Positions 1 through 64,000 of a DNA stretch of 64,000 bases are shown piece by piece. The notes under the pieces are model-generated. The model was not told the origin of the DNA. It saw only the letters and a list, made by a program, of their open reading frames with translations, and ran no database searches. The stretch spans positions 1 to 64,000 of the forward strand of contig CAYUVA010000005.1 in the NCBI GenBank assembly GCA_964448115.1. The letters are read 5' to 3'. Both the position numbers and the translations under genes were made by a program. Each line of letters begins with the position of its first letter. The first letter of the stretch is position 1. The stretch comes from an uncultured bacterium. Lineage in GTDB: Bacteria > CAYUVA01.

Positions 1-30
1 CGAAGATCGATTGTATGGCAAAAAGCGTTT

Positions 31-59
31 TTTAACCACCAAGGCACAAAGGCACGAAG
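31..59. repeat. Short dispersed intergenic repeat TTTAACCACCAAGGCACAAAGGCACGAAG
   Basis: A second copy lies in inverted orientation at 6097-6125 (26/29 identical by eye). Confidence 0.7.
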
Positions 60-207
60 AGGAAGTGATACCGTGATAGCGTTGCAGGAGTGTTGTTTAA
101 GGGGGCGACTTCCTTATCCGAGCATTGATTGTAAGCAAGCGGTCAAGTAATGGTGTTGCAGGGATTATACACCCTGTCTCCCCCAGGGGCGAGCCACCCC
201 TCTTCTA

Positions 208-308
208 TCATTCCCGCCCCGCACTTGATGCGGCGCGGGCATGACAGGGAGGGGGGAGGCTGGATGCCCGCCGGAGTTTACCTGGCACTTGGTGCGGGGC
301 GGGAATGA
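208..308. repeat. REP-like palindromic element
   Basis: Perfect 17-bp inverted repeat TCATTCCCGCCCCGCAC (208-224) / GTGCGGGGCGGGAATGA (292-308); each arm carries a GCACTTG(A/G)TGC mini-hairpin. Confidence 0.7.
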
Positions 309-366
309 CAAAAACGCAAAGAAGAAAGGAGGATCAAGCAAAGACCCAGAAAAGAAAGAATTGATC

Positions 367-390
367 ACGCAAAGACGCAAAGACGCAAAG
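367..390. repeat. Tandem octamer (ACGCAAAG)x3
   Basis: Read directly; another ACGCAAAG is at 314-321. Confidence 0.8.
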
Positions 391-518
391 AAAAAAAGGA
401 GGAGAAGCCCCATCCCCCGACTCCTTTCCTAAACTTGGGTGAGGGAAGACCGGGCAACCGGTCTTTCCTACCCCTATTAGAAAAAAATGGGAATATACAT
501 CGCTATAAGAGCCTAAGA

Positions 519-2840
519 TTATTCTTGCACCCAAAGATATGGCCAGGGAATCCCTTTGGATCCTCCTATCTTTATTGGCATCAACTCCAATGTAAATCGA
601 GCCGGTTCTACCCCTTTTGGCAGGACAACCGCTGGAAATATATAAACACCAGGGGTCGAGGGATCAGGAGTAAGCAAGATGCCGCTTGGGCTGCCCAGTA
701 TGTAGATATCTACGGAGTCTATGCCATTGCGGCTGTAGTCCTTGAGGTATGCGAACATGGTGAAGATTCCCCCTTCAGCGCTTGAGATGTTTGTGTTCAT
801 GTAGCCAGCGATATGGATAGGCAAATACTCGCTGTAGTACTCATAAGCTCCCATATCAAACCCTCCATGCTGAGGATTTGGTCGCTGATTGCCATCAAGG
901 TCATCCTGTGGCGAAGCCTCGCTAGTGGCAGTATCAATACATGGAGAATAGGCTCGCAGCCGAAAATCACCATTTGAATCCACAAAGCAGGGATCAGCAT
1001 CGATGTTTCCCTCTCCCTCCCAACCGAGCCTGATGTCGCTGTAGCTTACCTGTGCGTTGCCCGAGTAGAATGCCATCTCCACAGGCTTATTAGGATACAT
1101 TATCGTATTGGTTATCGTTGGCATAGCATTCAGCATCCCGCACAGGGCGCCGCCGGTCTCGCTCGCCTCATTCATCGCAAAGGTGCAGTTTATTATGCGT
1201 GGATTTGCAGCATAAGCGAAGATCCCTGCTCCTTTATCCGCACGATTATCGAAGAATAGAGTATTGAAAAGCTCCGCTGGCGAACTTATGAGCTGCATCC
1301 CCCCTCCATTTGCCGGGGCAATGTTACCCCTGATGATGCATTTATAAAGGCGTGGGTTTGAGTGAAAGTCGCAGCTTATGCCACCTCCATCGCGCTGGGA
1401 AGAGTTATCCTTGAACAGGCAATCGATAAAGGTCGTCGAACATCCTTCCATGGCGATGGCGCCGCCTGATTGTTCGGATTGATTGCTTACGAACTGGCAA
1501 TCAGAAATACTGCCACCGGTTCTTCTCCCCAGGAATGCGCCTCCGCCAAGAACACCCCTATTTCCAGAAAATACGCAGTTATCGAGGCTCAGATTAGAGT
1601 CATAGGCGTAGAGCCCACCTCCTTGGTAGCCATAATTATCGAAGAATCCACAGCCACTAATGGTCGGTGAGCCGTGAAGGACTCTCACACCGCTCATCCC
1701 CCCGCCGGTAATGTTTAGATTTATAAGACTATAATTGCCATCATAGGCGCTATATATTGTCGAATAAGACACATTCCCCACTATGGTTACATTCTGATCT
1801 GAGCTTATTCCTGGCATACCATTCAAGCTAACTCCATACAGGATGATGGGGAATTCCTCATCGGAGTCGATGCCATACCTGCCGGGCAGTATATCAAGGC
1901 GGCTTCCCGGCAGGTTACACTCCCTCAATGCAAGGGTGATGCTTGGAAAGTCCCCGCCATCGCCGATGGTGAATCTCACAGGTTCAGGCAACTCCACGGG
2001 ACCGAAGTAAATGCTCTCATAAGCGCCTATGTCAGGTGCGTTTCCCTGGTAGTGAGTCCCCATAACCAAGCCGCGATCGATACAGGGTGAATAGAAACCG
2101 AGGCTAAAATCCCCCGAAGCAGGATCGTTGAAACGAGGTGGTGCACCAAAGACAGAATTCAGATCTCCACTGGCTCCATTGCCGATATTACAATGGCTGA
2201 TCACCATCTCACTCCGCTCGAATGATGCATCATCGGTGTTTCCCCAGATTACAGAATTGATGATCTCGATCTTGCTATCCTCAATATATATGCCCCCGCC
2301 TCGCTCATCGCTGATATTACCAGTTATTGTGCAATGCTCGATGCGGATCCGGCTTCTCTGGGCACCGACCGCTCCTCCTTTGGCTGCATGGTTGCCGGTG
2401 ATGATGCAGCGACTGATGGTCAAGTTGGAATCGGTCAAATATATCCCGGCGCCAATATCATCGTACTGATATTTAGCTTCCCCTCCTGTAATATAAAATC
2501 CCTCGATCCGAGTGCCTCCAGCTAAGGAGAGGAGATCTCCGACTACTACCCTTTCGCTCTTTCCAGCATCGATTCTTGGTCTATAGCCTGCGTCCATGCT
2601 CTTGAGAACAACGCCGGATACAAGCTCCAATGGAAAGATCTCCCCATTCAATGAAGTATAGTTGCCATCTGCCACTAGTATCACATCGCCGAAAAAGCTA
2701 TTCTCAAGGGCTTGAGTTATCGTATTATAGTCATAGGAGCCGTTCTTGCCAACGGTTATCTGCTCTCCGCAAACATCGGAGCCGAATAGAAAAATAAGAC
2801 CTGTTATAAGACCCAATACTGATTTCAAGATCGCTTTCAT
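519..2840 (-). CDS. Secreted right-handed parallel beta-helix repeat protein with shared C-terminal domain
   Basis: Signal peptide; many GGGI/GGAI and FxxN repeats; two SPCID...D[IM]GAYE caps; ends in AGYMNTNISSAEGG...WPYLWVQE. Confidence 0.85.
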   Translation of the reverse strand: MKAILKSVLGLITGLIFLFGSDVCGEQITVGKNGSYDYNTITQALENSFFGDVILVADGNYTSLNGEIFPLELVSGVVLKSMDAGYRPRIDAGKSERVVVGDLLSLAGGTRIEGFYITGGEAKYQYDDIGAGIYLTDSNLTISRCIITGNHAAKGGAVGAQRSRIRIEHCTITGNISDERGGGIYIEDSKIEIINSVIWGNTDDASFERSEMVISHCNIGNGASGDLNSVFGAPPRFNDPASGDFSLGFYSPCIDRGLVMGTHYQGNAPDIGAYESIYFGPVELPEPVRFTIGDGGDFPSITLALRECNLPGSRLDILPGRYGIDSDEEFPIILYGVSLNGMPGISSDQNVTIVGNVSYSTIYSAYDGNYSLINLNITGGGMSGVRVLHGSPTISGCGFFDNYGYQGGGLYAYDSNLSLDNCVFSGNRGVLGGGAFLGRRTGGSISDCQFVSNQSEQSGGAIAMEGCSTTFIDCLFKDNSSQRDGGGISCDFHSNPRLYKCIIRGNIAPANGGGMQLISSPAELFNTLFFDNRADKGAGIFAYAANPRIINCTFAMNEASETGGALCGMLNAMPTITNTIMYPNKPVEMAFYSGNAQVSYSDIRLGWEGEGNIDADPCFVDSNGDFRLRAYSPCIDTATSEASPQDDLDGNQRPNPQHGGFDMGAYEYYSEYLPIHIAGYMNTNISSAEGGIFTMFAYLKDYSRNGIDSVDIYILGSPSGILLTPDPSTPGVYIFPAVVLPKGVEPARFTLELMPIKIGGSKGIPWPYLWVQE

Positions 2841-2872
2841 GCCGAACTCCTTTTCGATTGATCCAAAGCTGT

Positions 2873-2914
2873 AGTATAGTTCAGCCTGAAAATTTAGACA
2901 AATCTATGTATAAT
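2873..2914. promoter_or_regulatory. Overlapping divergent sigma70-type promoters
   Basis: Minus strand TTGTCT-N17-TATACT (2901..2873); plus strand CTGAAA-N17-TATAAT (2886-2914). Confidence 0.5.
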
Positions 2915-2960
2915 CCTAAATTGTAAAATAAAATTAAAGGTTTAAGCGCTGGATTGTGTT

Positions 2961-3515
2961 ATGAAAAAAGGGTTTGTATTGTTTTTCATCCTGACAACGG
3001 TTGTACTTTTGAAGGCAAGGGATTCCTTTTCCTTCAAGGGATGGGGCATGGGATTCAGTTTCACCTACTGGGACTCGCAGTTTAATGGTAAGAGGAACAA
3101 TGCCAACGCTTTTGCATTATATGGTATTAAGAAACCCTCGGAGAGCTTATCGCTGCGCTTCGGCATAGATTTCGCTTCTTCAAGCAGCCCTTCGGATCCT
3201 GCCATAGAAGGTGGAAGCAGCCTTCTTATCGCCAATTTTTTTGGCGGCGCTTACTATTGCTTCTACGACCTGACCATCCGCAGATGGTCGCCATACACGG
3301 GAGCATCCATAGGCTACGGCTACTTGACCTATGGAGCACAGCGTGACAAGACCACGACCTTTCGACTCACGCCGGAACTGGGTGCGATATTCAACCTGAA
3401 ACACGGCTCCTATTTTTATGTATCTGTCCAGGATCGCATCGAGTTTTCTTCCGATTCATTAAAGGGCTTTGCTTACCAGATCGGCGTTGAATGGGAAGTG
3501 AATGTTGAGCAATAG
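2961..3515 (+). CDS. Small outer-membrane beta-barrel protein (OmpA/OmpW-like)
   Basis: Signal peptide MKKGFVLFFILTTVVLL; amphipathic strands such as SPYTGASIGYGY and YQIGVEW; 184 aa. Confidence 0.7.
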   Translation: MKKGFVLFFILTTVVLLKARDSFSFKGWGMGFSFTYWDSQFNGKRNNANAFALYGIKKPSESLSLRFGIDFASSSSPSDPAIEGGSSLLIANFFGGAYYCFYDLTIRRWSPYTGASIGYGYLTYGAQRDKTTTFRLTPELGAIFNLKHGSYFYVSVQDRIEFSSDSLKGFAYQIGVEWEVNVEQ

Positions 3516-3533
3516 ATATATATCTTGCCTGGT

Positions 3534-4448
3534 TTATCGCCTCAATAGATGCCAAAGCTTACCAAGAATCTCTGCATCCAGGTATCCTTTTTTTGATGCC
3601 ATGCGCGCATAAGCGATGCTTAGCTGCTTGTACAGCTCGGCAAGCACCTTGTTTTCATCATTGACTGGGAGGTTCTCAAGTTCCTCCAGATGCATCTTGA
3701 TCGCCTCGAAGTCCCCGCGGGGAATCGGTCCGGTCAATGAGCTATCTATTTCCAGTTCCGCTATATTTTCTACTGTTTCTCTCATCAGGCTGGCGATCAT
3801 ACCAATGATGTTTCCAGGAGGCTCAAGCTCACATATCTCAAGTAGGCTTTTTGCCTGGTGAGCAAGCAAATAAGGGAAATTGGAAGCAAAGATGCAGGCA
3901 GCGTGGTACAAGGGTTTGCGCCTGCTGTCAACTCTAATCGGCTTAGCATCGATGCTAAGCACCAGCTCGCTTAAGGGCTTGATCGCCTCCTCGTCTCCCT
4001 CGATGGCAAAGTAGATGCCTGCCAGCCTCTCAGCGGATCGCAAAGGCTCCGCAAAGCTCATCATGGGATGGATAGAACCTACCAGAAATGCTGGTTCATC
4101 ATTATCGATCCTGAGTTGGCTGGAGGGAATTATGCCGGAAGTGTTTGCGATTATCATCTTGCGATCCAGTCCTTCTAGCTCGGAAAAGCAGCTAGCCCAT
4201 TCCTTATAAGCATGATCTGGAACCGAGATGATCAGTATTTCTGTGCCCTGAATAGCCTGATCTAGGCCATTAACTACCTTGATCTGGTCCAGGAAACGAG
4301 CTGCGCGATGAGCTGATTCGAGCGGCTTAGAGTAAAGGTTGACTATGATATGTCCTGCCTTCTGAAATGCAATAGCCAGCGCGCATCCTACCCTGCCGGT
4401 ACCGATAAAGGAGATCCTCCGAGGATTGCTGATTCCCTTATTAACCAT
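3534..4448 (-). CDS. Rossmann-like plus DUF2520 oxidoreductase (PanG-type ketopantoate reductase family)
   Basis: IGTGRVG, HPMMSF, YHAACIFASN and LTGPIPRGD motifs. Confidence 0.85.
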   Translation of the reverse strand: MVNKGISNPRRISFIGTGRVGCALAIAFQKAGHIIVNLYSKPLESAHRAARFLDQIKVVNGLDQAIQGTEILIISVPDHAYKEWASCFSELEGLDRKMIIANTSGIIPSSQLRIDNDEPAFLVGSIHPMMSFAEPLRSAERLAGIYFAIEGDEEAIKPLSELVLSIDAKPIRVDSRRKPLYHAACIFASNFPYLLAHQAKSLLEICELEPPGNIIGMIASLMRETVENIAELEIDSSLTGPIPRGDFEAIKMHLEELENLPVNDENKVLAELYKQLSIAYARMASKKGYLDAEILGKLWHLLRR

Positions 4449-5312
4449 TTACCCATTAAAACCTGGACGACTGTCAACCGTCTGTTCGATGCCAGGAAGG
4501 TATAGAACAATTGCCTCGGTCTTCTTGAGATAATTGCAGGCTTTACATGCTATCTCGAAAGTGGCTTGTCGATCCAGGCAGCAAACGAAGTAATAATCAT
4601 TAGGTTGCGATGGTAATCTTACGATATTAACCTCTTTTATGGTTACGGCATCGAACCTGTAACCTTCAACGGTAACCGATTCTACTCTTTGGGGGATCTT
4701 ATTACTGTGTGGAGTGATGAACAATGAAATATTTTTGCCCTTGGTGTTGTACTGAACCAACCCGACGGTTTGATGGTTGTTTCGACAACATCTTGCCCCA
4801 ATAAGTTCAACTCCCATGGCCTTGGGACATGGAATGGCTATTGGTCTTTGTATTGCCTGGCTGAGCCATTTCTCTACCTCGCTTTTCCTATTAGAGTGCA
4901 TCTGGAGCACCTTGGTGTCGTTGTATTGCAATACCATGGCTTCTAGATCGGGCACGAACTGGCGATGAACTAAAATAAAATAAGCAGGCAATAATAAGAT
5001 CAAGACAACTGTTGCTGCTATTGATATTAGGGCATTTTTATTGTTGATGAAGAATTGGATGCCCTTGCTTTGGGTTTGTTTTTGCTTGCAGCACTCCTGG
5101 TCGATCATTGAACGGATCGATTCTCTGCATGCTTCGGGGGCTTGGTCTTTTTTGACCTTGCAAATAAGCTCTTTGAACGCCCTTTGCCCGCCGTAGAATA
5201 CCTGGCAGTGATAGCAGATCTTTAGGTGTTCGACCAGGTCGAACCGTTTGTCATCTTCCAGCTCGCCGTCAAGGTACCTGAAGAGTACCCGTTTCGCTTC
5301 CCTACAGTCCAT
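4449..5312 (-). CDS. Membrane-anchored zinc-binding (zf-HC2/ZAS) anti-sigma factor
   Basis: YLDGEL...HLKICYHC (HxxxCxxC); one TM helix; directly downstream of the ECF sigma. Start placed at ATG 5312. Confidence 0.85.
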   Translation of the reverse strand: MDCREAKRVLFRYLDGELEDDKRFDLVEHLKICYHCQVFYGGQRAFKELICKVKKDQAPEACRESIRSMIDQECCKQKQTQSKGIQFFINNKNALISIAATVVLILLLPAYFILVHRQFVPDLEAMVLQYNDTKVLQMHSNRKSEVEKWLSQAIQRPIAIPCPKAMGVELIGARCCRNNHQTVGLVQYNTKGKNISLFITPHSNKIPQRVESVTVEGYRFDAVTIKEVNIVRLPSQPNDYYFVCCLDRQATFEIACKACNYLKKTEAIVLYLPGIEQTVDSRPGFNG

Positions 5313-5324
5313 AACCAATTCAGT

Positions 5325-5984
5325 TTATAGCTTCGACTTGATGTACCCGTTTTCTACTGCATAATCATATAACGCTTTCTGGAGCAATTTTCTTCCCCGA
5401 TACAGCCGAGACATGACAGTACCAATTGGGATATGGAGCATGGAGGCGATCTCCTTGTAGCTGAAGCCCTCAATATCCGATAAAATCAGCACTATCTTGA
5501 AGTCGAAAGGTAGTTCATCGATCGCCTGTTTTATCTGGTCATCAAAGATCTCGGTTGTAAGATTTGTGATCTCTTCTTCGGTAAAGGCGACCAGTTCCAC
5601 ATCTTCCACCTGTTGTTCCTGAGGTTCGATTTGTACATCGTCCTGCTGAAAGGGAGCTACATCCTCATAGGAGACCTGTTGAGGCACCTTGGATTGCTTG
5701 CGGTAGCGATTGATATAGCTATTGGTCAGGATCTTGAATATCCAAGCTTTGAAGTTGGTGCCCCGCTCAAATTTTTCAAAGAAACGAAAGGCTTTGAGGA
5801 AGGTTTCCTGGAGCAGATCCTCTGCGTCGGAGGCATTTTTGGTCATTCGCAAGGCAGTGCTATAGAGGCTATCTATATGCTCAAAGGCGAGTTTCTCGAA
5901 CAATATCCTCTTGTTATCTATATCGTTTTGAGGGCTATTGTCTTCGCTTCGTTTTCTGAAGATTTTTCTCCAGGAATCTGCCAT
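5325..5984 (-). CDS. ECF-type sigma-70 factor
   Basis: DAEDLLQETFLKAF, NFKAWIFKILTN, SYKEIA...PIGTVMSRLYRGR. Start placed at ATG 5984. Confidence 0.95.
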   Translation of the reverse strand: MADSWRKIFRKRSEDNSPQNDIDNKRILFEKLAFEHIDSLYSTALRMTKNASDAEDLLQETFLKAFRFFEKFERGTNFKAWIFKILTNSYINRYRKQSKVPQQVSYEDVAPFQQDDVQIEPQEQQVEDVELVAFTEEEITNLTTEIFDDQIKQAIDELPFDFKIVLILSDIEGFSYKEIASMLHIPIGTVMSRLYRGRKLLQKALYDYAVENGYIKSKL

Positions 5985-6096
5985 GATTATTAGATTATAA
6001 AGGTTCAACCTAGATCTTTACAGGTATTTGATGATACCATACAATCAAGGTCATATCCAGAATTAAATATATCCGGTATCACGCGATTAGCTCTTC

Positions 6097-6125
6097 CTTT
6101 GTGCCTTTGTGGCTTAGTGGTTAAA
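6097..6125. repeat. Inverted copy of the repeat at 31-59
   Basis: Reverse complement reads TTTAACCACTAAGCCACAAAGGCACAAAG. Confidence 0.7.
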
Positions 6126-6174
6126 TGACTATTAAGTCTTTGGATACACCTTTTTTAGTAATATCAAAATCGGT

Positions 6175-6203
6175 TTGACTTTGACTTAACATGTTATTAT
6201 ACT
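6175..6203 (+). promoter_or_regulatory. sigma70-type promoter for the oxidoreductase operon
   Basis: TTGACT-N17-TATACT; the spacer contains the palindrome TAACATGTTA. Confidence 0.65.
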
Positions 6204-6318
6204 TATTTAGGAAGAATGATAAAAAGTCATTATTTTACAGGCAGTTGTCCCAGATAAGCTCTTTTAGAGATTCGTCCCATAGAAACAAGTTACCTATCAT
6301 CCAAAGGAACGCAAAAAA

Positions 6319-6867
6319 GTGATCGAGATAAGATTTCACGGCAGAGGGGGTCAAGGAAGCGTGGTCGCCTCCAACATCCTCGCCCAGGCGCTGTTCACGG
6401 AAGACAAGTACTCGCAGTCCTTCCCCGTATTCGGCGTGGAAAGGAGGGGGGCGCCGGTTACAGCCTACATCCGCTTCGATGATAAGCCAATAAACCTGCG
6501 CTGCGAGATATACCAGCCGGACCACATCGTGATCCTCGATGCATCCCTGGTGCAAACCCAGGATGTAACCCAGGGCTTGAAACCCGGTGGAGTCATACTG
6601 ATAAACAGCGATAAATCCCCCGGTTCATTCGACTTGGATAAAAAGTACAAGGTGGCAACGGTGGATGCGAGCGCAATCGCACTCGACTTGCACCTAGGCT
6701 CGGTGGGGATGCCGATCGTGAATACAGCTATCCTTGGCGCACTGGCAAAGGCAACCGCCATCGTCTCCTTGGACTCCATCGCCATGGCGATCTCAAGCTA
6801 TATGCCCAAACGAGCAGAGCCGAATGTGGAGGCTGCCAGAAGGGCTTACCAACAAGTAAAAATGTGA
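6319..6867 (+). CDS. porC: Pyruvate/2-oxoacid:acceptor oxidoreductase gamma subunit
   Basis: EIRFHGRGGQG, FGVERRGAPV and NTAILGA motifs. Confidence 0.93.
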   Translation: MIEIRFHGRGGQGSVVASNILAQALFTEDKYSQSFPVFGVERRGAPVTAYIRFDDKPINLRCEIYQPDHIVILDASLVQTQDVTQGLKPGGVILINSDKSPGSFDLDKKYKVATVDASAIALDLHLGSVGMPIVNTAILGALAKATAIVSLDSIAMAISSYMPKRAEPNVEAARRAYQQVKM

Positions 6868-6883
6868 AAACGAGGTTTATTGT

Positions 6884-8629
6884 ATGGCTTTGAGGGTGAA
6901 GATAACCGAACTGAACGATTTCCCAGTGGTATCGTGCACAACAGGCACCACGCTCGATATAAAGACCGGCTCATGGAAGTACAGCGAGCCGGTTTATCGT
7001 AACAAGACCGCACCATGTAACCAGGCTTGCCCGACCTGCGAGAACATCGAGGGATACATGCTCCTAGCCAAACAGGGCGAGTTCAAGGAAGCCTGGAAAC
7101 TGATAAAGCAGGAGAACCCCTTCCCCGCCGTGTGCGGAAGGGTTTGTTTCCACCCTTGCGAGTCAGCCTGCAACCGCAAGGATTTTGATGATCCCCTGCG
7201 CATCCACCTGGTCGAGCGCTTCATCGGCGACTTTGGCTTAAAGCAGGTGCTCGAACGACCATCCCCTAACATCCGCTTTAAGGAGAAGATCGCTGTCATC
7301 GGCTCTGGACCCGCCGGGTTGAGCTGCGCTTATCAACTTGCTCGCCTCGGCTACAAGGCTACGGTTTACGAGGCTGCCAGCCTCCCTGGCGGACTGCTTC
7401 GCCTGGGCATTCCAGAGTATAGACTCCCCCGGGATATCCTCGATGCGGAGATCGATTATATCCTCAAGTGCGGCGTGGAGATCGTAACCAACACTAAAAT
7501 CGGCAAAGATATCAGCTTTGATGAGCTAAAGGCGACAAATGATGCAGTATTTATCGGCATCGGAGTGCACAAAAGCTCCCGGATGAAGGTCGAAAACGAG
7601 GACGCTGAAGGAGTGATGTCCGGCTTGGAGTACTTAAGGCGCGTAAACATGGGCGAAAAGGTAGAGCTAGAAGGGAAGGTTGCGGTCATAGGCGGCGGAA
7701 ACACCGCTATGGATGCTGCCCGGGTCGCCCTGCGCAAGGGAGCTAAGCCTTTCATACTCTACCGTCGCACCCAGGCGGAAATGCCCGCACACGAGGAAGA
7801 GATACAGGCTGCGATGCAGGAGGGGATACCGATGACCTTCCTGGCTGCACCGACCAGGATCATCACCCAAAATGGCAAGGTGGCTGCCATGCAGTGCATC
7901 AAGATGAGACTCGGCGAGCCGGATGCCTCGGGTAGAAGAAGACCAGTACCTATAGCGGGGAGCGAATATACCATCGGGGTCGATCATGTCCTTACCGCCA
8001 TCGGCGAATACGGAGATGTCAATTTCATCAAGGATATGCTCGATATAGACTGGGCGACTATCAAGACCGATGAGCTGGGCAGAACCTCGCTTAGCGGAGT
8101 TTATGCTGGCGGCGATATAATAGACATTGACCATACGGTTACGCATGCCATCGGCTCCGGCAAGCGCGCCGCCCTTGCCATACACCACGACCTGCGCAAG
8201 ATGGACACAAAACACCTGCTAGAAAAATATAGGGTGGGCACAAAAGGCAATATCTCCATGGAGCGCTTCTTGCATGATAAGCCCTTCGAGGAGTGGGAAC
8301 ACGAGGTGGTTGGCATCGATAAGATCAACCTCAATTACTTCGAGACCGAAACCGCACAAGCCGAGCGAAAGCTGCCGGCTGAGGACAGGGTAGGCGACTT
8401 CGCAGAGGTGAACAAGGGATTATCCTTCTCGCAACTGATGCAGGAGGTCAAGCGATGCTTCAACTGCGCGGTTTGCAACCAGTGCGATAACTGCCTTGTA
8501 TTCTGCCCGGATGTGGCTATCCATCGCAACCCCAACGGCGGGTATATAATTGACTATGACTACTGCAAGGGGTGCGGAGTCTGCGTTCGCGAGTGCCCCA
8601 GAAATGCGATCTCGATAATAAAAGTTTAA
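6884..8629 (+). CDS. Oxidoreductase delta (2x4Fe-4S) subunit fused with a GltD-like FAD/NAD(P) oxidoreductase
   Basis: N-terminal KTGSWK..PV; GltD motifs PCNQACP, CGRVCFHPC, GSGPAG, GGGNTAMD, YRR; C-terminal CxxCxxCxxxCP and DYDYCKGCGVCVRECP. Confidence 0.9.
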   Translation: MALRVKITELNDFPVVSCTTGTTLDIKTGSWKYSEPVYRNKTAPCNQACPTCENIEGYMLLAKQGEFKEAWKLIKQENPFPAVCGRVCFHPCESACNRKDFDDPLRIHLVERFIGDFGLKQVLERPSPNIRFKEKIAVIGSGPAGLSCAYQLARLGYKATVYEAASLPGGLLRLGIPEYRLPRDILDAEIDYILKCGVEIVTNTKIGKDISFDELKATNDAVFIGIGVHKSSRMKVENEDAEGVMSGLEYLRRVNMGEKVELEGKVAVIGGGNTAMDAARVALRKGAKPFILYRRTQAEMPAHEEEIQAAMQEGIPMTFLAAPTRIITQNGKVAAMQCIKMRLGEPDASGRRRPVPIAGSEYTIGVDHVLTAIGEYGDVNFIKDMLDIDWATIKTDELGRTSLSGVYAGGDIIDIDHTVTHAIGSGKRAALAIHHDLRKMDTKHLLEKYRVGTKGNISMERFLHDKPFEEWEHEVVGIDKINLNYFETETAQAERKLPAEDRVGDFAEVNKGLSFSQLMQEVKRCFNCAVCNQCDNCLVFCPDVAIHRNPNGGYIIDYDYCKGCGVCVRECPRNAISIIKV

Positions 8630-8643
8630 GGTGAGAAAATAAG

Positions 8644-9840
8644 ATGAGCAAAATAGCTACCAGGACAGATAAGGGTGAACGGATAGTTACCGTCGGCGCC
8701 CATGCCATAAGCTACGGAGCCAAGCTTGCCAGAGCCAAGGTTATCGCCGCCTACCCGATCACGCCCCAGACCAAGATCGTTGAGATCCTCTCCGAGTGGT
8801 GCGGAAGCGGCGAGATGGAGGCAAACTTTATCAAAGTCGAATCCGAACACTCGGCGATGGCTTGCATAATAGGCGCATCCGCCGCTGGCGCTCGTGCCTT
8901 CACCGCCACCAGCTCCCAGGGGCTGGCTCTGATGCACGAGATGCTGCATTGGGCTACTGCGGGGAGGCACCCAGTGGTCATGGCTAATGTGAACCGCAGC
9001 ATGGGACCGCCCTGGAATATATGGGCTGACCATACAGATAGCATCTCGCAGCGCGACACCGGCTGGATGCAGTACTATGTGGAGAGCTGCCAGGAGGCAA
9101 TGGATACGATAATTCAGGCTTTCCGCGTCTCCGAGGAGGTGCTTTTGCCCTCCATGATAAACCTGGATGCCTTTTATCTTTCGCATACCTCGGAGTCGGT
9201 GGAGATACCATACCAGGAGCTGGTCGATGAGTACCTACCACCACTGGAGATCCCGATAAAGATGGATATAAAGGATCCACGAGCCTTCGGTGCCCTGGCT
9301 CGCCCGGACAAGTACTCGCAACTGCGCTATAATATACAATTGGCAATGGATGTCGCCTTGAACGAGTCGATGCCAGGCGCATTCGATGATTTCGAGCGCA
9401 TCATCGGGCGCAGGTACGATCTGATCGAAGATTACAAGACCGATGATGCCGAGCTGATCCTGGTCGCTGCCGGCACTATGGTCAGCACTGCCAGGGTCGC
9501 CATTGACCAGCTTCAAAGCGAGGGGTACAAGGTCGGCTTAGTAAAGCTGAGGGTCTTTCGACCCTTCCCGGCAGAACGGTTACGACAGTCACTCGGCAAG
9601 GCGCCTAAGGTGGTTGTCATGGACCGAAACTTCAGCTTCGGTTCCGGCGGCGCCATGCACCAGGAGATAAAGGGTGCCTTGTATGAGCTGCCCAAGAAGA
9701 AACAACCCATCATCTTTGGCTATATAGTAGGTATCGGTGGTTTGGATGTAAAGCCGGAGATTATCAAGCACTGCGCATACAAGGCGCTGGAGGATGATAA
9801 GCCGGACAAGGAAAGCACCTGGATAGGAGTGAAGGAATGA
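8644..9840 (+). CDS. porA: Pyruvate/2-oxoacid:acceptor oxidoreductase alpha subunit
   Basis: AYPITPQT, ESEHSA and TATSSQGL motifs. Confidence 0.95.
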   Translation: MSKIATRTDKGERIVTVGAHAISYGAKLARAKVIAAYPITPQTKIVEILSEWCGSGEMEANFIKVESEHSAMACIIGASAAGARAFTATSSQGLALMHEMLHWATAGRHPVVMANVNRSMGPPWNIWADHTDSISQRDTGWMQYYVESCQEAMDTIIQAFRVSEEVLLPSMINLDAFYLSHTSESVEIPYQELVDEYLPPLEIPIKMDIKDPRAFGALARPDKYSQLRYNIQLAMDVALNESMPGAFDDFERIIGRRYDLIEDYKTDDAELILVAAGTMVSTARVAIDQLQSEGYKVGLVKLRVFRPFPAERLRQSLGKAPKVVVMDRNFSFGSGGAMHQEIKGALYELPKKKQPIIFGYIVGIGGLDVKPEIIKHCAYKALEDDKPDKESTWIGVKE

Positions 9841-10727
9841 GCAGCCTGGAGACTATAAAATACCAAGAGGAGATGCTTCGCAGCGGGCACCTGGCTTGCC
9901 CCGGCTGCGGTGGAAGCCTGGCTATGAGATATGTCCTTAAAACCTTGGGTAAAAAGACGATGCTAGTGGTTCCTGCCTGTTGCTGGTCGATCATAGCCGG
10001 TCCCTACCCGCTTTCATCGGTCAAGGTTCCCCTTTACCATACAGCCTTCGAGACCGCTGCTGTGGTAGCCTCGGGCATCAAGGCTGGTCTGGTCGCCCAG
10101 GGGGATACTGAGACCACTGTGGTCGCCTGGGCGGGGGATGGAGGCACCTTTGACATCGGCATCCAGGCTTTAAGCGGGGCGGCGGAGCGAAACGATGACA
10201 TCATCTATATTTGCTACGACAACGAGGCTTATATGAACACCGGCATCCAGCGCAGCTCAGCAACGCCCAAGGGCGCCTGGACGACCACGACCCCAGAGAC
10301 GGCTCCGGAGCCTAACGAAAAAAAGGATCTCGACCGCATAATCGCCGCCCATCTGGTGCCATACCAGGCGACCCTGAACATGGCGTTTCTGGATGACTTC
10401 GTAGCCAAGGTGGAAAAGGCGAAACAGACTAGCGGTTTTAGATTCCTGCACATCTTTTCCCCATGCCCGCCGGGATGGAAGATGGCTGATGACATGACCA
10501 TCGAGATCTCTCGCCTGGCGGTGCACAGCAAGCTATTTCCACTTTACGAGATGAGAAATGGAGCTAACCTGAGCATAACTGTTGAGCCTAAAGGGATCCC
10601 AGTCAAGGAATATCTGAGACATCAGGGGAGATTCAGCCATCTCAAGGATGAGGATATCGAGACCATCCAAACTACGGTAGATCGCCGCTGGGATGAACTC
10701 AGGAAGACGGCCGAGGATTGCGCCTGA
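9837..10727 (+). CDS. porB: Pyruvate/2-oxoacid:acceptor oxidoreductase beta (TPP-binding) subunit
   Basis: CPGCG, GDGGTFDIG, DNEAYMNTG and SPCPPGW motifs. Confidence 0.95.
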   Translation: MSSLETIKYQEEMLRSGHLACPGCGGSLAMRYVLKTLGKKTMLVVPACCWSIIAGPYPLSSVKVPLYHTAFETAAVVASGIKAGLVAQGDTETTVVAWAGDGGTFDIGIQALSGAAERNDDIIYICYDNEAYMNTGIQRSSATPKGAWTTTTPETAPEPNEKKDLDRIIAAHLVPYQATLNMAFLDDFVAKVEKAKQTSGFRFLHIFSPCPPGWKMADDMTIEISRLAVHSKLFPLYEMRNGANLSITVEPKGIPVKEYLRHQGRFSHLKDEDIETIQTTVDRRWDELRKTAEDCA

Positions 10728-10766
10728 TTCGGCTACCAAGCAAAGATTAACCAAGGAAGGAATAAT

Positions 10767-11711
10767 ATGATGGAAAAGCTGGAGATACTTCTTATCGATG
10801 CTGGCGAATACGAGGATTCAAAGAAGATAGCAGAGCTATTCAAGCTCCCCATCGAACCACCGGGGATCGGCGTGCACCGGAGAATAGAACTCAATGATGA
10901 ATCTACCATCTATTGGTTATCCCCTTCATCCACGGAAACCTGTGCTGACAGCCTGGATAAGGAGCTAATAGGCGATCTGAAGGGGAAATGTCAGCTTGCC
11001 ATATTCATTCTCAAAGACTGCCAAGCCTTTGAAACCTTCCATGATGAAGCCAAGGAATACCTTTCCCCCAAAGCAGTTATCCTGGCTGGATGTCCACCAG
11101 CAGAATCGGAGGTGTTCTCCGAGCTACCGGACAAGGTGCGCTTCTTCACCAGCAGCAACCTAAACGAGGAGTTGCTCGAGGAACTATCTGACTATATCCA
11201 TGGCAACCTGCCAAACGAGGAGCTGCAACTCAGGTGGTTCAGGGTGGCAGCCTACCCGGATCAGACGCTATACAGGTTGCGGGAGATCGATATCCAGGAT
11301 ATTATTAGGGAGTACTCCGGCACGGCAGCCTTTATCGGCTTGACTCCCATCCCCATGGCAGATATGCCTCTATTGACCACCCTGCAGGGGATAATGATAA
11401 CCCGCATAGGTAGATTGTATGGGTATGCTTTAACCCCTGAGAGGGCAAGGGAGCTTTTGCCCATTATTGGGCTTGGTTTTGTTGCCAGGGAGGCGGCTCG
11501 ACAGGGGATCAAGCTGTTGCCGGTGGTTGGCTGGATAATAAGCGGCTCAGTGGCTTATGCGGTTACAATGGGTTTAGGATATGCGATGAAGGCATATTTC
11601 GACTCTAACCTTGCAAAAACCACGGTAAACCTGAAAGCCATCTATGAAAAATACTTCCAGCAGGGCAAAAAGGAATACAAGCAGCGAAAAAAGGAGCTTA
11701 AGGGGAAATAG
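10767..11711 (+). CDS. DUF697/YcjF-like membrane-associated protein
   Basis: C-terminal PIPMADMPLLTTLQGIMITRIGRLYG...KLLPVVGWIISGSVAYAVT. Confidence 0.75.
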   Translation: MMEKLEILLIDAGEYEDSKKIAELFKLPIEPPGIGVHRRIELNDESTIYWLSPSSTETCADSLDKELIGDLKGKCQLAIFILKDCQAFETFHDEAKEYLSPKAVILAGCPPAESEVFSELPDKVRFFTSSNLNEELLEELSDYIHGNLPNEELQLRWFRVAAYPDQTLYRLREIDIQDIIREYSGTAAFIGLTPIPMADMPLLTTLQGIMITRIGRLYGYALTPERARELLPIIGLGFVAREAARQGIKLLPVVGWIISGSVAYAVTMGLGYAMKAYFDSNLAKTTVNLKAIYEKYFQQGKKEYKQRKKELKGK

Positions 11712-14259
11712 ACTCCTTTCTAACCCAGCCTTAGTCCTGACAGCCATTTTCATCATCCTTGTCGCCGTTGTATTCGTCTTTTATCTCACTAAGCCTTACT
11801 TTAGGCGATCCGCTGTCTTCTCCAGTGATGAGATCAAGGTGATGATCATAGGCTTGGATGCTGCTGACTGGACGCTGATCGACCCATTGATCCAGCAGGG
11901 TGAACTGAGTAGCTTTGATCGGCTGAAGAAACAGGGCGCCTGGGGGAAGTTACACTCCATACAGCCCTATCTCTCGCCGATGATTTGGACATCGATCGCA
12001 ACCGGCAAGGAGGCGAGCGAGCATGGCATAGTCGATTTTCTAACCACCGATCCTATAAGTGGTCAGAGGACGCCGACAACCTCCAACCTCCGCCAGGTAA
12101 AGGCGCTTTGGAATATAGCTACCGACTACGGCATCTCGGTCGGCTTTGTGGGATGGCTCGCTACCTGGCCAGCCGAGCCGATCAACGGCTTCATGGTCTC
12201 GGATCGGATGGTGATCCATACCTACGATCCCAGAAGGACAGTCAACCAAGGCGAGGATGATTCGAGCAGCTTCCGCAAGACCTTCCCGGAGCAGCTCTAC
12301 CACGAGTTGGAGCCTCTACTAACCGCCCCGGATGATATTGGATATAAGGAGCTTCGGCGCTTTATGGACATCGACAAAGATTATCTTCAGAGCCGCCATG
12401 TGCAGCCCTACTCGTTCGGGGATCGCCTGGGCAACTTCAAGATCACCCTCGCATCGGATCTATCATATAAGGATATAAGCCTTTATCTATACAAGAAGCA
12501 TAAGCCGCGGCTATTCGGGGTATATCTAGCCGGGATCGACAATGCCGGGCACCTGTTTATGAACTACGCCTCACCGAAGATGGAGGGAGTCTCCGATGCA
12601 GATTACGCTCGCTTCAAGGATGTGATCAGCGAGTACTACAAGGTCAGCGACCGCTTCCTGGGCGAGCTGCTCGATCTCATGGACAAGCGCACCGTCTGCA
12701 TCGTCCTTTCGGATCACGGTTTCAAGAGCGGCTCTGCCCGCCCCTCTGCCGATGCGCGCATCCACACCGGCGCTGCGGTCGATTGGCACGACAAGTACGG
12801 CATAATCAGCATCCTCGGCTATGGAGTTAAGCAAGGCGCTACGCTCAAGGGGATCGATCCCTACGATATAACGCCGACTGTTTTAGCTTTACTGGGGCTT
12901 CCCATCGCTGGAGATATGAAGGGGAGGTTCATCGAGGAGGCATTCAAGACGAGTCTGCTAAATAGCTTGAAGATACAAAAGATAGCAAGTTATGAGAGCG
13001 GGGGTATCGCACAGGGCAGCGCGCCGCTTAGGTCCAAGGATGATGATGTCATAATGGAGCGCCTGGCTAGTCTCGGCTATGTGGAGACCAAGCCAAAGAA
13101 ATCCCCCTCATCGCATAACAACCTGGGTGGGGTCTATGCACAAAAGGGTGAGTATTCCAAGGCGCTCGCCGAGTTTGGAAAGGCGCTGCAGATCGATCCC
13201 GACTTCATCCCCGCCAAGGTCAACATGGCAAATGTCTATCTGATGATGGGCAAGGCGAACGAAGCGCTAGCCATCCTGGATGAGGTGCTGCCTCAGGTAC
13301 CACCCAATAAAAGGACTACCGGACTTATGATGGCTGCCCGGGCTTATGCTCAACTGAAAGAAGCTGATAAAGCCAAGGATTACCTCGAACAGGCGCTTGA
13401 GCTTTCTCCGAATAGCGCGGAGGTGCTCAACAACGCAGCTAACCTGGCAGCCATGGTCGGCGATTACAACTACGCGGTTACCATGTATCAAAGAGCCAGG
13501 GAGTTAGATCCCAGCCTCGCCTTCGAGTCATACACCAACCTGGCTGTGTTATATGCAAGCCGGGGCAATACCGCAAAAGCTATCCAATACAGGGAGAAGG
13601 CGCTGGCAATTGAGCCGAATCATCTAGAGACTTTGCTTGATCTGGCATCATTGTACAGGGAACAAGGTGACCTCAAGCGGGCGGTTTCAGCCCTACAGCG
13701 CGCCGTAAAGGTCGATGCTAGCTCGTTCGATGCCTGGATGAAGCTCGGCGTCATATACGGCTTGCAGCATCGTTACCAGGATTCCATCAACGCCTTGCTT
13801 GAGGCAAGGCGGCTTGATCCCCAATCGGCTGATGTGGAGGCGTTCATCGGGGTGGCATACCATCAACTAGGAGAAGAAGATAAGGCGCGCCAACATTTCA
13901 GCGCAGCTCTTCAACTCGATGCCCAAAACCAGATTGCCTTGAGCTATTTCAAGGGGGAATCCGAGGCTGATAAAAGGAAGAAACCACCGGGAAAGATCAG
14001 GCTCAGCCAGATAATAGTCAGCAGTATGGAACAGGCTGAGTCGATACTCGCTCAACTTGGGCAGGGCAAATCTTTCGAGCAACTAGCCAGGGAGCACTCC
14101 ATAGACACCAGCGCTCGCTTCGGCGGGGATCTAGGCTATGTTGCGCCATCGGAGCTTCTAGCACCGCTGGCAGAGGCTGCCAGTGAGCTAAAGATCAAAG
14201 AACACAGCGGTATTATCAAATCCCCCATCGGGTACCATATACTGATGCGCACAGATTAG
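11644..14259 (+). CDS. Alkaline phosphatase superfamily (phosphodiesterase-like) domain plus TPR repeats plus C-terminal parvulin PPIase
   Basis: TM anchor; IGLDAADW, SPMIWTSIATG, SDHGF, RLASLGY; several TPRs; FEQLAREHS...GGDLG...SPIGYHIL. Start uncertain (68-bp overlap with the upstream gene). Confidence 0.85.
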   Translation: MKNTSSRAKRNTSSEKRSLRGNRLLSNPALVLTAIFIILVAVVFVFYLTKPYFRRSAVFSSDEIKVMIIGLDAADWTLIDPLIQQGELSSFDRLKKQGAWGKLHSIQPYLSPMIWTSIATGKEASEHGIVDFLTTDPISGQRTPTTSNLRQVKALWNIATDYGISVGFVGWLATWPAEPINGFMVSDRMVIHTYDPRRTVNQGEDDSSSFRKTFPEQLYHELEPLLTAPDDIGYKELRRFMDIDKDYLQSRHVQPYSFGDRLGNFKITLASDLSYKDISLYLYKKHKPRLFGVYLAGIDNAGHLFMNYASPKMEGVSDADYARFKDVISEYYKVSDRFLGELLDLMDKRTVCIVLSDHGFKSGSARPSADARIHTGAAVDWHDKYGIISILGYGVKQGATLKGIDPYDITPTVLALLGLPIAGDMKGRFIEEAFKTSLLNSLKIQKIASYESGGIAQGSAPLRSKDDDVIMERLASLGYVETKPKKSPSSHNNLGGVYAQKGEYSKALAEFGKALQIDPDFIPAKVNMANVYLMMGKANEALAILDEVLPQVPPNKRTTGLMMAARAYAQLKEADKAKDYLEQALELSPNSAEVLNNAANLAAMVGDYNYAVTMYQRARELDPSLAFESYTNLAVLYASRGNTAKAIQYREKALAIEPNHLETLLDLASLYREQGDLKRAVSALQRAVKVDASSFDAWMKLGVIYGLQHRYQDSINALLEARRLDPQSADVEAFIGVAYHQLGEEDKARQHFSAALQLDAQNQIALSYFKGESEADKRKKPPGKIRLSQIIVSSMEQAESILAQLGQGKSFEQLAREHSIDTSARFGGDLGYVAPSELLAPLAEAASELKIKEHSGIIKSPIGYHILMRTD

Positions 14260-14304
14260 AGATTAGATGGCGCTAGATCGCTTTTTGGTGCTCTTGGAAT
14301 TGGA

Positions 14305-15732
14305 CTATGTGCTTGAGAATATATCTTTCAGCGATTCGATCTCACGCTTCGAGAAGGCACCCAAGATGGTCAGGACAGCAAGATATATGATGAAACTAAG
14401 GCAAAGCGGAATGAGAAAATAGGTTTGATCCATCGCCTGGTAGAAAATAATCATGGCAGCGGAGGCTATTATCGGCTTTACATACATCGAGCTTCTCAAG
14501 TGAAAGCCTAGCTCGGTGCTTATCAGGAAATATCCTATGATTATAAGCACCCCCTGGGATATGATATTGCCTAGGCAGGCTCCGATGTAGCCAAAGGCGG
14601 GGATGAGCATGAGGTCGAGGATGAGTTTGGCGATAAAGCTGAAGCCGATAGCATAGCTGTCATAAACCTGTCGGTTGATGGATGCGAGCAGGAAGCGGAT
14701 ATATACCTCTGGAAACATGAGCAAGATGGTAACTCCGAGAATTCGCAGTGCCAGTATTGAGCCTTCATATCCGCTGCCGAGAACCAGGTTGATGATCTGG
14801 GGAGCATAGTAGATGATGGACACGGCAAAGGGGACTCCCAGATAAACCATATAACGCAGTCCGCGGGAGAAATACTCGGTAAACAGCTCTTTTGAGTTTT
14901 GGTAGATTCTACTGAAAGAGGGGAAGCTGGAAGTCATTATCTGCATCGGGATCAGGAGTATGCCCTGGGTGATCTCGAATGCGCCATGAAACAATCCTAC
15001 CTGTGATTTGCCCTTGATAAGCCCGATTAAAAGCTCATCGATGCGATAGTAAAAGATGCGGAACAGCTCGGATATCTCCAGCGGAAAACCCTCGATGACC
15101 AGGAACTTAATCTGCCCAGGATCAAAAGAAAAGGACATCTTGACGAACTTGGTAGATACGAACATCAAGGACAAGATGAACTGGATCGTCTTAGCTAATG
15201 CTTTTGCCAAAAAGACCCCAGCCAGTCCGAAGTCTGCCTGAAAGAAAACGAGGATGAAGACGATGATCAGCACCTTGTAGATGCTGTTGAAGATTGCCTC
15301 GTACTGCATCTTCTCAAAGGCGACGAAGGTCTCAGTAAAGGTGGCGGTCAAAGGGCAAAACAATAGCCAGATATCGGCGAATAAAATGGCTGAACGATAA
15401 GGCTCTAAAGCATGAAAGGCACGGGAGATAAGGATCACCAGGATAAATATCAAGATCCCTAATATCATTCGTATCCCCAGCACTGACCATATAATCGTAT
15501 TAGCGCGCTTTTGATCCCTTGCTATCTCGCGCTCCGATACCCTGGTCAGACCTGCGTAGGGAATAACGGTCAAAATGGTAATAAAGGCGGTGATGATCCC
15601 ATACATGCCGAAGTCGGAAAGCTCCAGGTTGCGGGCTATTATCGAGATCATCAGGATGCTCGTTAGCACCGAGAATCCCTGTGAGGTCATCAGAAAGAAG
15701 AAGTTGATCGATATTCTCCGTAAGCCCTTCAT
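14305..15732 (-). CDS. Wzx-type oligosaccharide flippase (MOP family)
   Basis: About 12-14 TM helices; IARNL...FGMYG, RIDELLIG and LIPAFGYIGA patterns. Confidence 0.88.
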   Translation of the reverse strand: MKGLRRISINFFFLMTSQGFSVLTSILMISIIARNLELSDFGMYGIITAFITILTVIPYAGLTRVSEREIARDQKRANTIIWSVLGIRMILGILIFILVILISRAFHALEPYRSAILFADIWLLFCPLTATFTETFVAFEKMQYEAIFNSIYKVLIIVFILVFFQADFGLAGVFLAKALAKTIQFILSLMFVSTKFVKMSFSFDPGQIKFLVIEGFPLEISELFRIFYYRIDELLIGLIKGKSQVGLFHGAFEITQGILLIPMQIMTSSFPSFSRIYQNSKELFTEYFSRGLRYMVYLGVPFAVSIIYYAPQIINLVLGSGYEGSILALRILGVTILLMFPEVYIRFLLASINRQVYDSYAIGFSFIAKLILDLMLIPAFGYIGACLGNIISQGVLIIIGYFLISTELGFHLRSSMYVKPIIASAAMIIFYQAMDQTYFLIPLCLSFIIYLAVLTILGAFSKREIESLKDIFSST

Positions 15733-15786
15733 CTTATATGCTAAAGGAATCTATTTAATCTGTATCTTCAAAGATAATATTAAAAA

Positions 15787-16851
15787 TTATTGCAAACTGA
15801 AGATTAACTCGATCGTTTTTTCAGCGGTCTTATCCCAGCTTAGCTCCGAGGCGCGCCCCTTACCACGCTTTCTAAGCTCATTACGCAGCGAGGAATCATT
15901 ATAGGCTTTTTCCATCTTTTCGGCGATATCCTGCACGAGAAAAGGATTGGCGAATATGGCAGCATCACCATATATTTCCCTATGTGTCGGAATGTCTGAC
16001 ACGAGGGTCGGAGCACCAGCAGCCATCGCCTCCAGCGGCGGGAAGCCGAAGCCCTCGTAAATAGACAAAAAAAGCACCATGACTGCCTGGTTATAAAGAT
16101 AAATTACCTGTTCATCTGTAAGATAGTCAGTAAAGACAATATCTTGCTGATAGCGCTTGCCGTATTCGATGATTCCCTGGTAGAGCCAGCCTTTCTGTCC
16201 CACGATCACAAGCTTTCCGTTAAACCCGCTTTTTTGCTTGAACTCTCTGAAGGCGCGCATGGTATTGACCAGGTTCTTACGAGGCTCTATGTTGCCTACA
16301 TAAAGCATGAACTCATCATCCACCGACAGGTTTCGCAGAACATCGCCCGCATCGGGCGAGGGTGGTTGGAAGAATTTCTCGTCGATGCCATTTAATATAG
16401 GGTGGATCTTATCCGCATCCGCCCAAGGCAGGTAGCGGAGTATATCCTCCTTTACGGCTTCGGACACGGTTATTATCGCATCGGCTCGCTTGACAGCCAT
16501 GCGAATCATGGCTCGCATAAAAAGAACGAACTTGGCTGGATAGGAATCAGGCACTGCCCAAACGCCCATGTCATGTATTGTCGCCAGCCTCTTTATGCCC
16601 AGGCTGAAACGAGGGATGTAAAAACCGGGGGAGAAAAACAAATCACCGCGCTTCAAGGCAGCTACCGCCGGCACATACAGATGCTCCCACAGATCAGCCA
16701 AAGGATGGCTGCTATAATGGATCGAGCTTGAAAGCAGATGATACTCGTTTTGCCTGTCGAGCCGCATCAGGCGCTCGTAGATCTGGAAGGCGTACCTCCC
16801 CACTCCCGATCTCTTAGGCTCTAGAAATCTGCCATCGAAAAGAACTATCAT
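15787..16851 (-). CDS. GT4 glycosyltransferase
   Basis: VGNIEPRKN and YEGFGFPPLEAM motifs. Confidence 0.92.
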   Translation of the reverse strand: MIVLFDGRFLEPKRSGVGRYAFQIYERLMRLDRQNEYHLLSSSIHYSSHPLADLWEHLYVPAVAALKRGDLFFSPGFYIPRFSLGIKRLATIHDMGVWAVPDSYPAKFVLFMRAMIRMAVKRADAIITVSEAVKEDILRYLPWADADKIHPILNGIDEKFFQPPSPDAGDVLRNLSVDDEFMLYVGNIEPRKNLVNTMRAFREFKQKSGFNGKLVIVGQKGWLYQGIIEYGKRYQQDIVFTDYLTDEQVIYLYNQAVMVLFLSIYEGFGFPPLEAMAAGAPTLVSDIPTHREIYGDAAIFANPFLVQDIAEKMEKAYNDSSLRNELRKRGKGRASELSWDKTAEKTIELIFSLQ

Positions 16852-17981
16852 CGAAGCAGCTCCCTGTAGAGATCCAGTGTTTCTTTTGCAGCCTTTTCCC
16901 AGGTGAACTTTCCGGCTCTCTGCAATCCTGCCTGGCGATGAACCCCTCTAAGCTGTTCATCATCGAGCATCTTGTCGATTATATGTATCATGCTATCGAT
17001 ATCAAAAGGGTCGAAGTAGGCAGCAGCCTCACCGGCTATCTCCGGGAGGGAGCTTGTGTTGCTACAGGCGACCGGCGTGCCCGAAGCCATAGCCTCTAGC
17101 ACTGGCAGCCCAAAACCCTCATAAAGCGATGGAAGCACGAATAATACTGCATTCTTTAGCAAAACGCGATAATATTCATCACAGATATAACCGGTGATGT
17201 GTATGCGAGCAGCCAATTCGGGCGAGATCTCCTCCAGGATCCCATCAAATCCCCAGCCTGGCTTGCCGACAATGACCAATCGGTGATCACTATAGCGGAC
17301 CGGTAGCTGCCTGAAAGCCTTGATCAGTGAAGTCAGGTTCTTGCGTGGCTCCAAGGTTGCCGTGCAGAGAATATATGGATAATCACCGATTCCAAGCTCG
17401 CCTAGAACCTGCTTGATAAAAGCTTCGTCAGGTCTTTTATAAAAAAATTCCCCTACTCCCTCATAGATTACTCGAATTTGCTCTTCAGGTACCTCGAAGA
17501 ACTCGACCAGGTCAGAGGCAGTATGCCTTGACACGGCGATTAAGGCATCGACCTGTTCTATTTTTCTGGCAAGCACCTTCCTGAAGTAAGCGCCACCGTA
17601 TTTCTCGCCATAAGTTGCATCGCGCATGAAAGCCAGGTCATGGATGGTGGCAACCGTCTTTGCATGCTTGAGCGCCTGGTAGAAGAAATTCGGCGAGTGA
17701 AAGAGATCGATCCTACCGACGAGATGCTCAATTGCTGGGAAATCCCATCGTTGCCATAGCTTCAAGAGCAGTCTTCCCGGGATGCGCCAATGTCGAGCAG
17801 AGATGTTGTCAGCCGACAATAGGTTACCCTGGTAACGCTTTTTCAACGAGTAAAATAGCAGCTTGTAGTGATTATCAAGGTCGATTTTGGATAGGGATTC
17901 TATCAGGGCATTGGTATATCTACCCACGCCGGTCGGTCGGTCTAGCAGAGACGAGGCATCCAGGCAGATATCAAAGCTCAA
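16848..17981 (-). CDS. GT4 glycosyltransferase
   Basis: TLEPRKN and YEGFGLPVLEAMASG motifs. Confidence 0.92.
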   Translation of the reverse strand: MSFDICLDASSLLDRPTGVGRYTNALIESLSKIDLDNHYKLLFYSLKKRYQGNLLSADNISARHWRIPGRLLLKLWQRWDFPAIEHLVGRIDLFHSPNFFYQALKHAKTVATIHDLAFMRDATYGEKYGGAYFRKVLARKIEQVDALIAVSRHTASDLVEFFEVPEEQIRVIYEGVGEFFYKRPDEAFIKQVLGELGIGDYPYILCTATLEPRKNLTSLIKAFRQLPVRYSDHRLVIVGKPGWGFDGILEEISPELAARIHITGYICDEYYRVLLKNAVLFVLPSLYEGFGLPVLEAMASGTPVACSNTSSLPEIAGEAAAYFDPFDIDSMIHIIDKMLDDEQLRGVHRQAGLQRAGKFTWEKAAKETLDLYRELLR

Positions 17982-18688
17982 TCTCCCCTCTCCAGGTAGG
18001 CGATGAACAGGGTTATGAAGTTGGTGGTCTTCTGGCTGATATACCGCAGCTTGCTCATAAAGTAGTTGTAGGCAACCACGGCAGGTATGGCAGCGAACAG
18101 CCCCATGGCGGTCGCGACCAGGGCTGTAGATATGCCCGGCGCCACGGTTGCCAGGCTGGCTGACTTGCGAATGCCGATCTCGGCAAAGGCGTCTATGATG
18201 CCGAGCACGGTGCCTAATAATCCGATGAACGGGGTAACGCTGCCCGTGGTAGCGAGGAATATTAGCTTACGGCGCAGCTTGAGCAGCGACTCCTCCTTCT
18301 CGGCTGATATCACTCCCTGTATGAATGCTGGACTAACCTTGTCGATTGCCATCAATGGCTCATCCTTCGGATTGCCGGGGGTAAAAAGCTCCAGAAATGC
18401 AGCTCTGAAGGCTTGAGCAGCAGGAGCAGCCTTGAAGCGCCCCAGGCTCGCTGCTGTCTGCTCGCTGATACCACTTCGCCTGAAGACATCCAAGAATCGG
18501 GAATTTTGTCTCATAGCCCGTTTGATAACGATGAATTTCTCCAGGATTATAGCCCAGGAGAAGACGGAAAATAGGGTTAATGTTGCGATGACAGCCTTTG
18601 CCACCCAGTCCGACTTGATGATGTAGTCATAGACGATATTCTGCAGCGATACGGCAGGCACCATGGTATGTAAGATAAGCGTTTCCAT
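17978..18688 (-). CDS. tolQ: MotA/TolQ/ExbB proton channel protein
   Basis: LATTGSVTPFIGLLGTVLGI and VAPGISTALVATAMGLFAAIPA motifs. Confidence 0.88.
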   Translation of the reverse strand: METLILHTMVPAVSLQNIVYDYIIKSDWVAKAVIATLTLFSVFSWAIILEKFIVIKRAMRQNSRFLDVFRRSGISEQTAASLGRFKAAPAAQAFRAAFLELFTPGNPKDEPLMAIDKVSPAFIQGVISAEKEESLLKLRRKLIFLATTGSVTPFIGLLGTVLGIIDAFAEIGIRKSASLATVAPGISTALVATAMGLFAAIPAVVAYNYFMSKLRYISQKTTNFITLFIAYLERGD

Positions 18689-18702
18689 CTATAAAAATTT
18701 GG

Positions 18703-19527
18703 TTATCCGAAAAATACAGAGCGTCGTTTCTTGAGTATCTCCACTATGCGATTCTGGATGATCTGGCGGATCTCCTCGGCGATGGTCTGGATTAGGTAAT
18801 CATCATCGACCGCCGAAGGGTCGAAGTTATCGAAGCGTACCGGATTCTCGAAGTGGATAAACCACTTGGATGGCATAGGTATCAATCCGAGAGGTCCCAG
18901 CCAGGGGAATGTAGTCGTAATCGGCAGATAAGGCAGTCCGAACCACTTTGCAGGATACTTGAGGTTATATATTATCGAGTAGGCTTCCTCGGCGCCGACC
19001 ACAGCGACCGGTATGATAGGCACCTTGGCTTGTATTGCCATGCGCACGAAGCCCCCCCTGCCGAAGCGCTGGAGCACATATCGCTTGGATCTCTCCTTGC
19101 CTATACCTTTGACGCCCTCGGGGAAGACGAGCACCGGCTCACCTTTTTTAAGCAGCCATACGGTGTTCTCAGGACAAGCGAGAACCTGACCGGTGCGCGA
19201 AAAGAAGACATTCAAGAAAGGAATCTTATAGACGAACTTCTCCACCAGCACGCGAAGGTTGCGCTTGTTGGGGGTCTGCTTATACACCGCCAGCTTTATC
19301 ATAACCGCATCGATCGGTATTACACCGGAGTGATTGGCGACCAACAGCACTCCGCCATTGGAGGGGACATTCTCGATGCCGCTGGTCTCGACACGCCAGT
19401 AATACTTGTAAATCAAATCGAAGATCGGCGCGTACTTATCCAGCGCCTGTCGATCGCAGCCGAACTCATCATATTCAGGCTCTTTAATCGTTTTATCGAG
19501 TTCTTTCTTTCTGGTGGGAGTTGTCAT
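18703..19527 (-). CDS. PlsC-family lysophospholipid acyltransferase
   Basis: ANHSG..PID (HxxxxD), VFPEG and PIIPV motifs. Confidence 0.9.
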   Translation of the reverse strand: MTTPTRKKELDKTIKEPEYDEFGCDRQALDKYAPIFDLIYKYYWRVETSGIENVPSNGGVLLVANHSGVIPIDAVMIKLAVYKQTPNKRNLRVLVEKFVYKIPFLNVFFSRTGQVLACPENTVWLLKKGEPVLVFPEGVKGIGKERSKRYVLQRFGRGGFVRMAIQAKVPIIPVAVVGAEEAYSIIYNLKYPAKWFGLPYLPITTTFPWLGPLGLIPMPSKWFIHFENPVRFDNFDPSAVDDDYLIQTIAEEIRQIIQNRIVEILKKRRSVFFG

Positions 19528-19538
19528 GGTGAATCAAT

Positions 19539-21464
19539 TTAGCTCACTTTGTCTCCGAGTTTCGCTTCCTTGTCCAGGGTAACCAGCACGGTATCCTTAG
19601 CGCCTCCGGCAGCCAGGAGCATTCCATTCGATGTTATGCCACCTATTTTCGCCGGCTTCAGATTGGCTACCAGCACTATCTGTTTGCCAACAAGCTCCTC
19701 TGGAGTGTAGGATTCGCCGATGCCGGCAACGATGACGCGCTGCTCATCACCCAGGCTAACCTTTATCTTAAGCAGCCGATCCTTCTTCGGCACCCTCTCA
19801 GCCTCGATGATGCGTGCGGTTCTCAAATCCAGCCTGGCGAAATCATCTATGTCTATGAGGTCTTGCCCTTGCTTTTCCTTCATCTTCTCATCCTTTTTTT
19901 CATCTTTAATGGTAATTGTTTCCTTGCTTTTTTTATCTATGCGTGGAAATAGCTGCTCAAGTTGGTTGATCCTGCCCCCTCTAGGCGTAAGCCCCCATTT
20001 CCCGTCATAGAGCTGCTCTTCAGCCTTATCTTCAATGCCGAGCGCATGGTAGATCCTCTGGGCTGCCACCGGCATATAGGGGGATATAAACAATGCCACA
20101 TGGCGCAGTGCTTCCAGGAGATTATAAAGAATGGTATCTACCCGATCCTGCTGCTTGTTCTTCATCTTCTCCCAGGGCTTTTGCGTCTGTATGTACTTGT
20201 TTACCCTGGAAATGTAATCCCAGATCTCCTTAAGGGCGGTGTCGAACCTAAGCTCCTCTATATGCTCAAAAAGGCGCGGAATCATCTCGGTCGGCGGCTG
20301 GATCAGCTCCTCATCAGCACCATCATACCCCCTAGGCTCTTTGATTACCCCGTCGTTGTACTTGGAGACCATAGCCAGTGTGCGATTGAGCGCATTTCCG
20401 AGATCATTTGCCAGGTCGGCATTTATCCGCTCTATCATCTTGCCCTCGGTATAATCCCCATCGAATCCGAAGGGAACCTCCCTGAGCAGGAAATATCGCA
20501 CCTGATCGATCCCGAAGCGCTCTATAAGCGGAATGGGTCGCAAAAAGTTCCCTGCCGACTTGGACATCTTCTGTCCATCGACCGTCCACCATCCGTGGGC
20601 GAAGACCAGCTTGGGGGGTGCAATGCCGAGCGATATCAAAAGAGCCGGCCAGTAAACCGCGTGGAATCTAAGTATATCCTTGCCAATTACATGCACTGCA
20701 TGTTGCCAGAACTTCTCGAATCTATCCTTATTATCGATATATCCAATGCCGGAAAGGTAGTTTATCAGCGCATCGATCCAGACATATATGACATGGTGTT
20801 CATTGCCCGGCACTGGCACACCCCAGGTTATGGATGTGCGGGTTACGCTAAGATCGCGCAGACCACTATTTATGAAGCTGATCACCTCGTTTTTTCTAAT
20901 CTCCGGCAGCACAGCCCTTGGATTGCGCTGGTAGTGTTCAAGCAGCTTATCCTCGAAATTGGAGAGCCTGAAGAAGAAGCTCTCCTCTTTTAGTGGTATC
21001 AATTTATGTCCCGATGGACACAGATTTGCTCTGATCTGCGACTGGGGCACGAAGTCCTCGCATGTGGTGCAGTACATCCCCTCGTATTGGTCCAGGTAAA
21101 TGTTTCCGTTCTCGATGCCCCGGGCGAATAGCTCCCTAACCACATCCTCATGTCGCTTCTGGGTGGTGCGGATGAAGTCATCGTTTGTGATAAGACAAGC
21201 TTTCCAAAGCTCCTTGAAGTGCTCGACCATGATATCACAGTGCTCCAATGGAGTTCGTCCGTGAAGCTCGGCTGCCTGTTGCACCTTCTGTCCATGTTCA
21301 TCGGTGCCGGTTAGAAAGAAGACCTCCCTGCCGCAAAGGCGCATGAACCTGGCAGCCACATCGCAGGCTATGGTCGTATAGGCATTGCCGATATGAGGGA
21401 TATCGTTTACATAGTATATTGGCGTGGTTATGTAATAAGGCGTGTCATCCGCTATCAGTCTCAT
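19539..21464 (-). CDS. metG: Methionine--tRNA ligase with C-terminal tRNA-binding domain
   Basis: ITTPIYYVN..PHIGN, GTDEHGQK, YVWIDAL, KMSKS and C-terminal ANLKP..SNGML. Confidence 0.97.
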   Translation of the reverse strand: MRLIADDTPYYITTPIYYVNDIPHIGNAYTTIACDVAARFMRLCGREVFFLTGTDEHGQKVQQAAELHGRTPLEHCDIMVEHFKELWKACLITNDDFIRTTQKRHEDVVRELFARGIENGNIYLDQYEGMYCTTCEDFVPQSQIRANLCPSGHKLIPLKEESFFFRLSNFEDKLLEHYQRNPRAVLPEIRKNEVISFINSGLRDLSVTRTSITWGVPVPGNEHHVIYVWIDALINYLSGIGYIDNKDRFEKFWQHAVHVIGKDILRFHAVYWPALLISLGIAPPKLVFAHGWWTVDGQKMSKSAGNFLRPIPLIERFGIDQVRYFLLREVPFGFDGDYTEGKMIERINADLANDLGNALNRTLAMVSKYNDGVIKEPRGYDGADEELIQPPTEMIPRLFEHIEELRFDTALKEIWDYISRVNKYIQTQKPWEKMKNKQQDRVDTILYNLLEALRHVALFISPYMPVAAQRIYHALGIEDKAEEQLYDGKWGLTPRGGRINQLEQLFPRIDKKSKETITIKDEKKDEKMKEKQGQDLIDIDDFARLDLRTARIIEAERVPKKDRLLKIKVSLGDEQRVIVAGIGESYTPEELVGKQIVLVANLKPAKIGGITSNGMLLAAGGAKDTVLVTLDKEAKLGDKVS

Positions 21465-22299
21465 TGTTTACCTTCTCCTCTATTTTCTCTGTCCTTGCGT
21501 ACTCGATGGTGATCTCCCTGGGATCTAACTCGATCGTATTGCCATCAGAAAGCTCGACCACGATAGTTTCCTTGAGCAGGTTCAAGCCGGTTACCTTTCC
21601 ATATCCCCTGCTCGTCTTTACCTGCTTGCCTATTCGGGGCAGTTGTTTACGGGTCTGCATATAATAGTCATACTCATAGGTCAAGCAACACATGAGCCTC
21701 CCGCAGATGCCTGATATCTTTGATGGAATAAGACTGAGTTCCTGGTCTTTAGCCATGCGGATCGAAACCGGCTCGAAGTCATGCAAAAAATTGCAGCAGC
21801 AAAGCTCCCTCCCGCAGGGTGCGAAGCCACCGAGCAGCTTGGCTCTATCTCGCACCCCGATCTGACGCATCTCGATACGGGTCTTGAACTTAAACGCCAG
21901 GTCTTTTACCAGCTCTCTAAAGTCGATCCTTCCGTCAGCCGTAAAATAAAAGATCAGTTTGCTACGACTGAATGTATAGTTTGTCAGCACCAGGTTCATA
22001 GGCAGATTGCGTGCTTTTATTCGCTCCTTGCAATGCTGGTGCGCTATCTTTTCGTCCTCGAGCAGTTGTTTTAATGCTTCCACATCCTCCGGGCTTCGTT
22101 TCTCGATAATCTTGTTCAACTGTTTTATCGTTTTTTGGTTATTACCCTTGTATTCAAGGGGATCGTGCAATGCAATGCAAAGCTCGTCCCCCCGCTGCCA
22201 TTCCACCAGGCAGTAATCCCCTTTTGAAAGCTCTATGTTGTTGGTATTGGCTGTTATTATGCGATGATTACGAATAAATTTCAGTTGTATATACCTCAT
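21445..22299 (-). CDS. ricT: PSP1/YaaT (RicT) family Fe-S protein
   Basis: FYFTADGRIDFRELVKDL, CGRELCC and SGICGRLMCCL motifs. Confidence 0.92.
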   Translation of the reverse strand: MRYIQLKFIRNHRIITANTNNIELSKGDYCLVEWQRGDELCIALHDPLEYKGNNQKTIKQLNKIIEKRSPEDVEALKQLLEDEKIAHQHCKERIKARNLPMNLVLTNYTFSRSKLIFYFTADGRIDFRELVKDLAFKFKTRIEMRQIGVRDRAKLLGGFAPCGRELCCCNFLHDFEPVSIRMAKDQELSLIPSKISGICGRLMCCLTYEYDYYMQTRKQLPRIGKQVKTSRGYGKVTGLNLLKETIVVELSDGNTIELDPREITIEYARTEKIEEKVNNETDSG

Positions 22300-22304
22300 G
22301 GCTG

Positions 22305-22943
22305 TTAAAGCTTCAGGTAAGGTTTGACTATATCCAAAATGCTCTTGAAGGTCTTGTCAACCGAATCAGAGGTGTTTACTACATATATTTTATAATCGAG
22401 CCTCTTTGCCAGCTCCCAATAACCACGCTGTACTCGCTCATGGAATGTATGATCCTCCATCTCGAAGCGATCCTTTATAAAACCTTTAAACTCCCTGTCT
22501 TTTTCATTTCGGGTCGCTCGTCTAAGCCCCTCCTCGATATCGACATCGAGCAGTATCGTGATATCCGGCAGCAGATCGATATTCATTAGCTCGCATAGGC
22601 GCCTTATCGTATCGATGGGTATGCCTCTGCCATACCCCTGGTAGGCATAAGTGGAGTAGATAAATCGATCCGAGATGACCACCTTACCGGCGTTTAGCGC
22701 TGGCTTTATTACTTGTTCGATGATCTGGAGTCGGGCAGCAGTATAAAGCAAAAGCTCGGTTTCAGGGAGCATTTCAGTAAAACTGGGTGAAAGCAGCACC
22801 TGGCGCAGCATTTCACCTATCGGTGTTCCCCCCGGCTCCCTGGTAACTAGCACATCGAAATCCTTTGAGACCAGGTATTTTTCGAGCTTTTTAATATGGG
22901 TGCTCTTGCCACTCCCCTCTACACCCTCGAGGGTGATGAACAT
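22305..22943 (-). CDS. tmk: Thymidylate kinase
   Basis: FITLEGVEGSGKST, REPGG and DRF..ST.AYQG motifs. Confidence 0.96.
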   Translation of the reverse strand: MFITLEGVEGSGKSTHIKKLEKYLVSKDFDVLVTREPGGTPIGEMLRQVLLSPSFTEMLPETELLLYTAARLQIIEQVIKPALNAGKVVISDRFIYSTYAYQGYGRGIPIDTIRRLCELMNIDLLPDITILLDVDIEEGLRRATRNEKDREFKGFIKDRFEMEDHTFHERVQRGYWELAKRLDYKIYVVNTSDSVDKTFKSILDIVKPYLKL

Positions 22944-23348
22944 AACGAATATCCCTTCAGAAGGTTTGCATATTTATACTTCTACGACCACAATAATTAA
23001 CAGCAACGCAAGATCATGTCAATTAGAACCTTTACCCGCTAAAAGTAATTTAACCCCAAAAACATTCCGACAAGATAATGAAATCCTAACTTTTGTCTTG
23101 ATATGTCATAGGAAAAGGATGCACCGATGCAACCTAAGTGGTCTTTTCAACCATTCATACCAGAATAAGAACCACTCAATAAAGTCTTTTAATTCAACAG
23201 GATAAGCCATTAGTGGTTGATATCCACCACCACAGCCATTGGCACCGGTTCACTTCAACCAGAGGCAATGATGAGTAATAATTTTGCATTTAGACAAATG
23301 GTCTTTATTTTCAGTAGGTTATGGCGTTTCATGCATTAAGTCGTTATT

Positions 23349-23363
23349 TGGAACGGTACTTGC
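23349..23363 (+). promoter_or_regulatory. sigma54 (-24/-12) promoter
   Basis: TGGAACGGTACTTGC has exact GG-N10-GC spacing, about 55 bp upstream of the ATG at 23420, with an AT-rich upstream region. Confidence 0.65.
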
Positions 23364-23419
23364 TCCCTTAAGTAGCGTAAACAATGAACGATGAACTATA
23401 TAACCATAGGGAGGATAAC

Positions 23420-23935
23420 ATGACAACGAGAAAGTTCACTAGTTACTTAACGATGACTGTGCTTCTAGTCGCTGCTTTCATGGTGATGGAGCCGCTGGCT
23501 GCTAACGCAACAGTACCTGGAGATGATGGCTGGCGTGCGCTAAATTCAATCACCAGGAGTTTCTGGGCATATCCGGAGGGAGCGAGCTATCAGTTTGCCA
23601 ATCTAGCTTATATAAATTTCCCACAGGGCGCTGTATCTGAGCCTATCGAGTTCACCGTAGTTGCAACCCGTTACCTTATTGATGTTAAAGAGTACGCCTT
23701 GGTTTTCGACTTCTCACCTGACTATGAGTTTGGCGTACCGATAACCCTGGGCTTGAGCAACAGGATACTTGGATATAAGCCGGGTGATGAGGTCATCTTT
23801 CTGTACTACGATGATGAAACCGACGAGTGGATCGAGCTATATCAAGGCATCTACGATGGCAAGACCCACTGGGTGATCTTCGAGATCGACCATTTCTCCA
23901 CCTACGCCTTCATCAAGCCGAAGCTGACTCCCTAA
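23420..23935 (+). CDS. Secreted hypothetical protein, ZU5-like beta domain with C-terminal HFS motif
   Basis: GGAGG RBS before ATG 23420; signal peptide ending ANA; FPQGAV...DFSPDYEF..PITL...YYDDETDEW...IDHFSTYA. Confidence 0.65.
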   Translation: MTTRKFTSYLTMTVLLVAAFMVMEPLAANATVPGDDGWRALNSITRSFWAYPEGASYQFANLAYINFPQGAVSEPIEFTVVATRYLIDVKEYALVFDFSPDYEFGVPITLGLSNRILGYKPGDEVIFLYYDDETDEWIELYQGIYDGKTHWVIFEIDHFSTYAFIKPKLTP

Positions 23936-24018
23936 AAGCGCGACAGACCATCATACCTCGAGGGGCGATGAGATTTAGATAGCGTCGTCCAAACAACCTA
24001 ACCTACAACCATCCAGCC

Positions 24019-24053
24019 GAAGGGGCGGGGATACAAATCCCCGCCCTTTCTTT
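24019..24053 (+). terminator. Intrinsic terminator
   Basis: GAAGGGGCGGGGAT-ACAA-ATCCCCGCCCTTTC followed by TTT. Confidence 0.75.
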
Positions 24054-24112
24054 GCCTCTCTCTCCTCTACCACTCTATCACTTATTTTATCCCCAAGTGC
24101 CATAGAGATTCC

Positions 24113-24140
24113 TTGACATTTGAAGATGTTGTGATAATTT
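24113..24140 (+). promoter_or_regulatory. sigma70-type promoter
   Basis: TTGACA-N16-TAATTT with an extended -10 TG. Confidence 0.5.
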
Positions 24141-24193
24141 AACTTCGGTAAAAATTGACTTATTAACAGCATAACAACGAATGCGAGGTAAAA

Positions 24194-27127
24194 ATGACAC
24201 GGTTGGCTAGGATATTTTTTGCGCTTTCGATCGTTGTATTCCTGGCAGGTATTGGCGCTGCCATAATGGCGACTGCACCACGGGCTACAGCGACTGTTGG
24301 AACCGGAGAGATGACTGAAACCGAGAGCCCCAGGGCTTCTTTACCCAAGGATGAACCATGCGTAGCCAAAGAAGACAAGGATGAGATCTTCAAGCTGCTC
24401 GAAGAGCTGAAAAAGAACATCGAGGAAAATGGAGTTCAACCTTATATAGAAGAAAAATTTGGCAAGGAGAAGATAAGGGAAGGATACTATATGCTAGTAG
24501 AGGTAGAGAAGGAGCCGGAAAAGGAAATCAAGGACTTCGTCAAGCTGCCTCAAACATTGCGCAAGGTAGGTGATGATGTTATAGCTGATGTTTATATCGT
24601 AACCAATTCGCCGATCGGTTTGCTGCGCGGCTGGGAGGTTACCCTGCAAAAGAAGTACAACAAGTGGCATATCAGCGATGTAACAGAAACCTTCACCTAC
24701 AATAAGTTCTACAAGATAAGCGACCTGACATGGAATAACTACACCTTCAAGAATCTAAAGATCGAGAAGGATTCCATAGTCATAGAGATCCCGGAAGGGA
24801 ACTGGATAGTGGGTAGTGCGTCAGATCTGAAGCCCCATGTTGTCATTTTGGGAAAAGGAACCGTGGAGTTCTTCCCCGCCAACGAGATTGAACGCAATCA
24901 GCTCAAACGATATACCGAGGAGACCAGCTTCAAACAGGATATAGAGGAGCTTGTCCTCTCCTTCCATCCGGATGAATATAAGAATATCACCGCCACCTTG
25001 GAGCTTACCGAGAAAGCGGATGAGATTCGCGAGAAGAAGGCAAAGGATATCTTCGATAAGAGATTTGCTGCTTATAATGATCTTCTGGGATTTTCGTTTA
25101 AGGCTCCACCTGATGAAAAGGATAAATGGCGCTTTATTCCCCACGAAGAGGAATTCATCGCCGATTTCAAGACCGAGAAATTCGACTGGGTTACTTATGT
25201 ATTCATCCCGGATGATAATGTCCTGGTCGAGGAGGTTCTCCTGGGACGCTTCAAGAACATACCCTTGACTGAGTTCCGCAGATTCGAGGTCTGGTGCTTA
25301 TTCAACAAGAAGGAGCAACGAGAAAACCTGACCATGCGCGAGCTGGAAAGGGAAAACAAAGATATGCTCGACTTCGAGCATATAAATGCGGATGTTACCG
25401 TTACCAAAGCACCAGAATTCAAGCTGATCGCAAGGTCGGAGATCACCTGGAAGAGCTTGAGGGATAATCTGCAGAAGCCTGAATTCAGCATGAATAGAAA
25501 GCTCAAGGTCAATTATGTTAAGGATCGCAACGACAAGGAGCTTTATTACGTTGACCAGGGCTACACCAAGATAATTATCCTTCCCCAACCAATGGGTAAA
25601 TATCAAAAGGCTGTCTTCAAGTGGTCCCTGGAGGGGGATGTTATCATGCAGCTCAGAGCCGGTCTTTTTATGATGACCTACGGCTGGCTTCCTGATTACG
25701 GATATTTACAGGATCAAAGCATCGACCTGACGGTCAGGGTTCCAGAGCCTAAAATTGCCTGTGCCATCGGGAAACCGGTCGCCGAATGGCAAGAGGAGGG
25801 GTTCAACTGTACCCGATGGGTCGAGGAGCAAAAGGTGATGCTTCCTGGCTTCATGTTCGCTGAATATGTCAAGGAAACCTTTACCTCAGAAAGGGTCCCC
25901 GGCAAGACCATGATGGGTTACTTCACCAAGAAGCCCTTGGTCTTCTACTGGGATGTTACCGACCTGTTCGATGTCGAGTGGGGCGGTTGGACAGAGGAGG
26001 ACTACATCCAGGATTACATTCGCCGCATGGAAGGCAATATCATAGAAATAGACACCGCTATCGGCTGGAGCAGGTTCAAAGCAGAGGTAGAGAATGTGCT
26101 AGCGCTTTATTCAAAGCTATTCGGCGAGTATCCCTTTGATAAGCTAGCGGTAGTGCAGATGCCGATAGAAGCCGGCTACGGTCAAGGGCTTCCCTCTATG
26201 CTTATCCTTGCTGGTTTTGCATTCCTTAGCCCCGGCACCATGCAGAAGTTCGGTTGGGATACCATGATGACCTTCGTGCCAGGATTCATTGCCCACGAGA
26301 CCTCACACCAGTGGTGGGGGCACAAGGTGCCCTGGTACAGCTATCACGATCAATGGCTCAGCGAGGCATTTGCCCAGATATCCTCAGCCTTGTATGTACA
26401 ATCTCGTTTCTGCAAGAAAGGCAACGAGGAATATGCCAGCCTGATCGATAGGTGGGCTTATCAGGCAAAGAAATACGACGAGAAGGGTCCTATCTGGCTG
26501 GGCGGCTTCAGGCTTGGTTATGAGAACTACTACTATCTCACCTACGAGAAGGGTCCTTGGCTTCTGCACATGATCCGGATGATGGCTGGCGATGATGCCC
26601 TGATCGCCATATTACGCAACTTTGTCAGGGTCTGCGATCCCGGTCCGGGAAAGAATTTCTGGATACCCGCGACTTCTTTAGATTTCGTGGATATTGTCGA
26701 AAGAACACTCGGTGAACAGAACATGAAGAACCTGTTCAATGGAAAGACCGACATGGATTGGTATTTCGATCAGTGGCTCTTCGACACTGGCATCCCAAGC
26801 TATGAGCTTGCTTACCAGATAGGCGATGATAAGAAGTCGGTAAAGGTGCGCATCAGGCAGACCGGCGATAAGCTCTTCCAGATGCCAGTACCGATATTCT
26901 TCCACTTTAAAAAGCCAGTCAAAGTTACCGAAATGGTCATGGGAGATGACTGCGTTCCCAAAGAGAAGGTGGTTAAAAGGTATTACGAGGTCAGAAGGGT
27001 TTGGGTCGATGACAAGGAGGAGATCTTCGAGTTCAGCTTCGACAGGAAGCTAAAGAAGGCTACCCTGGATGACTTTGATAATGTGCTTTGCGATAAAAAG
27101 GACCTCGGCGAGGTAAAAGAACTGTAA
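24194..27127 (+). CDS. Exported M1-family (gluzincin) metallopeptidase
   Basis: Signal/anchor helix; HETSH-X18-E (HETSHQWWG...WLSEAFA); TYEKG. Confidence 0.88.
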   Translation: MTRLARIFFALSIVVFLAGIGAAIMATAPRATATVGTGEMTETESPRASLPKDEPCVAKEDKDEIFKLLEELKKNIEENGVQPYIEEKFGKEKIREGYYMLVEVEKEPEKEIKDFVKLPQTLRKVGDDVIADVYIVTNSPIGLLRGWEVTLQKKYNKWHISDVTETFTYNKFYKISDLTWNNYTFKNLKIEKDSIVIEIPEGNWIVGSASDLKPHVVILGKGTVEFFPANEIERNQLKRYTEETSFKQDIEELVLSFHPDEYKNITATLELTEKADEIREKKAKDIFDKRFAAYNDLLGFSFKAPPDEKDKWRFIPHEEEFIADFKTEKFDWVTYVFIPDDNVLVEEVLLGRFKNIPLTEFRRFEVWCLFNKKEQRENLTMRELERENKDMLDFEHINADVTVTKAPEFKLIARSEITWKSLRDNLQKPEFSMNRKLKVNYVKDRNDKELYYVDQGYTKIIILPQPMGKYQKAVFKWSLEGDVIMQLRAGLFMMTYGWLPDYGYLQDQSIDLTVRVPEPKIACAIGKPVAEWQEEGFNCTRWVEEQKVMLPGFMFAEYVKETFTSERVPGKTMMGYFTKKPLVFYWDVTDLFDVEWGGWTEEDYIQDYIRRMEGNIIEIDTAIGWSRFKAEVENVLALYSKLFGEYPFDKLAVVQMPIEAGYGQGLPSMLILAGFAFLSPGTMQKFGWDTMMTFVPGFIAHETSHQWWGHKVPWYSYHDQWLSEAFAQISSALYVQSRFCKKGNEEYASLIDRWAYQAKKYDEKGPIWLGGFRLGYENYYYLTYEKGPWLLHMIRMMAGDDALIAILRNFVRVCDPGPGKNFWIPATSLDFVDIVERTLGEQNMKNLFNGKTDMDWYFDQWLFDTGIPSYELAYQIGDDKKSVKVRIRQTGDKLFQMPVPIFFHFKKPVKVTEMVMGDDCVPKEKVVKRYYEVRRVWVDDKEEIFEFSFDRKLKKATLDDFDNVLCDKKDLGEVKEL

Positions 27128-27139
27128 TAAGCGGTTAGC

Positions 27140-27171
27140 AAATCCCCGGCTGATCATAGCCGGGGGTTTTT
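27140..27171 (+). terminator. Intrinsic terminator
   Basis: CCCCGGCT-GATCAT-AGCCGGGG followed by GTTTTT. Confidence 0.8.
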
Positions 27172-27216
27172 ATGAAATATGGATAATAGAATAATTCTAT
27201 GACTTGGGAGAAGCTA

Positions 27217-28128
27217 ATGAAGACAAAAGATGTTGTTGCTATCTTGAGCATTATTCTGCTTATGGCTGGTATCTGCTGGTCATTGGAGGAGAAGCTGGAT
27301 AATCCTTTGGACTGGATCAACTTCGCCAGTCCGCCGAAGTTCGCTTTGGACTATGATCAGGTAATCTATTACCTCAAGGCTACCGAGAGCAAGACCTTCG
27401 TCCAATTCGCCATGTTCATAGAGCCTGACACCCTCGCCTTTAGAGATGTCGATGGCAATAAAGTTTATGACCTGGTGGTGGCATACAAGGTATTCGATGA
27501 TCAGGGAATGGTTGTCCAGGAGAATCTTGAAAAAAGAGAGCTGAGTTATACTAAAAAACAATTCAAGAAACTAAAGGGAGAGAAGATAAAGCTGTGCTTC
27601 GGATTCCCCATCGAACCAGGCGAATACATCCTCAGAACCGCGATTAAAAGCTACCTGAGCAAGGATCAGGCAGCAAAAGAATCAAAGCTGAATGTCCCCG
27701 CCTTCGATGATAAGAGCCTTTGCATGAGCCCTGTTATTCTTGCCGAGGAGCTTGAGAAGGTCTCCTCCAAGTCAGAGGATGACCCGTTCATCAAGGGAAA
27801 CTACCATATCGTTCCTCGAATCGGCAATAAGTATAAACTTGGCGATACACTCAAGCTCTTCTATGAGATCTATAACCTGACCCCGAACCCAGAGACCAAA
27901 AAGTATGATTTCTATGTCGAGTACAGCTATTGGGTTGGGAGAGTGAATAAATGGACAAAGAATAAGCTCAAGATACAAGGCGATAAGCCTACCCAGATAT
28001 ACGAGGTCGAACTCGAAGAATCTCCCCTTTTTAAGCCTGACAAGTACAAGCTCAAGATCGAGGTTACCGACCAGATGGCAAATGATGCCAAGATAGAGCA
28101 GATAGTGGAGTTCGAGATCGTACAATAG
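27217..28128 (+). CDS. Exported hypothetical protein with two Ig-like domains resembling the C-terminal part of GWxTD-type proteins
   Basis: Signal peptide; PGEYILR, SPVILAE...DPF...VP...LFYEIYNL and YKLKIEVTD patterns; no GWxTD motif. Start ATG 27217 or 27199. Confidence 0.6.
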   Translation: MKTKDVVAILSIILLMAGICWSLEEKLDNPLDWINFASPPKFALDYDQVIYYLKATESKTFVQFAMFIEPDTLAFRDVDGNKVYDLVVAYKVFDDQGMVVQENLEKRELSYTKKQFKKLKGEKIKLCFGFPIEPGEYILRTAIKSYLSKDQAAKESKLNVPAFDDKSLCMSPVILAEELEKVSSKSEDDPFIKGNYHIVPRIGNKYKLGDTLKLFYEIYNLTPNPETKKYDFYVEYSYWVGRVNKWTKNKLKIQGDKPTQIYEVELEESPLFKPDKYKLKIEVTDQMANDAKIEQIVEFEIVQ

Positions 28129-28140
28129 TCGCATGGTATA

Positions 28141-28170
28141 TTGACAAAAGAAGCTCTCGAACTATATTAT
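28141..28170 (+). promoter_or_regulatory. sigma70-type promoter of the tRNA
   Basis: TTGACA followed by TATATT/TATTAT at 16-18 bp spacing, about 10 bp before the tRNA. Confidence 0.65.
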
Positions 28171-28180
28171 ATATGTGAAT

Positions 28181-28253
<73 letters not shown>

Positions 28254-28264
28254 TGGCAGCTCGC

Positions 28265-29275
28265 TTACCTTGAGCCACCTCTCCTCCTTGGTGGCGTTAC
28301 CAGCTCTATCTCGCCACCGGCCATATCCTTTAATATATTGGAAGCCCTGGTGATGGCAGAGAGGAAGCTTTGCTGGTCTCCGATATTCCTATAGTATGCA
28401 GCCTGCTGGGATAGAACCTGCACTATCAGGATGCGGTCATCAAGCTGCTGGGCGATTTGCATCGCCTCGTTCAGGTAGTGGTTGACCATGGTCGGATTGC
28501 CGATACCCATATAGATGCGCGCCAGGTTTATGTAATCGACCGCTGTGTCCCATTTTTTCCCTATTTTCTTGTGTATCTCCAGTGCATTTTCCTGAAGTCG
28601 TTGCGCTTTTCTGAACTGCCCAAGACCAATGTAACACTGGGCAAGGTTGCCGCTTGCATTGGCAATAGCAATGGGATCATTGAGCGCTTCAGCTTTCTCT
28701 AATACCTTGCTTCCATAAAGGATAGCTCGATGAAAATCCCGCGCCATTGCATAGGAATCGGCTATCTTCTGCCGAGCGCTAAGAAAACCTGGATTGAGAC
28801 GCAGAGTCTCGTTGAACTGGTCGATGGCGCTGGAGTAAACCTTGACATGGTAATGAACCAGTCCGAGCGCATAATGTGCCAGGTAGTTATCCGGCTGCTC
28901 TATGACCAGGCTCTTGAAGAATTCGTTTGCATCTTCGAGCCTTTTGGCAAGGCGATAGCTTTCCACCAGCTCCTCGTAAACACCTGGATTCATAACACCG
29001 TCTAGCACCTGCCGCTTCAGCACCCTTATCTTCTCGGTCTTATCTTCAGGTGGACGAAACTTCTCCAGGTCATAGACCGGTATATTTTGCAGGGTATCCA
29101 AGGGAGGGGTCGGTCTTTTGACGCTTCTTATGACCTGGTTCCCATAGAAGATGAGTATCCCTAGAAAAATGCATAGAAAGCCTATGGCTAGTGCTCGCCG
29201 GTAGCGATCCTGCACTTCTAGTTTCTTGGACTTGGGTCTTATGGATTCCTGGTGAATATCGTTATCAGCGGTCAT
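28265..29275 (-). CDS. Membrane-anchored TPR protein
   Basis: One TM helix followed by TPRs (AHYALGLVHY, ASGNLAQCY, DYINLARIY). Confidence 0.85.
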   Translation of the reverse strand: MTADNDIHQESIRPKSKKLEVQDRYRRALAIGFLCIFLGILIFYGNQVIRSVKRPTPPLDTLQNIPVYDLEKFRPPEDKTEKIRVLKRQVLDGVMNPGVYEELVESYRLAKRLEDANEFFKSLVIEQPDNYLAHYALGLVHYHVKVYSSAIDQFNETLRLNPGFLSARQKIADSYAMARDFHRAILYGSKVLEKAEALNDPIAIANASGNLAQCYIGLGQFRKAQRLQENALEIHKKIGKKWDTAVDYINLARIYMGIGNPTMVNHYLNEAMQIAQQLDDRILIVQVLSQQAAYYRNIGDQQSFLSAITRASNILKDMAGGEIELVTPPRRRGGSR

Positions 29276-29385
29276 TGTTATGATCGATATTATCAGAAGG
29301 AGTTTGGCTAAACAAATGACATGCTAATGCTGGTATGGTAGAGTTTTTATTTAGTTATCCACTCTTGGTCAAAGGATTAGTAAAC

Positions 29386-32145
29386 ATGAATATTAAAAAG
29401 ATCTTGCTGCTTGTGAGCATTCTATTCTCCTATGTTTGGGCTTTGTCATCGATGCAAGTTATTGAACTTAACGCTGAGCCGTGGCATCCGGAGATAGATC
29501 ATTATCCGCGCCTTATATACACCTCGCAGATGTACGCCAAGATCGTCTCCCGGTTGAATAAATATCCATATTCAGAGCTTTATGCGCATATTCTAGCTCG
29601 TTCCGCCTCCACTCCCAGTTACGATCACTCGCAATACTTCCCCGCCCAGGAATATAACAACGCCCAGATAGCTAAATGCTGCGCATTTGTGGCGGCAGTG
29701 GAACAGGAGCAAGCGATGGCTGACAAGGCAATAGAGATCCTGGAGAACCTCAATGACGATGTTCATGATCTCCCCTTGCAGGAGTTGGCTTCTGATGTCC
29801 ATATTGCCGAGGCTGTTCAAGGTTACTGCCAGGCGTATGATATCCTGCGCGGGCACGGGTTCATCGATGAAAACAGCCTTTGCCATACCAGGTTGACTAG
29901 CCTGTCCAGCGATTTCTACCAGTTCTTCGCCATTGACTACCGCCTGATCTACCAGACCATGTACAACAATCATAGAACCAAGTCAGCCTCTGCCATCGGC
30001 ACCAGTGGGATCACCTTGAACCAGCACCCGGAGGCGAGCCACTGGGTCGATTTTGCCATGATCAACCTCAACGACATCCTTATGAACGACCTGTCATCCC
30101 CTGATGGATGCTATGCAGAGGGGGGTTACTACTACCAGTACAGCGCAGTCAACCATATCCCTTTTATCATCGCCTTGAGAAACGCCATCGGCGATGCCTC
30201 TGGCTGGTATAATCGTATGATCTTCGATCTTTTCGGCAACATCGAGTATGTACCCGAATATATCGGGGATTTCATTACTAATCCCAGGTTATGGCATCTT
30301 GAGGCGTTCAATATCAAGGTGCGAATGCCAGATGGAAACGGTCCGCCCATCGATGATGCCAACCTGCATTGGTACCCTGGAGCTTCGAGCGATTTCATCT
30401 TTAACCATGGCATCTTCAATTGGCACTGGTTAAACCATCAAGCAGGATTGCAGTATGTCCATTGCACGGATCTGGCAGTCGATTTCATTTGCCATTACGA
30501 TTGTAACCTGACCGCGCTTGAGCCTACTTGGCAACCATCACTAGCCCTGAAAGATGGCGGCAAGGCGGTATTTCGTGATAGCTGGGCACCTGGTGGATTA
30601 TACTTTCTGCTCAATGCAGAACATGGCAACCTGCGCGAGGCTGGCGCCATGCACGAACACCCGGATAATCTCTCCTTTATAGCCTGCCGTGGAGATGAGA
30701 TGATGGCAATAGACAGCGGATACATAAGGTGGGAGGAGCACGACCTGGTGCGCCATGCGAAAAACCATAACACAATATTGATCAACGGGACAGGTCCCCC
30801 TTCTGCTACCTACCTTTCGCCCGCTGATTATGATGCATATATCGAGGAGTTCTTCACCATGGATAACCTCGACTATGCACGAGCCAGCCAGGAGCGCCCT
30901 CGGGCGACCATCAACCGACTGGTACTATTCCCCATGCACAGCTACTTTTCGGTGGTCGATTTCATTGAAAGTACGGATGTTCAAACCTATACATGGCTGC
31001 TGCACGGCAATGGCGGAGGAGACAGCGGCGGCAGCTTTGAGATGCTAGAACAGGGGGGAAGATGGACACTGAATGACTCGAAAATGGAGAGCTTCATTGA
31101 TACCACAGCCGGAAAGCCATCAATGAGCCATCACGAGGACTGGCACGGGTTTGTCTGGGGACAGGCAAAGAAGCACCAGGTCACCCAGGCTGATATAGAT
31201 GATGATGACATCGCTGCCTTGCAGTTTCTGTTCTTGGGGGACTTAAACCATAGTTCTCCAACTCTCACACAACTCCCAGTTCAACCTGGGAATATATTAT
31301 ATCGCTTGGACAATACAACCTTTACTCATTATTATCATCTACAGACAAAATATGGGAGCGCATCCATCGACCTTAATGGCACGCAAGTACGCCATGATGG
31401 CAGGATGCTATTTATCGGGAAAAAAGATCCGCTTTGGTATTTTCAGCACCAGGCAAGCGAAATTCTCATCAATGATCAGAGGTATTACGCCAGCGACAGC
31501 GTAGTAAGCCTGTATTGTAATTATGATATGAATCGGGTGCACCTTTTCGCCAGTCTGCCGTGTGCGGGCAGCCTTGTGATTTATACCGCATTCGAGCCAG
31601 AGAGCATAAGTGGCGAAAATGTAACCTCCTGGGAATATCTGCCTGGTGATTTCACAAGCATAACCCTGAGCGGCGAATCAGAGGTGGAGATACTTCTCTC
31701 CGAGCGCACCCATCCGCCCACACCTACGCCAACCGCAACCAACCCGCCGACAATAACCCCCACTCCGACCTGCACGGGATATCAAACCTCAACACCCACG
31801 CTTACAGCAACAGCCACCCCCTATCCTCGATTGTTCATACTGGTAGCCGGATACATGGACACCGAGATCTCAAGTATGCATGGCGGAAGATTATCAATGC
31901 TTGCTGTTGTCGGTGGGGATGAAGAGGTTAACCATCTGCAAGTGGAACTGACCTATAATGGAGTGGGCAGCGGTGTTTACTTGATGCTCGCCGATGAACA
32001 AGCGGGCGTTTTTATATTGCCATCAATCTCAATCCAGCCTGGTTTGCCAGCGGAGATATTCCTCCTCGGCTTGGAGGCGACATTGATCACCCAGCCTGCG
32101 GTGCCAGCTACCTGGCCTTTTCTTTATTGTGCGGAGGCTTTGTAG
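29386..32145 (+). CDS. Secreted heparinase II/III-like polysaccharide lyase with Thr/Pro linker and shared C-terminal domain
   Basis: Signal peptide; NNH, DGCYAEGGYY, PPIDD, HEHPDNLSF, IDSGY, HNTILING; PTPTPT linker; AGYMDTEISSMHGG...WPFL. Start placed at ATG 29386. Confidence 0.85.
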   Translation: MNIKKILLLVSILFSYVWALSSMQVIELNAEPWHPEIDHYPRLIYTSQMYAKIVSRLNKYPYSELYAHILARSASTPSYDHSQYFPAQEYNNAQIAKCCAFVAAVEQEQAMADKAIEILENLNDDVHDLPLQELASDVHIAEAVQGYCQAYDILRGHGFIDENSLCHTRLTSLSSDFYQFFAIDYRLIYQTMYNNHRTKSASAIGTSGITLNQHPEASHWVDFAMINLNDILMNDLSSPDGCYAEGGYYYQYSAVNHIPFIIALRNAIGDASGWYNRMIFDLFGNIEYVPEYIGDFITNPRLWHLEAFNIKVRMPDGNGPPIDDANLHWYPGASSDFIFNHGIFNWHWLNHQAGLQYVHCTDLAVDFICHYDCNLTALEPTWQPSLALKDGGKAVFRDSWAPGGLYFLLNAEHGNLREAGAMHEHPDNLSFIACRGDEMMAIDSGYIRWEEHDLVRHAKNHNTILINGTGPPSATYLSPADYDAYIEEFFTMDNLDYARASQERPRATINRLVLFPMHSYFSVVDFIESTDVQTYTWLLHGNGGGDSGGSFEMLEQGGRWTLNDSKMESFIDTTAGKPSMSHHEDWHGFVWGQAKKHQVTQADIDDDDIAALQFLFLGDLNHSSPTLTQLPVQPGNILYRLDNTTFTHYYHLQTKYGSASIDLNGTQVRHDGRMLFIGKKDPLWYFQHQASEILINDQRYYASDSVVSLYCNYDMNRVHLFASLPCAGSLVIYTAFEPESISGENVTSWEYLPGDFTSITLSGESEVEILLSERTHPPTPTPTATNPPTITPTPTCTGYQTSTPTLTATATPYPRLFILVAGYMDTEISSMHGGRLSMLAVVGGDEEVNHLQVELTYNGVGSGVYLMLADEQAGVFILPSISIQPGLPAEIFLLGLEATLITQPAVPATWPFLYCAEAL

Positions 32146-32648
32146 TCCGGGCGACAACCTGGGGAGCAATATTTTTGCCGCGGGCTTCTTTTTACAAACT
32201 CCTTGCCACAGGTAACACAGGTAGCGATTTTTACCTGCTTCACTGATGAGGGGGCTGGTTTAGCCGTCATAGCTGCTGAGGCTGGCTTGGCGACTTGCGG
32301 GGATGTTTCGCTTTTAGACTCGGCTTGGGATGGGGTGGTGGTCTTTTCTGCCATCATATCTTCAAGGTTTTTGTTCAGACGGTTCACCTTGCGTCTAATG
32401 CCATCCACTTCTTCCATGATCTGTTTTACCTCGGAGCGGGTGGCAATGTTGGCTGCCCCGAGTATGCCCTCGATGCTCTTATCGAACAGGTCCCTTGCCC
32501 CCAACAGCCTATCTACAAGGTTGGATAGCAGTTTATGTTCCGAAAGGTCAGTGAGCAGATTATCTATGCTCTCCTCGCTAGCCTGGTAGAGATCCCTTAA
32601 GAAAGCCCTAATATTTTGGTTCATTTTTTTTTCCATGTTAAAAAACAC
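32124..32648 (-). CDS. Hypothetical protein: phasin-like coiled-coil, low-complexity linker, C-terminal Cys4 zinc finger
   Basis: NIATRSEVKQIMEEVDGIRRKV; CVTCGKEF...QKYCSPGC. Start uncertain. Confidence 0.65.
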   Translation of the reverse strand: MFFNMEKKMNQNIRAFLRDLYQASEESIDNLLTDLSEHKLLSNLVDRLLGARDLFDKSIEGILGAANIATRSEVKQIMEEVDGIRRKVNRLNKNLEDMMAEKTTTPSQAESKSETSPQVAKPASAAMTAKPAPSSVKQVKIATCVTCGKEFVKRSPRQKYCSPGCRPDYKASAQ

Positions 32649-32859
32649 CTGCTATTGAGTAATTCCTTAATTCTATTAGCATATTGATCAGCAATACTCA
32701 ATGTCTATGATGTGATGATCGTTTTTTTTAAGAAATTTCGTTGCTCTTGTTATGAGCAAATATATAGGATGCACCTAAGATCATACATACTTGTCCTTGT
32801 TAGCCTAGTAATTTTCAGTGTAAAATGATCCATTGATTTACGCATATTCCGACAAAAAT

Positions 32860-35088
32860 ATGTCGAAAAGATCAGCATACTTGATAGTTGCGAGTTCATT
32901 GCTTCTCCTTTACCTGCTGAACTCTCCTGGGTACATAGTCCTGGTTCCGGGCATATCATTTCTCTTTGTTGTCAAGCGTGGTTATCGACTATTGGATGCT
33001 ATTGCGATAGTCTTAAATAGCTCGGTTGCCTTCTGGACAGTATCATTTTATCTGCTTGGTGTTATTGGAATTGGCTTAAGCTGGGGGCATTCGGTTGCAG
33101 TCCTGTTTACAATAGCTGTACTCATCTATTATGCATTGAGGTCAAGTGCTGCAAGCTCATGGCTTGATAAACCAAATCGCTGGCAGATTATTCAATTGAT
33201 AATACTTGTTTTTATAATTTATATTTTATTTCTTCCCCTTTCCACAGCTCTTACCCTTCCTGGGGACCTAAGCATGAACGCATACCTGGCAAGGCTGATA
33301 GTTGAGCATGATGGCGCCTTTGATAGCTTTGAGCCGATCTGGAATCTGGATAAACCCTGTGGATATCCCATGGGGCTGCACAGCCTGGCTGCTCTTTTGA
33401 CTATGGCTAGCGACGGTGTTGTGCCTATATACCGCTCTGCCGCTTATGCGACGGTACTGGGTTATATATTTTTAATTGTGAATCTTTCGCTGCTATTGTG
33501 CCTGATGGTGCCAGGAATCTGGGCGATGGTGATCTCTGTAACTGTTTTGTTCGCTGCTGGTCATCCGCTTGCATTCGTAAGGTACGGAGCACATGGCAAT
33601 ATATTCGCTTATGCTCTTGCTTTGTATGCAATCCATTGGCTTTATTCTTTTAGGCTATCCGGTCGAGGATTATGTAACCATGTAATGATCGGCAGCCTGA
33701 TGATTTCATCGGTTCCCCTCATGCACACACAGCCGGCGGTGCTAATGCTGTACCTGTCTTTTTTGCTAGTTCCAGTTTATCTTGTTGTTCATCGATACTT
33801 TGGAGTGATGCGAGCCGCACTGGTTGGCGGACTGTTATTATTAATTTCTGCTATATTGCTAAGTCCGTACCTGGCAATTGCCGATTTGAAGGTGAGCGAT
33901 ATTGAAATGCTGGAGGTGGTCAAGTGGCACCAGGATCATGGTTTGCTCCTGCATGAAGGCTTTTTGGAGAACCTGAAGGGACTGGTCGAATATTTGAGGT
34001 CTTTTTTATCGCCATCTATCTTGATTTTGGGCTTGATCGGCTTGATAGCAGGTATATTCTTTCATCGCAAATGCGCTGTAGTCGGCTTAGTATTGTCTTT
34101 TTTGGTATTGCTTTTGTTGATCAATTCGAGCTATTGGTTGCTTCCCTTATCGTTCTCATTGCTGCCGGACAGGCTGCTTGTAGCTCTCGTCATCGCTATT
34201 GCCATACTTTGTTGCGGTTTTTATGCACTTTTTTCAGGGCTTTGCCAAGGTTTGCCTAAAGCGATAAAAATTCCATTGATAGCGCTATTATGCCTTTTGT
34301 TGTTTGCATATTCTTTTATCGGCTACAAGCGGGATTATTATGAGCTTATACAACGATATACTGTATTAACTCCGCCTGATCTGAAGGCGATGGAGTGGAT
34401 CGCTGAAAATACACATCCAGGAGATCTCTTTATCAATAATATCTACGATGCTGGGCTATGGATACCTGCGATGGCGATGCGACCTATAACCGAGCCAGCA
34501 ACCAACATAATATTTTATCAGGATCTGCTCGACTCTATGATCGGGCAAGAACCGCGTTACTTGTACATCGGCGCCAAGATCATCAATCAGCATCGGGTTT
34601 ACACGGACAAGGTAGTTAGTAGATACCCGGTGGATCCTTTCACTAATCCGCCAATATGCCACAGGTTGGTTTATCGCAATAATGGCGTTTCTATATACCG
34701 GCTTGGTCCCTGCGCAGAGGTGCTTGAGGACAAAGAAACGCTCGATATCAACGATATACAGCTTACAGTATTAGCTCCCTTGGATAATGCTTTCCTGGCT
34801 CCCGGCTTGGAGTTCACCTGGGAAGCCACCAATCTCAATTTCTTCAACCTTCAGTTCTCCTATCATCCAAGCTTCTCGGCTTCAACTATTATATTTGAGA
34901 CCTATCCCTTCGACGAGGTGAGGCTGGGGAGATATAAGCTACCGCCGTTGGGTCTGGGATCTTTCAAAGGGCGGGATATTGGCGGTGAGCTAGCCATCTA
35001 TTGGCGAGTGCTCGGTGTAGGGCTAGCCGATGGAGCGCCGATTAGTCCTGCGATCTCCAGCCAGCCGGGAATATTGCGCATCAGGTGA
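32860..35088 (+). CDS. Polytopic membrane protein, probable GT-C-fold glycosyltransferase, with extracytoplasmic C-terminal domain
   Basis: More than 10 TM helices; YPMGLHSLAA loop; DLKAMEWIAENT...DAGLWIP pattern; C-terminal FTWE...YWRV (FN3-like). Confidence 0.65.
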   Translation: MSKRSAYLIVASSLLLLYLLNSPGYIVLVPGISFLFVVKRGYRLLDAIAIVLNSSVAFWTVSFYLLGVIGIGLSWGHSVAVLFTIAVLIYYALRSSAASSWLDKPNRWQIIQLIILVFIIYILFLPLSTALTLPGDLSMNAYLARLIVEHDGAFDSFEPIWNLDKPCGYPMGLHSLAALLTMASDGVVPIYRSAAYATVLGYIFLIVNLSLLLCLMVPGIWAMVISVTVLFAAGHPLAFVRYGAHGNIFAYALALYAIHWLYSFRLSGRGLCNHVMIGSLMISSVPLMHTQPAVLMLYLSFLLVPVYLVVHRYFGVMRAALVGGLLLLISAILLSPYLAIADLKVSDIEMLEVVKWHQDHGLLLHEGFLENLKGLVEYLRSFLSPSILILGLIGLIAGIFFHRKCAVVGLVLSFLVLLLLINSSYWLLPLSFSLLPDRLLVALVIAIAILCCGFYALFSGLCQGLPKAIKIPLIALLCLLLFAYSFIGYKRDYYELIQRYTVLTPPDLKAMEWIAENTHPGDLFINNIYDAGLWIPAMAMRPITEPATNIIFYQDLLDSMIGQEPRYLYIGAKIINQHRVYTDKVVSRYPVDPFTNPPICHRLVYRNNGVSIYRLGPCAEVLEDKETLDINDIQLTVLAPLDNAFLAPGLEFTWEATNLNFFNLQFSYHPSFSASTIIFETYPFDEVRLGRYKLPPLGLGSFKGRDIGGELAIYWRVLGVGLADGAPISPAISSQPGILRIR

Positions 35089-35284
35089 GGATTGGTGCCA
35101 GGCGCGAGGAAAGGAGCCTCCCCCAAAGAAATGTGGACAAAAGAATTTCTATTCTGCTGGTGTCTGATTTACATAAAATTAAATGCTAATTTACCTTTCT
35201 TGATAAAAAAAATCATATTTTGTCGCAATAAGACTTGACCTTCTCAATAAATATGGTATATATATGTCTCTGTGATACAAGATG

Positions 35285-35313
35285 TTGACAGCATTTGGTA
35301 TTTAACATATAGT
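35285..35313 (+). promoter_or_regulatory. sigma70-type promoter of the toxin-antitoxin pair
   Basis: TTGACA-N17-TATAGT. Confidence 0.7.
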
Positions 35314-35385
35314 AACTTTGAAGGATATCAAGAAAAATGCCTTTGAACTGGACCCATAAAACTTTAATATATTGGGAGGGCAAAG

Positions 35386-35721
35386 ATGAGAGAGATACTG
35401 ACCCTTGACGAGGCTGCACATACGTTGGGACTAGCCGTCGAGGAAGTGATCAGCCTGGCAAACGAAGGGATGCTGCCCGCCAGCAACATCGGCGACAACT
35501 GGTACTTTACCAGGGAGGTTATCACGCAGTGGATCATCGATAGCCAGACTCAACAGATGCTCAAGAAGCTGGCTTCAGATGAGGACAGAAAGAAGGTGCG
35601 CATGGATAAACTGAGCAGAGAGGAGATAAACCAACACTTTGGGAGACACCATCTGGGGAGTATCAGAGGTAAGCTGACCAGGGGGTATATCTATAATGAG
35701 CGAGAAACTAATACTTTTTGA
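35386..35721 (+). CDS. HTH_17 (excisionase-like) DNA-binding protein, putative antitoxin
   Basis: ILTLDEAAHTLG...GMLPASNIGDNWYF; overlaps the downstream PIN gene. Confidence 0.75.
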   Translation: MREILTLDEAAHTLGLAVEEVISLANEGMLPASNIGDNWYFTREVITQWIIDSQTQQMLKKLASDEDRKKVRMDKLSREEINQHFGRHHLGSIRGKLTRGYIYNERETNTF

Positions 35722-36139
35722 CACCCCGATCCTGGTACATGCGGACAATATCGACTCCATGCATCACAAGGTTGCTGAGGAGCTTCGCTATAAGGCTATA
35801 AAAGGGGAGATCGATGCCTGCGTTACTCCCCAGATATTGCTTGAGCTTTTCGCCATATTAACTAGTCTGCGGGTGGAACACCCCTTGCCACCGCAAGAGG
35901 CGCTGAGGATTGTACAGGTTTATTACTTCGCAGAACCTATAAGGAAAATATTCCCTAGGGTTAGCACCCTGAACCGAACCATACAACTATGCGAGAAGTA
36001 TTCCATAAAGGGTCAGGAGATCTATAATGCCTTCCTGGCAGCGATCATGCTCGATAACGGAGTCGAAGATATATATACCGATAACCCGGATGTCTACAGT
36101 AAATTCACTGAAATCAAGGCATCGAATCCATTTGTATAA
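35696..36139 (+). CDS. PIN-domain (VapC-like) ribonuclease
   Basis: LFDTPIL, QILLELF, IYNAFLAA and IYTDN motifs. Confidence 0.88.
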   Translation: MSEKLILFDTPILVHADNIDSMHHKVAEELRYKAIKGEIDACVTPQILLELFAILTSLRVEHPLPPQEALRIVQVYYFAEPIRKIFPRVSTLNRTIQLCEKYSIKGQEIYNAFLAAIMLDNGVEDIYTDNPDVYSKFTEIKASNPFV

Positions 36140-36209
36140 GCATGGACAATTCTTGAATTGCCTATAAGAACGATCGATCCATCCGTAGGGGCAATTCATG
36201 AAATACCCC
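36140..36209. repeat. Two degenerate GTAG-type REP palindromes
   Basis: GGACAATTCTTGAATTGCCT (about 36144-36163) and GTAGGGGCAATTCATGAAATACCCC (36185-36209). Confidence 0.6.
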
Positions 36210-36259
36210 AACTTTCCCCTTGAGAAAAAAGTAGCCTTCTAGTATTTACTATTACTGTT

Positions 36260-36450
36260 GATCCGATCCTCCTTATCATGGATCGTCTGGAGAATAGGGA
36301 TGTCAGCGCGCTTAAGCCTGTAAAGGGGGCGTGGATTCACTTGGCATCCTTATAAGTAGGTGGGTGGATTCTTGAAGAAACAAATATTAACCGAACCGAG
36401 ACAAAGCTCGAAGGCTTCCCAGCCGGCAGCGGGTAGCATACCTCGGTATA
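36260..36450. ncRNA. Candidate structured RNA, family not identified
   Basis: Several nested stems in a roughly 400-bp intergenic gap (see findings). Confidence 0.3.
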
Positions 36451-36551
36451 GCAAAATCAATACAAGTACTATGAATGAGGCGAACCGTAAGTTTTCCTTG
36501 ACAGAAGAGTTGTATAGGTATTGCTGGGGAGATCTTAATCAATTCAAGGTT

Positions 36552-37487
36552 ATGGGTAAAAAGGTCAAGCCTGAAGAGGTGGTAGATGTCTCTGCCTTGA
36601 TCCGTGCTTGCCCTCCCCAGCGAGTATATGAGCTGGCAAAGATTGCCAATCAGATGCGCAGGGACATAATCAAGATGCTATCTCTTGCCAAATCAGGGCA
36701 TCCTGGTGGATCGCTTTCGATCGTGGAGATCATCACCATACTTTATTGGGTTGCGATGAACTACGAATTAAGCAACCTATGCCGGTCGGATCGGGATCAC
36801 TTCATACTATCCAAGGGTCATGGAGTCCCGGCGCTTTATGCAGCCCTGCATCGACTGGGAGTCTATGAAAATAAGGATATTGAGACCCTTCGTAAGATCA
36901 ATTCACCGCTTCAGGGTCATCCGGATCGCTGCCGTACCCCTGGCATAGAGGTCTCCACTGGCTCGCTGGGGCAGGGGCTTTCGGTGGCAAGCGGCATCGC
37001 AATTGCCTGCAAGATGAAGATGGAGCTTGAAGATGTCCGCGTTTATTGCATTATCGGCGATGGTGAGGGGCAGGAAGGACAGATATGGGAGGCGGCGGCT
37101 TACGCAGCCCATCGGAAGTTGGATAATCTGTATGTATTCCTCGATACCAACAACCTGCAGATAGACGGTCCTCTACCAAAGATAAAAAACATGGAGCCTT
37201 GGGAAGATAAGTGGATGGCATTCGGTTGGAATGTAATAGCCATCGATGGACACTCGTTCTACCAGATTCTCGCCGCCATCGATTGGGCAAAAAGTTCGCT
37301 CAATAAACCTGTGATGATCATCTCAAGAACCGTAAAAGGTAAGGGGATCGGTTTCATGGAAAACAAGGTAGATTGGCACGGAAACGCACCATCAGAAGAA
37401 GAAGCCCAGTTAGCTTATCAGGATCTTGATAAAATAGAAGATAAAATAAAAAGGATTTTTAAGGACTATGAAACCGATATTCATTGA
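36552..37487 (+). CDS. Transketolase N-terminal (TPP-binding) subunit
   Basis: SGHPGGSLS, LSKGH, LQGHP, STGSLGQG and GDGEGQEG motifs. Start placed at ATG 36552. Confidence 0.93.
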   Translation: MGKKVKPEEVVDVSALIRACPPQRVYELAKIANQMRRDIIKMLSLAKSGHPGGSLSIVEIITILYWVAMNYELSNLCRSDRDHFILSKGHGVPALYAALHRLGVYENKDIETLRKINSPLQGHPDRCRTPGIEVSTGSLGQGLSVASGIAIACKMKMELEDVRVYCIIGDGEGQEGQIWEAAAYAAHRKLDNLYVFLDTNNLQIDGPLPKIKNMEPWEDKWMAFGWNVIAIDGHSFYQILAAIDWAKSSLNKPVMIISRTVKGKGIGFMENKVDWHGNAPSEEEAQLAYQDLDKIEDKIKRIFKDYETDIH

Positions 37488-38454
37488 CGAAAGTAATATA
37501 GTTTCGGTTCGTAAATACTATGGCAAAAGGCTCGTTGAACTTGCTGATGTGCATGATGATATAGTCGGGGTGAGCGCCGATCTGGCTGAATCGACTGGAA
37601 TCGGTCAGCTTGGGGACAAACACCCGCATAGGATGTTTAATGTCGGTATCTCTGAGCAGGACATGGTGGGAGTAGCCGCTGGACTTGCCTTGATGGGTAA
37701 ATCGGTCTGGGTGAGCACCTTTGCCATCTTCGCCACCGGCAGATGTTGGGATCAGATAAGACAATCTATCTGCTATTCCAACCTGCCAGTAAAGATAGTT
37801 GCCAGCCACGGAGGGATCTCCGTGGGACAGGATGGACCAACCCACCAAGCGAGCGAGGATATAGCACTGATGCGGGTGATGCCCCGCATGAATATCATCA
37901 TACCCTGCGACTGGATCGAGATGCGCCATATCATGGACTTCATTTACCATGAGCTAAAAGAGCCGGTCTATGTGCGAACAGCCAGGATACTCTATCCGAC
38001 TATACACCAGGATAAGGGCTATCAATTTAACTTCGGACAAGCTGAGGTTCTTGGTCGGGGCAAGGATATAACCATCATAGCTTGTGGGTATATGGTTACC
38101 AAGGCGATCCTGGCAGCAAACCGACTCATAGCCGAGGGTTATGAGCCGACGGTGCTCAATATGCACACCATAAAGCCTATCGACTACAATGCCATAAAGG
38201 AATTCGCCGACCAGGAGAATAATCGCAGCCGAACCATCATCGTTGCCGAGGAGCACTCCGTAATAGGCGGATTGGGCAGCGCTGTCGCAGAGGTGCTTGC
38301 CGAGGAATGCTGCAATAATATAAAATTGATACGAATCGGGCTGAAGGAGCCATTTGCGGAATCCGGCGAGCCGGAGAAACTGCTTGATAAATATAAGATG
38401 TCGTCTGATCATATTTATGAGAAAGCAAAGGAGGTTCTTATAAAACTTAGATGA
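37468..38454 (+). CDS. Transketolase C-terminal subunit
   Basis: NVGISEQ, DGPTHQ and EEHSVIGGLG motifs. Confidence 0.93.
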   Translation: MKPIFIDESNIVSVRKYYGKRLVELADVHDDIVGVSADLAESTGIGQLGDKHPHRMFNVGISEQDMVGVAAGLALMGKSVWVSTFAIFATGRCWDQIRQSICYSNLPVKIVASHGGISVGQDGPTHQASEDIALMRVMPRMNIIIPCDWIEMRHIMDFIYHELKEPVYVRTARILYPTIHQDKGYQFNFGQAEVLGRGKDITIIACGYMVTKAILAANRLIAEGYEPTVLNMHTIKPIDYNAIKEFADQENNRSRTIIVAEEHSVIGGLGSAVAEVLAEECCNNIKLIRIGLKEPFAESGEPEKLLDKYKMSSDHIYEKAKEVLIKLR

Positions 38455-39677
38455 GAGAAAGTAGAACATTTTTTAAGCTATCATTGGCTCTATTGATCGT
38501 ATTGGTGCTCTTTGGAACAAGCATGGTCTTGGTGCTAGCTTCCGGGAATTCGAGCTACGAGCACCTGCAACTACTCATGGAGATCCGTTCTTATGTGGAG
38601 GATAAATATGTCCAAAAGGTGGATCTTGAGCGCATGGATGCCGGGACGCTTACCGGGTTGGTCGTTTATACCGATAGATATAATTGTATCTATGATTACA
38701 ATCAACCTCTCTATCCTGTCGGACTAGATGGGCGCTTGGGGTTCATCTTTGGCGCCAAGGAAGGCGCTATAACCGTAGTTTCGACCATTGAAGGCTCTCC
38801 TGCCCGAAAGGCTGGATTGAGTAGCGGCGATATAGTGCTTTCCATCGGGAAGACCGAAACCTATCGGCTCAGCGTAATGGAGGCGCAGAGGCTCGACTAT
38901 GGGAGCATCGATGACCTGGTCAAGGTTTCGGTAAGGAAACAAGGGGATGATGCCTTCAAGGACCTGAACCTGGTCTTTCAGAGGCTGACAGGGCTACCAC
39001 CAATCGAGGGCGAGATGCTTCCATCGAGTATAGCCCTGGTGAAGGTTCGCAGCCTGAGCCACCCAAATATCATACAAGAAACTGCACAGATGCTGAAATC
39101 ATTAGAGGATAAGGCTTCTGGATTGATCCTGGATCTGCGCTATACAGCCGATGGGAGTATCGACAAGGGTGTGGCGCTGGCTGATATCCTCATCGCCGAT
39201 GGCATCGAACTTGGCTATCTCAAGGGAAAAGAGGACGCCAATCTACGCAGTTACTTATCCAGAGACCACCTTTGTTGTTTCAAGGAAAAGCCGGTTAAGG
39301 TGCTGATAAACAACTCCACTGCTATGGGAGCCGAGGTGGCAGCAGCCATTCTCCAAGAGATAGGCAACTTCGAGACCGTGGGAATTCATACTTTTGGCAT
39401 GGCTTATGAGTCAAAGACATTCGATATCGACCACATCAAGAAATTGAGGTTACTGGTCGCCACTTTCAATACCCCTTCAGGAACCGATATCCACCTCAAT
39501 GGGGTCAAGGCGGATCAGGGGGTGGAAGCCGGCACCATTATTGCGGTTGATAGTGAACCTAAGCCCGAACAGCCTGCATCCAAGATAATAGAGATCCTCA
39601 CCGGAAAGGCAAAAGCAGCTGATAAGCAGCTTAAGAAGGCAGAAGAGCTGATACTGAATGATCTCGAAGCCAGGTAG
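38451..39677 (+). CDS. S41/CtpA-like PDZ protein, catalytic dyad apparently lost
   Basis: PDZ segment GSPARKAGLSSGD; LILDLR; TAMGAE in place of SASASE and TFGMA in place of TFGKG. Confidence 0.8.
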   Translation: MRESRTFFKLSLALLIVLVLFGTSMVLVLASGNSSYEHLQLLMEIRSYVEDKYVQKVDLERMDAGTLTGLVVYTDRYNCIYDYNQPLYPVGLDGRLGFIFGAKEGAITVVSTIEGSPARKAGLSSGDIVLSIGKTETYRLSVMEAQRLDYGSIDDLVKVSVRKQGDDAFKDLNLVFQRLTGLPPIEGEMLPSSIALVKVRSLSHPNIIQETAQMLKSLEDKASGLILDLRYTADGSIDKGVALADILIADGIELGYLKGKEDANLRSYLSRDHLCCFKEKPVKVLINNSTAMGAEVAAAILQEIGNFETVGIHTFGMAYESKTFDIDHIKKLRLLVATFNTPSGTDIHLNGVKADQGVEAGTIIAVDSEPKPEQPASKIIEILTGKAKAADKQLKKAEELILNDLEAR

Positions 39678-40610
39678 ATGGCTGCGAAAAGGAAATCCAC
39701 ATCCCGCAGAAGCTCTGCGAAAAAGAGCCAGTCAAGAAATATTACTTCGATCGTCCTTCGTGGATTCGCCATAATACTTGTCCTATTATTGGCTGCTGTT
39801 TATGTCGTGCATCGAACTACCACTCCATCTGAGCTGAGAAGAAAGCTGGAGAAGGCAAAACGAGTAGCAAAGCAATACCTGCCACCCCAAGAACAAGAGC
39901 CGATCACTAAGCCCGAACATTCTCCCAGGTTTATGCAACCACAAGCGCCTAAAATAGCGATCGTAATCGATGATTTCGGCAACTCGATCTCCATAGCCCA
40001 AAGCTTCTTTACCCTGGAGTACCCGATAGGCATCTCGATTCTTCCCTTCACACCTTATGCAAGCCAGATAGCCCGCCAGGCAAAAAGCGAGGGATTCGCG
40101 GTCTTACTCCACCTTCCCATGGAGCCGAAGGGCTATCCAAAGGTCGATCCCGGCAGGGGTGCGCTGCTATTGGAAGATTCATCATCGACCATTTTGAAAA
40201 AAATAAACGACGCTATCGATTCTCTTGGAGTGATGCCAGATGGGGTCAATCATCACATGGGTTCGGCTTTTACAGCCAACGCCACTCAGATGTCGATGGC
40301 ACTAAATTATATCGGCAACAAGGGTCTTTTTTATCTTGACAGCCTAACCTCATCCGACTCGGTGGCTTATAGCCTGGCATTGGGAGCGGGTATCAGGACC
40401 GCGAAGCGTGATGTGTTTTTAGATAATAGCAGCGATCCCGAATATATCGAACAACAGGTATGGGCTTTATGTGAAAAGGCAGAAGAACACGGATCAGCAA
40501 TCGGTATCGGTCATGCACGAAAGAATACCTTCCAGGTGCTGGATACAATGCTGCCCGAGGTCGAGCGCCGCGGCTACCTGGTGGTCGATGTAAGAGAGCT
40601 GCTCAATTAG
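39678..40610 (+). CDS. Divergent polysaccharide deacetylase (YibQ/DUF610 family)
   Basis: IAIVIDDFG, LHLPMEP, NHHMGS, RDVFLD and AIGIGH motifs. Confidence 0.92.
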   Translation: MAAKRKSTSRRSSAKKSQSRNITSIVLRGFAIILVLLLAAVYVVHRTTTPSELRRKLEKAKRVAKQYLPPQEQEPITKPEHSPRFMQPQAPKIAIVIDDFGNSISIAQSFFTLEYPIGISILPFTPYASQIARQAKSEGFAVLLHLPMEPKGYPKVDPGRGALLLEDSSSTILKKINDAIDSLGVMPDGVNHHMGSAFTANATQMSMALNYIGNKGLFYLDSLTSSDSVAYSLALGAGIRTAKRDVFLDNSSDPEYIEQQVWALCEKAEEHGSAIGIGHARKNTFQVLDTMLPEVERRGYLVVDVRELLN

Positions 40611-40623
40611 CCTCGCCTTGAAT

Positions 40624-43600
40624 TCATCTGGGATCTGGTTCCTGCGGAACATCCAGGTAGGGCCATAGGAAGCTCTCCAGTCCCTCGTCATCTATTGCAT
40701 ATAGATCGATCTGCCAGTGGTTTGGCTCGACGCCAGCTCCGACAAAGATATCGTGCATCCACCAGAATCCGACCGTCTCATCGTATGGTAGGTCACCCAC
40801 ATACATCCCCTGGTAGTACATCTCGACTCTATCCACCACGCCGTCTGGGTCATCGCCATAAGCCATGAGGAAGAACCAACCGCCATCCGTGGAAGTAATA
40901 TAAGTGGTCATGTATCCACCAACCAGGAGCCTTGGTCTCATGCCAGGAGTTGCTGTGGGGGTATCGGTTGCTGTAGGTGTGGCAGTCGGTGTCTCACTCG
41001 GTGTATGAGTCGGCTCTTGGGTAGGCGTATCTGTCGGCGATCCTGTAGGTATCTGCGTAGGAGTCGCGGTATCGGTTGCTGTAGGTACAAGAGTCGGTGT
41101 CCTGGTTGCGGTCTCGGTGGGAAGAGATGTCGGGGTAGCTGTCGGCGTCAAGGTCGGTGTTACTGTTGGCAGTAGTGTTTCAGTTGCTGTAGGGGTGGTG
41201 GTGTTAGTTACTGTCGGGGTATTACTCGGCGTGGCAGTCGGCTCTATTATCTTGAATGAGTAAATCTCTGTATCCATTACATTGCCATAGTTATCAGCAG
41301 CATCGAGGCTTACTTTGATCCAATCTCCATAAGCAAAGTCGCCCGGCGGATTATAAAATACCCTGATATCATCCTGCATGCCGCTAAGTGTCGGTGTTAC
41401 GGCAAATCCCTCGACAGCCATCAGCAAGGTGGCTACATCAACACCGCTTCCGTCATCGTATATGTGCAGGCTGATATTGGTATCCGGCAGATTACCCACC
41501 GAGTTAGGCGCTGGTGAATGCAAGCCTGTATAGGGCGGATCGGTCTCCGGTTCTATGGGCATGATGCGGAATGAATACTCATCATATACGAAATTGCCAG
41601 CCATATCCTCGGCATAAAGCTGAACATTAACCATAAGGTTCAGATCAAAGGGAGTCGATGGCTGGTGAGTGATCATATAATCATACATATTTCCTAGCCG
41701 GGTGAAGCTCACAGCCGCCCCTTCGACCATCATGACGATAGAGGTCGAATCGACACCGCTGTCATCATCGGCAACATGGAGGCTTATCGAGGTGTTGGGA
41801 TGTACATCCCTGGCGTTCTTGGCTGGATTGTGTCCATAGGTATAAGGTGGAATCGGATCCGGCGGTATGTAGATGGTGAACTGATACTCATCGCTAGCGA
41901 TATTCCCCATCATGTCCGCCGCTGTTACCTGTACATCGACCACCTCTCCATAATTGAACCTGACCGGCGGGTTATAGAATAGCATGTAATCATGTATATC
42001 GCCGCTGATCATAGCCGTGGTAACCAGGGATGATCTCACCCATAACTGGATGGAGCTTTGATCTACCCCAGATTCATCATCCAGGATATGCAGGCTTATA
42101 TTCGTATCGGCAGGCACATCGGTCTCGTTTTTGGCTGGATCGAAGTTGTCGAAGTATGGCGGGATCATATCCGCAGTGGAGGTACAGGTAGCGGTCGGAG
42201 TGCTGCTTGGCTGTTGGGTAGGCGTTTCAGTGGGAGTATTGGTGGGAGTGAAACTCGCCATGCCGGTCGCGGTGCCGGTTGGAGGCAGGGTCGGCGTTGA
42301 GGTTGGTTGATCTGTCGGTGTTTGGGTTGGGGTCCGGGTAGAGGTTGAGGTCGGAATACCGGTAGGCGTGTTTGAAGGTGTGCTGGTAGGTATGTCTGTG
42401 GGCGAGTTTGTCGGTGTTAATGTAGGCATCAGCGTTGCGGTAGCTGTATCGGTTGGAGTACCGGTCGGCTCCTGGGTAGGAGTAATTGTAGGCGTGTTGG
42501 AGGGAGTGAAGGTCAACATGCCGGTCGCGGTTCCGGTTGGTGTTTGAGTTGGTGTACCAGTAGGCAGGCTGGTGGCAGTACTCGTCGCCGTGCTGGTTGG
42601 AAGATCGGTGGCTGTGCTGGTCGGGGTCAGGGTAGCTGTGCTAGTCGGCTGTAGCGTAGCTGTGCTGGTCGCCGTGCTGGTCGGTGCATCGGTTGATGTA
42701 CTGGTCGGGGTCAGGGTCGGCGTGTTGCTGGGAAGCTGCGTTGCCGTATTGGTCGGCGTATTGGTCGAGGTAGATGTCGGCAGATCGGTATGGGTCGCCG
42801 TGGGGGTTGAGGTTGATGTACTAGTAGGCGCTGCGGTTGCGGTTTGGGTTGGACTGGCGGTTGGCGCTAAGGTCGGTGTGCTGGTGGAAGTCATGGTGGG
42901 GGTGGCACTGGCGGTTGCAGTAGGCGTGGCGGTACATTGCTCGGTGAAATAGACATAATCATCCGTAACCGAGTAGCCATTCAGGTTCTTTGCATAGACC
43001 GAGACCTCTATTCGATTATCGCAGGGCAGAGGGGGGCTTGGTAAATACGCTAGATTATAATCCCAAGGATCGCCACCGATCGCTGGAGTTACATCCTTGT
43101 CCTCTACCTGCATGGCGATCGAATTCAGATCGACTCCGGCTCCATCATCCCTAATGTGTAGCTTTATGGTGTAATCGACCGGCACATCGGTTTGATTCTT
43201 CGCCGGGTCATGATCGGTGGTATATGGTATTGCTGGCGTGTTGGTTGGCGTAGGAGACGGAGTAAATGTAGGGGCGCCGGTGGGAGTCGATGTCGGCGTG
43301 GGGGTCGCAGTTGCCATCAGGGTGGTAAATGTCCAGAGCTCCGGCGCCATCTCATTCCCCTCGTAGTCCTCTGCCCAGACCTCTATCCACACCACCTCGT
43401 TATAATCGAAGTTTTCCGTAGGGTTATAGAACGCAACTACATCATTCACCGTGGAGCCAGATAGCTGCGGGGATACATAATCGCCCTTGATCCACATATT
43501 TACCCGGCTGGGATCAACGCCACTGTCATCATCCCTAATATGGAAGCTGATATTAGTATCGATCTCCACCCCACTTTGATTGGGGGCTGGTGTATGATCG

Positions 43601-44037
43601 GTTATATAAGGGGGATCAAAGTCAAAAGAGGTCGGGGTCGGTGTTGGGGTGGGAGCACTTACTATAGTAAAGCTATATATGTCCGAAGGCATCGAGTTGC
43701 CTAGCAGATCAGAGGCATCGACCTGGACAGCAACCCTGTCGCCATAAGGATAGTCTTGAATGTGAAAATAGACCAGTTGATAATCCGCTGGCGATCCATT
43801 TATGCGCAGTGTACCTGAGGCTGGCTGGTACTCGATCATCATCGCTATGCTGTTAAGATCGACTCCAGAACCATCATCCTTTACATGCAGGGTGATATTG
43901 ACATCCGGAGCAACATTCGCCTGGTTATAGGCTGGATTATGCCCTTCAGTATAGGGAATTGCCCAAGCATTTCCCATATTGGCAACTATTAATAGCATAA
44001 TGAATGCGAACAGAGATAAACAAGGCTTGTATTTCAT
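40624..44037 (-). CDS. Large secreted surface protein: six Ig-like repeats, long Thr/Pro linkers, shared C-terminal domain
   Basis: Signal peptide ending AWA; six PY...PA.N...I.[LF]H[IV].DD..GVD repeats; TPT-rich tracts; [14 protein letters not shown]...WPYL. Start placed at ATG 44037. Confidence 0.88.
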
Positions 44038-44114
44038 AGCAGGGAATCCTTCCTTCGATAATATTAAGGACATATTTAAGTTGTTGTTAAGAGATTGCTA
44101 CTAATTCGGCAATT

Positions 44115-44142
44115 AGTATAACCAAGAGTAATAAATTGTCAA
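44115..44142 (-). promoter_or_regulatory. sigma70-type promoter
   Basis: TTGACA-N16-TATACT on the minus strand, upstream of the surface-protein gene. Confidence 0.6.
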
Positions 44143-44286
44143 AAATGGGGAAAGATCCGGTCAATAGCGAGTCAGAAAAAGCGCTATCCCTCCAACGCTT
44201 TTGTTTTAACCAAAATCTAGGTAAATTATTTTCCATAATATAAATAATAAATGTCAATATAGAAAATTTATTTTACAAACTATGAT

Positions 44287-47200
44287 TTAATCCTCGTCTT
44301 GCTCGGATCGCTCCTGATCAAGGTCTTCGATAGCTTTAAGCGCTTTCTTGGCTGCTATGCGCAGGGTTTTATTCACGCTTCTTGAGATCTTCTTTAGCAC
44401 CGGTATCGCCTTTGGATCTCCGATCCTGCCCAGGGTTCTTATCGCCTGTAATTGAACCTGGTTCTTGGATATACTGAGGATGAAGATCTCCTTTAGGAAC
44501 TCCAAGAGTCCATCGACTGCCTTAGTGCTACCGATTATCCCCAGGGTTTTTACGATCTCTATCTTAAGCTCGTCGGAGACCTCGCCGAAGCCGAAGAATT
44601 TTCGTTTTATATGTCCCGCGAGTTGTTCAGCCGAGTGATCAGCGCCGACCTTTGCCAGCGCTTTCACTACTTCCAGCTTCATCTTTGGGATCTCAGCCTC
44701 GAACATCTCCAGCAATCTTTGCTCTGAATCCTTGTGGCTGCGTGGTGCGACCTTGGAGAGGGCATTGACCGCCTCGGCTCGAACATTTAAGTGCGAGTCC
44801 CTGGTCAGGTCGAGAAGCGGCTCGATAGCTCTCTGATCTCCCAGCTCGCCAAGTATGATAGCCATGTTACGGCGCACAAACCAACGCTCATCGTTAACCG
44901 CCAGGAGGATATGATCCAAAGTAGCCTTTCCAGCGTGCTTGAGTACCTCGATTATGCGCAGGCGAACCTCCTTGTTGTCCTCCACCTTGAGCTGCTCGAC
45001 CAGCTCCTTGGAGATGTTCGCTCCCCTTTTAGTCAAGATATCAAGCGCTTCCTTGGTCAAGACAGTATCCCGAAGTGCATTAGCGACTGCGACCAGTGCC
45101 AGGTTGGAGTTGAATTTACCCAGGTTCTCAGTCAAGAGTTTACGCTCATGGATCTTGCGCTGGCTGCTCTCTTTTTGCAGGTTGGCGAAGTGATCGATTA
45201 TCTTATTGGCGATATCCTCCATATCTGCCTCCTCAAGACGGGTGCCTACCTGGGTAAGCATATCGATTAGTATGGAAAATATCTTGAATGACCACTCGGT
45301 TTCCGAGGATTTTATCAGGCTATTTACCACATAGAGAATTACATCTTGCTTGTTAAGCTCAATAAGCCTTTCAGCTAAGAACCAGGTTAATACCCTTGCT
45401 TTCTCCCGTTTTACAAAAGAGACGCTCTTGAGAGAGGATAATTGCTCATTTATTACCTCCATGAGCTTGAAGTCATCCTGCTGATTGAGAACCTCCTCAA
45501 GTTCTTTCTTTTCATTCTCCAGCTTGAGTGGCATTTTTGAGGCATCTTCGCTCGGTTTTTTTCCTCTTTTTAGCTCCTCAGGTATAATGATCTTGCGCAC
45601 AGCCGAGCCGGACATGGTTATAGTATCATCAGCACTTGTTATATCTTCGGTCATAGAGGCTTCCTCTGCCACCTTTTCCTTTGGCTTAAGGTCATCTTGA
45701 TCATCTTGCTGATAGTTATCAAGATCACTTTCAGCCTTTTGGGTAACAGGTTTTCTTATTCCTTTGGTTTGTTGTGGATCTGATCTTGGTGCAGCATCTT
45801 CTTCCGATAGCTCATCCTCCTCATCAAGAAGTGCTGCCAGCTCGCTATCGATCTCTATGCTTAGCGAATCGCTATCGCTTGAGGGCTTTTCTTTCCCTTT
45901 TTCTCTTAACTTCTTTCTATCTGGCAGTTGCTGTAAAAATAACTCCAGATCTTCGTCTGTATAGCCCTTCTTGGTGAACTCTTCGAGCAGTCTAGGAATG
46001 ATAGTTGCTTTTTTATCCGAGTCTATGACCACATCCTTCAACAGCTCTTGCAGGCGGGTTATCTCTTTGTCCTTCCCTTGTTCGATAGCATCCTTATCAA
46101 CTTTTTTATCTTGCAGCAACGAAAACATTCGATCGGTTAGCTTTTCAATTAGCTGCTCATCATCCATAAGCTTAGCCACGGTTTTGTCGAGCAGATCCCA
46201 ATCGTAAACCTCCAGTCCCTTTTCCATGACCGCATCTCTGAGTTCTGGGTCTAGGGTGAGTATTATCTCAGCCATGTGTCGGACTCGGTCCGAGACATCT
46301 ATATCCGGGTCTGCCTTTTCCATGGATTCCTCCAATTGGTGGATCGCCTCCGAGACTCTGGCAGCGGTCTTATCCAGTCCGAGTTCGCCTTTCTCGTCAT
46401 ACACCCTTGAGAATGCGACCAGCATGTCAGCGATCTTCTGCGGATCTTCGCGCACCCGCTTCATGAAATCGGTGGGTACCGAGACCATGCTGAATAGCGA
46501 GTCCCACTCACCGCTTCCGGCTCTGCTTTCAGAGACCAACTCGTACTCCAGAAGGTCCACTGCTACCTTATCAAGCTCCTTGCCTTCAAGCAGCTTCCTG
46601 ACTCCCCCCTCTTTTTTTATTTTGAATGGTGATTCGGCGATCAAGGTGGCGAACTGCTGAAGCTGATGCGAGGTCATACCCTTTTTGAAGGTGATGCTGT
46701 GGATATCTCTCTCATCGATGAAGTTTCGGATTATTGCAGTAAGCCCTCTGCCTGATTCTAAGGGGATTCCATTTATCACCAGTCGGTTCTTGGTAGCATT
46801 TATTGTCAAATGCCCCACATCCTCGATGATCTTGGTGAAGAACTCATAATCCTCTGAGATAGCCTTCTCGACTGCCGGGTGATTAGGGGGATACAGCCTT
46901 ATCTTACCGAAGATGGAGTTAAGGTGGGTTACCACATCCAGAGCGATCGCCCCTGGCTCGCCGGGCATCCTTCCAAAGCCCTTGGTTTCGGTAACTTTGA
47001 AGGTATCGGAGAGCTCACTAACCACATCATCATGTTTTTCCTTTAGAGATGGAGTATCCTTTTTATCAGCCTCGGGTGATATGGCAGTTGTTTTAGGGCT
47101 TTTTGGGATCAGCTCTGTAACCACTAGCCGTTTTTCCATGAGGCTCCAGATCGTCTGCATGGCAGTGAAGCGATCAAGGCCACAGGCTTCAATAACTTCA

Positions 47201-47811
47201 GCGTGGCTGCGATTGCCATCTATGCATTTTAAAAGGGCGATCTGTTCATCGTTCAGATCTGCGGACTCGAAAGCCTGTGGAGTTCGATGAAGCACGGCAT
47301 TGTCAGGCGGCATCCTGGTCTTTAATTTGGCTAGCTCATCGAGCTTGCGAGAGCTTTCCATAAGTAAAAATTCGGTGCTCAGGTTGGGACGCACAAAATC
47401 TCTGGGATCCTTGGTGCCGGTGAAGATCTTGTATTTCCCTTGTTCCCAAGTAAGAAGCTCCAGGACAATGGCTTGAATCATTCTGGACTTCAGGTAGGCG
47501 ATCTCCTCTTTAGTAACGATCTTCTCCCTGATAAGCCATTGATCAAAAGTCGTCTCCAGAGGATTATAGCTCTTAATCCTATCTGCCATATCTTGGGGAG
47601 TGATCTTGCCTATAGCTTCTAGGTGTCTTCTCAGCCACTGCACCTCGTCATGGGAACCAAGGGAGGCTCGTACCACCCTGCCATTCTCGAAACGCAGCAC
47701 TGCCTTCTGAGCGCCATGCCTCAAGTTTACCGAGCCATCCTTGCTCTGAGAGCTCATTAGCTGGATGATCTCAGCAACCCCAAAATCTTTTATGTCCCCT
47801 TCTAGTGCCAT
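44287..47811 (-). CDS. DUF4388 (PatA-N-like) domain plus acidic linker plus HEAT repeat protein
   Basis: MALEGDIKDFGVAEIIQL, LLTWEQG, LYPPNHP; C-terminal DERWFVRRN...LGELGD HEAT repeats. Confidence 0.85.
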   Translation of the reverse strand: MALEGDIKDFGVAEIIQLMSSQSKDGSVNLRHGAQKAVLRFENGRVVRASLGSHDEVQWLRRHLEAIGKITPQDMADRIKSYNPLETTFDQWLIREKIVTKEEIAYLKSRMIQAIVLELLTWEQGKYKIFTGTKDPRDFVRPNLSTEFLLMESSRKLDELAKLKTRMPPDNAVLHRTPQAFESADLNDEQIALLKCIDGNRSHAEVIEACGLDRFTAMQTIWSLMEKRLVVTELIPKSPKTTAISPEADKKDTPSLKEKHDDVVSELSDTFKVTETKGFGRMPGEPGAIALDVVTHLNSIFGKIRLYPPNHPAVEKAISEDYEFFTKIIEDVGHLTINATKNRLVINGIPLESGRGLTAIIRNFIDERDIHSITFKKGMTSHQLQQFATLIAESPFKIKKEGGVRKLLEGKELDKVAVDLLEYELVSESRAGSGEWDSLFSMVSVPTDFMKRVREDPQKIADMLVAFSRVYDEKGELGLDKTAARVSEAIHQLEESMEKADPDIDVSDRVRHMAEIILTLDPELRDAVMEKGLEVYDWDLLDKTVAKLMDDEQLIEKLTDRMFSLLQDKKVDKDAIEQGKDKEITRLQELLKDVVIDSDKKATIIPRLLEEFTKKGYTDEDLELFLQQLPDRKKLREKGKEKPSSDSDSLSIEIDSELAALLDEEDELSEEDAAPRSDPQQTKGIRKPVTQKAESDLDNYQQDDQDDLKPKEKVAEEASMTEDITSADDTITMSGSAVRKIIIPEELKRGKKPSEDASKMPLKLENEKKELEEVLNQQDDFKLMEVINEQLSSLKSVSFVKREKARVLTWFLAERLIELNKQDVILYVVNSLIKSSETEWSFKIFSILIDMLTQVGTRLEEADMEDIANKIIDHFANLQKESSQRKIHERKLLTENLGKFNSNLALVAVANALRDTVLTKEALDILTKRGANISKELVEQLKVEDNKEVRLRIIEVLKHAGKATLDHILLAVNDERWFVRRNMAIILGELGDQRAIEPLLDLTRDSHLNVRAEAVNALSKVAPRSHKDSEQRLLEMFEAEIPKMKLEVVKALAKVGADHSAEQLAGHIKRKFFGFGEVSDELKIEIVKTLGIIGSTKAVDGLLEFLKEIFILSISKNQVQLQAIRTLGRIGDPKAIPVLKKISRSVNKTLRIAAKKALKAIEDLDQERSEQDED

Positions 47812-47976
47812 TTCTCCCAGTATTCTAGTTACATTGCCAAATCCTCTGTAACTTTTTTAAGTATATTTTATATTATCATAATCTAATGGCAATTATCAAA
47901 GAGAACAAACACCAGGTCAAAGGTGTGATTTTTTGATATTACCATCACTTCTGTGTAAAATTCATAATTAAGAGCC

Positions 47977-49989
47977 ATGAGAAAGCCCTCTTTGGATATA
48001 TATCGCCTGATCCTGGCAATATTCAGCCTTATCTTAATCATCGTGGCTATAACCGTGCACAAGCGCAATGTATCAACATACTTTTATGGTGATGAGTCCA
48101 CCTACTACTGCATGGGCTTGAGTCTATTTTATGATCACGACCTGAGATACACGAAAGAAGACCTGGTGCGAGTGCAGAAGCTCGGTTGGGTAAATGGCCC
48201 TACTGGTATCTTACTTTCTTATGATCGTGCCAACGACGAGTACTACTACGCCAAGCCGTTAGCTTATCCATTGCTTGCCGTGCCATTTATAGCATTATCA
48301 CCTTCCAATGGGCTAATAATCTTCAATGCCCTGCTTTTTGGGCTTTCGTTGCTGCTGTTATACAGGTTTCTAGGTGAGCGAAATGACTCCGAGCGCTCCT
48401 TCTGGTTACTTGTATTATTCTTTTCAGGTAGCGTTTATGTCATCTATGTCTTCTGGATGTCGCCGGAGATCTTCAATGCATCATTTCTTGTTATCGGGCT
48501 ATATTATGCTCTGAGAAAAGGTGCAAAGCAGAAAGATTATGCAATAGCGTCCGCGCTCATGGGTATGCTTATCTACAATAGGCTTCCTTTGTTTCTGTTT
48601 TATGCAATGATTGCAGCTATCTTGCTGTTTAGAAGACGATTCAGATCTTTGATGATATTTTTAATAGTAGGTATTGCTTCGGCAGCCTTTTTTCATGGCT
48701 TGAATGCTAGCTTTACTGGAAAGGCTAACCCGTATGCTGGCGAGCGGAAGCGCTTCAACGATATCTATCCCTTACAGACGCCTGATGTAACCTTCGATAA
48801 GCTAGGACGCGTCTGGTCAACCGATACAGCCCAGTTCGTATTCGATCCCTCCATAACTTACAATGTGATGCTGCATAATTTATCTTATTTTTTCTTCGGG
48901 CGCTTTACCGGCATGATCCTGTATTTTTTCCCATTTGCGGTTGTCTTATTATTATTTATTCTAGGGAAAAAAGACCTGGAAAATATACTTCTGTTTTTAA
49001 CTATCATTGCCTCGATTTTAGCCCTAATAGTTATGATACCCTCAAATTATCAGGGCGGAGGTGGAGCTGTAGGCAATCGTTATCTTATCAGTTTCTTTCC
49101 CGCCTTTTTATTTCTGGTTCGCAAGGTCCGCTGGCGTGGAATGATCATCGCTGCCTTATTTATATCGGGTATAGCGGTCTTCAGGCTAAATATCACTCCA
49201 TTTCATACCTCCTTTTATCCGGGGCAACATGCCCAGGATCTTCCTTTCCGCCTCTTCCCTGTTGAGCTGACTCTCACCGAGTCCTTGCCCATCTTCGGAG
49301 ATAAAAAGCAGCGCGTCGAGTACTGTGGAGGGCATCTACACCTTTACTTCTTGGATGATTACGCTACTGGCAGGGAGGGAGCCAGGGACGAGTTCTGGGT
49401 GCTAGGCGGAAGAAGAGCAGAGGTCATTTTCAACATGGCTTATGTCCCTAATCAATCACCGCCTGATATCTTGGTCCTTAAAACATTCAATGGCAGGAAT
49501 CCATATAATGTCCTGGAGATCGACTCGGCGGGGAATCACCATATAATCGAGTTTACCGAGCCTAATCAGCAAAGAGATGTCATCCTGGATCTCTCACAGC
49601 CGTTCGTGTTCATAAACGCCTACGAGCACATCAAGTATGTTTTTAAATTCAGTTTTCATGCTAAAAACGGCTATGTGCCCAAGTTCACTGGCGGACCTGC
49701 CGACGGCAGGTATCTTGGAATACGCATCGAGCCAACCATGGATCCCTTCATCACCGCCCAGGCTTACCTGTGGAAAAAACAGCCCCACAAGGCTATAAAA
49801 CTGCTTGAAAGGGTGATCCAAGAGGAAGATTGGCGGGTGCACGCCTTCTATCTGCTCGGCAAGACTTACCTTGAAATCGGTGAGCAGGATAAAGCGACCA
49901 AGTATCTTATGGAAACAAAGCGAATACAACCTGGATTCATGGATACAGAAAAACTGCTCGAACAGGCTGGCAATGAACGAATAAATTGA
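47977..49989 (+). CDS. GT-C-fold (ArnT/PMT-like) membrane glycosyltransferase with C-terminal TPR
   Basis: GDESTYY in the first external loop; many TM helices; GNRY motif; terminal TPR AFYLLGKTYLEIG. Confidence 0.72.
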   Translation: MRKPSLDIYRLILAIFSLILIIVAITVHKRNVSTYFYGDESTYYCMGLSLFYDHDLRYTKEDLVRVQKLGWVNGPTGILLSYDRANDEYYYAKPLAYPLLAVPFIALSPSNGLIIFNALLFGLSLLLLYRFLGERNDSERSFWLLVLFFSGSVYVIYVFWMSPEIFNASFLVIGLYYALRKGAKQKDYAIASALMGMLIYNRLPLFLFYAMIAAILLFRRRFRSLMIFLIVGIASAAFFHGLNASFTGKANPYAGERKRFNDIYPLQTPDVTFDKLGRVWSTDTAQFVFDPSITYNVMLHNLSYFFFGRFTGMILYFFPFAVVLLLFILGKKDLENILLFLTIIASILALIVMIPSNYQGGGGAVGNRYLISFFPAFLFLVRKVRWRGMIIAALFISGIAVFRLNITPFHTSFYPGQHAQDLPFRLFPVELTLTESLPIFGDKKQRVEYCGGHLHLYFLDDYATGREGARDEFWVLGGRRAEVIFNMAYVPNQSPPDILVLKTFNGRNPYNVLEIDSAGNHHIIEFTEPNQQRDVILDLSQPFVFINAYEHIKYVFKFSFHAKNGYVPKFTGGPADGRYLGIRIEPTMDPFITAQAYLWKKQPHKAIKLLERVIQEEDWRVHAFYLLGKTYLEIGEQDKATKYLMETKRIQPGFMDTEKLLEQAGNERIN

Positions 49990-50004
49990 TAAAAGAGGAT
50001 ACCT

Positions 50005-51396
50005 GTGAGGCTGGCGCTGCTCAACATGCCGATCATAACCCAGAAGGCGGATCGATTCCAGATTGAGAGCCTTCACCCACGCATCGGCGTATGTTCAATA
50101 GGTACCCAGGCTAAACATGCCGGGCATGAGGTCATCATCTTAGATCCCGAACTCGATAAGCCAGAAACCATCCTTGGAAAGCTTACTGATTTCAAGCCCC
50201 GATTCGTTGGCATAGCCGCATATACCGAGGAGATCATAGCTGCTGACAAGACAGCCGAGCTGATAAAAAGCCATATTCCTGGAACCCAGGTTATTGTCGG
50301 CGGACATCACGCATCCGCTCTGCCGCTACGGACACTTAGCGAGTTTCCTAATATCGATATGATCATCGCCGGCGAGGGTGAGCAGACTATGCTGGAGCTG
50401 TTGGCTGGCAATAAAATTGGAGATATACCCGGAGTCGGTTGGCGTAATTCAGGGCAGATTTGCTTCAACCGGGTGGCTCCAAAGATAGATGATATCAATA
50501 GGCTGGCACCGCCGGATTGGAATCTTTTTAATATCGAGCGATACAGAGGGAGCAGCCTGGCAACCGGCTTCAAGCATCGTGGAAATTCGCTGGATATCTC
50601 GGTGGAGGGGGCACGGGGATGTCCGTTCAACTGCCATTTCTGCTTTCGTATGTCCGGGAAGGAGATTCGATACAAAAAGCCGCAACGAATAGTCGATGAG
50701 ATAATTCGGGATATAGAACTGTATGGAGCGACCTCCATATACTTCACTGAGGGAAGCTACGGGGTGAACCGGCAGCATGCCATCGAGACCTGCAAGCTCA
50801 TGATTGAGCAGCGGCTTGGTGAACGCATCCGCTGGACAGTCGGCGGCAGGATAAACCTGTTGGACGAGGAGTTGCTGGAGCTTATGTATAAGTCAGGATG
50901 CCGTTTCCTGGGAATCGGGGTTGAATCTGGTTCCCAGGAGATCCTGGATCGCATCGGCAAAAATATATCTATCAAGCGCATCGAGGAGGTGTTCAATTAC
51001 TGTAGGCAACTAGGCATAGAGACCGAGGCCAACTTCATCATCGGACACCCATTCGAGACTGAAGAGACGGTGAACCAGACCATCGAGTTTGCGCGAAGGC
51101 TGAGGGCTGATAATGCCAATTTTGCTATATTGGTTCCGTTCCCTGGCACCCTAACGGCTCAATATGCGAAAGAAGGTTACGGGGGACTGCGCATCAAGTC
51201 GGAGAACTGGGCATTATATGGCAAGCAGATAGGCGCAGCGATGGAGCTAGATCAGCTCCCCACCGACAAGCTAATCAAGCTTCAAAACAAGGCTTATCGT
51301 AGATTCTACCTGCGCCCCAGAAATCTGCCTAAATTCATAAGGAAATTGAATACTGGTAGAATGATTAGTATATTAAAAAGACTGTTGAACCAGTAA
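50005..51396 (+). CDS. B12-binding-domain radical SAM protein
   Basis: VGGHHAS, GEGE, RGCPFNCHFC and GVESGSQ motifs. Confidence 0.92.
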   Translation: MRLALLNMPIITQKADRFQIESLHPRIGVCSIGTQAKHAGHEVIILDPELDKPETILGKLTDFKPRFVGIAAYTEEIIAADKTAELIKSHIPGTQVIVGGHHASALPLRTLSEFPNIDMIIAGEGEQTMLELLAGNKIGDIPGVGWRNSGQICFNRVAPKIDDINRLAPPDWNLFNIERYRGSSLATGFKHRGNSLDISVEGARGCPFNCHFCFRMSGKEIRYKKPQRIVDEIIRDIELYGATSIYFTEGSYGVNRQHAIETCKLMIEQRLGERIRWTVGGRINLLDEELLELMYKSGCRFLGIGVESGSQEILDRIGKNISIKRIEEVFNYCRQLGIETEANFIIGHPFETEETVNQTIEFARRLRADNANFAILVPFPGTLTAQYAKEGYGGLRIKSENWALYGKQIGAAMELDQLPTDKLIKLQNKAYRRFYLRPRNLPKFIRKLNTGRMISILKRLLNQ

Positions 51397-51418
51397 CAAC
51401 ATAGAAATACTAGCCAGA

Positions 51419-51649
51419 TTGTTTGCTTATATAAGTAAAAAGTTAAAAAAAACTTTGCGATTCAAGGATTTCCCCGGCTTTTTAATGGTGGAGAATTGCA
51501 GTTTATGCAACCTTAGATGCCCTAAGTGTTGGGAGGATAAAAATTATATTCGCTTCCGAAGATCTGTGCTCGAAGGTGATTCGAAGCCTTTGCAGTGCCG
51601 CGATTGTTATTATCGCCAAGGGATACTTGACCCATTACCCAAGCCTTGA
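51419..51649 (+). pseudogene. Radical SAM/SPASM gene remnant (internal deletion)
   Basis: CNLRCPKC is joined directly to a SPASM-type tail W...Y..FRR...CRDC in only 76 aa. Confidence 0.6.
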
Positions 51650-51659
51650 GCAAGATCAA

Positions 51660-54245
51660 TCATAAATAACATTTCATGTTATCGTATAACTGTTGAGGTA
51701 AAAATCCTAGACGCGACAGGATTATCCTTGTATCTGCATCATAGTTTGATCCTGTAAGGGCGCGGGCAATTTCATAAGGCTTCATGGTTAGTTTTTCTCC
51801 ACGAAGAAGCGTGAACTCATAGCCGCTCAGTCCATGTTCTTCAGTGAATAATCGCAAATCACTTAATGCCTTCAAGGTATGCTCGGCTTTGCTATCTGTA
51901 TCAGCGAAGTCAATTAGCTTCTCCCGCAGTGCGCTCTTGTCTAGGTTGGGATTAAATAAGCCATCAGCATCAGCTTTAAAAGTTACTCTATATTGAAATC
52001 CTTGCACTAATTTAGACAGTCGAGGAGCATTTTTAGGGATCTCCTGGAGAGATAACAAGAGCAATCCATCCGGAAGCTCTTTATTCACCTTTTTAAGTTC
52101 AGTATCGGATAGTGTCTGCCCTGTGAAAAGCTCGAATATCTCATTCTTTGCCTCCATGCCGACCGGCAGTGCATCGATAAAAGAGAAGCGTGGGTGAGGA
52201 TTGAAGCCCTTACTGTAGGCGATTCTGATACCGGCTCTTCTGAAGGCGCGTTGAAAGGCGGTTACCATGTCGATATGACCCATGTATCGAGCTAGCCCAA
52301 CTTTGCAATAAAATAACCGATACCGGTATGTTCCCTGGGGCGCTAAATCACCTTGAAAAGCCTGTCTTTGGTCACATTTAGCATCATTTTCTTGGGTGAT
52401 TTTTATGACAATGCCTTCTTCCAGGTCGCAGGCGCCACACTTCTCGCAGGGAGTTACCGGGCATTGCTCAGAGGTTATTCCACGCATTGCTCGAAGATAA
52501 TCTCGATAAAGATAATCCTTGTCTAGCCTTGGATCGATGATATCCCAAGGAAACAGGCAATCTCGATCTCGCATCACATATAAAAAAGGCTCCAGTTGAA
52601 GTTCAGCCTCTGCCAGCGAGTCGTTCCATGGCTGCATGTCAAAGTTTTCACTCCATGCTTCCAAGCAAGCGCCACGATTATAGGCATTCACGATCGCCTC
52701 CGATATCAGCCTGCTGCCTCTGCTAAGGAATCCCTCCACCGTGCTCACCGGCGGTTGATGCCATTTCAAGGATATGCCGGGGTCTTTCAAGTGATTTATG
52801 AGATAATCAAGTTTATATTGCAGCACCTGTTGGGCATCCATCGGGTGCCATTGAAAAGGTGTGTGCGGCTTGGGCACGAATGGTGAGAGGGTGATGTTCA
52901 ACCAGGCTTTTCTACTATGGTATGATCTGCCTATTCTGAAGATCTCCCTGCTCAGGCGCATCATCTCATCGAGATCCTCCATCCTCTCCAATGGCAAGCC
53001 AAACATGAAATAGAGCTTCAGCCCCTGCCAGCCGGCTGCAAAGACCTTATCTGCATCATCCAGGATCTGCTGCTCTGATATCTTCTTGTTTATTATATCG
53101 CGCAGCCTTTGACTCCCCGCCTCCGGTGCCAGGGTGAATCCAGCCTTGCGTACCTGCTGCATCCTTTTTAGCATATCCAAACTTAGAGCCCCCGGTCGTA
53201 GCGATGGGAAGGATAGCGAGGTATGCTGCTTCCCTGCTACTGCACCGCCAACCTTTACGAGACTTTCCAGGGTGTGGTAATCGCCAATGCTTAGCGATAA
53301 TAAGGAGATCTCATCACAGCCCTCGTGGCTTAATCTATCTTCGATTTCTCTTTGGATATCAGCGCCAGGTTTCTCTCTGTAAGGTCGATAGATATATCCA
53401 GCCTGGCAGAACCTGCATCCCTGAGGACAGCCGCGGGCTACCTCGACGGTGCTGCGATCGTGAATGACCTGTGCGGTGGGAGTAATCAATCCGCCACCGA
53501 GAAAGAAATTGCTTGGATTCCTAGCCACCATTCGACCAGGTCTTTGGCTTATATCAGCCCTTCTTAACCTGAATTCACGCACCTGGAAGGGATCAGCATG
53601 TATAGGCTCATAATAACGGGGAACATATATGCCAGGAAGTTGAGCAAGTTTCGATAAGGCACTTTCTTTGTCAGGATAATCCCCCAGTTTTACCTCGATA
53701 AGCTTCTTGCACAAATCATCGACTATCTCCTCGATCTCACCGATTACGAAAAAATCGAAGAATTCAGCCAACGGCTCTGCATTGCATGTAACCGGTCCGC
53801 CAGCCATCACAACAGGGAATAGCCTATCCTCTCTATCTTGAGCTTTTATGGGAACATGTCCCAAGCTCAACATCTTGAGCACCGATGTAAAGGCAAGCTC
53901 GTAGTGCAATGAAAAAGCGATGAAATCGAACCGCGCCATCGGGGTCATGGTCTCCAGGCTACAAAGCGGGATGTTCTTTGCCTCCATTAGATGGCGCATA
54001 TCCTGGCCGGGCATGAAGAACCTCTCGGCGTATATGTCAGGATGCTTGTTCAGGTAAGTATAAACCAGCTTGAAGCCGTAGTTCGACATACCGATCGGAT
54101 AAGTATCCGGAAAAGCTAGTGCAATGCGCAGCCTTATGTTGTTTAGCTCTTTGCGGGGAAGGTTATGTTCTAAAGGGATATAATGGAGTGGTTGTCGAAT
54201 CCGCTCCCAACCAAATCCTGATATCTTCTTATCATCAATTCTCAT
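51660..54245 (-). CDS. Radical SAM protein (TIGR03960-type) fused to DUF2344/TIGR03936-type domain
   Basis: FPDTYPIGMS, RGCPQGCRFC, APEAGSQRLR, PKPHTPFQW; C-terminal AYSKGFNPHPRFSF; typical position after rodA. Confidence 0.92.
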   Translation of the reverse strand: MRIDDKKISGFGWERIRQPLHYIPLEHNLPRKELNNIRLRIALAFPDTYPIGMSNYGFKLVYTYLNKHPDIYAERFFMPGQDMRHLMEAKNIPLCSLETMTPMARFDFIAFSLHYELAFTSVLKMLSLGHVPIKAQDREDRLFPVVMAGGPVTCNAEPLAEFFDFFVIGEIEEIVDDLCKKLIEVKLGDYPDKESALSKLAQLPGIYVPRYYEPIHADPFQVREFRLRRADISQRPGRMVARNPSNFFLGGGLITPTAQVIHDRSTVEVARGCPQGCRFCQAGYIYRPYREKPGADIQREIEDRLSHEGCDEISLLSLSIGDYHTLESLVKVGGAVAGKQHTSLSFPSLRPGALSLDMLKRMQQVRKAGFTLAPEAGSQRLRDIINKKISEQQILDDADKVFAAGWQGLKLYFMFGLPLERMEDLDEMMRLSREIFRIGRSYHSRKAWLNITLSPFVPKPHTPFQWHPMDAQQVLQYKLDYLINHLKDPGISLKWHQPPVSTVEGFLSRGSRLISEAIVNAYNRGACLEAWSENFDMQPWNDSLAEAELQLEPFLYVMRDRDCLFPWDIIDPRLDKDYLYRDYLRAMRGITSEQCPVTPCEKCGACDLEEGIVIKITQENDAKCDQRQAFQGDLAPQGTYRYRLFYCKVGLARYMGHIDMVTAFQRAFRRAGIRIAYSKGFNPHPRFSFIDALPVGMEAKNEIFELFTGQTLSDTELKKVNKELPDGLLLLSLQEIPKNAPRLSKLVQGFQYRVTFKADADGLFNPNLDKSALREKLIDFADTDSKAEHTLKALSDLRLFTEEHGLSGYEFTLLRGEKLTMKPYEIARALTGSNYDADTRIILSRLGFLPQQLYDNMKCYL

Positions 54246-55413
54246 TCCTCGGTTTTCTCATTTTAACATTAAATACAAGTGAAAGCGATGCCATATTGGT
54301 AACCATCGAAGAGCCCCCGTAGCTGATCAACGGCAGGGGTATCCCTGTGGTAGGTAACAGACTCAACAACATCCCAATATTCAGCAATGCCTGGAAGGCT
54401 ATCATCGTAAAAATGCCCCCCAATAGAAGCTGGCTTTCAATATGATCTGTCTTGCGAAATATCCGATAGATGGAAAACAATAGAAGCATATATAATAATA
54501 TTATAGGAAGAACTCCTTTCAGAAATCCTAGATCCTCGGCGATTACTGCAAAGATGAAGTCGGTATGACATTCGGGCAGGAATTTATTATTATGCTGGCT
54601 CCCCTGCTTATATCCCATCCCGGTCAAGCCACCGTTTCCAATAGCTATGATGCAGTTCTTGAGGTTGTAGCTTTTCGCATTTAATGGATCAAAAAGGGTG
54701 TCAAGGAAATCTGATATGATCTTTAATTGATGAGAGGTAAGAATCCAATTGAGAAAAGGAGCTGAGACTATCCCGAAAACGACAATAGCAATAAAAAGGG
54801 TGAAAAGATACTTAGATCTTATGCCGCGAAGAAATAACATCGATCCCACAATGACAAACAGGCACATTGAGGTTCCCAGATCCGGCTGAGATAATACTAA
54901 AAATATCGGGACTGCGCTGATCAATAGGGCGAGCATTAGATTTTTTAGGCTTAGAAATTGTTTCTGCTCTTTAGATAGCACCCTTGCCAGAAGGATAATA
55001 AGAATGATCTTCAGAAACTCGGAAGGTTGAAACTTGTACGGTCCGGCTCTAATCCAGCTTCTTGCGCCATTTATCAGCTCTCCATATTTAAGAAGATATA
55101 ATAGAAGTAGAAATATCAGCACATAGAGAATCCATCTTGTTTTAAGCAGGGACTGATAATGAAATCCGAGAAGGAAAAAAAAGACAATCATACCGGCGGC
55201 TATGTTGACCAACTGCCTCATGGCCAAAGGGCTTAATCCGTTGGCAGAATCGGTTGGCTTAGCACTATTTATCCCTGCAATGGAGTAAACAAGAAGCAAG
55301 ATGATAACGATAAACATCGATATATCGAATCTACTCCATGGCCCGGATCCTTTTATGGTATCGTATCTGACTACCATTATATTCCCATTCTCTGTCTTTG
55401 AATAAATTCCCAT
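54235..55413 (-). CDS. rodA: Rod shape-determining protein RodA (SEDS family)
   Basis: GARSWI, QPSEF, QPDLGT, HTDFIFA and LPLISYGGSS motifs; follows mrdA. Confidence 0.94.
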   Translation of the reverse strand: MGIYSKTENGNIMVVRYDTIKGSGPWSRFDISMFIVIILLLVYSIAGINSAKPTDSANGLSPLAMRQLVNIAAGMIVFFFLLGFHYQSLLKTRWILYVLIFLLLLYLLKYGELINGARSWIRAGPYKFQPSEFLKIILIILLARVLSKEQKQFLSLKNLMLALLISAVPIFLVLSQPDLGTSMCLFVIVGSMLFLRGIRSKYLFTLFIAIVVFGIVSAPFLNWILTSHQLKIISDFLDTLFDPLNAKSYNLKNCIIAIGNGGLTGMGYKQGSQHNNKFLPECHTDFIFAVIAEDLGFLKGVLPIILLYMLLLFSIYRIFRKTDHIESQLLLGGIFTMIAFQALLNIGMLLSLLPTTGIPLPLISYGGSSMVTNMASLSLVFNVKMRKPRNEN

Positions 55414-55416
55414 TGC

Positions 55417-57246
55417 TTAGCCATCCTGTGATTTTATCTCATTAAAGTATCTTCTCATGATCTCTCGTGCTATTATGATTCGTTTTCCCATCGCCTTCTT
55501 TCCCCCATGTTCGATATAAATCACCAGAACTATTTCCGGGGCATCATAATCAGCAAAGCAGGCAAACCAGCCGTGATCTTGCTTCTGCCAGCGGTCAAAA
55601 GAGTCCTTGACCTTTGACCAATCGAAGTCATTCCCTACAACCTGCGCTGTTCCGGTCTTCCCGCAGATATTAAGACCTTTGACCCTGACCCAATAGGCAG
55701 TGCCCCCCTCCTCGTTTGCGACTGCATACATCCCCTCGCGTACCAGTTCAATGTTTCTTTGATCAAAGCTCAGCTCATGTATCCCATTATCGTCCTTCGA
55801 GCTGTGCGGTTTCAAGAGCAGGCGAGGAGAAAAACGATAGCGTCCATTGGCAATGGCTGAAATGGCTACCGCCACTTGAATAGGGGTTGCCAAGAAGCCC
55901 CCCTGCCCTATGGATAGAAAAAGCTGCTCGGCAGGACGCCATATCTTGCCCATCTTGGCGAAGTCCTCTGGATTAGATACCAATCCAGCTTTCTCGCCGT
56001 GTATCTCGATACCGGTCGGCTGCCCAAATCCTAGCTCCCTGGCTGTATAGAGCAGATCTTCAAGCTCAAGTTTATCCCCGATCTGCACGAAGGAGACATT
56101 ACAGGAGTGCTTTAGTGCATCCCTGACGGTTAATTCACCATGAGCTTCATTTCTGAAACAACTGAACCAGGTTCGGCGCAGGTAGATCTTCCCTTCACAT
56201 TTAAAGGTGCTCTTTCTATGGATGACTCCACTCTCTAGGGCAGCCAAAGCGGTTACAGTCTTGAAGATCGAGCCGATCGGCTGGGCACTTTGCACACATC
56301 GGTTATATAATGGATTTTTCTTATCAGCCAACAATGATTTGAAGTAATTCTTTCTTTGTTTACCGATGAGCATGTTTGGATTAAAGGTGGGACGCGAGTA
56401 TATGGCAAGCACCTCGCCATTATTGGGATCCATAGCTACTACTCCCCCAGCGTTGCAATCGAAGACATCCTCTATGATTCGTTGCAGGCGATAGTCGATG
56501 GTGAGATATAAATCCTCCCCTGGTATTGGATTTTTATAATGCGGATATCCCATCTCTTCGATAACATGTCCTAGGGCATCAACCTCAAGGGTCTTGAAGC
56601 CATCTGTACCGATCAGATAATGCTCAAAATAACGCTCCAATCCACTCTTACCGACATAATCTCCAGGTAATACACCCTTTTGTGCGTAAATCGGCAGTTT
56701 AAGCTCGGCATCCGATACTGGTCCCATGTAGCCTAGCAAGTGACAAGCAAGGTCATCATAGAGATAATCCCTGACCTGGATCGCCTTTATCTTCACCTGG
56801 GGATATAGAGCCTTATATTTGGCGAAGATAGCGAGATGCTCCTGGCTGAGATCTTGATAGACCAAAATATCGGGTCCAACTTGCTGTTCATAGGCGACCT
56901 TCATATCTGTAAGGAACTCTTTTTTATCGATATGAAGCAGTTCTGCAAGGCTTTCAGCCAGCTCTTTCCTTAATTTCTTATCCATATTTTTTGGAAAACT
57001 AAGACAATAGCTTGGTCGGTTGTCAACTAACAGGATACGGTTGCGATCGTAGATCCTTCCACGAGGCGCTTGTAGCCTGATGACCTGGGTTCGGTTATTG
57101 AAAGCCCTTGCTCTGCACTCATCGCTTAGGTTAGCTTGAAAATCGAGGTAATATCCTGCAATGAATATGTAGGCAAGCATAGAGCCTAGAAAAACGAGAA
57201 AAAACCTTTGCTTTTGGATTTTAACAATTATTGGATCATCATGCAT
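55417..57246 (-). CDS. mrdA: Penicillin-binding protein 2
   Basis: APRGRIYDRN; SxxK (SIFK), SCN and KTGTAQ motifs. Confidence 0.95.
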   Translation of the reverse strand: MHDDPIIVKIQKQRFFLVFLGSMLAYIFIAGYYLDFQANLSDECRARAFNNRTQVIRLQAPRGRIYDRNRILLVDNRPSYCLSFPKNMDKKLRKELAESLAELLHIDKKEFLTDMKVAYEQQVGPDILVYQDLSQEHLAIFAKYKALYPQVKIKAIQVRDYLYDDLACHLLGYMGPVSDAELKLPIYAQKGVLPGDYVGKSGLERYFEHYLIGTDGFKTLEVDALGHVIEEMGYPHYKNPIPGEDLYLTIDYRLQRIIEDVFDCNAGGVVAMDPNNGEVLAIYSRPTFNPNMLIGKQRKNYFKSLLADKKNPLYNRCVQSAQPIGSIFKTVTALAALESGVIHRKSTFKCEGKIYLRRTWFSCFRNEAHGELTVRDALKHSCNVSFVQIGDKLELEDLLYTARELGFGQPTGIEIHGEKAGLVSNPEDFAKMGKIWRPAEQLFLSIGQGGFLATPIQVAVAISAIANGRYRFSPRLLLKPHSSKDDNGIHELSFDQRNIELVREGMYAVANEEGGTAYWVRVKGLNICGKTGTAQVVGNDFDWSKVKDSFDRWQKQDHGWFACFADYDAPEIVLVIYIEHGGKKAMGKRIIIAREIMRRYFNEIKSQDG

Positions 57247-57760
57247 AGATCCTCCTAGGTATGAATATTATAGTCAAGGCTGCACAGGCGGGTAATGCTG
57301 CAACAAAGGTGATTACAACCTCCATTAGAGTCAAACTGCCTGCATATTGAATGCTAGGCAATTTAATATCCAACACAATATTTATAAAAAGAACTAGGAT
57401 ACCCTTGAGCACAGAGGCAGCCAGAACGATGATTGATAACCATAAAACCAAAGACCAGCGAGGCTTTCCCTGTAACCTTCGTCTTAACCCTAACCTGATA
57501 GAAACTGCAATAAGTATAAGAAGATAGAGACAATGATATCCTGGCGAGCTTGCCAACCAAAGATCAAAAACCAGCCCGACAATGAATGTAACTACTAAAG
57601 CGATTGAAGGATTAAGAACAACTGAAATAAAGATGACGAAAGCTAAAAGCAAGTCTGGGGTTATCCAAAATAGGTTAGCCAGAATATTTTGCACACCTAA
57701 GGCTGCTATCAAGTAGAAAAATGCTCCCGGTATCGTGATGTAATTACTGCGTAATTCCAT
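57239..57760 (-). CDS. mreD: Rod shape-determining protein MreD
   Basis: TPDLLL...GLVFD; hydrophobic; lies between mreC and mrdA. Confidence 0.8.
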   Translation of the reverse strand: MELRSNYITIPGAFFYLIAALGVQNILANLFWITPDLLLAFVIFISVVLNPSIALVVTFIVGLVFDLWLASSPGYHCLYLLILIAVSIRLGLRRRLQGKPRWSLVLWLSIIVLAASVLKGILVLFINIVLDIKLPSIQYAGSLTLMEVVITFVAALPACAALTIIFIPRRIYA

Positions 57761-58607
57761 AAACTTGTGAAAAAAGCTTCTCTATTTCATATAACGGTTG
57801 GATTATCAAGACCTCCTCGCACTTAGTAAGATCGACCATTGGCTTGACCTCGACCTCGTAGAATATGCCGGCTTGATCTTTTTTTGCCGCTACCACGGTG
57901 CCAACCGGTACTCCAGGGGGAAAGATGCCACTCATTCCTGATGTATAAACCCTCTCATCGATGTAGATTTTATATTCCTTCCTCAAGAAACGGAGTCGGC
58001 AGTGATCCTCTCCCCCCCCTTCTAAGAATCCCTTGACTCGAGATCGTCCCAGGTAAACCGGGATCATGGAATTGATATCGGTTATAAGCCTGACCCGGCA
58101 TAGATTCGGATAGCAAAAAACGATAACACCGACCAGGGCATAAGGATTATTATTGATAACCCCAAAGCCCGGAAATACCATATCATCGGTCCCCTTGTCG
58201 ATTATAAACCCTCGACTCCAATTCTCTGGATCCATCCCGGTTATCCTTGCAACCTGCCCCTTGACGAGCAATTCAGGAATGTTGAAGAACTCTATGAGTC
58301 TCTGGTTTTGTCGATAAGCATCCAAATATTGGGCAACCAATATCTTGAGGCTTGCATTTTCTTCTCTAAGACTCATGATCTCCCGATTAAGATCTCTGGT
58401 ATCTTTTAATAGTTGAAAAAAGGAGTAGATGTTATCAGAAGCCAATTGCGATATTCTCAAAATAGGTTTGCCAGCATTGATAATCCAGGCTACCATCCGG
58501 GACTTGACCTGTCTCTTCTCCAGCGTAAAGGCGATCAGCAAGAAAGAACATAGTAATAACAAAGCTAATAAAGCATAAAATCTGTACTGTCGAAATCTGC
58601 TTCCCAT
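57744..58607 (-). CDS. mreC: Rod shape-determining protein MreC
   Basis: TM helix plus coiled coil; IDKG; TSGMSGIFPPGVPVG. Confidence 0.92.
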   Translation of the reverse strand: MGSRFRQYRFYALLALLLLCSFLLIAFTLEKRQVKSRMVAWIINAGKPILRISQLASDNIYSFFQLLKDTRDLNREIMSLREENASLKILVAQYLDAYRQNQRLIEFFNIPELLVKGQVARITGMDPENWSRGFIIDKGTDDMVFPGFGVINNNPYALVGVIVFCYPNLCRVRLITDINSMIPVYLGRSRVKGFLEGGGEDHCRLRFLRKEYKIYIDERVYTSGMSGIFPPGVPVGTVVAAKKDQAGIFYEVEVKPMVDLTKCEEVLIIQPLYEIEKLFSQVYGITQ

Positions 58608-58695
58608 CTTTCAAAGACCGCTTAAGCGGCTCATATTTACTCATCAGTAAACTCTATGCGCACAAGGCAACAAAAAGCCTAAAAGCTCGATAATC

Positions 58696-59706
58696 TTAGA
58701 TTGTAACCCTACTTAGGAGATCCGGCTTGGCTAGCACCCTCTCTGCTCCCCGAACCACGCAAAGCAAGGGATCCTCGGCGATAGTAACCGGCAGCCCGGT
58801 CTCCTCGCGGATCCGAAGATCCAACTTCTGGATATTAGCGCCGCCGCCGGTGAGAAAGATCCCCCGGTCTATGATATCAGCAGCCAGCATGGGAGGGGTA
58901 TTCTCCAGGGTTATATGAATAAGTTCGATTATAGTTGTTATGCTCTCCTCCAGCGCCTCATAGACCTCGTTGCTGCTTACATACAGTGTCTTGGGGATGC
59001 CATCGACCAGATCTCTACCCTTTGCCTCATAGGTCAGCTCCTCGTCGAGCGGCAACGCGCTTCCCAGCTCCATCTTTATCTTCTCCGCCTCGCGCTCGCC
59101 GATGTCCAGGTTGTAGTTCTTCCGTATATAGTGCTTGATGGCGCTATCCATCACATTTCCACCCATTCGAGAGCTTTTTGAAAAAACGATGCCGGCAAGG
59201 GATATCACCGCTACCTCGGTGGTGCCACCACCGATATCGACCAGCATATTTCCGCTCGGCTCCTCCACCGGCAAGCCTGCACCGATAGCAGCAGCCATCG
59301 GTTCCTCGATCAGAAAGACCTCGCTTACCCCAGCTCTCTGGGCAGATTCTTTGACCGCCCTTTTCTCCACCTGGGTAATGCCGGAGGGGACAGCTATCAC
59401 AGCTCTAGGCTTTATGAAGAACCGGCGATTATGCACCATCTCAATATAGGCGCGCAACATCTTCTCGCAGACCTCGAAGTCGGCGATGACACCTTCTCGC
59501 AAGGGGGGTATAGCGATTATGTTTTCGGGCGTCTTTCCTTCCATGTCCCTCGCTTTTTCTCCCACAGCGGCTACCTTGCCGGTCTTACGGTCAATAGCGA
59601 TGATGGACGGTTGATTGAGTACGATACCCTTGCCTTTGATGCTGATCAGGGTATTGGCGGTTCCAAGGTCGATTGCCAGGTCGCTGGTGAATGCTTTAAA
59701 AGGCAC
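58696..59706 (-). CDS. mreB: Actin-like rod shape-determining protein MreB
   Basis: IDLGTANT, EEPMAAAIGAG, DIGGGTTE and LTGGG motifs. Confidence 0.97.
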   Translation of the reverse strand: MPFKAFTSDLAIDLGTANTLISIKGKGIVLNQPSIIAIDRKTGKVAAVGEKARDMEGKTPENIIAIPPLREGVIADFEVCEKMLRAYIEMVHNRRFFIKPRAVIAVPSGITQVEKRAVKESAQRAGVSEVFLIEEPMAAAIGAGLPVEEPSGNMLVDIGGGTTEVAVISLAGIVFSKSSRMGGNVMDSAIKHYIRKNYNLDIGEREAEKIKMELGSALPLDEELTYEAKGRDLVDGIPKTLYVSSNEVYEALEESITTIIELIHITLENTPPMLAADIIDRGIFLTGGGANIQKLDLRIREETGLPVTIAEDPLLCVVRGAERVLAKPDLLSRVTI

Positions 59707-59747
59707 TTTGAGTGTTCTCCGTTCTTAAAGCTACTGTTGATGTATTT

Positions 59748-59776
59748 AATATAATGTAAAGTTTGATGTTTGTCAA
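59748..59776 (-). promoter_or_regulatory. sigma70-type promoter of the mre operon
   Basis: TTGACA-N17-TATATT on the minus strand. Confidence 0.65.
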
Positions 59777-60123
59777 GAGCAAATCCACATCTTTTTCACT
59801 AAATATCATCATATATGACAAACTCGATAAATATTCAAGGGATCAGAGAAACCAAGAAAGGTCGAGAACGATATTATTATAAAGACTAAGCATATTTTCA
59901 CCATAGAATTTTTCATGAGAGGTTTGCAATGCATGTTTGATCAGGCTAAAATATTTTTTAGTTACGATGGAAATGTATGCTCATAGCATAGATCACTATA
60001 AGATGCCTCTAACCTTTCCTATGCTTCGAGCTGATGGGGCGCAAGCGATGCCAACCAGAGGTATTACCATTTTTATGCCCTATAATAAGAAGAGTCATCA
60101 TCCTTAACCAACGAGGGAATAAT

Positions 60124-60972
60124 ATGAAAATTGACGATATCAGGATGATCGTTGATAAACATCGTGTTCGTCAAGGCTCGACAATCGCCATCTTGGAGGA
60201 TATCCAAGCCAAGTATGGATATCTCCCCGCTGAAGGGCTGGAGCTACTAGCTAAAAATACCGATATTCCACTGGTTGATCTCTATGGCATTGCCACCTTC
60301 TATCGGGCTTTCAGTTTAGAGCCGCGAGGTAAGCACTTGGTCTCGGTCTGCATGGGCACCGCTTGCCATGTACGCGGCGCTCCAAGAATACTCGATGAGG
60401 TATGCAAGCAGCTAAAAATTAGACCCTCGCAGACCACGAAGGACAGGGAGTTCACCCTGGAAACAGTAAACTGTCTGGGCGCATGCGCATTGGGACCGGT
60501 CATGGTAGTCGATGGTACATACTATTCCAATATGCGCGTGCGACAGGTCAAGGGGGTCCTGCAACAGGCGATCAAAGGGGATGAGGGTATAAAATTCGAC
60601 AAGGATGCCAGGTTCTTCCCGGTGCAGGTTAGTTGCCCGCGCTGCAATCATAGCCTGATGGATCATGAATACACTATTGATGGACACCCATCTATATATG
60701 TAAATATCTCCTTCAATCAGAAACATGGTTGGGTACGGCTTTCCAGCGTCTATGGCAGCTACAATGTGGAATCGAAGCACGAGATTCCCTTTGAGACGGT
60801 GGTGAACTTCTTCTGTCCCCACTGCAACTCGGAGCTTCTTGGCGGTATTGACTGCACCGACTGCGGCGCACCCATGGTTCCGTTTTTAGTGCGCGGTGGA
60901 GGAGTAGTACAGATATGCTCCAGGCGAGGATGTCGCAATCACAGGCTCGATGTCAATGGAGCCAACCTTTAG
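60124..60972 (+). CDS. NuoE/HydC-like 2Fe-2S subunit with Cys-rich C-terminal extension
   Basis: CMGTAC...CLGAC; extension with CPRC, CPHC, CTDC and CSRRGC. Start placed at ATG 60124. Confidence 0.88.
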   Translation: MKIDDIRMIVDKHRVRQGSTIAILEDIQAKYGYLPAEGLELLAKNTDIPLVDLYGIATFYRAFSLEPRGKHLVSVCMGTACHVRGAPRILDEVCKQLKIRPSQTTKDREFTLETVNCLGACALGPVMVVDGTYYSNMRVRQVKGVLQQAIKGDEGIKFDKDARFFPVQVSCPRCNHSLMDHEYTIDGHPSIYVNISFNQKHGWVRLSSVYGSYNVESKHEIPFETVVNFFCPHCNSELLGGIDCTDCGAPMVPFLVRGGGVVQICSRRGCRNHRLDVNGANL

Positions 60973-61026
60973 AGCAGCTTACAATCTGGATATCGATAAT
61001 CATGTTACATCAAAGGCGATGTTGAT

Positions 61027-64000
61027 ATGAGGAAGATCGCAAACATACAAGATTTCATCGGACTGCAAGCCCGGCTGCAAGAGAACATGCAAACCAAGAC
61101 CCCAACTATTATAATCCCTGCCGGCACTTGCGCGCAGGCTAGCGGAGCCAATGGATTGATCCGGGTAACCAAAAAGGAGATCCTGAACCTTGAGCCTTTT
61201 GAGAGGCTGAACTTGCGCATTACCGGCTGCCATGGATACTGCCAGATGGAGCCAAGTGTCCTTATCGAGCCTTGGGGGATCTTTTATCCTCAGGTGAGCC
61301 TGAAGGATATGGTGCGCATCATACACGCAACGCTGCGCGGGGATCTCCTTGAAGACTTGCTCTATCACGACCCCATTTCGCAAGCTGTAATACCCAAGCA
61401 AAAGGATATCCCATTCTTCGCCAGGCAAACCAGAAACCTAATATCCCGCAATGAAGGCGTAGATCCGATTAGGATATACAACTACATCGAGCGGGGAGGC
61501 TATCTGCCATTTGTAACCATGTTAAAAGATCGAGAGCCATCCTGGGTTATTGACCAGGTTAAGGCTTCCGGCTTGCGGGGGAGAGGAGGGGCTGGCTTCC
61601 CCACCGGCTTGAAGTGGGAGATGCTAGCCGAGCAACCTGATCATCGCGGTAAAGTGCTGGTCTGTAACGCTGACGAGGGAGATCCCGGAGCCTATATGGA
61701 CAGGAGTCTCTTGGAGGGCAATCCACATAGCATAATCGAGGGGATGCTTATCGGTGGTTATGCTACCGGCGCGGATCAAGGGTTTATATATGTTCGATCC
61801 GAATATCCATTGGCTATTAAACATCTTGTTATAGCATTAAGACAGGCAAGGGACCTGGGACTCCTTGGCCGGGATATATTGGGTTCAGGATTCAGCTTCG
61901 ATATCCAACTGGTTCGCGGTGCTGGTGCATTTGTCTGCGGTGAGGAGACCGCGCTTATGCGATCCATCGAGGGGAAGATGGGAGAACCTAGACAAAGACC
62001 GCCATATCCGGTGGAAAAGGGAATCTTCGGCAAGCCAACCGCCATCAATAATGTGGAGACCTGGGCAAATATACCGATAATCCTCGAAAAGGGAGCAGGG
62101 AACTTCGCCAAGATAGGCACAAAGAATAACTCCGGCACCAAGATATTCAGCCTGGTCGGCAAGGTTAGAAACACCGGGCTGGTCGAGGTGCCCATGGGAA
62201 CAAGCATAGCTGAGATCATCTACGGCATCGGCGGCGGTCCTTCTGGCAAGGCAAAGATCAAGGCGGTGCAGACCGGGGGACCCTCCGGCGGCTGCATCCC
62301 GACTGAACTATTCGATTTGCCCATAGACTATGACAGCCTCAGCAGGGCAGGCTCCATCATGGGATCCGGCGGCATGATAGTAATGGACGAAAACACTTGC
62401 ATGGTCGATGTTGCCAAGTACTTTATGAACTTCTTGCAGGATGAGTCCTGTGGAAAGTGCTTCACCTGTCGCAAGGGGACGCAGCGGATGCATGAGATCC
62501 TGGAAGACATCTCCAAGGGAAACGGCACGATGGCCAAGCTAGAACTGCTTGAGCAGCTTGCAATGGTGGTCAAGGATACCTCCATGTGCGGGTTGGGGCA
62601 GTCGGCACCCAATCCGGTGCTCAGCACATTGCGTTATTTCAGGCACGAATACGAGGAACATATAACCAAGAAATATTGCACAGCCTTTGTATGCCGAGAT
62701 CTGGTCGGCGCTCCCTGCCAGACCGCCTGCCCGCTTGGTACCGAGGCGTGGAGATATGTTGCTCACATCGCAAAGGGTGAATATAAGGAGGCGTACCTGG
62801 CGATACGCGAGACCAATCCATTCCCTTCAGTCTGCGCCCGGGTCTGCAATCATCCATGTCAACAGCATTGCCGCCTCGGAGCCACCGGAGACGAGCCGGT
62901 AGCTATAAGAGCCTTGAAACGATTTATTACCGATCATATAGATCCAGCGATCTATAGATCGATTCCCAAGGATGGCAGCTCAAGGGATGGCAAGGTGGCG
63001 GTCATTGGGGCCGGTCCAGCCGGATTAACCGCAGCACATTATTTGTCCCTGCAGGGCTACAAGGTTACTGTCATCGAGGCTTTTGACAAGCCGGGCGGGA
63101 TGTTGGTCTGCGGTATCCCTCGCTATCGATTGCCGGTCGAGATAATGGAGAAAGAGATCCAGTCGCTGCTAAACGATAATATCGAGCTTAGATTGAATAC
63201 AGTTTTGGGAAGAGATCTTGGTTTGCAGGATCTATTCAGCCAAGGTTTCAAGGCAGTATTCCTAGCACTCGGTGCTCACCGCAGCAGGAAACTGAATATC
63301 GATGGTGAGGGCGCCGAAGGTGTCATACCTTCCATGGAGTACCTCAGGAACCTTAACCTCAAGGGCGAAAATCTCGCCTGGGGAAAGGTCGGAGTCATCG
63401 GCGGAGGCAATTCGGCGATCGATTCTGCGCGAGCTGCGCTTCGGCAAGGCGAGGTGGATAGTGTAACTATTTTCTACCGACGCACAAGAAATGAGATGCC
63501 CGCCTACGAGGAGGAGATCGAGGATGCCCTCGCCGAGGGGATCGAGCTGGTTACCCTGGTCAGTCCGATGAGAATAGTTACACAGCAGGGAAAACTCGCC
63601 GGCATCGAGTTTATCAAAAATACGCTCGGAGACTTCGATAGCAGTGGACGCAGAAGACCAGTACCCGCTGAGGGCACAGAATATACGGTTAATCTTGATA
63701 CGCTAATCGTCGCCATCGGCGAGCAGCCAGGAGTCATCGATATCTCTAATCTTGGAGTCAAGACCTCCCGCGGGGGCACCATCCTGGTCGATAAGGAGAC
63801 TCTTCAAACCGACATTCAAGGGATTTTTGCCGGGGGTGATGCGGTTACCGGTCCCAACACGGTGGTCGATGCGATCGCTGCTGGCAAGAAGGCTGCTTTG
63901 ATGATCGACCGCTACCTAAGCGGAGAGGAGCTTGTCCAACCTGCTGAATTGAGCCGTCCCAGCCGCCTGGTTGAGCCGCTCGATCTTAGCGAGGACGAAA
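61027..64000 (+). CDS. NuoF/HydB-like subunit fused to a GltD-like oxidoreductase (partial, runs off the window)
   Basis: Absent from the ORF track because no stop occurs in the window. Hand translation: MRKIANIQDF..., SGLRGRGGAGFPTG, CNADEGDPGAYMDR, GAFVCGEET, ESCGKCFTC, then PCQTACP, CARVCNHPC, GAGPAG, GGGNSAID, YRR. Confidence 0.9.
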   Translation, partial: MRKIANIQDFIGLQARLQENMQTKTPTIIIPAGTCAQASGANGLIRVTKKEILNLEPFERLNLRITGCHGYCQMEPSVLIEPWGIFYPQVSLKDMVRIIHATLRGDLLEDLLYHDPISQAVIPKQKDIPFFARQTRNLISRNEGVDPIRIYNYIERGGYLPFVTMLKDREPSWVIDQVKASGLRGRGGAGFPTGLKWEMLAEQPDHRGKVLVCNADEGDPGAYMDRSLLEGNPHSIIEGMLIGGYATGADQGFIYVRSEYPLAIKHLVIALRQARDLGLLGRDILGSGFSFDIQLVRGAGAFVCGEETALMRSIEGKMGEPRQRPPYPVEKGIFGKPTAINNVETWANIPIILEKGAGNFAKIGTKNNSGTKIFSLVGKVRNTGLVEVPMGTSIAEIIYGIGGGPSGKAKIKAVQTGGPSGGCIPTELFDLPIDYDSLSRAGSIMGSGGMIVMDENTCMVDVAKYFMNFLQDESCGKCFTCRKGTQRMHEILEDISKGNGTMAKLELLEQLAMVVKDTSMCGLGQSAPNPVLSTLRYFRHEYEEHITKKYCTAFVCRDLVGAPCQTACPLGTEAWRYVAHIAKGEYKEAYLAIRETNPFPSVCARVCNHPCQQHCRLGATGDEPVAIRALKRFITDHIDPAIYRSIPKDGSSRDGKVAVIGAGPAGLTAAHYLSLQGYKVTVIEAFDKPGGMLVCGIPRYRLPVEIMEKEIQSLLNDNIELRLNTVLGRDLGLQDLFSQGFKAVFLALGAHRSRKLNIDGEGAEGVIPSMEYLRNLNLKGENLAWGKVGVIGGGNSAIDSARAALRQGEVDSVTIFYRRTRNEMPAYEEEIEDALAEGIELVTLVSPMRIVTQQGKLAGIEFIKNTLGDFDSSGRRRPVPAEGTEYTVNLDTLIVAIGEQPGVIDISNLGVKTSRGGTILVDKETLQTDIQGIFAGGDAVTGPNTVVDAIAAGKKAALMIDRYLSGEELVQPAELSRPSRLVEPLDLSEDE

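Follow-up and report, generated by a model that had tools for sequence, protein, structure and literature searches.

The locus raises the question of why three otherwise unrelated secreted proteins should end in the same domain, and whether this tail is a sorting or anchoring module, as an initial annotation of the DNA had proposed. The window, i.e., the whole stretch of DNA analyzed, is 64,000 nucleotides long and encodes the three proteins (P1, P2, and P3) at separate positions.

Three secreted proteins and their shared tail

The coordinates of the three proteins and of their parts in the window are listed below.

519..2840, (-) strand: P1, secreted beta-helix protein, 773 aa (ORF with signal peptide, DUF1565/NosD/PMP repeats, choice-of-anchor Q domain, and tail)
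519-521, (-) strand: stop codon of P1
522..836, (-) strand: tail domain of P1, aa 669-773 (alignment; HMM envelope to the last residue; AF2 model, pLDDT 86.4)
837..968, (-) strand: choice-of-anchor Q domain of P1, aa 625-668 (NF041518 of NCBIfam, 43.8 bits, cut-off 25)
29335..32145, (+) strand: P2, secreted heparinase II/III-like protein, 936 aa (ORF; Pfam Hepar_II_III_C, 36.5 bits)
31693..31812, (+) strand: Pro/Thr-rich linker N-terminal to the P2 tail (sequence)
31813..32142, (+) strand: tail domain of P2 (alignment, HMM)
40624..44073, (-) strand: P3, secreted protein with Ig-like repeats and very long Pro/Thr linkers, 1149 aa (ORF)
40624-40626, (-) strand: stop codon of P3
40627..40950, (-) strand: tail domain of P3 (alignment, HMM)
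40951..41250, (-) strand: Pro/Thr-rich linker N-terminal to the P3 tail, limits approximate (sequence)

The true start of P2 is likely an internal Met at about 29386, immediately ahead of the hydrophobic signal peptide. The whole-protein scan of P3 matched no Pfam or NCBIfam family. The three tails were aligned over ~105 residues; their identity is 30-33%, 18 columns are invariant, and the pairwise BLASTP E-values were 3e-12, 6e-14, and 5e-8. An HMM built from the three tails matched 153 ORFs of the genome, compared with 0 for five column-shuffled versions of it. The description given in the initial annotation, of three signal-peptide proteins with different bodies and alignable tails, was therefore confirmed: the ORFs are present, the quoted tail letters are correct, and the alignment is significant. 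The Thr/Pro linker reported ahead of two of the tails is found in P2 and P3, the P1 tail instead adjoining the choice-of-anchor Q domain directly on its N-terminal side, and inspection of the sequences agreed that the C-termini of P1, P2, and P3 have no TM helix or basic tail.

Two tail models (AF2 for the P1 tail) were predicted to be Ig/FnIII-like beta-sandwiches with pLDDT values of 86.4 and 89.9, and their best structural matches were generic Ig/FnIII modules (Z 7.9 and 7.3). No T9SS CTD entry was among the 50 best structural matches listed (Z ≤7.9). In the predicted models, the conserved tail residues (GYM, GG, VE.YY, LLEL, and WPYL) map to strands and turns, and they may be fold markers rather than a binding surface; the acidic Asp/Gly-rich loop of many tail copies has a composition that could allow calcium binding. 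Searches of the three tails against Pfam and NCBIfam returned no match even at E 10, no Pfam, NCBIfam, or PDB family was found to span the whole domain, and no description of it was found in the literature searched.

The tail family in this genome and in a second phylum

Searching this 4-Mb genome (G000) with the tail HMM gave 164 ORFs with 202 copies of the domain, or ~5% of the genes, as the initial annotation had foreseen in suggesting many more copies outside the window; exactly three of the 164 ORFs are in the window. The tail family is also the biggest C-terminal similarity cluster of the genome, with 141 members (49 in the runner-up). A strictly C-terminal position, which the initial annotation had proposed to check, holds for most members only. 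The protein ends ≤5 residues after the tail domain in 142 of 164 ORFs, but six copies are N-terminal, placed just after the signal peptide and followed by a PT linker, 14 further copies have additional sequence C-terminal to them, tandem doubles are present in 35 proteins (and a quadruple in one), and there is a stand-alone form. The WPYL motif is retained in the internal first copies of tandem doubles, and terminal and internal copies are mixed on the tail tree, with 47 label changes compared with 60-67 in ten listed shuffles.

A strict signal-peptide heuristic was passed by 141 of 160 cargo genes and by 258 of 1612 other proteins of ≥300 aa. The tail is carried by 139 of the 397 predicted secreted proteins of ≥300 aa, i.e., ~35% of the large predicted secretome. 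Using a criterion of P+T ≥50% over the 30 aa upstream of the tail, a Pro/Thr linker was found to precede 78 of 141 C-terminal tails compared with 10 of 5000 background windows. When 40 cargo proteins were drawn at random from the 164, a Pfam family was found for 26, and the sample included C25, S8, M14, and C14 peptidases, a GDSL lipase, a nuclease/phosphatase, GHL10 together with an amidase, a thioredoxin-like protein, beta-helices, propellers, glycosidases, and adhesin-like repeat proteins. Both the co-occurrence with Sec signals and the diversity of the exported cargo were thereby upheld, with unrelated folds in the random sample and signal peptides in nearly all cargo proteins. The genome encodes six C25 (gingipain-family) peptidases, and each has the tail. 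The cargo genes are dispersed, as 141 singletons, eight pairs, and one triple.

Among 1.84 billion protein representatives, the tail family accounts for 850. Two top-ranked representatives of 7609 aa and 3311 aa (40 and 13 stretches) were rejected as non-members, their scores being sums of weak repeats of ≤8 bits each. In the genomes searched, the tail was found in this phylum, represented by one genome, and in one other phylum, where 11 of 14 genomes carry it; this bears out the anticipated taxonomic restriction. The second phylum has 4-48 tail matches per genome, so the tail is not a general tag there. Some of its copies begin ~10 nt or less from a C25 catalytic domain; the ORFs that hold them are 1017-1100 aa long and must run past the tail copy. 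The stand-alone form (signal peptide and tail only) is conserved in the second phylum, and the synteny around its gene is kept, with Mfd, FabF, SelA, an ATP-grasp-like gene, and GT-C-like membrane genes. As a source of a partner, this neighborhood was set aside because the neighbors are mainly housekeeping genes (Mfd, FabF, SelA).

Proposed function and the search for a partner

The reading put forward here, at a probability of roughly 45%, is that the tail is a lineage-specific Ig-like sandwich of ~105 residues acting as a terminal, linker-tethered targeting module for exported proteins. It is probably a shared address or docking tag. Cargo would cross the inner membrane via Sec, as suggested by the signal-peptide heuristic, and the tail would then direct all of it to the same site in the cell envelope. 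Most likely, a receptor or envelope polymer common to the cargo proteins would bind the tail non-covalently and so dock or retain them at the cell surface, in a mode akin to that of dockerin, SLH, or cell-surface-binding modules, and the tandem doubles would raise avidity. A docking or retention module is favored over a pure export signal by the six N-terminal copies, the 35 doubles, and the stand-alone form. The targeting reading as a whole is supported by the terminal position, export signals, linkers, and cargo range of the tail, by the dockerins and T9SS CTDs that take its place in P1-body homologues, by the choice-of-anchor Q domain that adjoins the P1 tail, and by the failure to detect a competing system; the generic structural matches, the scattered cargo genes, and the search for a partner, which yielded none, speak against it. 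The genome is that of a diderm, with four Omp85-family genes, six secretin genes, and ten FadL-type barrels; passage of the cargo through the outer membrane could follow a type II-like route, which the six secretin genes would make available. Some cargo proteins, a ResA/TlpA-like thioredoxin and a peptidoglycan amidase among them, are of types that usually act in the periplasm, so a destination other than the outer surface is conceivable.

More speculatively, the tail could be the tag that addresses cargo to an undescribed pathway for export and attachment at the outer membrane, with modification by GT-C enzymes as an option. Such a pathway could, again with some doubt, be a counterpart of type IX secretion with its own translocon or receptor, in diderm candidate phyla where no T9SS was detected. 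The conserved Thr/Ser of GYMDT and S..WPYL might be targets for modification by the GT-C membrane glycosyltransferases, which are numerous in the tail-bearing genomes.

Co-occurring outer-membrane or protease genes, which had been put forward as a lead to the machinery, were not found, either among C25 peptidases and FadL-type barrels or in the gene neighborhood. Among the many families tested within two positions of cargo genes, none was significantly enriched (best uncorrected p 6e-4, 0.006, and 0.01), and no recurrent receptor-like partner came to light. A secreted repeat-protein family (6 of 8 near cargo genes, p 6e-4) and Wzx-like flippases (4 of 6, p 0.01) were unconvincing after multiple testing, class I tRNA synthetases (3 of 3) were taken as coincidence, and FadL-type barrels (3 of 9, p 0.2) were likewise rejected as neighbors. 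The ten FadL-type barrels of this genome are the most among the 41 panel genomes; in the second phylum, FadL/PorV-like barrels number 1-5 per genome regardless of the tail, and they were dropped as co-occurring partners. C25 peptidases were dropped as well, being present in all 14 second-phylum genomes (the three tail-less ones included) and in 15 of 41 panel genomes. As outer-membrane candidates, 38 proteins with a signal peptide and a final F, W, or Y were collected; the 19 such ORFs that were scanned comprised TonB-dependent receptors, FadL-type barrels, a TraF_2 protein, non-barrels, and four proteins without a family.

Alternative explanations and known systems

Terminal tags on diverse exported proteins have led to the recognition, from genomes, of systems such as type IX secretion, sortases, exosortases, and cellulosomes. 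The tail has several properties in common with the type A CTD of type IX secretion (TIGR04183/PF18962 Por_Secre_tail): an Ig-like sandwich of ~70-100 aa (predicted for the tail), an extreme C-terminal position, and signal-peptide cargo with diverse bodies that include C25 and S8 peptidases. It differs in having no sequence match to the CTD and in occurring also in N-terminal, tandem, and stand-alone forms. Five genomes were compared. TIGR04183 had no match in G000, whereas the control genomes G035, G011, and G028 had 104 to at least 150 matches each, a copy number comparable to the 150-202 tails of G000. SprA had 0 matches in G000 and in a second tail-bearing genome, G022, and scored 412-625 bits in the controls. 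For PorV, G000 had a lone 16.8-bit fragment (E 0.006), which was lost at E 0.001, compared with 6-21 matches in the controls. PorV and TIGR04183 were also undetected in G022 by the searches that were positive in the three controls. The three control genomes thus have SprA, PorV-like proteins, and CTDs with 0 tails, and G000 and G022 have tails and none of the others, although at a G000 completeness of 94% the absence of T9SS parts is not proven. The six C25-family genes of G000 scored 42-90 bits against the PorU model where scanned (cut-off 420).

These likenesses suggest an alternative in which the tail is an outer-membrane export signal, an analogue of the T9SS CTD that is read by its own translocon and perhaps later removed or modified. 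This is conceivable but doubtful. It would fit the shared size class, position, and copy number and the predicted fold class, the lack of co-occurrence of tail and T9SS tags in the five genomes, the presence of the tail on every C25 peptidase gene of G000, and the outer-membrane gene set of this diderm; moreover, in four of the 120 listed P1-body homologues a T9SS CTD occupies the slot of the P1 tail, always ≤7 aa from the C-terminus. However, a terminal signal does not account for the six N-terminal copies, the 35 doubles, and the stand-alone form, and the internal copies keep WPYL and intermix with terminal ones on the tree, with no terminal-specific mark. No co-occurring translocon candidate was found, the C25 and FadL counts being independent of the tail in the second phylum. 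A complementary distribution of tail and T9SS tags inside that phylum was also considered and rejected: TIGR04183 matches are absent in 12 of its 14 genomes, including the three tail-less ones. The other two genomes, with completeness of 69% and 78%, have ten matches and one match, which are suspected to be contamination.

Less probable still, and on balance unlikely, is a purely structural role without an address, in which the tail would be an Ig-like module, spread by domain shuffling, that serves as a passive spacer, aids folding, or is removed as a pro-domain. In this role it could be likened to the Ig-like domain of gingipains and PPAD, to the pre-peptidase C-terminal domain, or to the FnIII-like modules of glycosidases. 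Its best structural matches are indeed generic and include the FnIII-like modules of chitinase and CbhA, which are passive glycosidase spacers, as well as the Ig-like domain of P. gingivalis PPAD (5ak7, residues ~356-460; Z 7.0-7.1, rmsd 3.2-3.7, 90-93 residues), whose fold is like that of the tail at a Z no better than that of unrelated Ig/FnIII domains. The second-phylum copies that adjoin the C25 catalytic domain and are internal to their ORFs also suit a passive role, as does the choice-of-anchor X motif, which is found elsewhere in internal Ig-like domains. In PPAD and gingipains, a distinct T9SS CTD comes after the Ig-like domain, whereas the tail is the last domain. A passive module would, however, leave unexplained the final-domain position in 142 of 164 ORFs, the placement beyond a flexible PT linker rather than between domains, the attachment to unrelated folds in ~35% of the large predicted secretome, and the conserved stand-alone secreted form. 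That the tail is a CBM-like module tethering enzymes to polymeric food is very improbable: it is a terminal, PT-linker-tethered beta-sandwich, as many CBMs are, and polysaccharidase beta-sandwich modules and the CBM entry 2c4x (Z 6.5) are among its listed structural matches, but no single substrate suits peptidases, a lipase, a nuclease/phosphatase, and thioredoxin-like and adhesin-like cargo.

An uncatalogued domain is present on ~5% of the genes and about one-third of the large predicted secretome in a phylum represented by this genome alone, and the known tag-reading systems were undetected in the genome. As an address tag, the tail would imply a partner (receptor, scaffold, or translocon) yet to be recognized, and in these uncultured lineages it would allow surface or secreted proteins to be predicted by a simple sequence rule. 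Were it a docking module and nothing more, its HMM would still annotate several hundred "hypothetical" protein ends.

The remaining anchoring systems were compared by sequence. The stop codon follows 0-5 aa after the tail, and no downstream sorting signal, TM helix, or basic tail was found. A regular-expression scan of the tail proteins gave no convincing C-terminal tripartite pattern of the PEP-CTERM/LPXTG kind. The genome has 0 sortase matches, one partial exosortase-like ORF (43.5 bits), and one weak SLH match (23.8 bits), and the tails themselves do not match SLH. The claim in the initial annotation that the tail matches no known motif stands for the T9SS CTD, dockerin, SLH, and PEP-CTERM and has to be qualified slightly for NF041940 (choice-of-anchor X), a 37-position NCBIfam model of an uncharacterized domain that in some copies overlaps the tail loop "L.DDG..GD..AGDG.Y", about one-third of the domain. 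Eight of the 40 sampled cargo proteins scored above its 25-bit cut-off and four more below it; the whole genome has 59 matches at E ≤0.001, most, not all, over the cut-off. Elsewhere, NF041940 was found in internal Ig-like domains of nine proteins of other genomes, where the tail HMM scored ≤9.9 bits; three of the nine end in apparent T9SS CTDs, whereas the tail proteins of G000 end at the domain. As used in one preprint (bioRxiv 10.1101/2023.03.06.531300), the name "choice-of-anchor" refers to surface proteins that use alternative anchors.

Type I dockerin (PF00404) and the tail have in common a mostly C-terminal and occasionally N-terminal position, a linker, and attachment to many unrelated secreted enzymes. 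The dockerin fold is helical and EF-hand-like, whereas the tail has no Pfam match at E ≤10 and is all-beta and Ig-like in its model. Dockerins were present in 7 of the 120 listed P1-body homologues, five of them ≤8 aa from the C-terminus, one ending 45 aa before it, and one N-terminal. As judged by sequence comparison, the tail is in the place that is occupied by the T9SS CTD or dockerin in the P1-body homologues of other lineages.

A shared C-terminal domain in three window proteins

Three window proteins end in the same Ig-like domain of about 105 residues (the tail; proteins or genes bearing it are called cargo).

519..2840, minus strand: P1, 773 aa, beta-helix protein with DUF1565, NosD, and PMP repeats
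29335..32145, plus strand: P2, 936 aa, heparinase II/III-like protein
40624..44073, minus strand: P3, 1149 aa, Ig-like repeats and long Pro/Thr linkers

The ORFs were re-derived and agreed with the initial annotation, which had also correctly described a Thr/Pro linker ahead of the tail in two of the three proteins (P2 and P3). The last 105-110 residues were aligned at 30-33% identity with 18 invariant columns; BLASTP E-values for the tail pairs were 3e-12, 6e-14, and 5e-8, and five column-shuffled three-tail HMMs matched 0 ORFs in the genome, so the proposed three-way alignment is significant. The P3 protein was assigned to no family in Pfam or NCBIfam. Its body (window 40951-44000, minus strand), for which nothing was found there even at an E-value of 1, has about eight Ig-like units of ~100 aa each, starting P.Y..(D/H).PA.N...V and set apart by Pro/Thr-rich stretches, one of them ~300 residues long.

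The genome assembly (G000; 3.98 Mb, 48% GC, 94% complete) has 86 contigs, prefixed C here, and the window lies on C5. The three-tail HMM matched 153 stop-to-stop ORFs and its iterated form 164 ORFs with 202 tail copies (128 single, 35 double, and 1 quadruple), as expected from the prediction of many more copies. Tail genes make up ~5% of the genes (denominator ~3047, crudely called) and are dispersed as 141 singletons, 8 pairs, and 1 triple. Pairwise identity of the copies, which are old paralogues, has a median of 33% and a maximum of 82%. In an all-versus-all comparison of C-terminal 110-residue segments in G000, the tail cluster was the largest, with 141 members versus 49 in the next. The consensus, followed by the stop, is P.I.laGYmdT.l.s..GG.l..lA.v.Dp.g...i..VEiyy.G.pTGi.L.ddg..gD...gdg.y.....i.pG..pg.yLLEl.A.D..g..S..WPYL.v...

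The strict C-terminal position suggested initially was found in most but not all cases: the stop lies within 5 residues of the tail in 142/164 ORFs and within 20 in 144/164, but 20 proteins run on for >20 residues past their last copy. In six of these, the tail comes right after the signal peptide, and a PT linker then leads to the enzyme body (e.g., GH31); in five, a 45-146-aa spacer closes with a second motif; in seven, more domains (PKD and others) lie beyond the tail; one has a C-terminal hydrophobic helix, and one is interrupted by an assembly gap. Among the tail proteins seen, a membrane-anchor-like end occurs just in the double-tail protein C1:74032-76482 (minus strand), which has 72 more residues that close with a hydrophobic helix and then basic residues. 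Six proteins of the genome terminate in the motif NP.P..GA..V.PN(P/D/Q)-stop, with downstream stops in all frames; in five of them the motif, which could be another C-terminal signal, a short one, lies 45-146 residues past the tail.

Proteins ending in NP.P..GA..V.PN(P/D/Q)
C1:76593-78362; C16:63840-66224; C25:34138-37005
C29:36664-38775; C53:14181-17882; C61:14106-15869

Cargo, fold, and related families

A lenient signal-peptide heuristic was passed by 148/154 cargo ORFs versus 759/1716 long background ORFs. A strict version, requiring a charged n-region, a hydrophobic h-region, and no later TM segment, was passed by 141/160 cargo genes versus 258/1612 others, in line with the suggested association with Sec-type signals. 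By the strict heuristic, the tail is found on 139/397 (35%) of the soluble proteins ≥300 aa predicted to be secreted. The six cargo ORFs that lack a signal altogether resemble fragments. The 30 residues upstream are at least 50% Pro/Thr in 78/141 C-terminal tails versus 10/5000 background windows. Forty cargo ORFs were drawn at random from the 164, excluding contig-end ORFs, the three window proteins, and one ORF >2000 aa; a Pfam family was assigned at E 1e-6 in 26/40 and none in 14/40. The families comprised peptidases (C25 [2], S8 [3], C14, and M14), other enzymes (GDSL lipase, endonuclease/exonuclease/phosphatase, AhpC/TSA thioredoxin-like, GHL10 with amidase_2, FGE-sulfatase, and DMFA2-like), and repeat or binding folds (beta-helix, FG-GAP, kelch and PQQ-type propellers, and F5/8 type C). 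The tail terminates every one of the six Peptidase_C25 (gingipain-family) genes in the genome, and the three that were scanned with the PorU sortase model scored only 42-90 bits (cut-off 420).

Peptidase_C25 genes ending in the tail
C32:15468-19247
C19:39716-43477
C35:36719-41653
C31:19382-22774
C7:12628-16293
C31:26717-30655

Two AlphaFold2 tail models, for the P1 tail (23 sequences; pLDDT 86.4, pTM 0.78) and for the canonical stand-alone form (28 sequences; pLDDT 89.9, pTM 0.82), are seven-strand Ig-like sandwiches. Foldseek against the PDB returned nothing below E 0.003, and searching PDB sequences with a profile produced a single chance match (E 0.34). In a full VIA-align scan the best Z-scores were 7.9 and 7.3, which by the tool's own calibration means only a common fold; the hits were Ig and FnIII domains with no outstanding member, among them LILRB4, a xanthanase module, chitinase A1 FnIII, CbhA Fn3-like modules, and the PPAD Ig-like domain. 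Conserved residues map to predicted strands and turns and so may define the fold rather than a binding site.

The claim that the tail matches no known family held for the three window tails, which alone gave 0 matches to Pfam and NCBIfam at E up to 10, but not for all copies, since the NCBIfam choice-of-anchor X model NF041940 (37 positions, 25-bit cut-off) aligns to the acidic loop L.DDG..GD..AGDG.Y within many of them. Among the 40 sampled cargo, 8 scored above the cut-off and 4 just below; G000 has 59 matches, and 40 further genomes have 0-8 apiece. Nine proteins from other genomes carry the motif inside internal Ig-like domains, which the tail HMM fails to recognise (at most 9.9 bits), and three of the nine end in apparent type IX secretion (T9SS) C-terminal domains (CTDs). 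The tail thus has a loop motif, and perhaps a distant ancestry, in common with a wider group of Ig-like domains, and is a family of its own.

Taxonomic range and candidate partners

A 23-tail profile searched against 1.84 billion representative proteins gave 850 matches at E 1e-3, 536 at 1e-10, and 151 at 1e-30. Among the 150 representatives listed, which are nearly all double-tail proteins because the scores of two tails add up, 148 were confirmed by the tail HMM, 116 of these with the tail no more than 5 aa from the C-terminus, and 26 of those listed come from G000; the two unconfirmed ones are repeat artefacts and not family members. G000 is the sole genome of its phylum in the species set searched. 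The 40 other genomes of the panel are related to it just at domain level, and the tail was found in one of them, G022, and in 11 of 14 genomes compared from the phylum of G022 (the second phylum; 4-48 matches each at E 1e-8), which agrees with the proposed taxonomic restriction.

A stand-alone form has a signal peptide, ~60 unconserved residues, and one near-consensus tail. Its neighbourhood is similar and of housekeeping type in four of five second-phylum loci, and in G000 an AhpC/TSA gene follows directly.

Stand-alone tail genes (loci L022-L028)
L022:7848-8408 (C4:99847-100407), G000
L023:7688-8287; L024:7995-8663; L026:7491-8129; L027:7712-8266; L028:7532-8125, second-phylum orthologues

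GT-C-like genes flank the second-phylum stand-alone gene (L024:10442-12190 and L025:4579-6786). In the window, P2 adjoins a gene (32833..35088, plus strand) whose product, a polytopic membrane protein of 751 aa, matches nothing in Pfam and looks like a GT-C-type glycosyltransferase. These neighbours raise the idea that tails or PT linkers might be glycosylated.

G000 has no TIGR04183 (CTD) tails and no SprA match, and the PorV search gave just a 16.8-bit fragment. Controlled searches for all three were run on G000, G022, and three genomes with T9SS-like protein ends; the first two gave 0 throughout, whereas in the three controls SprA scored 412-625 bits, TIGR04183 had 104 to at least 150 matches and the PorV family 6-21, and the tail had none. 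Sortase had 0 matches in G000, SLH one weak match, and exosortase one partial, similar ORF, and a regular-expression scan gave no convincing PEP-CTERM or LPXTG ending. By sequence the tail is, as first stated, not a T9SS CTD, dockerin, SLH, or PEP-CTERM.

The genome is diderm, with four Omp85-family and six secretin genes. It has 10 FadL-type barrels (the family that includes PorV), the highest number in the 41-genome panel; second-phylum genomes have 1-5 each, with or without the tail. C25 peptidases were found in 15/41 panel genomes and in 14/14 second-phylum genomes, including three tail-less ones, in which T9SS tails do not replace the tail. No family was significantly enriched among neighbours of tail genes. 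No convincing co-occurring outer-membrane or protease partner emerged; FadL and C25 counts do not track tail presence in the second phylum.

Possible role and comparison with known modules

The most economical reading of these sequence patterns is a shared address or attachment role, suggested by where the tail sits in the protein (at its end, behind a linker), how widely its cargo varies, what fraction of the secretome bears it, and the equivalence of slots described below. Within this, we tentatively favour a docking or retention module (probability roughly 45%). That the tail would instead be an outer-membrane export signal is somewhat less likely, as it is also found N-terminally, in tandem, and alone, and internal copies keep the same motifs as terminal ones and are intermixed with them on the tree (47 label changes versus 60-67 in the ten shuffles printed); docking is preferred for these reasons. 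A passive spacer or pro-domain, with which the generic fold and some second-phylum copies directly after the C25 catalytic domain in longer ORFs are consistent, is less likely still, as it leaves the terminal rule and the stand-alone form unexplained.

The tail can be compared with known modules through P1, where it comes directly after a choice-of-anchor Q domain that scores 43.8 bits (cut-off 25). Passages of bioRxiv 10.1101/2023.03.06.531300 use "choice-of-anchor" as a label for surface proteins with alternative anchors and describe the choice-of-anchor A domain as not itself the anchor. Homologues of the P1 body numbered 812 at E 1e-10, and among the best 120, examined for domains, Por_Secre_tail was found in four and type I dockerin in seven. 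On rescanning, Por_Secre_tail lay no more than 7 residues from the C-terminus in 4/4, and five dockerins lay no more than 8 residues from it, one ended 45 residues short, and one was N-terminal. Together with the choice-of-anchor Q domain of P1, these positions place the tail where related proteins have a secretion or docking module: among the homologues listed, the T9SS CTD occupies the same slot in four, and the type I dockerin mostly occupies the same terminal slot.
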